From contig CAZUUP010000006.1 in NCBI GenBank assembly GCA_964623105.1, positions 1 through 30,715 of the forward strand: a stretch of 30,715 bases of DNA. Reading direction: 5' to 3'. Numbering within the stretch: position 1 is the stretch's first letter; each line of letters opens with the position of its first letter. Source of the DNA: an uncultured Akkermansia sp. Its GTDB lineage: Bacteria > Verrucomicrobiota > Verrucomicrobiia > Limisphaerales > BJHT01. The position numbers and the translations under genes are program-made. Below, piece after piece: positions 1 to 30,715 of this stretch. The notes under the pieces were generated by a model that had not been told where the DNA came from, did not search any database, and saw only the letters and a program-made list of their open reading frames with translations.

Positions 1-308
1 AACGGGAACTGCTTCCAGGAATTGTTAGCATAATTTCAGGAACGTCAAATGGCTCCAGCTTCGACCCTTCCAATGTACCCCCTATTCAGCAGTTTTTCAC
101 CCCAACACACCCCCTTTCTCGCCCACTCCCCCGCCCACCCGCGGCACCCGTGACCGGCGCAAAACCCGAATCCCCCGGTTGGCGACGTCGAGAGAGTCTT
201 CGGGCATCGGGGTGAACGGTAGCGGAGCGGTTCCATTGGACCCGGACGACCGCCAACGTCGTCTCGTTCCACCACGCCCAAGAAAAGTGTAACGGCACCT
301 TCCCACAA

Positions 309-1160
309 TCAGCACTCATCGGTCGGGCGCACGACGCGCCAGACGGCCCACGCCACCAACCAACGCCACAGGCATCCGGCAGGAGCAGCAGGCTCGTTCA
401 GCGCACGCCCCACCAGCCTGTCAAACACGGAGCCACCCAACTGCCGAAGCGTCGCACCCAGCCCCAGCCAGGTCACCGAAAGTCCATGGCGTGCGGCCAG
501 TTGAAAGGTAATCAATGCAAAAATGTAATCGCGACGCCTGCCAGATCGTTGGTATCGAAACTTGAAGCTCACGCGCCGGCAGACACCGCCGCGTTTGACC
601 TGCTCCACGGCCCACGCGGCGTCTTCCATGGTCGGCACCGCCTCGTCGAAGCGGAGTTCTTCCCAGCGCGAACGGCGGATCATCCCCATGCTGTTGGAAT
701 AAATGGAGCCAAACTTCAGCCCTTTGGCGTGGAGTTCAGACCAGTCGATCGCGTCCGTGTAAAACCGGTCGTCGTCCCATTTGCCGCTGGCGCACACGGT
801 CCGCGGGTCGGTCATGGCGGCCGTGAGTTGTTCGATGGCGTCTGCCGATTCCAGCACGGTGTGCGAACTCAAGACCAGGATCAGTTCCGCCGGGCACCGC
901 GAGATGGCGTGGTTCAAGACCCGAGAGTGATGGTAAGGTTCGGTCCAGTTCAGGATCGTCGCCCCGACGCTGCGCAGAAGGTCCGCCGAGCCATCGGAGC
1001 TTCCGCTGTCCACGGCGACGATGAGATCCGGTTGCACCGTTTGACAACGCAAGGCCGCCAGCACGTCCGGCAGCGTGGCCGCCGAGTTTTTGAAGCGGAT
1101 GATCACGGCCAGACGCGCGCGGTGCCCGGGACGGGCCGGGATTACAGCGGGGTTGCTCAT
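309..1160 (-). CDS. Glycosyltransferase family 2 (283 aa)
   Basis: GT-A motifs VIIRFKNSAATL, VDSGSSDGS and HSRVLN. The ATG at 1160 overlaps the exosortase stop (ATGA). The N-terminal extension of the tracked 571-aa ORF is out-of-frame read-through of the exosortase gene. Confidence 0.9.
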   Translation of the reverse strand: MSNPAVIPARPGHRARLAVIIRFKNSAATLPDVLAALRCQTVQPDLIVAVDSGSSDGSADLLRSVGATILNWTEPYHHSRVLNHAISRCPAELILVLSSHTVLESADAIEQLTAAMTDPRTVCASGKWDDDRFYTDAIDWSELHAKGLKFGSIYSNSMGMIRRSRWEELRFDEAVPTMEDAAWAVEQVKRGGVCRRVSFKFRYQRSGRRRDYIFALITFQLAARHGLSVTWLGLGATLRQLGGSVFDRLVGRALNEPAAPAGCLWRWLVAWAVWRVVRPTDEC

Positions 1161-2602
1161 CGGCTCGTCTCCGTCGCGATGCGCTGCCGGGAGAAATCTC
1201 CCAAAGCCACCTGCGTTCCGAAGTGCTCCGGCGTGCAACCCAGTCGCGCGATCAACCGGTCGCTGCCCATGGAAAATGCCGCGGCGCTCATGCTTTCCAC
1301 CGGCGACGTCACGATCACATGCGCCCCGGCGGGCGACCACGGCGGCAGGGTGGCAGCGAGATACTCGCCGTAGCTCCCGAGCCAGTTCTCGCGGTGTAAA
1401 AAATATTCCCGCAGCCACCGCCGGCCATCGGTGAGCAACTCCGGATGTCCCGCCACGGCCCGCGTTTCGATCCCCCGAAAACGCAGGCACACGTTCAGCG
1501 CGTGATGTCTCCCGCCGCCCTGCGGCCCGTGCCAGATCACGTCGAGATCGGGCGCCTGACCGGGCAGGCGCAGCGCGTAACTGTTTCCACCGAGCGCGCG
1601 GCTCATCGCCACCGCCGGCGGGCTGATCCGCTCGCCGGGCAGAAGCGCAATCGCCGAACCCGCAAACGGCAGGATCAACAGCGCGCCCGCCGCGGCAAGT
1701 CCCCGCGCCGGAATGCCCGGCCCGTCGTGTGCCGGTGCCAGCGCGGCGCCGAACTCGGTAGCGTCGCCGTGCCGGATTCGCCACGCCCGGCAAAGCGACG
1801 CCAGCACGACGAGCGCGGAGCCTGCGGGTTGCATCGCCAACAGCGGGATCGTGCCGGCCAGCAACATCCATCCATCCCAGACGCGAAGGTTGCGCGCCGA
1901 CGCGAAAAACGGCGCGGACAAGAGCCACGGAAGCCAGAGCGATTCCATCGCGCTGAACCCGATTGCCACCCCGGCCCCAGCCCACGCGAGGACGCCGGCC
2001 TGACCGTCTGCCGCCACCTCCCATCGAAGTCTCATCTGCAACATCAGCAGCAGCGTCGCCAGGGCCACCACGCTCCCGCCCGGCCCGCCGACCAGCGGCG
2101 CCAGCAGCGACAGTACTGCGGATAAATAAGCCGCCTCAAACAGACGGAGCGCGCGGGGACGCCCGTCCGCCGGCATGAACCAGCCGAGGACCGGCAGCAG
2201 CCAGACGAACCCGACAAAGTTGTGAAGCTGCGGGCTTTCGACCGCGGGGAACAAAACGTGGCGGCAGGCGATCAACGTGAGAATCCTCGCAACATTCGCC
2301 GCCAGCGAGACCGGCACCGCCAGCGCCAGCCGGAGCCACAGCTGCGCCGACCACGGCTCGTTGCGCCGGCTCCACAGTGTCAGCGCCCACAGTGTCGCCA
2401 AAATGTTCAGGCCCGCACAGTCCGGCGACCACGGCACCTGGAGCGTGCCCACCTGAAGCCCGTCAACATTGTTCGCCGCGGCGAAGCCCGCCGCCTCGAG
2501 CAGCCAGACCACCAGCGGGCGGACAATGCCCGATCCCCAGTCTCCGCGGCCGGCCGCGTGCAGCAGCACAAACACCGCGCCGAGCGCGGGCGCGACGCGC
2601 AT
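1157..2602 (-). CDS. Exosortase/archaeosortase-family transpeptidase with extra TM region and C-terminal EpsI-like soluble domain (481 aa)
   Basis: Catalytic triad motifs PDCAGL (Cys), ANVARI (Asn-x-x-Arg) and QLHNFVG (His), multiple TM helices, and C-terminal RHHALNVCLRFRG resembling the EpsI H-x-x-x-x-C motif. Start placed at 2602 (TGATG coupling to the upstream stop); 2635 is an alternative. Confidence 0.82.
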   Translation of the reverse strand: MRVAPALGAVFVLLHAAGRGDWGSGIVRPLVVWLLEAAGFAAANNVDGLQVGTLQVPWSPDCAGLNILATLWALTLWSRRNEPWSAQLWLRLALAVPVSLAANVARILTLIACRHVLFPAVESPQLHNFVGFVWLLPVLGWFMPADGRPRALRLFEAAYLSAVLSLLAPLVGGPGGSVVALATLLLMLQMRLRWEVAADGQAGVLAWAGAGVAIGFSAMESLWLPWLLSAPFFASARNLRVWDGWMLLAGTIPLLAMQPAGSALVVLASLCRAWRIRHGDATEFGAALAPAHDGPGIPARGLAAAGALLILPFAGSAIALLPGERISPPAVAMSRALGGNSYALRLPGQAPDLDVIWHGPQGGGRHHALNVCLRFRGIETRAVAGHPELLTDGRRWLREYFLHRENWLGSYGEYLAATLPPWSPAGAHVIVTSPVESMSAAAFSMGSDRLIARLGCTPEHFGTQVALGDFSRQRIATETSR

Positions 2603-3660
2603 CAGCGGACTTGCGATCGAATGTGGGATACCCATTGCGCGACGTGGGGTGAGGGGTTGCGGCGTTTGAGTTCCTGCGCCCAGCGGTCCGTGGATGGCAC
2701 ATCGGCCGTCCGCGCCGCGGAGAGGAACAGAATCAGCAGGGTTTCGTCCGTGAGCGCCATGGGCGCGTGTTCCCGAAATTGGCCGAGCAGGCTCGCATAT
2801 TGTTTTTGGGAGAACGCTTTGCGCACCGCCAGTTGCGCGGTCACAGCCTGCGTCGCCGCCGCCTTCGCCGCGCCGTTTCCCGCCAAAAACCCGGCCAGCC
2901 GCGCGGTCAAGCCCGTTGCGGCACGGGTGCCCTGAGCCTGGCGCAACAGATCGGTCATTTCGTTCCGAACCGTCGCCGGCATCCGTCCCGCACGCAGCGC
3001 AGCGGCGATGACCCGCTGCGCTTCATTCGCCACGCCGCTGTTGAACTGCATGGCTTCAAACAACCGCACATCGTGCCGGGTCCACTGGGCGGGATCAGAA
3101 CCGAGGTAAGCCTCGAGCGCGGCGGCGAACTCGCCCTCATGCGCACGGACGCGGGCTTCGAGCAATGGAGGCAGGTGCCGCGCCGCGATCGCTTCGAGCA
3201 ACGCCGGCCGGTAGGGATTGGCTTCCGTGGACGCCAGTTCCTCGTGCAACCGGAACGGCGCATATTGAAACTCCGCCGGAATTTGCGCGGTCGGCAGCGC
3301 CCGGAAGATTTCCAGTGCCGCCGCAGGTTCGCCGCTCTCCACCCGCAACATCGCAAGCAGGTATCTCGCGGGCACATGCTCGGCGACCGAGGCCTCGCAT
3401 TGCAGCGCCTCGAACAATTCCGGCGTCGCCGCCGCCGCCTCGGCGGTGGGTGCGATGTCCGGCCAGTCCATCCGGGCCAGGCGCGAGGCGAGAGGTTCGC
3501 CGGTCTCGCCAGCGAGCACGTTTCGCCCTGCGAAAACTGAAGCGCGCCGCGGCGCAGGCTTCGTCGTCGTCGCGCGCCAGAAGAACGCCCCCGTTCCCAG
3601 CAGCGCCAGGATGGCGGCGAGCAGCGCGATTCGTTGGTGTCGATGCATGGTCATGATCAT
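2602..3660 (-). CDS. Hypothetical membrane-anchored alpha-helical (TPR-like) protein (352 aa)
   Basis: N-terminal hydrophobic helix RIALLAAILALLGTGAFFW, then Ala/Leu-rich helical repeats (AAALEIFRAL, FAAALEAYL). Translationally coupled at both ends. Confidence 0.75.
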   Translation of the reverse strand: MIMTMHRHQRIALLAAILALLGTGAFFWRATTTKPAPRRASVFAGRNVLAGETGEPLASRLARMDWPDIAPTAEAAAATPELFEALQCEASVAEHVPARYLLAMLRVESGEPAAALEIFRALPTAQIPAEFQYAPFRLHEELASTEANPYRPALLEAIAARHLPPLLEARVRAHEGEFAAALEAYLGSDPAQWTRHDVRLFEAMQFNSGVANEAQRVIAAALRAGRMPATVRNEMTDLLRQAQGTRAATGLTARLAGFLAGNGAAKAAATQAVTAQLAVRKAFSQKQYASLLGQFREHAPMALTDETLLILFLSAARTADVPSTDRWAQELKRRNPSPHVAQWVSHIRSQVR

Positions 3661-4490
3661 TGGCGGCCACGGCGGGCCAGGATGACGCCGAGCACGCCCA
3701 GCAGCCAGAGTGGCGGCGTGGGAGCGCCCGGAGTTGTGTCTGCCGAGTTGAACGCGATTCCCTCCGGCGACGCGGCGACGCCGAAGTTGGCGGCCTCAAG
3801 CACCGCCGCGTCCCCGGCCCCGAGGAGGGCGAAGTCCTCGAATCCGCCGGAGAAATCAAAAAAGGTTTCGTTGCCCTGCGTGCGCGTGGCGGCCGTTTCG
3901 AGCAGTTGCACGTTGACCCTGGCCGACAACAGCGTCCCCTGAAACGCCACGTCCCGGATCTGGATCACATCATCGAGCTGCCCCAGGTTGAACCCGGAGG
4001 TGCTGCCCGTCAGCGCGCTGCTGCCACCCTTGCCGAAAAGCGTGTGAAACGTCCGGGCCTCGGTGCTTCCCGACTCGCGGATCAGGGCGCTCGTGCTCGT
4101 GAAGAAATCGCGGAAATTGTAGCTCCCGGCCGTCGTGGTGACCTGCAGTTCGAGCTGCTTGATCGCCACGCCGATCGAATCGGAGGTTTCATTTCCCGAG
4201 GCGTTTTCATTCAGGTCCACTCCCAGCGACAGCGTTCCGTTCGGCCCCACATACTGCTGGAATGCGCCGGGCGAGATGTCCTTCAACACGTCGATGACTC
4301 CCGATCCCTGGTAAATCTTGTCCGTCAGCATCACCGGCACCTGCGCCCGCACCATCGGCGGCAGGACGGAAACCCCGAGCCAGAGGAACAGCAGAACCGC
4401 CCAGCCCCCGGGCGCTTTCCCGGGCGACCCAGCGCGATTCCTGCGGGCACTTCCGCGGCGCGGGATTCTTTGCAATGCGACGTTTTTCAT
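3657..4490 (-). CDS. Secreted protein with a C-terminal PEP-CTERM-like sorting signal variant (APTP); predicted exosortase substrate (277 aa)
   Basis: Signal-peptide-like WAVLLFLWLGVSVLPPMVRA-QV, an S/T/G-rich beta-type mature domain, and C-terminus TTPGAPTP-PLWLLGVLGVILA-RRGRQ (motif, TM helix, basic tail). The exact start is uncertain. Confidence 0.82.
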   Translation of the reverse strand: MKNVALQRIPRRGSARRNRAGSPGKAPGGWAVLLFLWLGVSVLPPMVRAQVPVMLTDKIYQGSGVIDVLKDISPGAFQQYVGPNGTLSLGVDLNENASGNETSDSIGVAIKQLELQVTTTAGSYNFRDFFTSTSALIRESGSTEARTFHTLFGKGGSSALTGSTSGFNLGQLDDVIQIRDVAFQGTLLSARVNVQLLETAATRTQGNETFFDFSGGFEDFALLGAGDAAVLEAANFGVAASPEGIAFNSADTTPGAPTPPLWLLGVLGVILARRGRQ

Positions 4491-4507
4491 CTCGGCGGCG
4501 CAGCGTC

Positions 4508-4522
4508 GCAGGGTTCATGCCA
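4508..4522 (-). promoter_or_regulatory. Sigma54 (-24/-12) promoter of the exosortase operon
   Basis: Minus strand reads TGGCATGAACCCTGC (GG-N10-GC), 18 nt before the 4490 ATG, divergent from a bEBP gene. Confidence 0.7.
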
Positions 4523-4605
4523 CCCCGCGACCGCACCCGACCCCGGGAGTTTTCCGCGTCAATCCGGGCTTGGGGGCCGCTCCCGGTGTGCCGCACGGGT
4601 CAACC

Positions 4606-4648
4606 CTTCATTGCAATCCGCCGATGTTGCAGGGAAACTGCATTGCAA
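4606..4648. promoter_or_regulatory. Candidate enhancer (UAS): three TGCA(A/G) half-sites phased at 16 bp
   Basis: CTTCA-T-TGCAA (4606), TGCAG (4628) and CTGCA-T-TGCAA (4638). Right halves lie at 4612, 4628 and 4644, about 110-150 bp upstream of the predicted sigma54 start site. Confidence 0.5.
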
Positions 4649-4652
4649 TCGC

Positions 4653-6113
4653 ATGATCAACATCCTTCACCCAGCCGGCTTCGAGCACCTTCTCGCCCCC
4701 CGCATCAAACAACTCGGCCTGGCATTTCGCACTTTTGCAGACGGCCACGTCACCGAATTGTCCCCGGCCACCAAGGACGTGGTCTATCTGGTGCCCTTGC
4801 AATCCATGGACGCGGACTCGTGGCCGCGGCTGCGCGTGCAGTTTGCGCGGGCCAACCGGCCGTACCTCGTCTGGCTCGACACCCCCACCACCCACGACGT
4901 GGCACGGAGCATGCGTGACGGGGCTTATGATGTGCTATCGACTCACGATTCCGACACCCGCTGGAGGCAGGCCATGATGGCCGTCGCCGAAAACCAGCGG
5001 CTCTGGCTGCAGCTCTACGGCGGGCGGCCGTTGAGCGCGGAGGATGTCCTCATCGGGCGCTCGGACGCGATCCAGCGCCTGCAACAGACCATCGACCGGC
5101 TCGGGCCGACCGACGTGTGCGTCCTCATCCACGGCGAGTCCGGGGTGGGCAAGGAGCGCGTTGCAGCCGCATTGCACAAGGCGGGCAAGGACGGCCCGTT
5201 CATTGCACTGAATTGCGCGGCGATTCCCAAGGATTTGCTCGAGGCCGAACTCTTCGGCGTCGAGAAGGGCGCGTTCACCGGCGCGCTCAAGTCGCGTCCC
5301 GGCCTGGTCGAGCAGGCCAACGGCGGCACGTTGTTTCTGGATGAAGTCGGTGAAATGGAAATCGGCGTGCAGCCAAAGCTGCTCCGTTTCCTCGAGACGC
5401 GCAAAGCCCGGCGCGTGGGCGGCGACTCGGAATACCGCGTCAAGGTCCGGGTCATCTCCGCCACCAACCGCAACCTCGACCTCGAGATTGCCGAGAACCG
5501 CTTCCGCCCCGACCTCTTTTACCGGCTGGCGGAAATCACGCTCCAGGTCCCGCCGCTGCGCACGCGTCCCGAGGACATCGCCGAACTGGCCATCGTTTTC
5601 CTGCGGCGCTCGAACGAGCGGTTTGGAAAAAATTTCGAGACGCTCGACCCGGAGCTGATCCGTCGTTTCGAGCAGTATTCCTGGCCGGGCAATGTCCGCG
5701 AGTTGAAGAGCGCGATCGACCGCCTGACGCTGCTCTTCGACGGCCCGATTCTGCGCGCGCCCTGGTGGGACATGCCGGAAAGCCGCCTGCCGCGGCCCGT
5801 CCAGGCGGTGGCGACGCCAGCCCCGCCCGCCGTGCCCGCTGCACCGGTCGCGCCGGTCGCGCCGGTTGCACCGCCGCCCCTGTTCGCGCCCGAGCCGCGC
5901 GAGACGCCGGTCGTTCCCGTCGCCGCCGCGGCCCCGGTCCTCCCGGCAGCCGCCGTCGCATTCGGGACGGCCATCCCAAACAGCAAACAGAAGTTTGCCC
6001 TCGCCAAAAAACTGCTCGCGGAGAGCGGCGACAATTTCAGCTGGGTTGCGGGCCAGCTCGGCATCAACAGCTCGACGCTCTGGCGCTGGCGCAAGGCGGG
6101 CAAGCTCGACTGA
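4653..6113 (+). CDS. Sigma54-dependent transcriptional activator (bEBP, NtrC family) with degenerate N-terminal receiver (486 aa)
   Basis: Walker A GESGVGKE, GAFTGA loop, Walker B LFLDE, FRPDLFYRL, WPGNVREL, a Pro/Ala linker and a C-terminal Fis-type HTH (VAGQLGINSSTLWRW). Confidence 0.95.
   Translation: MINILHPAGFEHLLAPRIKQLGLAFRTFADGHVTELSPATKDVVYLVPLQSMDADSWPRLRVQFARANRPYLVWLDTPTTHDVARSMRDGAYDVLSTHDSDTRWRQAMMAVAENQRLWLQLYGGRPLSAEDVLIGRSDAIQRLQQTIDRLGPTDVCVLIHGESGVGKERVAAALHKAGKDGPFIALNCAAIPKDLLEAELFGVEKGAFTGALKSRPGLVEQANGGTLFLDEVGEMEIGVQPKLLRFLETRKARRVGGDSEYRVKVRVISATNRNLDLEIAENRFRPDLFYRLAEITLQVPPLRTRPEDIAELAIVFLRRSNERFGKNFETLDPELIRRFEQYSWPGNVRELKSAIDRLTLLFDGPILRAPWWDMPESRLPRPVQAVATPAPPAVPAAPVAPVAPVAPPPLFAPEPRETPVVPVAAAAPVLPAAAVAFGTAIPNSKQKFALAKKLLAESGDNFSWVAGQLGINSSTLWRWRKAGKLD
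5841..5873 (+). repeat. 9-bp tandem repeat (about 3.7 copies) encoding APV-APV-APV-AP in the bEBP linker
   Basis: gcaccggtc-gcgccggtc-gcgccggtt-gcaccg. Confidence 0.7.
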
Positions 6114-6125
6114 ACGGAGCGCCGC

Positions 6126-7538
6126 GTGAAGGAAATCCTCAAACTGCTCGTGGTGGTGACGGGCTACGGCCTGCTGGCGCCGCTGCTGGGCTGGGCGCTG
6201 GCGAAGCGCCGCGCGGCCGAACGCGCCGCGCTCTGCCTGCTGGTCTTCATGACCTCGTGGTTTCCCGGCAAGCTCACGCTGATGCTCGACTCGGTGGAAC
6301 TTTATCGCGGCCACACCAAGGGCTTCGAGTTCTCGCTGCTGGTCGCGCTCGGCATCGCGCTCACGGTCTGCTCGTTCGTCAACCGCCCGCCGGACTTTCG
6401 CCGGATGCCGCCGGGGCTGTGGTTGTACCTGCTTTACTGCGGCGTGAGCTGCCTGTCGCTCGCCGCCGCACCGAACCCGGTGTTCGGCCTGATGGCCCTG
6501 TGGAAATTCAGCTCGGCCGCGCTGGTCTTCGCCGGCGCGTGCCATGCCTTCCGCGACGAAACCGACCTGCGCTGGGTGCTGCGCACGCTGGCCGGCTCGC
6601 TCATCCTGCAGGCGCTGGTGTGCGTGAAGATGCGCTACCTCGACGGCCGCTGGCAGGTGCATGGCTGGTTCGAACACCAGAATCCGATGACGATGTGGGC
6701 CTATCTTTGCGCACTGCCGCTGCTGGCGGTCGCGCTCGCGCCGGGCACCAGCCGGAACGACACGCTGCTTTTCCTGACGGCCACCGCGGCGACGGCCGTG
6801 GCAATCCTGCTTTCGGTGTCGCGCGCCGGGCTGGCCGCGTTTGTCTGCGGCTCCGCGCTGGTAACGGTGCTCGCCCATCTGCGGGGCGTGACGGTGAGAA
6901 AGTTCGCCATCACCGGACTCGGCGCCACCGCCGCACTGCTCGCCGGATTGCTGGCCCTCGACTCCCTCATGGCGCGCGTCCAGGAAGACCGTCAGCGCGA
7001 GAACGAGCGCGATCTGCGCGCGGTGCTCAACCAGCAATCCGCGGCCATGCTGCGCGACTCGTCCGTGGGGATCGGCTGGAACAACTTCGGCATCGTCAAC
7101 AGCCTGCCTCACGAGCGCTACGTCAGCCTCATGATGGACTGGGACGCGGAGCGCGGCTTCCGCATCATCGACGAGAACTACGAGGCCGCGCCGCTGACCG
7201 AAAGCCTCTACTGGCTGCTGCTGTCCGAGACCGGCTATCCGGGGCTGGTCAGTTACCTTGCCTTCCTGGCCATCACGCTCTGGTGGGCGGCGCGCGGGCT
7301 GGTCCGGCACTGGAACACGACGCTCGGATATTTCATCGGCGGCGTGCTCGTGGCGCTCGCGCTGACCTACATGCATGGAACGGTCGAACGCGTCCTCACT
7401 CAGACCAAGAACCTGTGCGCCTGGCTGATCTTCGCCGGGTTCATGGCCCGCATCGAAATGTCGCGCCGGTCGCGTTCCGCGCGGATCCCAACCACAGCGC
7501 CGGCGTTGCCGTTCGGCGCGCGGCCCGCAATCGCTTGA
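6126..7538 (+). CDS. O-antigen ligase / Wzy polymerase-like membrane protein (Wzy_C family, 470 aa)
   Basis: Many TM helices, GWFEHQN, LSVSRAGL, a large periplasmic loop with GIGWNNF, then YWLLLSETGYPGLV. GTG start. Confidence 0.85.
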   Translation: MKEILKLLVVVTGYGLLAPLLGWALAKRRAAERAALCLLVFMTSWFPGKLTLMLDSVELYRGHTKGFEFSLLVALGIALTVCSFVNRPPDFRRMPPGLWLYLLYCGVSCLSLAAAPNPVFGLMALWKFSSAALVFAGACHAFRDETDLRWVLRTLAGSLILQALVCVKMRYLDGRWQVHGWFEHQNPMTMWAYLCALPLLAVALAPGTSRNDTLLFLTATAATAVAILLSVSRAGLAAFVCGSALVTVLAHLRGVTVRKFAITGLGATAALLAGLLALDSLMARVQEDRQRENERDLRAVLNQQSAAMLRDSSVGIGWNNFGIVNSLPHERYVSLMMDWDAERGFRIIDENYEAAPLTESLYWLLLSETGYPGLVSYLAFLAITLWWAARGLVRHWNTTLGYFIGGVLVALALTYMHGTVERVLTQTKNLCAWLIFAGFMARIEMSRRSRSARIPTTAPALPFGARPAIA

Positions 7539-7726
7539 AACCGCACGCCAAAACCGATTTTGCGGTGTCGCCAGGCGCGCGGCCTTCAGGCCGCAGAAGC
7601 GTGGGCCTTGAAAGAAACCTCCGAGCACGCAGTTGCATTCGCGGCCTTCTGCGGCGTGAAGAACCTGTGCGAAAAATAAAACCCCTCGCCAAAAACCGGT
7701 GCTGCCGTGCCGTGCGGACCTGCCAC

Positions 7727-7823
7727 CGGCGCGGTGAGGACACCGCGCCCTACCACTTTCCCCGTCCGACGGACGCGCGCCGGGACGAGGCGCTTGGTAG
7801 GGCGCGGTGTCCTCACCGCGCCG
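7727..7823. repeat. REP-type (GTAG family) inverted doublet
   Basis: Perfect 29-bp inverted repeat at 7727-7755 and 7795-7823 (TGGTAGGGCGCGGTGTCCTCACCGCGCCG). Each arm has GTAG followed by a 9-bp stem and a TCCT loop. Confidence 0.85.
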
Positions 7824-7941
7824 CACCCGGGTTGGATGCTCCGCTCGTTTTCCACTCAAGCTCCAAACGCCGCGCTCCGGGCGGCGTTGCCGGGGCTCGC
7901 ACGTTTCCCGATTCGGAGTTCGGGTTGAACCCATCGGCATC

Positions 7942-9306
7942 ATGACCACTCGGCCACGCGATCATCTCACGCCCGCGCCCAGCCGCGCGCGGCGGCCGCG
8001 CGTGCTGCTCGTCGCGGAGTCCGCCAACCCGACTCTGACGAGCGTGGCGTTGATCGGCTGGAGCCTGAGCCGGGCGCTGGCGAAGGTGGCGGACGTGCAT
8101 CTCGTGGCCGAAGCGCGCAATCAGCGCGACATCGCCGCCGCTGGCACGGACGGCATGCAATTCACCCCGATCGACAATCATCGTTGGGAACACGCCGCGT
8201 GGCGGATCGGCAAATTCCTGCGCGGAGGCACGGCGCTCGGCTGGACCACGGCGTCCGCGCTGGCGACGCTTGCCTATCCCGCGTTCGAGCGCCGCGTGTG
8301 GCGGCACTTCGGCCCGGCGATCCCGCGGGGCGACTACGACGTGGTCCACCGTGTCGCGCCTAATTCGCCCGCCACCCCGAGCCTGCTCGCCGGCCGCTGT
8401 GCGCGGGCCGGCGTGCCGTTCGTCCTCGGGCCGTTGAACGGTGGCGTGCCGTGGCCCGCCGAGTTCGCCCACCTCCGCCGCGCCGAGCGCGAATGGCTCA
8501 GCCCGTTGCGGGCGTGTCACCGCCTGCTGCCCGGCTTTCACGCAACGCGCCGCAACGCCGCCGCCGTGCTCGTCGGGGCGCGTTTCGCCTGGGACGAAAT
8601 GCCCGCGCGCTACCGCGACAAGTGCATTTTCCTCCCGGAAAATGCGCTCGCTCCCGAACGTTTCCCGCGTCGCGAACGCGCACCCTTCTGCGCGCCGTTG
8701 CGCGTCGCCTTTGTCGGCCGCCTCGTGCCGCTCAAGGGAGTGGACATGCTCCTCGAGGCCGCCGCGCCGCTGATCCGCGCCGGACGTCTGCGGCTCGACA
8801 TCATCGGTGACGGCCCGGAGCTGCCGTCGTTGCGCGGACAGGCCGATCGCCTCGGCATCAGCGACGGCGTTGATTTTCCGGGCTGGATCGAGCACGCGCG
8901 GCTGGCGGAGCGCCTGGGGCGGGCGCACATCTTCGGTTTTCCGAGTGTGCGCGAGTTTGGCGGCGGAGCGGTCCTCGAGGCCATGGCGCTGGGTCTGGTG
9001 CCGCTGGTGCTCGACTACGGCGGCCCGGCCGAACTCATCCCGCCGGGCACCGGTTTCACCGTGCCGATGGGCACCCGCGCGGACATCATCCGGGGACTGG
9101 CCGGACACCTCGAGCGAGTTGCCGCGTGCCCCGGCGATCTTGCCTCAATGGGCTGCCGGGCGCAGCATCACGCCTTGAACAATTTTACGTGGGACGCCCA
9201 GGCGCGGCGGATGGTGGACGTGTACGAATGGACCCTGGGCCGCCGGGATTCCAAGCCCGACTGGGGCAGGCCCTTTGGCTTCGGCGCGCCCGCAGGCTCC
9301 AACTGA
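7942..9306 (+). CDS. Glycosyltransferase family 4 (454 aa)
   Basis: RVLLVAESANP, AFVGRLVPLKGVDMLLEA and the E-x7-E motif REFGGGAVLEAM. Confidence 0.92.
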   Translation: MTTRPRDHLTPAPSRARRPRVLLVAESANPTLTSVALIGWSLSRALAKVADVHLVAEARNQRDIAAAGTDGMQFTPIDNHRWEHAAWRIGKFLRGGTALGWTTASALATLAYPAFERRVWRHFGPAIPRGDYDVVHRVAPNSPATPSLLAGRCARAGVPFVLGPLNGGVPWPAEFAHLRRAEREWLSPLRACHRLLPGFHATRRNAAAVLVGARFAWDEMPARYRDKCIFLPENALAPERFPRRERAPFCAPLRVAFVGRLVPLKGVDMLLEAAAPLIRAGRLRLDIIGDGPELPSLRGQADRLGISDGVDFPGWIEHARLAERLGRAHIFGFPSVREFGGGAVLEAMALGLVPLVLDYGGPAELIPPGTGFTVPMGTRADIIRGLAGHLERVAACPGDLASMGCRAQHHALNNFTWDAQARRMVDVYEWTLGRRDSKPDWGRPFGFGAPAGSN

Positions 9307-9381
9307 TCCGTTTCCAATCAACTCAAGCTGTGGCATAAACCTTTGCCGTCACGGTCAACCAACCTCAACCCGGATACCCCT

Positions 9382-9938
9382 ATGTATGGAATGGTGAACA
9401 AAGCAATCGAAGACATGGTTTGCGCCAATCATGGCGAAGCCGTGTGGGAACAGATCAAGGCCGAAGCCGGCGTGGACGTGGATGTCTTCATGAGCAACGA
9501 AGGCTACCCGGACGAGATCACCTACCAGCTCGTCGGCGCCGCCAGCAAAATTCTCAAGCTCCCCGCCGACGCCATCCTCGAGTCCTTCGGCGAACACTGG
9601 GTGCTGCACACCGCGCAGGAAGGCTACGGCGGATTGATGCAGGCCGCCGGCAAATCGCTGCCCGAGTTTCTCGCCAACCTGCCCAACTTCCACTCGCGCG
9701 TGGCGATGATCTTTCCCAAGCTGCAGCCGCCGCGTTTTCAATGCACCGACGTGACCGCCTCGTCGCTCCGGCTCCATTACTTCACCCACCGGCCCGCCCT
9801 GACGCCCTTCGTCGTCGGGTTGATGAAAGGCCTGGGCCGGATGTTTAAGACCCCCGTCTCGGTGCGCCTCGCCGTGCCAAAAGGAGCCGGTGCCGACCAC
9901 GACATCTTCGACGTGACGTGGACGAATGCTCCGGCCGC

Positions 9939-9942
<4 letters not shown>
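9382..9942 (+). CDS. hnoX: H-NOX (heme NO/O2-binding) protein (186 aa)
   Basis: MYGMVNKAI N-terminus, FGEHW, proximal His104 (NFH), PPRF proline and Y-x-T-x-R (Y133/T135/R137). Closely resembles the Nostoc and sGC-beta1 type H-NOX. Confidence 0.95.
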
Positions 9943-12922
<2,980 letters not shown>

Positions 12923-12926
<4 letters not shown>

Positions 12927-13309
12927 ACCGACCCAAAATCGTCCTTATCGAGGATCATCCCCTGAATCGGGAGCTCGTCATCGATTGCCTCGAATCGGTC
13001 GGCTACGATGTCCTCGCCGCCAACACCGCCGCGACCGGCATCCGGATGGTCGAACAGGAACAGCCCGCGATCGTGTTGATGGACATCTCCCTGCCGGACA
13101 TGGACGGCCTGACCGCCACCCGTCGGCTCAAGGAAAACCCCGCCACGCGCCACATCCCCGTCATCGCGGTCACCGCTCACGCCATGCGCAGCGACGCCGA
13201 ACGCATCCGCGACGCCGGCTGCGACGCCCAGCTCACCAAGCCCATCGACATCCGCGCGCTCCGCGAACTCGTGGCGCGACTCCTCCACCCCGGTCCCCCG
13301 CCACAATGA
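12923..13309 (+). CDS. Single-domain response regulator (DivK/CheY-like, 128 aa)
   Basis: LIEDH, LMDISLPDMDG, VTAHA and TKP. ATGA overlap. Confidence 0.93.
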
Positions 13310-15282
13310 AATCGCCTCCGGATTCTCCTCCCACCTCCGCCGGACGTATCTTGGTCGTCGATGACGAGCCCTTCAATCGCGACATCCTCCGCGACGCCCT
13401 CGCCGATCACGGCTACGAAGTGGTCGAGGCCGAGAATGGCGCCGAGGCCATCAAGCAGGTCGCAGCCCACGCCCCCGACGTCATCCTGCTGGACATCATG
13501 ATGCCCGTGATGGACGGCCTCAGCGCCTGTCGCCAGCTCAAGGCCGCTCCCGCCACCGCCGCCATTCCGATCGTCGTCATAACCGCATTGCACGAACGCG
13601 AACCCCGGCTCGAGGCCATCGCCGCGGGAGCGGACGATTACCTCACCAAGCCCGTGGATCTCCCGGAGGTGCTCCTGCGCGTCCGCAACGCCGTCCGCTC
13701 CCGGCGCCTCTATCTCGAACTCCAGGCCAGCTACCAGCGCCTCCAGCAACTCGAGGAACTCCGCGACAACCTCACGCACATGATCGTGCACGACATGCGC
13801 GCGCCGCTCTCCGCCATGATCGGTTTCCTCAACCTCCTCCGCACCGGCGTCGGCCCCCGGCTTTCGCCTCCGGAAAAATCCGCTCTCGACACCGTCACGT
13901 CTTCTGCCAGCCGGCTCGCCGACATGGTCACCACCATGCTCGACGTCAGCCGCCTCGAGTCGGGCGCCATGCCCCTCCACCCCGAATCGTGCGACCTGCG
14001 CGCGGTCGCCGCCGCCGGCCTCGACCCGCTGGGACCGCTGGTGGCCGACCGCCGGATCCTCGTGCTCGCCTCCGGACCTGTCACCGCCCGCTGCGATCGC
14101 GAATTGATCCGCCGCGTCATCTCCAATCTCCTCGGCAACGCCCTCAAGTTCGCACCCCCGAAAACCGACATCCGCATCATCCTCGACCATCGCGCCGACC
14201 GCGTCCGCGTCGAGGTGATCGATGCCGGCCCGGGCATCGCGCCCGAAAATCAGGAAAAGATTTTCTCGAAATTCGGCCAGGTCACCGGCCCGAAGCAGGG
14301 AATGGGCAGCGGGCTTGGCCTCACGTTTTGCAAACTCGCCGTCGAAGCGCACGGCGGCCGCATCGGGGTCAGCAGCGAACCCGGCCGGGGCGCAACCTTC
14401 TGGTTCGAACTCGACTCCGCGCCATCCACTCCAGCCCCGCCTCCCGCGAATGCCCCGCCCTCCCCTCTCGCGCCCACAGCCCCGCCCGCAGCCGACCGGC
14501 CCGCACCCGCTCCTCCGGGCCGCACACTGCGCATCCTCGCCGCCGAAGACGACGATGCGAACCGCCGGCTGACCAAAGTCCTCCTCGAAAGCCTCGGACA
14601 CCACGTCACCGCCGTCGCCGACGGGGCCCAAGCCGTCGCCGCCTGGGCACCGGGAAAATTCGACGCCCTGGTGACCGACTGCGAAATGCCCGCGATGGAC
14701 GGCTTCGAAACGACCCGGCAAATCCGCCAGCGCGAAGCCGCCCTCGGCATCCCCGCCCCGCAGCGCCTCCGCATCCTGGCCGCCACGGCCAATCCCGCTC
14801 CGGACATGCCGCAGCGTTGCCGCGCCGCGGGCATGGACGATTTTCTCGCCAAGCCGCTTACCGCCCAGGGACTGCACCACGCGCTCTCCCAGGCCCCCGG
14901 CCTGCCACCCACCACGCCACCGCGCCCCCCGTGCGACTTCGACCCGCAGCGTCCCGCCCAGCTCTGCGCGGAACTCGGCGCGGAATCGGGCCACATGATC
15001 ATCGGTGATTTCCTCCGCGACCTTCCCGCCGCCCTCGCGGAAATCCGTGCCGCCTTCGTCGCCGGACGCGGCCAGGATCTCGCGCGCCACGCCCATTCAC
15101 TTCAAGGCATCAGCCGTTCCCTCGGCCTCGATGGATTCTCAGAATGTCTGCTGGGTCTCGAACTGGCCGCCGGCCAGAGCGACCTCGCCGCAGCCGTTCC
15201 GCCCCACCTCGAAGCGCTGGCCCTCTCCGCCGAAAAATCCACCGCCGCCCTGTCCGACTGGCTCACGTCCAATCGCCCGTGA
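13306..15282 (+). CDS. Hybrid kinase REC-HisKA-HATPase-REC-HPt (658 aa)
   Basis: VVDDE/LLDIMMP, H-box HDMRAPL, NLLGNALKF, DAGPGI, GSGLGL, a second REC (AEDD/TDCEMP) and HPt AHSLQGISRSLG. Confidence 0.92.
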   Translation: MKSPPDSPPTSAGRILVVDDEPFNRDILRDALADHGYEVVEAENGAEAIKQVAAHAPDVILLDIMMPVMDGLSACRQLKAAPATAAIPIVVITALHEREPRLEAIAAGADDYLTKPVDLPEVLLRVRNAVRSRRLYLELQASYQRLQQLEELRDNLTHMIVHDMRAPLSAMIGFLNLLRTGVGPRLSPPEKSALDTVTSSASRLADMVTTMLDVSRLESGAMPLHPESCDLRAVAAAGLDPLGPLVADRRILVLASGPVTARCDRELIRRVISNLLGNALKFAPPKTDIRIILDHRADRVRVEVIDAGPGIAPENQEKIFSKFGQVTGPKQGMGSGLGLTFCKLAVEAHGGRIGVSSEPGRGATFWFELDSAPSTPAPPPANAPPSPLAPTAPPAADRPAPAPPGRTLRILAAEDDDANRRLTKVLLESLGHHVTAVADGAQAVAAWAPGKFDALVTDCEMPAMDGFETTRQIRQREAALGIPAPQRLRILAATANPAPDMPQRCRAAGMDDFLAKPLTAQGLHHALSQAPGLPPTTPPRPPCDFDPQRPAQLCAELGAESGHMIIGDFLRDLPAALAEIRAAFVAGRGQDLARHAHSLQGISRSLGLDGFSECLLGLELAAGQSDLAAAVPPHLEALALSAEKSTAALSDWLTSNRP

Positions 15283-15303
15283 AATCCGCCGCCCGTCGCT
15301 GAC

Positions 15304-15326
15304 ACGCCATTCGCGCGATGGCGTTT
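15304..15326 (+). terminator. Possible weak intrinsic terminator after the two-component operon
   Basis: ACGCCAT-N7-ATGGCGT hairpin, followed by only a short T run. Confidence 0.25.
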
Positions 15327-15417
15327 GCCCGCCGGACCCCACGCTGCGTTAACCCGGCGCGAAGACGTCAGCGGGCGACGCAACGGATTCTTTCGGGCAA
15401 CCCTCCCGCGCCGCCGC

Positions 15418-15433
15418 TGGCACGCCGATTGCA
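15418..15433 (+). promoter_or_regulatory. Sigma54 promoter of the GT4/priming-transferase operon
   Basis: TGGCACG-CCGA-TTGCA is a near-perfect consensus with GG-N10-GC spacing, 36 nt before the 15470 ATG. Confidence 0.88.
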
Positions 15434-15469
15434 TACTCCATCACAGCCGCCACGGAGCGGCCCAATGTT

Positions 15470-16669
15470 ATGGAGATACTTTACGTTCACGAACGATTCG
15501 GGGCGCTGGCCGGCGCGGAGGCCAACGCGCACATCACCGCGACAGAACTGGCCGCCCGCGGCCACACGCTCGGCATCCTGCACGGCCCGTCCACCGGGAA
15601 AAACGAGGCCGCCTGGAACGCCACATTCTCCCGGCGGTTTGCACTGCAACGCGATTGCAATGCAACGATTGCACAGGAGGCCGTGCAACGATTCCAACCC
15701 GACGTCATCTACGTCCACAAGATGGCGGACCTCGAGGTCATCGACGCGCTGGTCGCCACCGGGGTGCCCCTGGTGCGGATGGTGCATGACCACGACATCT
15801 ACTGCATGCGCAGCTACAAGTATGACTACTTCAGCCGCGAAATCTGCACCCGGCCGGCCGGCCCGCACTGCGTCGTCTCGTGTCTTGCCTGCGTGGCGCG
15901 GAACCACGACGGCCCGCTGCCGCTCAAGTGGGTGAGCTACTCCGGCAAGCAGCGCGAGATCGCGCTCAACCGCCGGTTCGACCGCATGGTGGTCGTCACG
16001 CCCTACATGCGCGACGAGCTTCTCCGCAACGGCTTTGATCCCCGGCGCATCGAAATCCAGGCCCCGGTCCCGCGCCCGGGCGACCCCGGTTTGCGCAGCA
16101 CTTTCAGCGACCGGAATCTCATCCTCTACGCCGGCCAGATCATCCGCGGCAAAGGCGTCGATGTGCTCTTGGAATCCCTCGCGCTGCTCGATGCCCCCTT
16201 CGAGTGCATCATCCTCGGGGACGGCAATCACCGCCGGCACTGCGAAGCGCTCAGCCGCCGGCTCGGCCTTGCGGACCGCGTCTCTTTCAAAGGCTTCGTG
16301 CCGCAGGACGAACTCAAGCGCTACTACCGCGAAGCGTCCGTGGTCGCGGTCAGTTCCGTCTGGCCCGAACCCATCGCCACCATCGGGCTTGAAGTCATGC
16401 GCTACGCCCTGCCCGTGGTGGCCTTCGACGCCGGCGGCATCTCCGACTGGCTCGCCGACGGCCGCAACGGCTTCCTCGTCCCCTGGATGGATCGCCCCGC
16501 ATACGCGGCCCGCCTGAAGCAACTCCTGACCGACAAACGCCTCGCCCGCGAGATGGGCCAGGAAGGACTCCGCATCGCGACCGGGCGCTACGACTTCGAC
16601 CGCTACATCAGCAGCCTCGAATCGATTTTTGACCGCGTCATCCGGGAAAAAGCCGCCGCGCAAAACTGA
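15470..16669 (+). CDS. Glycosyltransferase family 4 (399 aa)
   Basis: GALAGAE, HDHDIYC, YAGQIIRGKGVD and E-x7-E in WPEPIATIGLEVM. GGAG RBS. Confidence 0.92.
   Translation: MEILYVHERFGALAGAEANAHITATELAARGHTLGILHGPSTGKNEAAWNATFSRRFALQRDCNATIAQEAVQRFQPDVIYVHKMADLEVIDALVATGVPLVRMVHDHDIYCMRSYKYDYFSREICTRPAGPHCVVSCLACVARNHDGPLPLKWVSYSGKQREIALNRRFDRMVVVTPYMRDELLRNGFDPRRIEIQAPVPRPGDPGLRSTFSDRNLILYAGQIIRGKGVDVLLESLALLDAPFECIILGDGNHRRHCEALSRRLGLADRVSFKGFVPQDELKRYYREASVVAVSSVWPEPIATIGLEVMRYALPVVAFDAGGISDWLADGRNGFLVPWMDRPAYAARLKQLLTDKRLAREMGQEGLRIATGRYDFDRYISSLESIFDRVIREKAAAQN
15639..15673. promoter_or_regulatory. Intragenic tandem TTGCA-N-TGCAA palindromes (candidate downstream enhancer)
   Basis: TTGCA-C-TGCAA (15639) and TTGCA-A-TGCAA (15655) are 16 bp apart, with an extra TTGCA at 15669. 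Confidence 0.5.
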
Positions 16670-16723
16670 TCGCGCGCCGCCAGCCGACGAACCGAATTTC
16701 CGCAACCTCCGCTCCCCGCATCC

Positions 16724-17476
16724 ATGAACGAGGAACAATTGACCGCCCACTCCGTCCACCGCCTGCTGGCCGCGCAATCGCCGTGGGGCCGTGCCCGCCT
16801 CCGGACCCGCGTGAACTGGCAGCGCCGCCGCTGGCTGCTCGTCGCGCAGGCCACCCTGCGGCTCAAGCGCGCGCTCGACGTCGCCGGCAGCCTGCTCGCA
16901 CTCGCGCTGTTCGCCCCCGTGTTTCTGCTCGTCGCGGCGTGCGTGAAGCTGGACGGCGGCCCCGTTTTGTTCCGGCAAAAACGCGCGGGCTTGAACGGAC
17001 GCGAGTTCCACATGCTCAAGTTCCGCACCATGTGCGTGGACGCCGAAGATCGCCTCCAAGCGCTCTTGAGCCGCAACGAGAAACCGTCCGGCGTCACCTT
17101 CAAACTCAAGGACGATCCCCGCGTCACGCCGGTCGGACGCTGGCTGCGCAAGACGTCGCTGGACGAGCTGCCGCAGTTCTGGAACGTGCTCCGCGGCGAC
17201 ATGTCCCTCGTCGGACCGCGCCCGCCCGTGAGCCGCGAAGTCGCGCTTTATTCGCTGGCCGACCGCCGCCGTCTGCGCGTGAAACCCGGCATCACCTGTC
17301 TGTGGCAGGTCGGCGAGCGCCACGGCGGCCTGCTCGAAATCGGCGACCGCAACGCCATCGATTTCCCCGAGCAGGTCGATCTCGACGTGCGTTACATCGA
17401 GAGCCAGTCGCTTGGAAAAGACCTGTGGCTGCTGGCCAAAACCGTCCCCGCGATCCTCTTCGGCAAGGGCGCCTGA
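16724..17476 (+). CDS. Priming sugar transferase (small phosphoglycosyl transferase, WcaJ/PglC-like; 250 aa)
   Basis: KRALDV plus a membrane helix, GPVLFRQKR, KFRTM, LDELPQFWNVLRGDMSLVGPRP and KPGITCLWQV. Confidence 0.95.
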   Translation: MNEEQLTAHSVHRLLAAQSPWGRARLRTRVNWQRRRWLLVAQATLRLKRALDVAGSLLALALFAPVFLLVAACVKLDGGPVLFRQKRAGLNGREFHMLKFRTMCVDAEDRLQALLSRNEKPSGVTFKLKDDPRVTPVGRWLRKTSLDELPQFWNVLRGDMSLVGPRPPVSREVALYSLADRRRLRVKPGITCLWQVGERHGGLLEIGDRNAIDFPEQVDLDVRYIESQSLGKDLWLLAKTVPAILFGKGA

Positions 17477-17480
17477 ACTC

Positions 17481-18305
17481 ATGAACATCATCCTCCACTG
17501 TCCCTCGCACGCGGCCCCGGTCCCCGCGCTGACCCGCCGCTTTCCGCTCGCCCTCACTCCGTTGTTGGGCGCCACGGTCATCGAGCACGCCCTGGCTGCT
17601 CTCGCCGCGGAGGGCGTCCGCCGCATCCGCCTTACGGCGACGCAATCGGTCGCGGAAATCCGCGCGGTCGTCGGCCGCGGCGAAGCCTGGGGCGTGGATA
17701 TCGAAGTCACCACGCCCACCGCATCGGGGAACGGCCCGCCGCCCGACCGCGTCGTCGCGCTCGAACACCTCCCGCAGCTCCCGCACCTGCCGCTCTGGCG
17801 CAGCTATCGCGATTGGTACGGCGTGCATCAGGAGTTGCTCCCGCTCGCCGCGCGACAACAACTCGCGATGCGCGAGATCGCGCCCGGTGTGTTTGCGTCC
17901 CGCCGTTCGCAGCTCAGCGCGGATGCCCGCCTCGAAGGCCCGTGCTGGATCGGTGCCGGTGTCTTCATCGGTCGCCGCGCCCGGGTCGGCCCCGGCACGG
18001 TCATCGAGGACGGCTGCTACGTGGACGAAGGCGCGGAAATCACCGGCAGCATCATCGGCCCGCGCACGTTCGTCGGCGCTTATGTCGAAGTCCGCGATTC
18101 CTTCGCCTGGGGGGACGAACTGCTCCAGCTTGATACCGGCTCGCTGACGCGCGTCCCCGATCCCTTCCTGCTCGCGGAGTGTCAGGTGCGTCGCCGCTCC
18201 ATCGCCCATTTCCTCGCGCGGCTCGCGTCGCGGACCCGAGCCCCGTGGTCGGGTCCCGAATATCGTTCGCACGCCGCCAGCGAGGCGCCCGCATGTCTCA
18301 ACTAA
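17481..18305 (+). CDS. Degenerate NDP-sugar pyrophosphorylase-like protein with a left-handed beta-helix (274 aa)
   Basis: LTRRFPLALTPLLGATVIEHAL and GEAWGVDIE resemble the nucleotidyltransferase N-terminus. Hexapeptide-like repeats follow (GPCWIGAGVFIGRRARVGPGTVIEDGCYVDEGAEI). Confidence 0.65.
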   Translation: MNIILHCPSHAAPVPALTRRFPLALTPLLGATVIEHALAALAAEGVRRIRLTATQSVAEIRAVVGRGEAWGVDIEVTTPTASGNGPPPDRVVALEHLPQLPHLPLWRSYRDWYGVHQELLPLAARQQLAMREIAPGVFASRRSQLSADARLEGPCWIGAGVFIGRRARVGPGTVIEDGCYVDEGAEITGSIIGPRTFVGAYVEVRDSFAWGDELLQLDTGSLTRVPDPFLLAECQVRRRSIAHFLARLASRTRAPWSGPEYRSHAASEAPACLN

Positions 18306-18351
18306 CCTAACCAACCGACCTCTCCATCCACTCAACCATCCCCTCATCACC

Positions 18352-19230
18352 ATGCCTGCACTCACCCACCAGATCGCCCGCAGCCTCCTGCACCGCTATC
18401 CATTTCCCCGCGGTCAGGGCCGGCTCATCGACTCGACCGGCCTCGGCTCGCTGATGTTTCAGGAACAAATCCTCGAAGTGCCCACCAGCGACGGCTTCTC
18501 GATGCACGTGATGCCCAACGACCTGATCGGACGCCATCTCTACCTGACGGGTCAGTTCGACCGGACGATTCCCGAGGTGCTGCTGCACTTCGCGCGCGAT
18601 GGCGACCGCATCCTCGACATCGGCGCCAACGTCGGCTACGTGAGCTGCGTCCTCCTCGCCCGGCTGCCCGCCTGCCGCGTCGTCTCCGTCGAACCGCTGC
18701 CGCACTGCTTCCAGCTTCTCCAAAAGAATCTCGCCCGCGTGGGCCCCGGTCGCGCGCGCGCCATGAACTTCGCGGTCTCGGATTCCGATTCCCGCGGGAC
18801 CATGATCTGCGTCGCGGGCAACTCCGGGGGCAGCCACCTCCGCGACCTGCCCCCACCCGGCGCGGCCAAGAACTCCGTCGAAGTGAACCTCATCTCCGGC
18901 CCCAAGCTCATGCTCGAATCCCGGCTCGACGGACTGGACCTCGTCAAACTCGACGTCGAAGGCCACGAGGAAACCGTGCTCCGTTCGCTCATCCCCGTGA
19001 TTCAACGCTTCCGACCGCGCGCGATCCTGTTCGAATGCCACGACGCCTGGCGATTGCAGGCCGCGGATTTCCCGCTGCGGCAGGTCTTCGCCAAGACCCG
19101 CTACCGCGTCGCCGGGATTCACAAACGCCTGACCTCGTGGCGGCTCGTTCCCCTCGAGGAACTGGCGGCCCGCGGCCTCAAGGCCCAGGACTATGTCGCA
19201 ACTCCCGAGGAATTCGTGGACGCAGGCTGA
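18352..19230 (+). CDS. FkbM-family SAM-dependent methyltransferase (292 aa)
   Basis: ILDIGANVGY, VEPLP, AVSD and LVKLDVEGHE. Confidence 0.92.
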   Translation: MPALTHQIARSLLHRYPFPRGQGRLIDSTGLGSLMFQEQILEVPTSDGFSMHVMPNDLIGRHLYLTGQFDRTIPEVLLHFARDGDRILDIGANVGYVSCVLLARLPACRVVSVEPLPHCFQLLQKNLARVGPGRARAMNFAVSDSDSRGTMICVAGNSGGSHLRDLPPPGAAKNSVEVNLISGPKLMLESRLDGLDLVKLDVEGHEETVLRSLIPVIQRFRPRAILFECHDAWRLQAADFPLRQVFAKTRYRVAGIHKRLTSWRLVPLEELAARGLKAQDYVATPEEFVDAG

Positions 19231-19378
19231 CCGGCCCCGCCCCGTCCGCACGCGCAATGGAAAACCACAAACGCACCGCATGAACCTTCCGCCACCACGG
19301 CCAACCCGCTCCGCATCGCACGCTTGGCGGCCCCGGAATTTTGCCCCATTGTTTCAGCTCGAACAAACCTGACGACTG

Positions 19379-19681
19379 ATGACCACTTATTTCACGGCCG
19401 ACAAGCTGACCATCGGCGGCCTTGTCGAGCTTAACTCCGCCAACAGCACCGCGGTGCGCGACGACACCCGCGCCGCGCTCCGCGAGAACATCCGCACCCT
19501 CGATGTCGATCTGTCCCAGACCCGCTTCGTGGACAGCAGCGGCCTCGGCGCGCTGATCGCACTCCACAAAACCCTCTGCTCCCGCGGCGGCACCGTGCGC
19601 ATCCTCAACCCCGCACCCCCCGTCCTGCAAATCCTCGAACTCACCCGGCTTCACCGCGTGTTTGAAATCGTCCGCACCTGA
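19379..19681 (+). CDS. STAS-domain protein (anti-anti-sigma / SypA-like, 100 aa)
   Basis: VDLSQTRFVDSSGLGALI carries the phosphorylatable DSSG motif; also ILELTRLHRVF. Confidence 0.92.
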   Translation: MTTYFTADKLTIGGLVELNSANSTAVRDDTRAALRENIRTLDVDLSQTRFVDSSGLGALIALHKTLCSRGGTVRILNPAPPVLQILELTRLHRVFEIVRT

Positions 19682-19687
19682 CCGGTC

Positions 19688-21475
19688 ATGGACGCCGACG
19701 CCTCCCGCCCGCTGCTCGCGCGCCGCCTCGAGTTCCCCTGCGAACTCGCCGCCGCCGCGCAGGCCCGCGCGCAGGCGTGCGCCGCCCTCGCCGCCGACGG
19801 CGTGGCCCCGGATGAAGTGAGCCGCCTGGAACTCGCCCTCGCCGAGGGCGCCAACAACGCCGTCTTCTACGTCCGCGAAACGGCCCGCCCGCTTCCTGTC
19901 CGCATCGAGACGCTCGTTTCCCCCGCCTGGGTTGAAATCCGCATCACCGATCACACGCCGGGCTTCGATTTCCCCGCGCACGCCACGCTTCCCCCCGAGG
20001 ATGCCGAATCCGGCCGCGGCTTGTTCCTCATTCAAAACCTCGTCGATGAAGCACGCTACCTGCGCGGCGACGCCGAGAACTGCCTGATCCTGCGGCTGCG
20101 GCGCGCCGCCTCCGCCAGTCCGCCGCCCGCCGTTCCGCCGGGCGATCCCGCGGAAAAACTGCGCGAGACCGAACGCACCCTCGAGTTGATGACCGAGGAG
20201 CTTTCCTCGTGCTACGAGAGCCTCTCGGCCGTCTTCCGGTTCAGCAGCGAACTGCAGGCCGACGACGCCTCCGCGAGCTTCGTGCAGCGCTGGCTCGATC
20301 AATTGCTGCGCATCACCGATGCCGACTGGTTCATCCTCCGCCTCGCCAGCCCCGACGGCTCGGAACTGCGCACCGCCGCCACCTCGCATGCCGGCGGCCT
20401 TCCCGAGCCGGTCGCCCTCGCGGCCGCGAGTTCGCCCCGCGCCTCCGCGGAAGCCGCCGCCGCCGCCACGCGGAAAGATTTCTGGTTCGACGCCTCGACG
20501 CCGCTGGCCCACGACGACCCGCTGCACCGCCCTGCGGGAACCGGCTGCGGCCTCGCGCATCCGATGTTTGTGAACGACACGCTCGTCGGCGTCCTCACCG
20601 TCGGCCGCCTCCCGGCCCGCCCCGCATTTCAGACCGGCCAGTCCAGCGTCATCCAAACCGTCGCCGACTTTCTCGCGCTCCAAATCCGCAACGCGCAACT
20701 GCACGAGGAACAGCTCGCCGCGCGGCTCAACCTGCGCGACCTCGAGATCGCCGCCAACATCCAGCGGATGCTCCTCCCCGAGCAGCTCCCGTCCGCGCCC
20801 CGCGCGTCCCTCGCCGGCTTTTACCGCAGCGCGCGGGAAATCGGCGGCGACTACTACGACGCGCTCCCCACCCCCGATGGCGGCCTGCTGCTGGTCGTCG
20901 CGGACGTGATGGGCAAGGGCCTGCCGGCCGCGCTGTTCGCCTTCATGTTCCGCAGCCTGGTCCGCGCGCGCCGCGACCTCGCGCCGCAACCGTCCGAATT
21001 CCTCGCGTGGCTCAACCAAAATCTTTTCCACGAACTCGACCGCGCCGAGATGTTCATCACCGCGCAACTGGCCTTCTGGGATGGCCCCCGCGGCGAACTC
21101 CGCGTCGCCGGCGCCGGGCATCCGCCGCTGCTCGCCGCGGGCGCCGACGGGCACGTGCGCGAGATCGCCTCCGGCGGCCCGCCGCTCGGCATCCATGCCG
21201 CGGCGGAGTTCCCCGGCGAGTCCGTCGCATGTCCGGACGGCCACGCCCTGATGTTCACCGACGGCCTGATCGAGGCGCGCAACGCCCGTTCCGAACTGCT
21301 GGGGCTGGACGCCGTCAAGGCCGTGCTGGCCGCGGCCGCCCGCAACCGCGACTCCGGCGAATCCGCGAAGCAACGCCTCATTGATCTGCTTCGGGGCTTC
21401 GAGTTGGAAACCGCACCCGCCGACGACACCGCGTTCCTCGTCCTTTCCCGCACGGAGGCGGGCGATCATGCCTAA
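19688..21475 (+). CDS. RsbW-like Ser kinase - GAF - SpoIIE/PP2C phosphatase fusion (595 aa)
   Basis: N-terminal ELALAEGANNAV, PGFD and SGRGLFLI; a coiled coil; a GAF-like region (PMFVNDTLVGVL); PP2C motifs GGDYYD, ADVMGKG, FTDGL and DDT. Confidence 0.9.
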   Translation: MDADASRPLLARRLEFPCELAAAAQARAQACAALAADGVAPDEVSRLELALAEGANNAVFYVRETARPLPVRIETLVSPAWVEIRITDHTPGFDFPAHATLPPEDAESGRGLFLIQNLVDEARYLRGDAENCLILRLRRAASASPPPAVPPGDPAEKLRETERTLELMTEELSSCYESLSAVFRFSSELQADDASASFVQRWLDQLLRITDADWFILRLASPDGSELRTAATSHAGGLPEPVALAAASSPRASAEAAAAATRKDFWFDASTPLAHDDPLHRPAGTGCGLAHPMFVNDTLVGVLTVGRLPARPAFQTGQSSVIQTVADFLALQIRNAQLHEEQLAARLNLRDLEIAANIQRMLLPEQLPSAPRASLAGFYRSAREIGGDYYDALPTPDGGLLLVVADVMGKGLPAALFAFMFRSLVRARRDLAPQPSEFLAWLNQNLFHELDRAEMFITAQLAFWDGPRGELRVAGAGHPPLLAAGADGHVREIASGGPPLGIHAAAEFPGESVACPDGHALMFTDGLIEARNARSELLGLDAVKAVLAAAARNRDSGESAKQRLIDLLRGFELETAPADDTAFLVLSRTEAGDHA

Positions 21476-21839
21476 AAAAATCCTCATCGTGGACGACGAA
21501 CCGCACATGCTGCGCGTCACCGAACTGAGCCTGCGCAAGGGCGGCTTCGAAATCCTCACCGCTCGCGACGGGCGCGCCGCGCTCGACATCGCCACCCGGG
21601 AACTTCCCGCCCTGATCGTCATGGACGTGACCATGCCCGAGATGGATGGCATCACCGCCCTCAAGCAGCTCAAGGCGGCGCCCGCCACCGCGGCCATTCC
21701 CGTCATCATGCTCACGTCGCGCGGCCAGACCGTCGCCCGCGAGGAAGCCCAGGGTTCCGGCGCGGCGTTGTACCTCACGAAGCCGTTCTCCCCCTCGCAA
21801 CTCCTCGCCGAAGCCGTCCGCATCCTCGGTCCGGCCTGA
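21468..21839 (+). CDS. Single-domain response regulator (123 aa)
   Basis: ILIVDDE, VMDVTMPEMDG, MLTS and TKPF. GGAGG RBS at 21454-21458. Confidence 0.93.
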   Translation: MPKKILIVDDEPHMLRVTELSLRKGGFEILTARDGRAALDIATRELPALIVMDVTMPEMDGITALKQLKAAPATAAIPVIMLTSRGQTVAREEAQGSGAALYLTKPFSPSQLLAEAVRILGPA

Positions 21840-22034
21840 GCCTGCGCCTCCCGAGGGGCCGCATCTCCCCGTCCGTTTCGACTTCCCCGGACACCCGCAC
21901 CCTCGCCCCGGGGAGACCACGCCCCGCAGGGTTTAATCCAGATCGGGAGGGCGGATGCCGCATTTTCAATCGTGCGCGGCGGTCAAGCCTCCGCTCCTCG
22001 GGCGTCGCGTTTCCAAAATGCAATGCACCGGCTT

Positions 22035-22049
22035 TGGCACGCCGCCAGC
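22035..22049 (+). promoter_or_regulatory. Possible sigma54 promoter of the right-hand glycan operon
   Basis: TGGCACGCCGCCAGC has GG-N10-GC spacing and shares its first 10 bp with the 15418 promoter, but the -12 box is degenerate. Confidence 0.45.
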
Positions 22050-22205
22050 GTAACCACGGGAGGCGAATGAAACTGCAATGGCAAATCACAGGGCTCGAGT
22101 CGGCGGGAAACCCCCTGGTTATCTCGGGTTGCAATCGGTCACACGTCGCCTGCCGCCCAGTTGGGGATGCCCGGCAGGGATGCCGGCCATTGCTCGCTTA
22201 TTGCG

Positions 22206-22218
22206 GTTGCATTGCAAC
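22206..22218. promoter_or_regulatory. Perfect palindrome GTTGCA-T-TGCAAC (candidate bEBP site)
   Basis: 13-bp palindrome with the same core as the 4638 and 15639/15655 sites. A further ATGCA-A-TGCAC lies at 22018. Confidence 0.5.
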
Positions 22219-22236
22219 GCTTATCCACCCCCTGCA

Positions 22237-23427
22237 ATGAAACCTACCCTTGGCCTTTTCATCATGATCGACGCGATGGGCTGGGAAATTCTGCGGCACG
22301 ATTCCTTCGGACACGATTTCGCGCCGACCCGCAAGCGCCTCGGGAGCGTGTTCGGCTACAGCTCGGCCTGCGTGCCGTCCATCGTCTCGGGCCGCTGGCC
22401 GGCGGAGCACCACAACTGGTGCTATTTCGTCCACGATCCGCAGAACTCCCCGTTCCGTTCGCTGCGCCCGTTGCGCTGGCTGCCCAGGGCGTTGACCAGC
22501 CGGCGTTTCTTCCGGCGCGCCCTCACCCGCTGGGTCCGGTCGCAGCTCGGTTTCCAAGGCTACTTCGACCTCTACAACATCCCGTTCCAGCACATCCACG
22601 CCTACGATTTCACCGAGAAAAAAAATCCGCTCCAGCCCGGCGGCATGAACCGGGGCGAAAACATTTTCGACTTCCTCGCCGCCGAAAACATCCCGTGGTT
22701 CGTCAGCGATCCCGGTCGGACCGAGGAGCAGAACCGCGACGCGCTCGCCGGCCACCTGCGCCGGGGCGACATCGATTTCGCCTTTCAATACTGGCCCGGA
22801 CTCGACGGCCTGTTGCATCGCGTCGGCAATGCGTCGCCCGAAGTGCCGGCCCGCCTCCGCCTCTACGGGCAGTGGATCCACGAATTGCTCGCCGCCGCCC
22901 GCCAGCGCTACGCGGACATTCATCTCTACGTCTTCAGCGACCACGGCATGGCCAACTGCGACGTTCACCTCGACCTGATGGCCCGGATCGAGGCGCTCCC
23001 GCTGCGGCAGGGGATCGACTACGCGGTGGTTTACGACTCGACCATGGCCCGCTTCTGGTTCTTCCACGCGAACGCACGCCGCCTGATCACCGCCGAACTC
23101 CAGGCGATTCCGCAGGGCCGCATCCTGCCCGACGCGGAATTGGAATCCCTGCACACGCGATTCGCCGACCACCGCTTTGGCGAACTGATCTTCCTGGTGG
23201 ACGAAGGCGTGCTGATCGTCCCCAGCCACATGGGCGAACGCCCGATCCGCGCGATGCACGGCTATCATCCGTCGGCTCCGCACAGCTTTGCCGCGCTGCT
23301 CACCAACCAGCCGGAAATTCCCGCTCACGTGACTGCCATCCCGCATCTCCACGGCGTGATGAAGCACACCGCGCAACTGGCCCGCGCGCAAAACCGGGCC
23401 GCCCTGCAACCCCTCCAACTCGCATGA
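22237..23427 (+). CDS. Alkaline phosphatase superfamily (nucleotide pyrophosphatase/phosphodiesterase-like) protein, no signal peptide (396 aa)
   Basis: Metal-ligand motifs MIDAMG, LDGLLH, FSDHGM and AMHGY; nucleophile region GYSSACVPSIVSG. Confidence 0.85.
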   Translation: MKPTLGLFIMIDAMGWEILRHDSFGHDFAPTRKRLGSVFGYSSACVPSIVSGRWPAEHHNWCYFVHDPQNSPFRSLRPLRWLPRALTSRRFFRRALTRWVRSQLGFQGYFDLYNIPFQHIHAYDFTEKKNPLQPGGMNRGENIFDFLAAENIPWFVSDPGRTEEQNRDALAGHLRRGDIDFAFQYWPGLDGLLHRVGNASPEVPARLRLYGQWIHELLAAARQRYADIHLYVFSDHGMANCDVHLDLMARIEALPLRQGIDYAVVYDSTMARFWFFHANARRLITAELQAIPQGRILPDAELESLHTRFADHRFGELIFLVDEGVLIVPSHMGERPIRAMHGYHPSAPHSFAALLTNQPEIPAHVTAIPHLHGVMKHTAQLARAQNRAALQPLQLA

Positions 23428-24185
23428 CCAACGCCGCACTCCCAGCACCTCCGACCCTCCTCCAACGGACCCTCTGGTTCCAAATGTGGGAGAATCTAGC
23501 CAGCCGCTGGCGCTTCAAGTTCACACTCCCCCGGATCCGAACCGTCGCGCTCGAGGGCGTCCGCCTCGACGTCGCCTCGTTGTCGGGCGTGATGAAAAAC
23601 AACCTCCTGCTCGGCCGCTATGAGGTGCAGGAGCGGCTGATGGTCCAGCGTTTTCTCACGCGTGACGACGCCGTGCTCGAACTCGGCGGTGCCATCGGTT
23701 TCATCGGCCTCTACTGCCAGACCCGGCTTGGCATTTCGCGCTACGCCACGGTCGAGGCCAACCCCGCCACGGTCGAACTGTTGCAGCGCAATTACGCGCT
23801 GAATGACCGCCGGCCGGTGGTCTGGAACCTCGCGCTGGCCGGTGCCGACGCGGAGGTCGCGCTCGAGGTCGGTGGCGAATTCTGGGAGAACTCGACGGTC
23901 GGCGGAATCACCACGGGACGGACCGTCCGCGTTCCCGGGACGACCCTTGCGGGCGTGCTTCGCCGTCTCGACTTCGCGCCCACGGCCCTGATCGTGGACA
24001 TCGAGGGCGCCGAACAGTTTCTCGATCCGCGCCAGATTCCCGCCAGCGTCACCAAGCTCATCATCGAGCTGCATCCGCGCATCATCGGCACCGAGCGCGT
24101 GTTCCGCCTCATCGCCGGCCTTGTCAACGCTGGCTTCCGGGGAGTCCACGAAGAATCCGGCACCGCGGTCTTCCTGCGCCCATGA
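23424..24185 (+). CDS. FkbM-family methyltransferase (253 aa)
   Basis: VLELGGAIG, VEANP and LIVDIEGAE. ATGA overlap. Confidence 0.88.
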   Translation: MTNAALPAPPTLLQRTLWFQMWENLASRWRFKFTLPRIRTVALEGVRLDVASLSGVMKNNLLLGRYEVQERLMVQRFLTRDDAVLELGGAIGFIGLYCQTRLGISRYATVEANPATVELLQRNYALNDRRPVVWNLALAGADAEVALEVGGEFWENSTVGGITTGRTVRVPGTTLAGVLRRLDFAPTALIVDIEGAEQFLDPRQIPASVTKLIIELHPRIIGTERVFRLIAGLVNAGFRGVHEESGTAVFLRP

Positions 24186-25738
24186 ACTACGCCGAGATCA
24201 AGCACCACATCTGGCGCAATTCCGTGTCCAACTACGTGCGCACCCTCCTTGGGATGGTCGTGGGGTTGATCACGTTCCGCCTGCTCTACCAGGCGTTGGA
24301 CCGCGAGGAGTTCGGGTTCTGGTCGCTGCTCTGGAGCCTCTTCGGTTACGGCAGCCTGCTGGATCTCGGCTTCGGCTTCGCAGCGCAGAAACAGGTCGTC
24401 GAGCTGTCGATCAAGCAGGACTGGGACAAGCTCGGCCGGGTGCTCAGCACGATCCTGGTCTTTTACGCCGCGATGGCGGCCGTGATCGCGCTGGCCGTGG
24501 TACTCGGCGCGGCGGCGCTTGTCGGCTGGCTGGGAATTTCCGCGGCGAAGTCTGACGAATTCCGGCGCGTGCTGGTCTGGTTTTTCGCAGGGCTGTGCTT
24601 CGCGTTTCCGCTCGGTGTTTTCCCAGAAATCCTCCGCGGCCAGCAGCGCATCCGCCTCGCCAACCAGCTCGTCTCCGCGGCGCTCGTCCTGCGGCTCGCC
24701 TTCATCGCCGCCGCCGTCTGGCTGCACTGGAGCCTCACCGCCCTCACGATCATCGCCCTGGTGTTTGCGCTCGTGCCGGACGCGCTCGCGGGGGTTCTCG
24801 CGCTGCGCTCGATGCCCGCCGTGCGCCTGAGCCCGCGCCGGTTTTCCCCGGCGCTGATCCGCGAGACCATGCGTTTCTCGCTCTACGCGTATCTCGGCTC
24901 GACCACGAATCTGCTGCTCGGCAAGACCGACCAACTGGTGCTCGGCGCCACGTTGTCCGTCGCCTCGGTCGGCCTCTACCAGGCCGGCGGACGCGTCGCC
25001 GAAGTCTTCCACCAGTTCACCCGGCAGGTGCAGGAAACCCTCTCGCCGGCGGCGGCCCATCTCCACGCGCTGGGCGAGCGCGCCGCCCTCGGCGATCTGC
25101 TCGTCAACAGCCTCCGCTGGAGCGTCGTGATTGCGACGCCGCTCTATCTGCTCTGCGCCTTTCATCTCCCGGAACTGCTCCGCCTCCTCACCGGCGAACG
25201 CGTCGCCCCGCCGGAAACCTGTCTCGTCGGCCACGTGCTCCTCGCGTGGTTCTACACCACCATCCTCACGCACAGCGTTTCCAAGCGCATCTTCATGATG
25301 TGCGGACACGAGCGCCGGCTCATGTGGCTCGGCCTCGCCGAGGCCGTGGCGAATCTCCTCCTCAGCATCGCGCTCGTCCTCGTGTTCCGGAATGTCGCCG
25401 CTGTCGCCGTCGGCTCGCTCCTGCCCACGCTCTTCTTCGGCTGGGTTTTTCTCTGGCCGTGGATGGCACGCGAAGCCGGGCTGACCGCCGGAGAGTTGTT
25501 CCGCCGCGCGATTCTGCCGGCGTGGATCGCGTGTGTGCCCATGCTGGTGTTCCTGCTCGCCGCCCACGTTGGCGCGGTGTTTCCCGCGGACAATCCCTGG
25601 CTGCCTGTGTTGCTCCAGGGTTCTGCCGCCGGGCTTATCGCGGCCTTCACGCTCTGGCGCGTCGCGCTGAACCCGCGCGAGCGCGATCAACTTTCCCGCC
25701 GCCTGCCGCTGCGCCTCCCGAACCTCCTTCCCGCATGA
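24182..25738 (+). CDS. wzx: Oligosaccharide flippase (Wzx/MOP family, 518 aa)
   Basis: About 12-14 TM helices, EEFGFWSL, LLDLGFG and GKTDQLVLG...VGLYQAG, in a glycan cluster. Confidence 0.88.
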   Translation: MNYAEIKHHIWRNSVSNYVRTLLGMVVGLITFRLLYQALDREEFGFWSLLWSLFGYGSLLDLGFGFAAQKQVVELSIKQDWDKLGRVLSTILVFYAAMAAVIALAVVLGAAALVGWLGISAAKSDEFRRVLVWFFAGLCFAFPLGVFPEILRGQQRIRLANQLVSAALVLRLAFIAAAVWLHWSLTALTIIALVFALVPDALAGVLALRSMPAVRLSPRRFSPALIRETMRFSLYAYLGSTTNLLLGKTDQLVLGATLSVASVGLYQAGGRVAEVFHQFTRQVQETLSPAAAHLHALGERAALGDLLVNSLRWSVVIATPLYLLCAFHLPELLRLLTGERVAPPETCLVGHVLLAWFYTTILTHSVSKRIFMMCGHERRLMWLGLAEAVANLLLSIALVLVFRNVAAVAVGSLLPTLFFGWVFLWPWMAREAGLTAGELFRRAILPAWIACVPMLVFLLAAHVGAVFPADNPWLPVLLQGSAAGLIAAFTLWRVALNPRERDQLSRRLPLRLPNLLPA

Positions 25739-27084
25739 AGACCACCACCCCCACCCACGCGCCCAGCCGGATGGCCACCGCCATCGGCTGGCAAAACCCA
25801 CCCCCGTCATCCGACCGCACGCAATCGCCACTGCGCGTCGCACACATCCTCCGCAAATACGATCCCCTCGAATGGGGCGGGACGGAAACCGCCGTCCTGC
25901 GCCTCCTCGAAGGCCTCGCCGCGCACGGCGTGCAATCCTCCGTTCACTGCCCCGCGCTGGCCGCGCGCACCGGCCGCGATCCGCTCGCCGAAGCGGGCGC
26001 GCAAGTCCGCCGCTACCACGCCTTCCTCCCCGTGGCCGGCATTTCCGGGCAGCGGCGGCGGCAACTGGTCCGGTGGGGTGGCAACCTCATGTCGTTCGAC
26101 CTCTTCACCCGGTTGCTGCGCGAGCCGCTCGACGTCATCCACACCCACGCCCTGAACCGCCTCGGGGGCATCGGGCTTGCCGCCGCCCGTTGGCGCAACC
26201 TGCCGCTGGTCGTCACCATTCACGGCGGCTGGTTCGATCTGCCCGCCGAGGCCATGGCCGCGCTCACCGCTCCGCTCTTGGGCGGATTCGAGTGGGGCCG
26301 CGTGCTCGGCCTGTTGCTGCAAAGCCGGCGCCTGCTGGAAAAGGCCGACGCCGTCCTCACCTGCAATCCGCGCGAAGCGGACCTCATCCGCCAGCGGCAC
26401 CCGCATCAGCGCGTGCTCGTGCAACCGCATTCCGTCCCGGCCGCCCGCTACGCCGTCGATCATCGTGCCGAAGCCCGGCAAGCGTTTCCGCAAATCGCCG
26501 GCCGGGATGTCGTCCTCTGCGTCGCACGGCTCGATCCGGTGAAAAACCAGCGCTGGCTGGTCGATCAACTGCCGGTCGTGGTGAAGCGCCATCCGCGCGC
26601 GCTGCTCGTCTTCGCCGGACCCGAGACATTTCCCGGCTACGAAGCCACCCTCCGCCACGCGCTGGGCCGTCTCGGCCTCGAGGACCGCGTCCTCTTCACC
26701 GGCAGCCTCGAACCCGGTGGCGGCCCGCTGATCGGCCTGCTCCAGCACGCCCGCGCCACCGTGCTGTCGTCCACCGCGGAGACCTTCGGGCTGGCGATTA
26801 TCGAAGCTTGGGCCGCCGGCTCGCCGGTCATTTGCTCACGCACCTCGGGCGCGGAATCACTCATCCGCCACGGCGAAACCGGCTGGCTTTTCCCGCTCGA
26901 CAATCCCGCTGAATTCCACGCCGCCCTCGACCGCGCGCTGCAACCCGGTCCGGCCCGCGAGCGGATGATCGATGCCGCCTCGACGCTCGTGCGCACCACT
27001 TACGACACCGTCGCGGCCGCCCGCCGCGTCGGCGATCTCTACGCTGAACTCCACCAACAAAAACCTGGAAGAAACCAACCATGA
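25735..27084 (+). CDS. Glycosyltransferase family 4 (449 aa)
   Basis: WGGTETAV, DVIHTH, VARLDPVKNQ and E-x7-E in AETFGLAIIEAW. Confidence 0.92.
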   Translation: MKTTTPTHAPSRMATAIGWQNPPPSSDRTQSPLRVAHILRKYDPLEWGGTETAVLRLLEGLAAHGVQSSVHCPALAARTGRDPLAEAGAQVRRYHAFLPVAGISGQRRRQLVRWGGNLMSFDLFTRLLREPLDVIHTHALNRLGGIGLAAARWRNLPLVVTIHGGWFDLPAEAMAALTAPLLGGFEWGRVLGLLLQSRRLLEKADAVLTCNPREADLIRQRHPHQRVLVQPHSVPAARYAVDHRAEARQAFPQIAGRDVVLCVARLDPVKNQRWLVDQLPVVVKRHPRALLVFAGPETFPGYEATLRHALGRLGLEDRVLFTGSLEPGGGPLIGLLQHARATVLSSTAETFGLAIIEAWAAGSPVICSRTSGAESLIRHGETGWLFPLDNPAEFHAALDRALQPGPARERMIDAASTLVRTTYDTVAAARRVGDLYAELHQQKPGRNQP

Positions 27085-27968
27085 AATACGTAATCATTCG
27101 CGACGACGACACCTGCGCCCTCACACCGGTCGCCTGCCTCGAGCGCCTCTACCGGCCGTTCCTGGACCGCGGCCTGCCGGTCAACCTGGCCGTCATCCCC
27201 AACGTCAACACCCGCGCCACCTGGGCGGACGGCTCGCCCGAGGGATTCCTGCTGGCCCGGCGCGGCGACGAACCCGAGCACCTGCCCATCGCGCGGCATC
27301 CGGCGCTGCTCGAGTACCTGCGCGCCAATCCCCGGCTCGAGCCGCTGCACCACGGCTGCGAACACACCTATCTCGAGTTCGATCAGGGCAACCGCGCCGA
27401 CCTCACACGCCGGCTCGACGATGGCGCCCGCTGCTTCGCCGACGCCGGCCTCACGCCGCCGGAGACGTTCGTCGCGCCGTACGATCAGCTTTCACTCGCC
27501 GGCTGCACCGAAGTCGCCGGCCGTTTCCGGGTCTTCTCGACCGGCTGGCTCGACCTCCGCCGCTTGCCGCTGTCGTGGTGGCCCCGCGTGCTCTCGGCCA
27601 AACTGCGCGGCGAACCCCACGTCCATCTCAACGGCCTGACGCTGCTGACGCACCCGGGCTGCCTGCTCTCCCACAAACACCCGCCCGCCTCCATCCTGCC
27701 GCGCATTCAGGCGGCCGTGGCCCGCAACCAACTGACCGTCCTCGTCACGCACTGGTGGGAATATTTTCACGGCGGCCGGCCCAACGAGGCGTTCATCGAC
27801 GTGCTCCACGCGACCGCCGGCTGGCTCGCCCGTCAGCCGGACGTCCGCGTGATCAAGTTTTCCGAACTGGCCGACGAGCGCTCCGCGGCCTTCCACCAAG
27901 TGTTCCCGCCGGTCTCCGCGGCCGGTTGCATGCGGCCGGACTACGCGGACGCAACCCTCTCCTCGTAA
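27081..27968 (+). CDS. Polysaccharide deacetylase-like (NodB/DUF2334 type) protein (295 aa)
   Basis: IIRDDD catalytic/metal Asp motif, HHGCEH (H-x-x-x-H) and FVAPY. Confidence 0.75.
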   Translation: MKYVIIRDDDTCALTPVACLERLYRPFLDRGLPVNLAVIPNVNTRATWADGSPEGFLLARRGDEPEHLPIARHPALLEYLRANPRLEPLHHGCEHTYLEFDQGNRADLTRRLDDGARCFADAGLTPPETFVAPYDQLSLAGCTEVAGRFRVFSTGWLDLRRLPLSWWPRVLSAKLRGEPHVHLNGLTLLTHPGCLLSHKHPPASILPRIQAAVARNQLTVLVTHWWEYFHGGRPNEAFIDVLHATAGWLARQPDVRVIKFSELADERSAAFHQVFPPVSAAGCMRPDYADATLSS

Positions 27969-27972
27969 GCCC

Positions 27973-28848
27973 ATGAACCCGCCCGCCGTGAGCATCATCA
28001 TGCGCTCCTACAACGAAGCCTGGGCGCTGCGCGAAACGCTCCCCGCCCTCGCCGCCCAGCAGCCGCCCGCGCACGAACTCATCGTGATCGACTCCGGCTC
28101 GACCGACGGCTCGCAGGAACTCATCCGCGCCGCGCGCCCCGCGCATTTCGTGCAGATCACGCCGGCGGAGTACAATCCCGGCCGCGTCCTCAACACCGGC
28201 ATGCGCCTGGCCCGCTCGGAGTTCTGCCTCTTCCTCAATGCCGACGCCACGCCGCAAAACAACCAGTGGCTCGCACCGCTCGCCGCGGCCCTGCAGCAAC
28301 CCCGCGTCGCCGCCTGCTACGGCCGCCAGATTCCCCGGCCCGACTGCCGCGCCGTCTTCGCCTGCGACTACGAACGCTGCTTCGGACCCCGCCGCGAGGC
28401 CGCGCGCTGGGAGCATTTCTTCAGCATGGTCAGCAGCGGCCTCCGCAAGGACGTGTGGTCGCGCCGCGGTTTCCGCGAGGACCTGCAATTTGCCGAGGAC
28501 GACGAATACACGCGCTGGTGCCGGTTTCACGGCTACAAAACCACCTACGTGCCCGAGTCGGTGGTCATGCACTCCCACAACTATTCTCCCGCTCAGGCGC
28601 GTCGCCGGAGCTTCGGCGACGCCTACGCCATCGGCCGCGCCGGGTCCGCCAACCCGCGCGACACCCGCTGGCTCAAAACCGTCGCCCTCGGCTGGCTGAG
28701 CGACCTCCGCCACGACCTGCGCTTCTGTTTCCGCACCTGGCGATGCCGCGAACTGCCCCACGCCGCCCGCATCCGCTGGGCGCAGCGACGCGGACGCCTC
28801 GCCGGTTTTCAACAGGGCCTCGCCACGCTTTCCCCGACCGCATCATGA
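27973..28848 (+). CDS. Glycosyltransferase family 2 (rhamnosyltransferase-like, 291 aa)
   Basis: SIIMRSYNE, IDSGSTDGS, FLNADA, YGRQIP, AEDDE and VMHSH. Confidence 0.9.
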   Translation: MNPPAVSIIMRSYNEAWALRETLPALAAQQPPAHELIVIDSGSTDGSQELIRAARPAHFVQITPAEYNPGRVLNTGMRLARSEFCLFLNADATPQNNQWLAPLAAALQQPRVAACYGRQIPRPDCRAVFACDYERCFGPRREAARWEHFFSMVSSGLRKDVWSRRGFREDLQFAEDDEYTRWCRFHGYKTTYVPESVVMHSHNYSPAQARRRSFGDAYAIGRAGSANPRDTRWLKTVALGWLSDLRHDLRFCFRTWRCRELPHAARIRWAQRRGRLAGFQQGLATLSPTAS

Positions 28849-30104
28849 AAATCCTGACCCTTTCCAACCTCTATCCTCCCCACTACGTCGGCGGTTACGA
28901 ACTGCGCTGTGCCGCCACCGTCAACGCCCTGCGCGCCCGCGGTCACGAGGTGAACGTCCTCACCTCCAATCACGGCGTCGAGGCCGCCGCGTCCGCGCAG
29001 GCTGAAGACGGCGTCGCGCGAACACTCCGCATCCACGGCTTCTTTGGCCATCCCTGGCTCAACATCTGGCGGCTGCGCAAACTCGAACTGCACAACAACC
29101 GCGTGTTGCGCGCGGCCGTGGCGCAATTCCGCCCGGACGTGGTTCACGTCTGGAACCTCGGCGGCCTCTCGAAATCCCTCTGCCTCACCTTGCAGGAATT
29201 GGGCGTGCCGACCGTTTACGACGTCTCGGATCACTGGATCGCCCGGAGCCTCGTGGCCGATGTCTGGCTCGACTGGTGGAACCGTCCGCAGCCTTCGCTG
29301 CCCGCGCGCCTCCTGCGCGCTCTCTGGCGCGCGACCGGTGCGCAGGCGCGCTGGAGCGCCGTGGCCCCCACCGGCCCGGCTGGGTCCGTCCGATTTTCGC
29401 GGCTCTACTTTTGCAGCCGCGCGCTCCGCGAATTCACCGCCGCCCGCGGCCATGCCGTCGGTCACGGCGCTATCATCCACTGTCCGGTGGACACCGCGCG
29501 TTTCTCCGGAGAGCCCGCGCCCGCGTCGCACGACTTGCGCCGGTTCCTCTACGTCGGCCGCCTGGCCGACGACAAGGGCGTCATGACCGCCCTGCGCGCC
29601 GTGGCCGCGATGGGGGAACGTTTCACCGGCGAATTGAGCATCTACGGACACGGCGATCCCGCCTACACCCGGAACCTCAAGGACTTCGTCGCCCGCCACC
29701 GGCTGCCGGTCTCCTTCCACACCGCCAACGCAGCCGAGATGCCCGACGTCTATCGCGCACACGATGCGCTGCTGTTCACGTCGGAATGGGAGGAACCCTT
29801 CGCGCTCACGCCGATCGAGGCCATGGCCAGCGGCCTGCCCGTCATCGGCACCACGACCGGTGGCAGCAAGGAACTTTTCCACCACGGCGTCAATGCCCTG
29901 ACCTACACCGCCGGCAACGCCACCGAACTCGCCTCCCGGATCACGGATCTGATGGCCAACCCCGCCCGGCGCGCACGGATCGCCGCCAACGGCCAAACCG
30001 AGGTCTGCAAACGCTTTCCCCAAAAGGCCATCATCGACCAGATCGAACGCTACCTCCTCGCCAGCCTTCCCGCCCAACCACGCCCCGCGCCCGCCCTGGT
30101 GTGA
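28845..30104 (+). CDS. Glycosyltransferase family 4 (419 aa)
   Basis: NLYPPHYVGGYE, DVVHVWN, YVGRLADDKG and E-x7-E in EEPFALTPIEAM. Confidence 0.92.
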   Translation: MKILTLSNLYPPHYVGGYELRCAATVNALRARGHEVNVLTSNHGVEAAASAQAEDGVARTLRIHGFFGHPWLNIWRLRKLELHNNRVLRAAVAQFRPDVVHVWNLGGLSKSLCLTLQELGVPTVYDVSDHWIARSLVADVWLDWWNRPQPSLPARLLRALWRATGAQARWSAVAPTGPAGSVRFSRLYFCSRALREFTAARGHAVGHGAIIHCPVDTARFSGEPAPASHDLRRFLYVGRLADDKGVMTALRAVAAMGERFTGELSIYGHGDPAYTRNLKDFVARHRLPVSFHTANAAEMPDVYRAHDALLFTSEWEEPFALTPIEAMASGLPVIGTTTGGSKELFHHGVNALTYTAGNATELASRITDLMANPARRARIAANGQTEVCKRFPQKAIIDQIERYLLASLPAQPRPAPALV

Positions 30105-30116
30105 CTCCCCTGCTCC

Positions 30117-30392
30117 CTATCGCACCTCGCGGACGAGCCAAGCTCCGCCCAAGCATCCGTAGATCCATGAAACAACGAACCGGCTTGCTCCAACACGCGA
30201 CAGGCTCTTTTTGGGAGCGGATGGCGCCTTGAGCAGCCCCACCAAGGGATTGAAAACCACATTCAGAAATCCGGAGAGCACCATCAGCCGCAGGATGTGC
30301 CGGAGGGAGAACAACACTTGCAGCAGCCCGTTGGGAATTCTGGCTTTCCAGGAAATGATCCACGCGCTTCCCAGAGCCAGCAGGCCGTTCAT
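30117..30392 (-). CDS. Putative small hydrophobic protein (91 aa)
   Basis: AGGAGG lies 7 nt before an ATG. The ORF has 2-3 hydrophobic stretches and a Q/H/E-rich antisense shadow. No family recognised. Confidence 0.3.
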   Translation of the reverse strand: MNGLLALGSAWIISWKARIPNGLLQVLFSLRHILRLMVLSGFLNVVFNPLVGLLKAPSAPKKSLSRVGASRFVVSWIYGCLGGAWLVREVR

Positions 30393-30598
30393 GAACACCC
30401 CTCCTGTGCAGGCACCGGAGTCCATCGGAAGGCTATGAAAATTGTTGGTCACCGTGACGCTCACGGCGGCACCGGCAAACGACGAACTCCGAAACACCAG
30501 ATTTCTCGCGGGCCGGCACCGGCGCTGAAACATCAACCCAAAAAACGGCAGCGGAGAACGCGCTCCGCCGCACTTTTCGACCGCCGTTTACACCGTTC

Positions 30599-30630
30599 GC
30601 CGCAAAAAGGCGCAGAAGCCGCAAAAAAAG
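30599..30630 (+). repeat. Short (GC/CC)GCA-purine-rich iterated repeat next to a REP
   Basis: gccgcaaaaag-gcgcagaa-gccgcaaaaaaag. A related gccgcagaag occurs at 7590 and, inverted, at 7646. Confidence 0.45.
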
Positions 30631-30660
30631 GTAGGGCGCGTCTGTCCCCAGCGCGCCGCA
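30630..30660 (+). repeat. Third, diverged REP copy
   Basis: GGTAGGGCGCGTCTGTCCCCAGCGCGCCGCA has the same GTAG-plus-hairpin layout as 7796-7825, with stem changes that preserve pairing. Confidence 0.75.
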
Positions 30661-30715
30661 CGCGCTCCGTTCACCAAAGCTGCCAGTTCCAAGAACCGCC
30701 CCCGCCCCCAAACTG

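Follow-up and report, generated by a model that had tools for sequence, protein, structure and literature searches.

The DNA analyzed here (the window) is an entire contig of 30.7 kb from a subdivision-3-type verrucomicrobium, the habitat being soil or freshwater. A verrucomicrobial lineage had been proposed in a preliminary description and was borne out by relatives of the best-conserved core gene, GT4b. Among genome contigs, 213 GT4b relatives were found, and the best 80 of these 213 (67-78% identity) lie almost entirely in Verrucomicrobiota records, the exceptions being a few oddly labelled bins. Of these 80 related loci, 55 had enough downstream flank and 60 enough upstream flank for comparison. 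Profile searches recovered nearly every component listed in the preliminary description, including seven glycosyltransferases (two GT2 and five GT4). Since the window is the complete contig, the glycan locus may extend past both ends. Its biosynthetic genes include the following.

309..1160, minus strand: GT2 glycosyltransferase, with which the minus-strand operon ends (Glycos_transf_2, 47 bits)
6126..7538, plus strand: Wzy_C-like (O-antigen ligase/polymerase-like) multi-pass membrane protein (Wzy_C, 30.4 bits)
7942..9306, plus strand: GT4 glycosyltransferase resembling the EPS_EpsH model (NF041879, 494 bits, cut-off 800; profile positions 1-429 of 431)
15470..16669, plus strand: GT4b glycosyltransferase (profile search)
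16724..17476, plus strand: small polyprenyl-phosphate glycosylphosphotransferase (PHPT), the priming enzyme (Bac_transf, 221 bits; TIGR03025, 272 bits)
17481..18305, plus strand: hexapeptide-repeat transferase (Hexapep)
18352..19230, plus strand: FkbM-family methyltransferase (TIGR01444, 94.5 bits)
22078..23427, plus strand: alkaline-phosphatase-superfamily (type I phosphodiesterase) protein, AlkP-like (Phosphodiest, 58 bits)
23424..24185, plus strand: probable SAM-dependent methyltransferase (weak methyltransferase matches only)
24182..25738, plus strand: Wzx flippase (Polysacc_synt, 53 bits; NF041503; ten hydrophobic segments)
25735..27084, plus strand: GT4d glycosyltransferase (Glycos_transf_1, 104 bits; frame picked by third-position GC)
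27081..27968, plus strand: DUF2334-like (polysaccharide-deacetylase-like) protein (DUF2334, 23.5 bits, under the cut-off of 26)
27973..28848, plus strand: GT2 glycosyltransferase (Glycos_transf_2, 74 bits)
28845..30104, plus strand: GT4c glycosyltransferase (Glycos_transf_1, 88 bits)

The Wzy_C-like protein has eight hydrophobic segments, and its orthologues follow the gene for a sigma-54 activator (bEBP) in five related loci. The candidate SAM-dependent methyltransferase gene overlaps the preceding gene by ATGA and has orthologues in 17 of the 55 loci; no FkbM methyltransferase orthologue was present in the best 80 loci. Long Arg/Pro-rich ORFs at 25.7-28 kb were rejected as wrong frames, the true content being GT4d and the DUF2334-like protein. 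The start position of the GT4 at 7942..9306 is the likely one. As judged from its genes, the locus appears to be a Wzx/Wzy-type glycan biosynthesis locus with its own two-level control system built in, and its product is probably an exopolysaccharide. The first level of control, presumably post-translational, comprises seven signalling genes interspersed with the glycan genes.

9382..9942, plus strand: H-NOX haem sensor (HNOB, 172 bits)
9939..12926, plus strand: cytoplasmic hybrid kinase HNOBA-PAS-GAF-PAS-HisKA-HATPase-REC (profile search)
12923..13309, plus strand: stand-alone receiver REC1 (Response_reg, 95.7 bits; canonical residues)
13306..15282, plus strand: hybrid kinase REC-HisKA-HATPase-REC-HPt (profile search)
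19379..19681, plus strand: STAS protein of anti-sigma antagonist type with a DSSG phospho-Ser motif (STAS, 54 bits)
19688..21475, plus strand: RsbW-like Ser kinase-GAF-PP2C phosphatase fusion (HATPase_c_2, 72 bits; GAF_3; SpoIIE, 137 bits)
21468..21839, plus strand: stand-alone receiver REC2 (Response_reg, 94.6 bits; canonical DD, D, T and K)

REC1 and REC2 add two receivers to the preliminary parts list. The phosphotransfer residues of the relay are intact, comprising two H-boxes, four receiver Asp residues and the HPt His. The HNOBA kinase, whose gene overlaps the H-NOX gene by ATGA, has the H-box SHELRTPL and its receiver Asp; the second kinase has an H-box of its own, an Asp in each of its two receivers and the HPt motif HSLQG. 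With two kinases, one HPt and five receivers, several routes are possible. The kinase/phosphatase fusion shares its N-box, its G2 box and all metal-binding PP2C Asp motifs with 47 orthologues, and its G1 box reads D-x3-G; the REC2 gene overlaps the end of the fusion gene. The H-NOX is the only one in the genome.

The linkage of these signalling genes to the glycan genes is conserved in relatives of several families, so the check for missing synteny suggested in the preliminary description did not refute it. The order GT4, PHPT, hexapeptide transferase, STAS, RsbW/GAF/PP2C, REC, AlkP and Wzx is kept in most of the best 80 loci, and downstream of GT4b, PHPT, STAS and REC were each present in 48 of the 55 loci, the hexapeptide transferase and the AlkP-like protein (57-77% identity) in 47 and RsbW-GAF-PP2C in 46. 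Two genes separate PHPT and STAS in the window; in distant versions of the cluster STAS lies directly after or near the PHPT gene, in one case 15 nt after it. Upstream, H-NOX was found in 30 of the 60 loci and a related kinase in 48. In those 30 loci H-NOX and the HNOBA kinase lie directly upstream of the core, in agreement with the earlier proposal that the NO sensor is encoded in cis, and H-NOX identity tracks GT4b identity over loci (Spearman 0.55, n=33). No H-NOX lies upstream in the other half of the close loci or nearby in the distant versions sampled. The cluster recurs, rearranged, in genome G393, where STAS and REC are kept and the kinase/phosphatase is missing at that spot, and a divergent version with an H-NOX 27% identical occurs in another family. 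Despite rearrangement, the linkage persists in no fewer than three families and with H-NOX of two lineages. The conserved order, the upstream H-NOX and the divergent version in another family assign the signalling genes to the glycan cluster; and since relatives have the same layout, NO probably controls production of the sugar coat.

The second level of control, presumably transcriptional, consists of the bEBP and its candidate sites.

4507..4522, minus strand: weak sigma-54-like -24/-12 site TGGCATGAACCCTGCG (GG-N10-GC) before the gene of the presumed exosortase substrate
4609..4650, no strand: boxes of the divergent control region, two of them CATTGCAAT and one TTGCA-N-TGCAA-like (motif search)
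4653..6113, plus strand: sigma-54 bEBP with N-terminal pseudo-receiver (Sigma54_activat, 209 bits; AAA_lid; HTH)
15418..15433, plus strand: consensus sigma-54 promoter TGGCACGCCGATTGCA, exactly TGGCAC-N5-TTGCA, 37 nt before GT4b
15639..15665, no strand: two exact TTGCA-N-TGCAA palindromes within the coding sequence of GT4b, a candidate enhancer (motif search)
22035..22050, plus strand: sigma-54-like site TGGCACGCCGCCAGCG (GG-N10-GC; perfect -24 half, weak -12 half), 28 nt before the AlkP-like gene
22207..22217, no strand: exact TTGCATTGCAA palindrome (motif search)

GAFTGA and Walker A/B are intact in the bEBP. Its N-terminus matched no REC, FleQ or VpsR profile at E<=5, and an AF2 model gives it a receiver fold (pLDDT 87). 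None of the 24 aligned family members has the acidic pocket, the phospho-Asp or the Lys, and a conserved Pro stands at the phospho-Asp position. On this model and alignment the bEBP is a pseudo-receiver protein. Since its receiver-fold domain cannot be phosphorylated, it would be under partner or ligand control. The genome has rpoN. Of the sigma-54 promoters noted previously, the site at 15418..15433 stood as perfect and conserved, matching sites lying 44-59 nt before the GT4b orthologue in six related loci, and the other two proved weak. The site at 4507..4522 is doubtful as a promoter because it ends just 17 nt from the substrate ATG. By count, such sites (2 found, 2.4 expected) are not above chance. 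Conservation of the promoter at 15418 is confined to the near clade, and the bEBP is also found in most near-clade loci with enough upstream flank. TTGCA-N-TGCAA sites number six in the window, with 0.51 expected and six reached in none of 100 shuffles. Boxes like those at 4609..4650 occur close upstream of the bEBP gene in three related loci, and the GT4b palindromes are conserved at +169/+174 in five. The bEBP may bind these palindromes and drive up to three operons. Most palindromes lie downstream of promoters within coding sequence, where codon conservation could partly explain their retention.

Upstream of the bEBP, the minus-strand operon carries an exosortase cassette.

1157..2602, minus strand: exosortase Z, XrtZ (NF050190, 451 bits, cut-off 475)
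2602..3660, minus strand: 352-aa membrane-anchored protein, helix-rich by sequence, partner of XrtZ in the cassette (synteny)
3657..4490, minus strand: PGAP-CTERM sorting-signal protein, presumed XrtZ substrate (NF050189, 22.7 bits by hmmscan and 27.1 bits in a six-frame search, cut-off 25)

XrtZ aligns to positions 3-454 of the 460-position NCBIfam profile, a near-full-length match that ruled out a frameshifted exosortase, and 7 orthologues share its Cys, Arg and His motifs. The ATG of the GT2 gene, at 1160, overlaps the XrtZ stop codon. The 352-aa protein had no family match in the profile search except a chance-level TPR_4, and its orthologues (34-35% identity) lie between substrate and XrtZ in genomes G022 and G045. 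The PGAP-CTERM protein is the only one in the genome, with orthologues 48-60% identical. A fold search with the substrate returned nothing informative. XrtZ was detected in 5 of the 401 genomes sampled from the phylum. None of three same-genus genomes has it, and a search of the genomes behind five close-relative loci did not find it; the exosortase is thus no general part of the circuit. All six XrtZ genomes found contain H-NOX, as do 5/5 within the 401-genome sample (Fisher p = 5e-8). The cassette lies between the bEBP-divergent promoter region and the GT2 gene, which are neighbours in relatives; GT2 orthologues adjoin the bEBP in two loci and XrtZ in G393. Being rare and not found in close-relative genomes, the cassette seems inserted, and looks like a rare, recent, lineage-specific insertion. 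From its position downstream of the bEBP-divergent control region, the sorted surface protein would be made together with the glycan in the source genome. NO gating of a glycosylated surface protein layer, as put forward earlier, is speculation. NCBIfam already has curated models for XrtZ and PGAP-CTERM, and the pattern of exosortase, EPS genes, sigma-54 sites and bEBP has been described (Haft 2006, PMC1569441).

In the proposed mechanism, NO bound by H-NOX would alter autophosphorylation of the adjoining HNOBA kinase. Phosphate would pass from the His of this kinase to its own receiver, then to the HPt of the second kinase and on to a stand-alone receiver, likely REC2, with REC1 as a branch or sink. 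REC2 would tip the fused Ser kinase/PP2C phosphatase toward one activity or the other, and unphosphorylated STAS would allow the glycan to be assembled, its most likely point of action being the priming glycosylphosphotransferase. In Anabaena, the STAS-Bac_transf fusion All4160 is under the control of two enzymes, the kinase Alr3423 and HenR, a REC-PP2C phosphatase (PMC13555669; 2026). By analogy with this fusion protein of another phylum, and from gene adjacency, STAS here probably acts on the priming transferase. On balance we lean slightly towards the full model, in which an NO relay feeds a STAS switch beside a sigma-54 activator and an inserted XrtZ cassette.

The preliminary description had equated the circuit with that of Syp. 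In parts and logic the circuit does parallel the Syp and HnoX/HahK system (PMC12369376), but the step from the SypF HPt to SypG has no counterpart: SypG is phosphorylated via that HPt, whereas the bEBP here lacks every phospho-acceptor residue. Such phosphotransfer is therefore unlikely, and a more plausible end point of the relay is the stand-alone REC beside the kinase/phosphatase. The latter has a GAF domain where SypE has a receiver, the receiver being encoded separately here. Strict Syp-type wiring, with the HPt kinase phosphorylating the bEBP and NO thereby gating the glycan and exosortase operons, shares the component list but is very improbable: besides the missing acceptor residues, most close loci have the relay and no bEBP of this kind nearby. 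A distant bEBP-family member is encoded divergently to an HNOBA-PAS-HK-REC-HPt kinase, and in G045 the H-NOX gene adjoins a bEBP, which makes some functional tie between relay and activator plausible. That the signalling genes are passengers controlling motility, c-di-GMP or a sigma factor encoded elsewhere is also quite unlikely. The relay encodes no output domain or DNA-binding response regulator detectable by profile searches, H-NOX lies apart from the cluster in Prosthecobacter fluviatilis and is missing from half of the close loci, and the genome has four further SpoIIE-family proteins. However, the linkage survives rearrangement, ATGA overlaps join these genes with glycan genes, STAS comes after PHPT in the most remote versions as well, and an experimental precedent exists for a Bac_transf enzyme under STAS control (PMC13555669).

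It is unlikely that the H-NOX responds to a signal different from NO, for example O2, CO or haem redox state. Ligand specificity is not certain from sequence alone, and one recent paper (PMC12329717), by its title, reportedly concerns oxidative activation of an H-NOX. However, the closest solved structures are Nostoc H-NOX (Alr2278, the top match, E 8e-61) and sGC beta1 (E 6e-33), which bind NO and CO and not O2. The proximal His, the Pro and the Y-x-T-x-R motif align with Alr2278, and no distal-pocket Tyr was seen in that alignment. By this resemblance the sensor is of sGC/Nostoc type, and NO is its presumptive ligand. With rather low probability, the lipid-linked glycan serves mainly protein glycosylation, with the Wzy_C-like protein as an O-oligosaccharyltransferase and the PGAP-CTERM protein among the targets, giving a glycoprotein layer at the surface instead of free exopolysaccharide. 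The Wzy_C domain occurs in PglL-type O-oligosaccharyltransferases too, and the match here is borderline, slightly under the Pfam cut-off of 31.7 bits. PHPT is of the small single-helix type; an Asn-rich stretch, NEN-x-x-GNE, is invariant in the substrate, which also has a linker rich in Thr and Pro; and profile searches found no Wza outer-membrane export protein or chain-length protein in the window. Against this, over 200 genomes have the glycan core but few have XrtZ and its substrate, which rules out the substrate as the main purpose of the glycan, and the G393 version of the cluster contains two genes for Wza-like export proteins.

Long spurious open reading frames were common in the window, which is one entire contig of its source genome (6.26 Mb, 99.7% complete, 958 contigs). 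Because spurious frames are so abundant at a G+C content of 67%, frames were set by third-position GC and then by profile matches. The following genes were assigned, with ATGA overlaps joining many adjacent genes:

4490 down to 309, minus strand: operon of the PGAP-CTERM protein (3657-4490, the presumed exosortase substrate), a 352-aa helical membrane-anchored protein, exosortase Z (XrtZ; 1157-2602) and a GT2 glycosyltransferase
4653 onward, plus strand, first block: sigma-54 activator (bEBP; 4653-6113), Wzy_C-like membrane protein, EpsH-like GT4
9382-15282, plus strand, relay block: H-NOX (9382-9942), HNOBA-PAS-GAF-PAS hybrid kinase, stand-alone receiver REC1 (12923-13309), REC-HK-REC-HPt kinase (13306-15282)
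15470 onward, plus strand, after a gap with a consensus sigma-54 promoter: GT4 (15470-16669), Bac_transf priming transferase (PHPT; 16724-17476), hexapeptide transferase, FkbM methyltransferase
19379-21839, plus strand, switch block: STAS protein (19379-19681), RsbW-GAF-PP2C fusion (the kinase/phosphatase; 19688-21475), second stand-alone receiver REC2 (21468-21839)
Plus strand, after a gap with a sigma-54-like site: alkaline-phosphatase-family (AlkP-like) protein, methyltransferase, Wzx, GT4, DUF2334-like protein, GT2, GT4

These profile searches of the window bore out the parts list of the preliminary description, with corrections. The open reading frames at 25872-26912 and 26972-27976 were discarded, as their translations were Arg/Pro-rich nonsense; by third-position GC, the true frames there encode a GT4 and the DUF2334-like protein. 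No convincing gene was found at 30105-30715 or 1-308, where third-position GC was flat and family matches were absent. The glycan enzymes comprise Wzx/Wzy-type parts, with profile matches to Bac_transf (221 bits) and Polysacc_synt (53 bits) and seven glycosyltransferases; the Wzy candidate matched Wzy_C below threshold only. Poly_export and Wzz domains were not found in the window, whose contig ends at 30.7 kb.

To find relatives of the locus, a species-level genome collection was queried with the GT4 at 15470, the best-conserved core gene. Among the 213 relatives found, the best 80 were nearly all Verrucomicrobiota records and spanned Pedosphaera and subdivision 3, Limisphaerales, Verrucomicrobiales including Prosthecobacter, and Chthoniobacteraceae. 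These best 80 loci were searched with the window proteins by tblastn, downstream genes being counted in the 55 loci with at least 7 kb and upstream genes in the 60 with at least 6.5 kb. Downstream, the same order was found for the priming transferase (48/55), hexapeptide transferase (47/55), STAS protein (48/55), RsbW-GAF-PP2C fusion (46/55), receiver (48/55), AlkP-like protein (47/55) and Wzx (36/55). Upstream, H-NOX was present in 30 and a related kinase in 48 of the 60 loci. H-NOX identity rose with GT4 identity (Spearman 0.55, n = 33, the related loci being non-independent points), which fits co-inheritance. In a genome of another family (G393), the cluster is rearranged, yet H-NOX, its kinase, HPt, STAS, receiver and enzymes remain together. 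The much more divergent version of a third family (G352) holds Wzx, STAS, the priming transferase, an H-NOX of 27% identity, kinases, a kinase/phosphatase, a receiver and AlkP. The linkage of signalling genes to glycan genes assumed in the preliminary description was thus recovered in relatives, both among the best 80 loci and in these two genomes.

More distant versions, drawn from an unbiased sample of the phylum, kept the priming transferase and in most cases the hexapeptide transferase and STAS protein; H-NOX was absent from them. The cluster is layered. GT4, priming transferase, hexapeptide transferase and STAS form a deep core, and the kinase/phosphatase with its receiver is a second, widely shared layer. 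The H-NOX relay is present in about half of the nearer loci, and the sigma-54 layer is confined to the nearest clade.

Several features of single loci were also observed. The FkbM-family methyltransferase (18352-19230), which lies between the hexapeptide transferase and STAS genes, had an orthologue in 0 of the 80 best related loci; it was apparently acquired in this lineage alone, and it would change the glycan. The G393 version of the cluster (L010 5096-10152, G393:C37) includes two Wza-like (Poly_export/SLBB) genes, one of 1028 aa, together with a LuxR-type response regulator, an AAA_22 ATPase and a GT4-WecG fusion, all absent from the window. Four loci with the cluster (L020, L042, L050 and L082) come from MAG records labelled Bifidobacteriaceae, Cyanophyceae or Akkermansia muciniphila, labels that are probably binning or naming errors.

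The sensor of the relay block is the only H-NOX in the source genome. It matched HNOB (PF07700) at 172 bits against a cut-off of 25.5, over profile positions 1-162 of 163. Its nearest solved structure is Nostoc Alr2278 (E 8e-61), and it is also close to sGC beta1. In the alignment to Alr2278, the proximal His and the Pro are matched, the Y-x-S-x-R haem-propionate motif reads Y-F-T-H-R (Ser to Thr), and no Tyr occupies the distal-pocket position. The protein is a predicted binder of haem and NO. Both kinases have intact H-boxes, the HPt domain retains its His, and all four canonical receivers retain the acidic pocket, Asp, Thr and Lys. The relay encodes no DNA-binding or enzymatic output domain, and the two stand-alone receivers would be its natural end points.

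In the switch block, the STAS protein (STAS, 54 bits) carries FVDSSGLG, a DSSG-type motif with a predicted phosphorylatable Ser. The N-box, G2 box and all PP2C metal-binding motifs of the kinase/phosphatase are conserved across 47 orthologues. RsbW-type kinase activity is uncertain, because the G1 box reads D-x3-G and not D-x-G-x-G. The REC2 gene starts inside the 3' end of the kinase/phosphatase gene, and the two were kept together in 46-48 of 55 loci. Profile searches of the window revealed no sigma factor gene as output of the partner switch, and, down to the most distant verrucomicrobial versions, the STAS gene accompanies the Bac_transf gene. The putative output is the priming transferase. 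A fusion of STAS to the priming transferase in distant verrucomicrobial loci was ruled out in L105, where the two are separate genes and STAS lies 15 nt after the transferase. Two tandem STAS genes precede the kinase/phosphatase, downstream of the conserved GT4, in L019, L020, L024, L027, L029, L032, L033, L035, L043 and L060. The second STAS protein of these relatives is ~33-44% identical to that of the window; many relatives have the pair, and the window has one.

A precedent for such a target is found in Anabaena sp. PCC 7120, where the HenR/All4160/Alr3423 module controls a polysaccharide enzyme directly, not a sigma factor (Harada et al. 2026, PMC13555669). There, the STAS domain is fused to the Bac_transf sugar transferase All4160, which is inhibited by Alr3423 phosphorylation and relieved by HenR; STAS-Bac_transf proteins are stated to be rare outside cyanobacteria (PMC13555669). 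The window and the Anabaena module have in common a STAS domain, an RsbW-type kinase, a receiver-linked SpoIIE phosphatase and a Bac_transf enzyme, the last being the putative target in the window. They differ in arrangement. The three Anabaena genes lie scattered, and one of them joins STAS to the transferase. In the window, STAS is a protein in its own right, a single fusion unites kinase, GAF domain and phosphatase, the receiver has its own gene, and the whole set sits among the biosynthesis genes with an H-NOX relay upstream. By analogy, the kinase/phosphatase and REC2 resemble both HenR (REC-PP2C) and a version of SypE, the kinase/phosphatase of the Vibrio fischeri syp locus, with its central receiver split off.

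These observations suggest a chain in which NO would act through H-NOX on the HNOBA kinase and, via HPt, on REC2. REC2 would then set the balance of the kinase/phosphatase and so the phosphorylation of STAS, which would govern the priming step; the sigma-54 activator would be a separate transcriptional layer. This chain is favoured because REC2 stays with the kinase/phosphatase and STAS with the Bac_transf gene, and because of the Anabaena precedent (PMC13555669). The functions of the locus as a whole are, throughout, those that we infer.

The sigma-54 activator has an intact AAA+ domain (Sigma54_activat, 209 bits), with GESGVGKE, DEVGEM and GAFTGA, and a weak HTH_23 match. Its N-terminal 135 residues matched no receiver (Response_reg), FleQ or VpsR profile at E<=5, and assignment as a FleQ- or VpsR-type domain was rejected. 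A confident AF2 model of this region (pLDDT 87, pTM 0.80) had a (beta-alpha)5 layout, and its top 50 Foldseek matches in the PDB were almost all receiver domains (TM 0.47-0.64), with the receivers of VbrR, DctD, PhoP, FixJ and NtrC1 among the best. In an alignment of 24 sequences, the acidic pair after beta1 was missing, beta3 ended in V-Y-L-V-P and no Lys followed beta5. A receiver fold that lacks the phospho-acceptor residues identifies the region as a pseudo-receiver, and phosphotransfer of the SypF-to-SypG type is thus unlikely. Since phmmer recovered just 40 relatives among 1.84 billion representatives, the activator forms a small family of its own, the full-length members of which have the size of a bEBP (444-524 aa). 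A distant member at L106 4933-9395 is divergent to an HNOBA-PAS-HK-REC-HPt kinase, and no glycan genes lie nearby on that metagenome contig.

The source genome encodes rpoN. The sigma-54 site at 15418-15433 is a perfect consensus, and counterparts before the GT4 gene were found only in the six closest loci. The sigma-54-like sites at 4507-4522 and 22035-22050 are weaker, and the former ends just 17 nt from a start codon. Sigma-54 sites were not enriched by count; what supports them is their position and conservation. A TTGCA-N-TGCAA palindrome occurred 6 times in the window against 0.5 expected, and 0 of 100 shuffles reached six. Most copies lie near sigma-54 promoter sites, and boxes resembling them lie upstream of the bEBP gene in three loci. 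These palindromes are candidate binding sites of the activator. One pair falls inside the GT4 gene itself and recurs at an identical position in five close relatives; coding constraint may contribute to its conservation.

The exosortase matched the XrtZ model NF050190 over its full length (3-454 of 460) at 451 bits, 24 bits below the cut-off of 475; orthologues in genomes G022, G352, G409, G393 and G045 scored 478-627 bits. The TIGR04178 signature was matched at 37.9 bits (cut-off 23), and the motifs DC(A/S)G, AN-x-x-R and ESPQLH, with their Cys, Arg and His, were invariant in 7 aligned sequences. On these matches, the protein is treated as a divergent member of exosortase Z. A frameshifted or truncated exosortase, suggested by a Pfam EpsH match in the second half only, was rejected because the NCBIfam XrtZ model matches end to end. 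Two genes upstream lies the single PGAP-CTERM protein of the genome, whose tail matched NF050189 at 27.1 bits in a six-frame search (cut-off 25) and at 22.7 bits in hmmscan. The mature protein (3657-4490 in the window; L003, L011 and L013) has a ~210-aa domain with 49-59% identity across families and an invariant Asn-rich NEN-x-x-GNE (NENASGNET in the window); the linker after it is variable and rich in Thr and Pro. Its structural model was weak (pLDDT 67, 4-sequence alignment), and with it Foldseek returned nothing below E = 0.04, only jelly-roll-like noise; an atlas search returned generic sorting-signal clusters only.

The XrtZ cassette looks inserted, because the substrate, helical protein and XrtZ genes sit between the GT2 and bEBP genes of the window, which are direct divergent neighbours in L019 and L089. 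Five close relatives of the locus combine the H-NOX relay with the bEBP and/or Wzy_C-like gene; a search of their genomes did not turn up XrtZ. The cassette recurs in G022, where it stands beside an orthologous bEBP gene, with H-NOX and GT4 on another contig and no glycan genes in the 60 kb examined around the cassette. G393 has two XrtZ paralogues (G393:C30:453376-454650 and G393:C37:320130-321494), one in the glycan cluster without substrate and the other outside it, accompanied by a PGAP-CTERM substrate and a bEBP gene ~13 kb away.

XrtZ is rare: among 401 genomes sampled from the phylum, 5 encode it, each from a different family, and 0 of 3 same-genus genomes do. All six XrtZ genomes found (6/6) encode H-NOX. 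Within the 401-genome sample, the overlap was 5/5 against 16/401 for H-NOX overall (Fisher p = 5e-8), a co-occurrence that genome size and lifestyle may confound. A reading that we consider unlikely would explain the presence of H-NOX in every XrtZ genome found: the pseudo-receiver bEBP family would be a second output of the H-NOX relay or STAS switch, reached not by phosphotransfer but by docking of HPt, a receiver or STAS on the pseudo-receiver. If so, NO would gate glycan assembly along with the sigma-54-dependent production of an XrtZ-sorted surface protein. The counts ruled out that XrtZ, H-NOX and the pseudo-receiver bEBP strictly occur together: the bEBP family was present in 5/401 genomes, 3 of which had H-NOX and 2 XrtZ.

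The preliminary description had proposed an equivalent of the V. fischeri Syp circuit. The syp locus combines a STAS protein, a receiver-tied Ser-kinase/PP2C, an HPt hybrid kinase and a sigma-54 activator; H-NOX senses NO and feeds in via a hybrid kinase, with control on transcription and below (PMC12369376). In logic, the window locus works like Syp plus HnoX/HahK, a likeness drawn from the published description of that system. The equivalence breaks down in two parts: SypE has a kinase, a central receiver and PP2C, whereas the window protein has a central GAF, with the receiver encoded on its own further downstream; and the SypG receiver is phosphorylatable, whereas that of the window activator is not. 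In addition, the window locus itself encodes H-NOX and its kinase, whereas HnoX/HahK is unlinked to syp; and unlike syp, the window has an exosortase cassette attached, and no Wza, OmpA-like or chain-length gene was seen in it.

The exosortase and EPS part of the window is of a known kind, since loci that combine an exosortase with EPS genes, sigma-54 sites, a bEBP and a TPR protein have been described (Haft et al. 2006, PMC1569441). Shared with PEP-CTERM/EpsH systems with PrsR/PrsK/PrsT are an exosortase and sorting-signal substrate beside EPS glycosyltransferases, a GG-N10-GC site before the substrate gene, a sigma-54 activator and possibly a TPR-like accessory protein, which is weakly supported. 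Unlike those systems, the window has an XrtZ with a short N-terminus and long C-terminal extension, a single dedicated substrate with a PGAP-type rather than PEP motif, and a pseudo-receiver activator with no PrsK-type membrane kinase.

Bacteria are known to sense NO mainly through H-NOX proteins, whose outputs, usually unlinked, had to be found by genetics. Known outputs of the H-NOX/HnoK systems of Proteobacteria are c-di-GMP enzymes, quorum sensing or an unlinked locus. As in those two-component systems, a stand-alone H-NOX gene directly precedes and overlaps a histidine kinase gene; unlike them, the operon lies inside a glycan cluster and the kinase begins with an sGC-type HNOBA domain. 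Literature searches found no description of H-NOX inside a polysaccharide cluster, and nothing relevant on XrtZ/PGAP-CTERM or on H-NOX with an exosortase, in Verrucomicrobia or with partner switching. The window's own additions are the pseudo-receiver activator with a candidate regulon, the inserted XrtZ cassette and the XrtZ/H-NOX co-occurrence; the activator family and the co-occurrence are new observations as far as our searches reach.

To our knowledge, signalling in Verrucomicrobiota has hardly been studied. Here one conserved cluster unites the sensor with a complete phosphorelay, a phospho-switch and their presumed target enzymes, and so makes a path from NO to surface glycan directly testable gene by gene. 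If STAS acts on the priming transferase, the control principle reported in 2026 from Anabaena would extend beyond cyanobacteria. Experiments are feasible, since culturable Prosthecobacter strains have the cluster core and H-NOX genes. The cultured Prosthecobacter fluviatilis KACC 12649 (G445, the genome of locus L054) carries the cluster core and two H-NOX genes, which appear unlinked to the cluster, as they lie on contigs C8 and C9 and the record name suggests that the cluster is on the first contig.

Follow-up and report, generated by a model that had tools for sequence, protein, structure and literature searches.

Positions 309 to 4490 of the window (the whole stretch of DNA that was analysed, 30,715 nucleotides of a Verrucomicrobiota genome) carry, on the minus strand, an operon of four overlapping open reading frames. 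In order of transcription they encode a cargo protein (3657-4490, 277 aa), a helical protein, here called the helper (2602-3660, 352 aa), an exosortase (1157-2602, 481 aa) and a GT2 glycosyltransferase (309-1160, 283 aa). The cargo/helper and exosortase/GT2 junctions are both ATGA overlaps. With an exosortase start at 2602 the helper/exosortase junction reads TGATG; this start is also that of the public gene call P0111 and the beginning of the XrtZ profile match described below; an alternative exosortase of 492 aa (1157-2635), starting from an upstream ATG, would overlap the helper gene by 34 nt. The translationally coupled four-gene operon described in a sequence-only reading of this DNA was thereby confirmed. 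The order cargo-helper-exosortase was found again in 11 loci, with a GT2 gene downstream in 4-5.

The cargo begins with a signal peptide (about aa 1-49), its passenger domain is a beta-sandwich (about aa 50-235), and a short S/T/P linker leads from there to the sorting tail at the C-terminus. Its AF2 model had a mean pLDDT of 86.5 and was mostly beta, and a D.NENASGNE loop is conserved in the beta-sandwich cargo. No passenger-domain model of Pfam or NCBIfam matched, and the cargo homologues, which formed 109 clusters of 38-60% identity, were all unnamed and without Pfam domains. The cargo belongs to an unmodelled beta-sandwich family that differs from the Npun_F0296 cargo found with canonical XrtZ. 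The model of the latter, NF050191, accompanies high-scoring XrtZ genes; it gave no match to the cargo at E ≤ 1 and none in the 109 cargo homologues, and hhalign of the cargo against five NF050191 cargos aligned the tail alone. Profile-profile comparison with the canonical XrtZ cargo also aligned only the tails (93.5% probability, 32 columns), which marks the tail as a transferable signal that does not belong to a common passenger domain. Foldseek searches of the cargo model against the PDB yielded generic jelly-roll, CBM or ConA-like matches (E of at least 0.017, TM about 0.2), VIA-align yielded weak jelly-roll/CBM-like matches (best Z 5.7), and matches in AFDB were other small PEP-CTERM proteins (E about 1e-3). 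A carbohydrate-binding function was not assigned to the cargo, the structural matches being weak and generic.

The sorting tail comprises the last 26 residues of the cargo (aa 252-277; 3660-3737, minus strand) and reads TT-PGAPTPP-LWLLGVLGVILA-RRGRQ, i.e. the motif P254-G-A-P-T-P-P260, 12 hydrophobic residues (L261-A272) and the basic end R273-R-G-R-Q277, followed by the stop codon; the enzyme is encoded one gene downstream. The tail had been described as keeping the motif/TM/basic layout with APTP in place of VPEP, and both points held: homologue tails with ..TPEPS.. align column-for-column with ..APTPP... The motif is better read as P-G-A-P-x-P-P. Scored with the PGAP-CTERM model NF050189 (cut-off 25), the tail reached 22.7 bits in a whole-protein hmmscan and 27.1 bits (E 4e-5) in a six-frame genome scan. 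The latter match was the only one above the cut-off in the 6.26-Mb assembly, and none of 14 control genomes reached the cut-off. A regular-expression search of all ORF C-termini of the genome revealed no second real tail. TIGR02595 (PEP-CTERM), proposed earlier as a check, did not match the tail at E ≤ 1, but it did match four other proteins of the same genome.

Tails of the same type in relatives scored 33-45 bits with the PGAP-CTERM model. Among the 109 cargo homologues, P257 and P259 were at least 90% conserved, 83 carried [GA][AT]PxPP followed by a TM segment and a basic end, and 64 matched NF050189; a tail logo was built from 80 anchored tails. The cargo tail is thus most readily classified as a PGAP-CTERM-type tripartite signal that the cargo family has kept. 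The genome contains one XrtZ-like gene and one PGAP-type tail, beside two other exosortases and at least four PEP-CTERM proteins. The co-occurrence of tail and enzyme exceeds chance, as the single tail of the genome lies one gene from its only XrtZ-profile match. A dedicated exosortase with a single adjacent cognate target had been proposed, and with one XrtZ-profile match and one tail in the genome this was borne out.

The exosortase matched the NCBIfam model NF050190 (exosortase Z) over profile positions 3-454 of 460 with 451.1 bits (E 3.3e-135) in the whole-protein scan, and with 450.9 bits in the genome scan. No other named exosortase subfamily matched as well: the NF050190 match runs end to end and includes the family architecture and invariant motifs, whereas the second best, XrtV, reached 47 bits over only about 110 residues. 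Both the TIGR04178 signature (37.9 bits, cut-off 23) and PF09721 (37.1 bits, cut-off 25.7) passed their thresholds, the match to the latter being limited to profile positions 134-243 of 254. The curated naming cut-off of NF050190 is 475 bits, so that under the NCBI naming rule the enzyme is XrtZ-like (sub-threshold) and not XrtZ. A word-indexed protein search was swamped by low-complexity candidates, yielding 15 matches for the enzyme and only the query itself for the helper; relatives of both were instead taken from genome-collection loci and one exhaustive profile search. XrtZ-like sequences number several hundred, and the relatives scored continuously from 309 to 627 bits with NF050190, and values of 460, 477.5, 500, 514, 583, 620, 623, 626 and 627.5 left no gap around that of the window.

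In a 31-sequence alignment the catalytic Cys62 (2417-2419), Arg106 (2285-2287) and His127 (2222-2224, all minus strand) were invariant, and N103, MESLWLPW and GRHH..VC were conserved with them. From this alignment and the profile match, the enzyme is homologous to XrtZ over its full length, with the exosortase Cys/Arg/His signature kept. The catalytic core is N-terminal and is followed by further TM helices with the invariant MESLWLPW and by a soluble domain at the C-terminus (about aa 325-455), in which GRHH..VC..(Y/F)RG lies. With the AF2 model (pLDDT 86), Foldseek matched an 'EpsI domain-containing' exosortase fusion of the AlphaFold DB to residues 6-448 (E 3e-7), and family models of stand-alone EpsI to residues of about 257-466 (probability 0.84-0.99), the TM-scores being low (0.2-0.3). 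DUF3485 (PF11984) gave no Pfam match in residues 315-481 at E ≤ 10, and at this threshold none of the EpsI NCBIfam models (NF0456xx) matched the C-terminal part either, where XrtZ alone matches. The resemblance of this domain to EpsI, in the fusions and as a stand-alone protein, is at the level of the fold only. Among solved structures the domain was weakly PsbP/Mog1/DcrB-like (Z 5.8), and no solved exosortase-like structure was found with the enzyme model (best Z 6.2, unspecific helical matches). The 8-TM EpsH fold differs in that its N-terminal half is lacking in the enzyme; a circular permutation of this fold was considered for the later TM helices, the alignment to the EpsH profile being confined to its second half. 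Hydropathy with positive-inside counting gave no dependable topology.

The helper has one N-terminal membrane anchor, an all-helical TPR-like domain and a conserved C-terminal W..EL.RR.P......W. Its likeness to TPR proteins comes solely from language-model features and a sub-threshold match to TPR_4 (11.7 bits vs 27). No model for the helper family was present in Pfam or NCBIfam, and no PrsT-type model was among the NCBIfam matches at E ≤ 1. A Cys at a lipobox-like position, seen by eye in seven of 11 aligned copies, is absent from that of the window. Homologues between cargo and exosortase were found in 11 related loci, in locus L029 and on one more contig, and the profile search yielded 139 representative clusters, nearly all of 320-365 aa. 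Two uncurated companions thus accompany the enzyme, the cargo beta-sandwich family with its 109 clusters and this membrane-anchored, TPR-like helper with its 139. A complex prediction for cargo (50-277) and helper (40-352) scored 0.00, which carries no weight for or against an interaction. The GT2 passed PF00535 (49 bits, gathering cut-off 23.3), while no specific NCBIfam equivalog reached its cut-off. The operon lies within a polysaccharide locus, with Wzy_C, GT4 and Bac_transf genes nearby.

We consider it probable that the locus is an exosortase Z / PGAP-CTERM-type cassette dedicated to sorting a single cargo, in a divergent copy lying just under the NCBI naming cut-offs. The suggestion that it encodes an unnamed exosortase/CTERM pair did not stand: the outcome named in advance as refuting it, a strong match to a defined Xrt/CTERM family, was obtained with NF050190 (E 3e-135), and the tail matched NF050189. 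What survived of the suggestion is that the scores lie at or just under the cut-offs and that the cargo passenger and the helper are without models; the enzyme/tail pair itself is already curated. Enzyme and tail thus diverge slightly from the known system without making up a new one, and the locus adds no principle beyond those implied by the curated family and by the literature on PEP-CTERM proteins. Its value is mainly for annotation. Since the scores fall at curated cut-offs, automatic annotation would leave enzyme and tail unnamed; since the XrtZ and PGAP-CTERM cut-offs split a continuous family, such copies carry no more than the labels 'exosortase/archaeosortase family protein' and 'hypothetical protein'.

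Sortase-like enzymes related to exosortases are transpeptidases, and lipid attachment has been shown for ArtA. By analogy with such transpeptidases, as known from the exosortase/PEP-CTERM and archaeosortase A/PGF-CTERM systems, Sec would export the cargo, and its C-terminal helix would hold it in the inner membrane with RRGRQ in the cytoplasm. P-G-A-P-x-P-P would then be recognised by XrtZ on the outer side of the membrane. The Cys of XrtZ would attack the motif, the helix would be removed, and the beta-sandwich domain would either be transferred to an acceptor or be released onto the cell surface. More speculatively, the co-translated GT2 might glycosylate the cargo or make a glycan or lipid-linked acceptor, and the membrane-anchored helper might escort the cargo, much as PEP-CTERM proteins are accompanied by the TPR protein PrsT.

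XrtZ might instead be a plain processing protease that clips the anchor and frees the cargo, unattached, into the matrix, the GT2 serving only the neighbouring polysaccharide pathway. We know of no acceptor for any exosortase, many XrtZ-type genes are without an adjoining GT2, and the locus is rich in other polysaccharide genes. PEP-CTERM proteins of Nostoc punctiforme are found in the exoproteome, and loss of cyanoexosortase B (CrtB) reduces them there (PMC12188702); this is also the kind of phenotype expected for the system of the window. However, the exosortase stop overlaps the GT2 start, and GT2 orthologues (53-62% identity) lie directly downstream of an XrtZ-type gene in loci L005, L015, L018 (second cassette) and L023. 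Locus L029 has a GT4 gene between the XrtZ-type gene and the GT2. Where the two co-occur, the GT2 is better conserved than the enzyme (35-46%), and it adjoins XrtZ-type genes of three separate tree clades (L015/L025, L023 and the window). Together with the transpeptidase activity of the related enzymes, these observations make a plain protease a rather unlikely reading. An extension of the sorting cassette in the other direction, in which the helper-containing XrtZ branch is a distinct glycosylation-coupled route, with the GT2 making the acceptor or glycosylating the cargo and the helper handing the cargo to the enzyme, is regarded as rather doubtful. If true, it would be the first defined acceptor pathway of any exosortase. 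With its one enzyme, one cargo and coupled glycosyltransferase, the cassette is a compact system that could help to show to what the substrates of exosortases become attached.

In a tree for which the genome's two other exosortases served as outgroups, the XrtZ-like sequences formed one group (support 88/89, stem 3.9), the outgroup branches being very long. The enzyme of the window fell into the basal polytomy of this group with those of L004 (500 bits) and L024 (478 bits); its terminal branch was long (about 1.0) and it had no supported position within the group. Such a branch might indicate a separate unnamed subfamily, sister to XrtZ and defined by the helper, a different cargo and a sorting signal of its own. 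It would also agree with profile scores under or at the cut-off for both enzyme and tail, with a cargo family differing from the curated Npun_F0296 cargo, and with the high-scoring XrtZ loci (L007, the first cassette of L018, L021-L023), all of which lack the helper gene. But the tree contained no supported split between the lineage of the window and named XrtZ members, and the architecture and all invariant motifs are common to XrtZ. Also, the helper-containing loci straddle the cut-off (L006 460, L024 477.5, L004 500 and L009 514 bits), so that the cut-off does not delimit a clade, and tails of the same cargo family in L004 and L013 exceed the PGAP-CTERM cut-off with 33 bits. A sister subfamily was therefore judged decidedly improbable. 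Hardly credible is a third explanation, that the tail is a mere C-terminal membrane anchor, or is handled by one of the two other exosortases, and that its adjacency to the XrtZ-like gene is without functional meaning: PEP-like tails (..TPEPS..) in 11 of the 109 cargo homologues and one homologue standing alone among housekeeping genes indicate that cargo and enzyme can be uncoupled, but the tail has no PEP-CTERM profile match, its motif prolines are strongly conserved, the same tail occurs in two unrelated passenger families wherever an XrtZ-type enzyme adjoins, and the genes are translationally coupled.

The sorting cassette of the window shares with the NCBIfam XrtZ system (NF050190/NF050189/NF050191) the full-length architecture of the enzyme, with its N-terminal core, MESLWLPW helices and GRHH..VC domain, as well as the P-G-A-P-x-P-P, TM and basic tail and the single cargo gene upstream of the enzyme. 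It differs in its cargo, which is of the Npun_F0296 type in the curated system, in the additional TPR-like helper and in the coupled downstream GT2. Archaeosortase A/PGF-CTERM and CrtB belong to the same superfamily (TIGR04178) and follow the same tripartite tail logic, but each serves numerous cargos in a genome, and their recognition motifs are different. In the literature searched, no mention of exosortase Z, XrtZ or PGAP-CTERM was found beyond unrelated string matches, nor was an experimental study of any exosortase Z.

The XrtA/PEP-CTERM system with PrsK-PrsR-PrsT is alike in having a small secreted cargo gene followed by a TPR gene, and in its sigma-54 promoter (a candidate here) and activator; it differs in its VPEP motif and many cargos, as against PGAPxPP and a single cargo in the window. 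A parallel has been studied experimentally in Aquincola and Zoogloea, where pepA depends on RpoN and precedes the TPR gene prsT; this pair, too, belongs to an exopolysaccharide locus, and the cargo is regarded as a tie between polysaccharide and cell (PMC9850573). In contrast to PrsT, the helper is about 350 aa long, has no PrsT-model match and, in the copy of the window, no lipobox; the likeness is positional and functional only. Divergent from the operon lies a gene for a sigma-54-dependent activator (bEBP; 4653-6113, plus strand; PF00158, 210 bits), whose nearest NCBIfam models include TIGR02915 (PEP-CTERM-box response regulator) with 281 bits, below the cut-off of 502.6. A pattern search revealed a candidate -24/-12 element, TGGCAT-N6-CTGC (4508-4522, minus strand), 17 nt upstream of the cargo ATG. 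The pattern had three matches in the window against 1.4 expected, which is not above chance, so that position is the sole argument for the candidate promoter; the implied transcription start would leave a leader of about 7 nt, making either the promoter or the cargo start codon uncertain. The genome contains rpoN, and on an unrelated contig a divergent sigma-54 activator also adjoins the cargo-helper-exosortase trio. More speculatively, the neighbouring activator probably switches the operon on with the surrounding polysaccharide genes. Among the genomes searched, the XrtZ system was confined to Verrucomicrobiota and was rare, occurring in five of 401 sampled genomes.

The four-gene operon at 309-4490 proposed in the sequence-only reading of this locus was borne out by its ORFs and junctions. 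Its genes are consecutive and overlapping, all on the minus strand. They encode the cargo (277 aa, 3657-4490), an Ala/Leu-rich helical helper (352 aa, 2602-3660), an exosortase-like membrane protein (481 aa, 1157-2602) and a GT2 protein (283 aa, 309-1160). The cargo/helper and exosortase/GT2 junctions are ATGA overlaps and the helper/exosortase junction is TGATG, given an enzyme start at 2602. This start is that of the public gene call P0111, and the NF050190 profile match also begins there; an alternative upstream ATG at 2635 would yield a protein of 492 aa. The window begins at the contig end and the operon might extend past GT2.

Comparison of the enzyme with the defined Xrt/CTERM families in NCBIfam returned a strong match to NF050190, 'exosortase Z' (XrtZ; E 3.3e-135, 451 bits, profile positions 3-454 of 460), a model whose curated threshold is 475 bits. 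The enzyme passed the general exosortase/archaeosortase signature TIGR04178 (37.9 vs 23 bits), and the other named Xrt subfamilies gave at most 47 bits each, confined to the catalytic region of about 110 residues. The cargo C-terminus reads TT-PGAPTPP-LWLLGVLGVILA-RRGRQ, as described previously, and matched the PGAP-CTERM model NF050189 (cut-off 25 bits) with 22.7 bits when the whole protein was scanned and 27.1 bits when the genome was scanned in six frames. In the whole-protein NCBIfam scan TIGR02595 (PEP-CTERM) gave nothing and MYXO-CTERM was sub-threshold. The motif is best read P-G-A-P-x-P-P. The sequence-only reading had observed the tail layout correctly, and its equation of APTP with VPEP is right, since ..TPEPS.. 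occupies the same columns in some cargo homologues; its interpretation as an unnamed exosortase/CTERM pair did not hold, as the enzyme matches NF050190 and the tail NF050189. The pair belongs, below threshold, to the curated exosortase Z/PGAP-CTERM system; its cargo family and its helper are both unmodelled. A literature search found no publication naming XrtZ, exosortase Z or PGAP-CTERM; the exosortase Z family exists as database models only.

The NF050190 scores of the window's enzyme and its relatives formed a continuum: 309 (a divergent paralogue), 451 (window), 460, 477.5, 500, 514, 583, 620, 623, 626 and 627.5 bits. In a maximum-likelihood tree built from 28 full-length sequences, the window's enzyme had a long branch and the support for its neighbours was weak. 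When the two other exosortases of the genome served as very distant outgroups, all the XrtZ-like sequences formed one group (88/89), whose base was a polytomy of the window's enzyme and sequences scoring above the cut-off. Invariant in the alignment were C62, N103, R106, R114, H127, MESLWLPW and the C-terminal GRHH..VC..(Y/F)RG. From the score continuum, the tree and these common residues we conclude that the enzyme is a divergent lineage within the XrtZ radiation and that 475 bits is no natural boundary. It is called XrtZ-like here, rather than XrtZ, because NCBI's rule would not name it.

The EpsH profile aligned by its second half only, at the N-terminus of the enzyme; further TM helices follow, and then a soluble domain about 130 residues long (AF2, pLDDT 86). 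In AlphaFold DB, the best alignment of the whole model was with an exosortase-EpsI fusion (E 3e-7), and the C-terminal part aligned with stand-alone EpsI models (probability 0.84-0.99). None of the EpsI sequence profiles matched the enzyme, and among solved structures its C-terminal domain was weakly PsbP/Mog1-like (Z 5.8). This layout is common to the whole XrtZ family and no peculiarity of the window's copy.

High-scoring XrtZ genes (loci L007, L021, L022, L023 and the first cassette of L018) have a two-gene layout and a cargo combining the NF050191 Npun_F0296 domain with PGAP-CTERM, whereas the window's cargo is of a different family. This family comprised 109 clusters (38-60% identity), all 'hypothetical' and without Pfam domains, and no passenger-domain model matched any of the 109 homologues. 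When profiles of the two cargo families were compared with each other, the 32-column tail alone aligned (93.5% probability), so that two unrelated passengers share one tail beside XrtZ-type enzymes. As this tail recurs wherever an XrtZ-type enzyme adjoins, sequence comparison provides good evidence that it is the recognition signal. PEP-like tails, ..[GA][AT]PEP[SAE].., replaced PGAPxPP in 11 of the 109 aligned members (including P0022, P0034, P0047, P0053 and P0060), so that sorting signals of two kinds accompany the same passenger domain. The cargo was confidently modelled as a beta-sandwich followed by a C-terminal helix (AF2, pLDDT 86.5). Its structural neighbours were generic jelly-rolls and carbohydrate-binding modules (Z <=5.7), and neither carbohydrate binding nor another function was assigned from the fold. 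A D.NENASGNE..S loop (residues 92-105), at least 90% conserved across the homologues, holds two N-x-S/T sequons and could be a metal-binding or glycosylation site. One cargo homologue, P0086 (L030:6001-6975), was isolated in a housekeeping region, flanked by ribF and pdxJ, and no exosortase lay within 6 kb of it.

The window's assembly (99.7% complete) contains one XrtZ-type gene, one PGAP-type tail by both profile and regex scan of C-termini, two other exosortases and at least four PEP-CTERM proteins. These numbers fit a private motif that separates the cargo from the general PEP-CTERM machinery. The genome has a second pair that looks dedicated (contig C646; L027:186-2697, minus strand), in which a 'choice-of-anchor E' protein of 226 aa (NF033208, 128 bits) with a PEP-CTERM tail is encoded directly upstream of an exosortase of 563 aa whose C-terminal part is weakly EpsI-like; none of the named Xrt subfamilies reached its cut-off with this enzyme. 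XrtZ-type matches were rare, occurring in 5 of 401 genomes spanning the phylum, including the window's own; named relatives were Opitutaceae, Akkermansiaceae and Verrucomicrobiaceae MAGs. One Verrucomicrobiaceae MAG carried two tandem XrtZ-type cassettes (L018:2969-8870). The first has a canonical Npun_F0296 cargo and XrtZ (627 bits); the second (L018b) has a window-type cargo, the conserved GT2 and an exosortase ORF resembling, at its C-terminal end, the low-scoring L015/L025 paralogues.

A helper homologue (about 350 aa) lay between cargo and enzyme in L004, L006, L008-L012, L014, L016, L017, L019, L024, L029 and one further contig; none was found in the canonical two-gene loci or in L013, L015, L018b and L025. 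An exhaustive profile search yielded 139 representative clusters, nearly all of equal length. Language-model features and a weak TPR_4 match suggest TPR-like repeats. A lipobox-like Cys after the N-terminal helix was read by eye in 7 of 11 aligned copies; those of the window, L004, L016 and L024 have a plain membrane anchor. The cargo-helper order recalls that in Aquincola, where the sigma-54-dependent PEP-CTERM gene pepA is followed by the TPR gene prsT, needed for floc formation (PMC9850573). In Candidatus Synoicihabitans palmerolidicus (L014:2990-4855) cargo and helper each appear to be split over two frames, which could reflect gene decay or assembly errors; the XrtZ-type gene downstream was intact.

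GT2 orthologues (53-62% identity) were located downstream of the XrtZ-type gene in L005, L015, L018b and L023, and in L029 with a GT4 gene in between; beside many other XrtZ-type copies GT2 was absent. Its occurrence in different branches of the enzyme tree, and its better conservation than that of the enzyme (35-46% identity), point, short of proof, to a functional link.

Beyond the established homology to XrtZ, conserved catalytic signature and tail, one-to-one pairing and operon coupling, a course of processing can be proposed from the enzyme superfamily. The cargo would be exported by Sec and anchored by its C-terminal helix, the enzyme Cys would attack the PGAPxPP motif, and the helix would be removed, the beta-sandwich domain being transferred or released at the cell surface within the polysaccharide matrix. 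More speculatively, GT2 might make the acceptor or modify the cargo, and the helper might escort it.

A divergent sigma-54 activator (4653-6113) neighbours the cargo gene. The other neighbours are a Wzy_C-type membrane protein, GT4 enzymes, an H-NOX phosphorelay, a priming phosphoglycosyl transferase, an acetyltransferase and an FkbM methyltransferase. The cargo ATG is preceded, at a distance of 17 nt, by a TGGCAT-N6-CTGC element, rpoN is present in the genome, and on an unrelated contig a divergent activator is likewise arranged beside cargo, helper and enzyme. Since the element is statistically unenriched and as a promoter would leave almost no leader before the ATG, we go no further than to infer sigma-54 control of the operon through it. 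The stretch 9307-15282, inside the polysaccharide locus, carries the H-NOX gene and after it two hybrid kinases, the first HNOBA-PAS-GAF and the second containing an Hpt domain. Between activator and cargo gene, at 4560-4652, are two copies of the palindrome ATTGCAAT, whose starts lie 32 bp apart and which are separated by 24 bp; these copies are candidate activator sites.

Follow-up and report, generated by a model that had tools for sequence, protein, structure and literature searches.

A predicted STAS partner-switch cassette conserved within polysaccharide gene clusters of Verrucomicrobiota

Here we describe a cassette of three genes that is conserved in Verrucomicrobiota inside polysaccharide gene clusters. 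The genes encode a STAS protein, a fusion of a serine kinase, a GAF domain, and a PP2C phosphatase for which we coin the name KGP, and a stand-alone receiver (REC). The textbook role of a partner switch is to regulate a sigma factor. We consider it probable, at about 0.7, that this cassette is instead a partner switch controlling polysaccharide synthesis post-translationally, a reading in which we infer the phosphotransfers, the sign of the control, and its target.

Results

Organization of the STAS-KGP-REC cassette

The window, by which we mean the whole 30,715-nt stretch of DNA analyzed, is a contig from the genome of an uncultured Akkermansia sp. The original prediction had placed a STAS gene, a kinase-GAF-PP2C fusion, and a downstream REC gene here, and Pfam searches found all three, closely spaced on the plus strand. 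Both the domain E-values and the synteny of the cassette are well past the level of chance. The first gene (19379..19681) encodes a single-domain STAS protein of 100 residues that is SypA/RsbV-like (Pfam STAS, 1.4e-14; STAS_2, 1.2e-12). The second gene (19688..21475) encodes the 595-residue KGP, in which, again as proposed, a serine kinase-like domain lies N-terminal to a PP2C domain in one chain with a GAF domain between them. By Pfam, these are an RsbW-like HATPase_c_2 domain (residues 16-136, 19733..20095; 4e-20), a GAF_3 domain (residues 199-335, 20282..20692; 7e-9), and a SpoIIE-type PP2C domain (residues 396-588, 20873..21451; 1.2e-39). The third gene (21468..21839) encodes a canonical REC of 123 residues (Response_reg, 2.8e-27). 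The start of REC is the ATG at 21468 rather than the TTG at 21381, and this ATG overlaps the stop of KGP by 8 nt (ATGCCTAA), suggestive of translational coupling of REC to KGP.

The STAS protein carries the motif D52-S53-S54-G55 within FVDSSGLG, which confirms the DSSG reported earlier, where either Ser53 or Ser54 had been named. Of 86 STAS orthologues, 85 retain the first Ser of DSxG and the second position varies (C, S, E, N, D, H, or A), and for this reason Ser53 is favored as the predicted phospho-acceptor.

Kinase, GAF, and phosphatase domains of KGP

The layout of KGP, at ~590 residues, recurs in more than 1000 homologues. When the kinase domain served as the query of a representative search, the best 150 matches were all KGP-type proteins or fragments. 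A phylum-wide genome search with full-length KGP returned mainly PP2C-only proteins and was superseded by order-level searches. The set of HATPase_c_2, GAF, and SpoIIE domains also occurs in clusters from Pseudomonadota and Actinomycetota in a protein atlas that gives neither an alignment nor the order of domains. The AF2 model of KGP (pLDDT 84.8) revealed as fold matches Rv1364c, RssB, SiaA, and SpoIIAB.

Alignment of the kinase domain to RsbW (6m36) and SpoIIAB (1l0o) identified an N-box (E53/N57), a G1 variant (D88-H-T-P-G92), and a G2-like motif (E107-S-G-R-G111), with D88 as the adenine-contacting Asp of G1. The original prediction had correctly noted DHTPG in place of DxGxG at the G1 box, but its suggestion of a weakened kinase was not borne out. 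The variant, TDHTxGF, is family-wide, with Thr throughout the family where DxGxG has its first Gly. The N-box E53/N57, D88, G92, and the G2-like E-x-G-R-G are unchanged columns of the family alignment at identities down to 43%, which gives no indication that the kinase is decaying. The active kinase RsbW of Bacillus subtilis, whose G1 reads DEGDS, also departs from DxGxG with one Gly missing.

The same G1 box could be taken to mean that KGP is a GAF-regulated phosphatase only, with a catalytically lost GHKL domain that docks STAS while another kinase phosphorylates it. The replacement of the first Gly by Thr in the entire family would fit such a protein, and a second RsbW-like kinase is indeed encoded, together with a PP2C, on contig C30 of the same genome. 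However, invariance of the remaining nucleotide-binding motifs is unexpected for a dead ATP site, and RsbW is active although likewise short of one G1 Gly, and we find a phosphatase-only KGP very improbable.

The PP2C residues D388, D391, D406, G409, D525, G526, D579, and D580 are invariant in the KGP family and include all of the metal Asps. The closest solved relative of this domain is Rv1364c (PDB 3ke6; 6.8e-14, 30-33% identity). KGP is predicted to be a bifunctional STAS kinase/phosphatase, its kinase activity being putative since G1 lacks the first Gly. In the AF2 model, a long helix flanks the GAF domain on either side (residues 154-189 and 316-362), and W214, D264, W266, D277, P278, H291, and P292 are invariant in this region of the family. 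The GAF domain is predicted to act as a sensory input to the PP2C via the helical linker, in keeping with the general mechanism described for GAF/REC/PAS-linker-PPM proteins (PMC12143880).

A polysaccharide locus with a sigma-54 promoter

The window also encodes a Wzy-like protein, a flippase, glycosyltransferases, a Bac_transf protein, and a sigma-54 activator. The Bac_transf protein, a small priming sugar-phosphate transferase (16724..17476, plus strand; 250 aa; 1.3e-65), may be a target of unphosphorylated STAS, and its gene is upstream of the cassette in ~47 of 82 loci. A complex prediction for STAS with Bac_transf, run without controls, scored 0.00 and is neutral as to binding.

The cassette forms the end of an operon that starts behind a sigma-54 promoter with the consensus TGGCACGCCGATTGCA (15418..15433, plus strand), located 52 nt 5' of the first gene and the sole zero-mismatch match within the window. 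Among the 82 loci, a perfect consensus was found in L011 only, at the equivalent position. The relaxed form GGCAC-N5-YTGC was present only in the four closest relatives (L007, L009, L010, and L011), where it is at -52 to -58 of the first gene of the same operon. The genome encodes rpoN. A scan of 15200-22300 revealed neither a sigma-70 promoter-like site nor a plus strand terminator exceeding background, and Rfam yielded no match in the whole window.

The sigma-54 enhancer-binding protein (4653..6113, plus strand; Sigma54_activat, 2e-62) is the transcriptional arm of the locus. It has no Pfam REC match, and comparison by hhalign of its N-terminal alignment with a REC alignment gave a probability of 0.8%, a negative that is uninformative since a later fold search revealed a receiver fold. 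Residues 1-137 adopt this fold in the AF2 model, with the receivers of FixJ, DctD, and NtrC1 as top Foldseek matches. The N-terminal sequence lacks the acidic pocket, the phospho-Asp, and the Lys, and the modeled domain thus appears to be a pseudo-receiver. An activator without phospho-acceptor residues needs another input, and this could be envisioned as STAS or phosphorylated REC binding the pseudo-receiver and gating assembly of the ATPase, such that the cassette would set transcription rather than enzyme activity. The sigma-54 promoter driving the operon would be in keeping with such an output, as would the membership of the activator in the minimal cassette of L001, L016, L018, and L020. 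Nonetheless, an activator is found in only 8 of 37 well-flanked loci, and L059 retains KGP-REC even though the activator next to it carries a normal REC. Furthermore, SypA of Vibrio fischeri acts post-transcriptionally (PMC10120452), and we regard a transcriptional output of the cassette as unlikely.

Conservation of the cassette and the question of a sigma factor

In the 78 evaluable Verrucomicrobiota loci, the STAS gene is immediately 5' of KGP in 70 and the REC gene immediately 3' of KGP in 72. The usual neighbors of the cassette encode a priming sugar transferase, an acetyltransferase, a flippase, and glycosyltransferases, and glycan genes were found in 30 of the 37 cassette loci having at least 5 kb of flank on each side. 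Five loci have KGP-REC without a STAS gene within 10 kb.

The absence of a sigma factor gene nearby, also part of the original prediction, held, as no Sigma70_r2 match was found on the 30.7-kb contig versus 16 elsewhere in the genome. The homology of the KGP kinase domain to RsbW and SpoIIAB would be consistent with an anti-sigma switch of the OsaC/RsbW type, in which this domain sequesters a sigma-70-family factor encoded elsewhere and STAS frees it. The sigma-70-family genes of the genome, 16 in number and all on short contigs other than this one, would be compatible with this, and Streptomyces coelicolor OsaC, a protein with GAF, PAS, and PP2C domains, modulates SigB according to work cited in PMC12143880. 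In addition to being absent from the contig, however, a sigma-70 gene is within 10 kb of the cassette in only 4 of the 82 loci, at inconsistent positions. The conserved companions of KGP are instead glycan enzymes and STAS-fused glycosyltransferases, and an anti-sigma switch appears quite unlikely.

REC and a candidate phosphodonor

The acceptor-site residues of REC (D9, D10, D53, and K105) are conserved among 74 orthologues. Provision of REC in trans, as originally suggested, fits both the translational coupling and the frequent adjacency of REC to KGP, but REC is not obligatory, since none was found in six KGP loci having enough flank. A hybrid histidine kinase with a C-terminal HPt is encoded in the window (12985..15282, plus strand; two Response_reg domains, HisKA, HATPase_c, and Hpt) and could serve as the phosphodonor of the stand-alone REC. 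A related hybrid kinase is within 10 kb of the cassette in 20 of the 37 well-flanked loci.

A glycosyltransferase fused to STAS domains

The STAS protein of the window is free, and enzyme-fused STAS domains are encoded in the same genome on contig C140, where a WecG glycosyltransferase is fused to two STAS domains with DSTG in each. An order-level search of 121 genomes detected KGP in 25 and the WecG-STAS fusion in 23. Both were found in 17 genomes, KGP without the fusion in 8, the fusion without KGP in 6, and neither in 90, giving an odds ratio of 32 that overstates the association because related genomes are not independent. The fusion gene adjoins KGP-REC in L001, L016, L018, L020, L045, L056, L059, and L065. 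L045, L059, and L065 each have an operon of the form KGP-REC-WecG-STAS-STAS, and free STAS is absent within 10 kb.

In relatives, the WecG-STAS-STAS gene is ~9.5-12 kb 3' of KGP in the same locus, and it is this synteny, not the assembly, that suggests that the window and contig C140 are physically joined. When the contig ends of the window, C820, and C140 were compared, an overlap was found between C820 and C140 only, of 36 nt, and no counterpart of C820 or of the last 600 nt of the window was found in related loci. The RsbW-like kinase and PP2C of contig C30 could serve the fused STAS domains instead of KGP. A literature search for WecG/TagA-STAS fusions found nothing relevant in the library searched.

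Discussion

We propose that Ser53 of the neighboring STAS protein, and probably also the DSTG serines of WecG-STAS-STAS, would be substrates of the GHKL kinase domain at the N-terminus of KGP, and that the C-terminal PP2C would take this phosphate off again. The balance between kinase and phosphatase would be set by the GAF domain via the helical linkers together with the co-translated REC, for which the hybrid kinases with an HPt in this locus would be the phosphodonors. As the analogy with SypA and All4160 suggests, STAS would be active when unphosphorylated and would then permit early lipid-linked glycan assembly at Bac_transf priming, at the WecG step, or at both. Transcription of the operon would be driven separately by sigma-54 and the locus activator. 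A more specific form of this proposal, which we advance tentatively and at somewhat less than even odds, is that KGP is a dedicated bifunctional STAS kinase/phosphatase directly gating the first lipid-linked glycan steps, with STAS either free and docked on Bac_transf or fused to WecG.

A direct STAS phospho-switch on a polysaccharide enzyme was first shown in 2026 and was called cyanobacteria-specific (PMC13555669), and what SypA acts on in the squid symbiont is still unknown (PMC10120452). If our proposal is correct, enzyme-level partner switching would have its first example outside the cyanobacteria in this cassette, which would represent the same logic in a third phylum. The KGP-REC-WecG-STAS-STAS operons would then point to glycosyltransferases as the long-unknown target class of SypA-type STAS proteins. 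The cassette is conserved in hundreds of uncultured Verrucomicrobiota, organisms that abound in soil and freshwater and have a rich polysaccharide metabolism, and its fusions and operon variants nominate concrete, testable targets. The architecture is compact, with a GAF sensor, a receiver, a kinase, and a phosphatase that would all converge on a single serine.

The RsbW-like kinase domain of S. coelicolor OsaC is at the N-terminus. Like KGP, OsaC is a multidomain protein with PP2C and GAF domains, and it also has PAS (PMC12143880). OsaC modulates SigB, whereas KGP has no accompanying sigma gene and no PAS by Pfam, and the two are likened by shared domains only. Pseudomonas HsbR and Shewanella CrsR have the domain order REC-PP2C-kinase and are not known to have a GAF domain, and the outputs of HsbR/HsbA and CrsR/CrsA are RpoS, FlgM, or a diguanylate cyclase rather than a glycan locus. 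These systems also combine a PP2C and an RsbW-like kinase in one protein, with a STAS substrate and control by a receiver and HPt relay (PMC6482189). Rv1364c of Mycobacterium tuberculosis, like KGP, has a PP2C and an RsbW-like kinase in the same chain, but the order is reversed (PAS-PP2C-kinase-STAS), the STAS is fused, and there is a link to SigF.

In Anabaena PCC 7120, the kinase Alr3423 and the REC-PP2C protein HenR act on the STAS-Bac_transf protein All4160. An enzyme of polysaccharide synthesis is thus gated directly by reversible phosphorylation of a STAS Ser, and the PP2C is coupled to a receiver (PMC13555669). The cassette parallels All4160 in having Bac_transf as a conserved neighbor and WecG-STAS-STAS as a conserved companion. 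The Anabaena kinase and phosphatase are separate proteins, whereas in KGP they are fused. Conversely, the STAS of All4160 is fused to Bac_transf, whereas that of the window is free and the fused enzyme of the lineage is of the WecG/TagA family with two C-terminal STAS domains. STAS-Bac_transf fusions are described as rare outside the cyanobacteria (PMC13555669).

The original prediction likened the cassette to the SypA/SypE switch of V. fischeri. Apart from the weakened kinase, this likeness stands in the kinase and PP2C at the two ends of the chain, the DSSG(L/I)GA STAS, and the sigma-54 polysaccharide locus without sigma-70. The central domain of SypE is a REC, whereas KGP has a GAF in this place and REC is encoded on its own by a co-translated gene. 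The window activator has a pseudo-receiver, unlike SypG of V. fischeri, and the host phylum is Verrucomicrobiota. No sigma factor partner is known for SypE/SypA (PMC10120452). SypE, compared here by its description, is like KGP a single chain that begins with a Ser kinase and ends with a PP2C (PMC10120452). SypA, compared by motif alone (FLDSSGIGAIV, from published primers; PMC10120452), is like the window STAS a single-domain protein with (F/V)(L/V)DSSG(I/L)GA, in which the first Ser is the acceptor, as predicted for Ser53. In both the syp locus and the window, STAS and kinase-PP2C genes are found within a sigma-54-dependent polysaccharide locus in which a hybrid HPt kinase is also present.

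Domain content and gene arrangement of the cassette

The window is one entire 30.7-kb contig (C6) of a 6.26-Mb genome comprising 958 contigs with a G+C content of approximately 68%. Domain matches recovered every component of the original prediction: a single-domain STAS protein (19379-19681, 100 aa; STAS, 1.4e-14), a fusion of an RsbW-like kinase, GAF, and PP2C phosphatase here termed KGP (19688-21475, 595 aa), and a stand-alone receiver, REC (21468-21839; Response_reg, 3e-27). Within KGP, HATPase_c_2 spans residues 16-136 (4e-20), GAF residues 199-335 (7e-9), and SpoIIE/PP2C residues 396-588 (1e-39). The three ORFs, all on the plus strand, show the third-position G+C bias typical of true genes. 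STAS and KGP are separated by 6 nt, and the receiver starts at an ATG (21468) that lies across the stop codon of KGP (ATGCCTAA), so STAS, KGP, and REC are translationally coupled. The predicted lack of a nearby sigma factor was also borne out, with no sigma-70-family gene on C6 versus 16 elsewhere in the same genome.

The surrounding plus-strand genes encode a sigma-54 activator (4653-6113), a Wzy-like protein, a GT4 glycosyltransferase, an H-NOX protein (9307-9942; HNOB, 1e-50), an HNOBA-PAS-GAF-PAS hybrid kinase, a REC-HisKA-HATPase-HPt kinase (12985-15282), a GT4 heading the operon, Bac_transf (16724-17476), a hexapeptide acyltransferase, and an FkbM methyltransferase, followed by the cassette. 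Downstream are a type I phosphodiesterase-family protein, a flippase, DUF2334, GT2, and GT4. Within 309-4490, minus-strand genes for an exosortase (EpsH)-like protein (1157-2635) and a GT2 (309-2024) diverge from the activator, indicating that the glycan locus adjoins an exosortase system. The ORFs at 3657-4490 (minus) and 25872-26912 (plus) matched no Pfam family.

The H-NOX and two hybrid kinase genes (9307-15282) are inserted amid glycosyltransferase genes, and H-NOX homologues also lie approximately 7 kb upstream of KGP in four relatives (L009, L033, L067, L074). In Vibrio fischeri, syp is controlled by NO via HnoX-HahK, which the arrangement in the window recalls.

Conservation of the cassette in Verrucomicrobiota

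More than 1000 KGP homologues of equal length and architecture were found, nearly all labelled Verrucomicrobiota. Synteny was examined at 82 non-redundant loci from species-representative genomes. STAS directly precedes KGP in 70 of the 78 evaluable loci and REC directly follows it in 72 of 78; 16 loci carry two STAS genes. About 47 of the 82 have Bac_transf and the hexapeptide acyltransferase upstream, and about 40 have a phosphodiesterase-family gene downstream. Where at least 5 kb was available on each side (37 loci), glycan genes were present in 30, and a related hybrid kinase lay within 10 kb of KGP in 20; one locus (L005) has a free HPt gene. That the cassette is a real, conserved system is well supported.

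A sigma factor encoded elsewhere might instead be held in trans by the KGP kinase domain. Only 4 of the 82 loci have a sigma-70-family gene within 10 kb, at inconsistent positions, and with no support from synteny we regard this alternative as improbable.

REC is missing at six KGP loci (L037, L040, L050, L051, L062, L072), so receiver input is dispensable in some lineages; in L040, L050, L051, and L062 a phosphodiesterase-family gene begins approximately 7-100 nt after KGP. A family HMM scan recovered no STAS domain, free or fused, within 10 kb at five KGP-REC loci (L025, L044, L049, L064, L075), which may represent a paralogous subgroup whose output differs. At L064, an ECF-like sigma gene is found 1.2 kb upstream.

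Catalytic residues and predicted folds

In an alignment of KGP with 27 homologues (identity down to 43%), the kinase residues E53 and N57 of the N-box, the G1 aspartate D88, G92, and E107-x-G109-R110-G111 are invariant. The G1 box had been read correctly as DHTPG. Most members have TDHTxGF, with T90 conserved in at least 90% of the aligned proteins; DHTPG is thus a family trait and not a private lesion. Bacillus subtilis RsbW is an active kinase. KGP DHTPG aligns opposite the DEGDS of that protein (6m36), each being without one glycine of DxGxG, and SpoIIAB can be superposed on the kinase domain of KGP. Loss of catalysis in this domain is unlikely, given its invariant ATP-site residues.

The PP2C metal ligands D388, D391, D406, D525, D579, and D580 are likewise invariant in this alignment, and the closest solved relatives are Rv1364c, RssB, and SiaA. 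In the AF2 model of KGP (pLDDT 84.8), long helices at residues 154-189 and 316-362 flank GAF, the latter agreeing with the sensor-linker-PPM arrangement put forward as a general mechanism (PMC12143880). The receiver retains D9, D10, D53, and K105. Of 86 orthologous STAS genes, 85 retain the first Ser of the DSxG motif, and the second position is variable, making S53 the predicted acceptor.

A WecG-STAS-STAS companion of KGP

A recurrent companion of KGP is a 496-aa WecG/TagA-family glycosyltransferase fused to two STAS domains. Its gene immediately follows REC in eight loci (L001, L016, L018, L020, L045, L056, L059, L065) and lies approximately 9.5 kb downstream in L008, L015, and L033. L045, L059, and L065 have the operon KGP-REC-WecG-STAS-STAS, with free STAS absent within 10 kb.

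In the genome of the window, the gene for the fusion lies on contig C140 (3234-4775, locus L087), and both STAS domains have DSTG. Genes matching the C6 end run directly into those of the C140 start, and then WecG, in L008 and L077, and two genomes of the order (G320, G396) have KGP and the fusion on one contig, 10-12 kb apart. Contig C820 overlaps the C140 start by 36 nt, and a search of contig ends found no overlap with the C6 end. C140 probably continues the locus of the window, as judged from synteny in relatives.

KGP was present in 25 of 121 genomes sampled from the order and the fusion in 23, with both in 17 and neither in 90 (odds ratio 32, Fisher p 3e-10; kinship is ignored, which overstates the association). 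Neither was found in the two other genomes sampled from the genus of the window (G349 and G420, 96% and 76% complete), so the regulated locus as a whole looks accessory.

A sigma-54 arm

A single site in the window, TGGCACGCCGATTGCA (15418-15433), matches the sigma-54 consensus perfectly; it is 52 nt upstream of the GT4 that heads the gene run ending with REC. Each of the four closest relatives has the same -24/-12 element at -52 to -58, and the genome has rpoN. AF2 and Foldseek assign a (beta-alpha)5 receiver fold to the N-terminal 137 residues of the activator (4653-5063), with the FixJ, DctD, and NtrC1 receivers among the top matches. The acidic (DD) pocket, acceptor Asp, and Lys are replaced (MINILHP, VYLVP, VLSTHD), features conserved in 9 orthologues, and this domain is a predicted pseudo-receiver. 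Control of the activator by STAS or REC is an attractive alternative for the window, but only a minority of loci have the activator together with the cassette, and in L059 the activator next to KGP-REC carries a normal REC. The locus thus has a sigma-54 transcriptional arm and, separate from it, a predicted phospho-switch, as is also true of the syp locus.

Proposed mechanism and comparison with known systems

In the simplest model, KGP would determine whether STAS Ser53 is phosphorylated, and probably do the same for the STAS domains fused to WecG. GAF and the phosphorylated receiver would tilt the balance between KGP kinase and phosphatase, with the HPt-bearing hybrid kinases of the locus feeding the receiver. 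Unphosphorylated STAS would permit early steps of lipid-linked glycan assembly. The direction of this effect is taken over from two known switches: in SypA, the S56A form is active and the S56D form is not (PMC10120452), and All4160 S74A bypasses the phosphatase (PMC13555669).

All4160 is itself a STAS-Bac_transf fusion (PMC13555669), and Bac_transf is the most constant non-regulatory neighbour of the cassette, so by a gene-fusion argument STAS may contact the Bac_transf priming enzyme. We infer that the cassette directly controls glycosyltransferases, which would be its most interesting aspect.

The same genome has a second partner-switch-like pair (C30:7430-9850; L088 1431-3849), in which a dCache-HAMP-PP2C membrane phosphatase precedes a stand-alone RsbW-like kinase, with no adjoining STAS by Pfam. 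This pair, the six loci lacking REC, and the five KGP-REC loci lacking STAS are kept in view as exceptions to the main model.

Database labels of KGP proteins are generic only ("SpoIIE family protein phosphatase" or "RsbU/anti-sigma regulatory factor"), and our literature search found no paper on the KGP family or WecG-STAS fusions. The cassette would work like V. fischeri SypE/SypA and the Anabaena HenR/Alr3423/All4160 module. Its STAS and PP2C are those of a partner switch, and its locus is of the SypE/SypA kind. It differs from SypE, whose receiver is central, and from the classical partner switch, which has a sigma partner.
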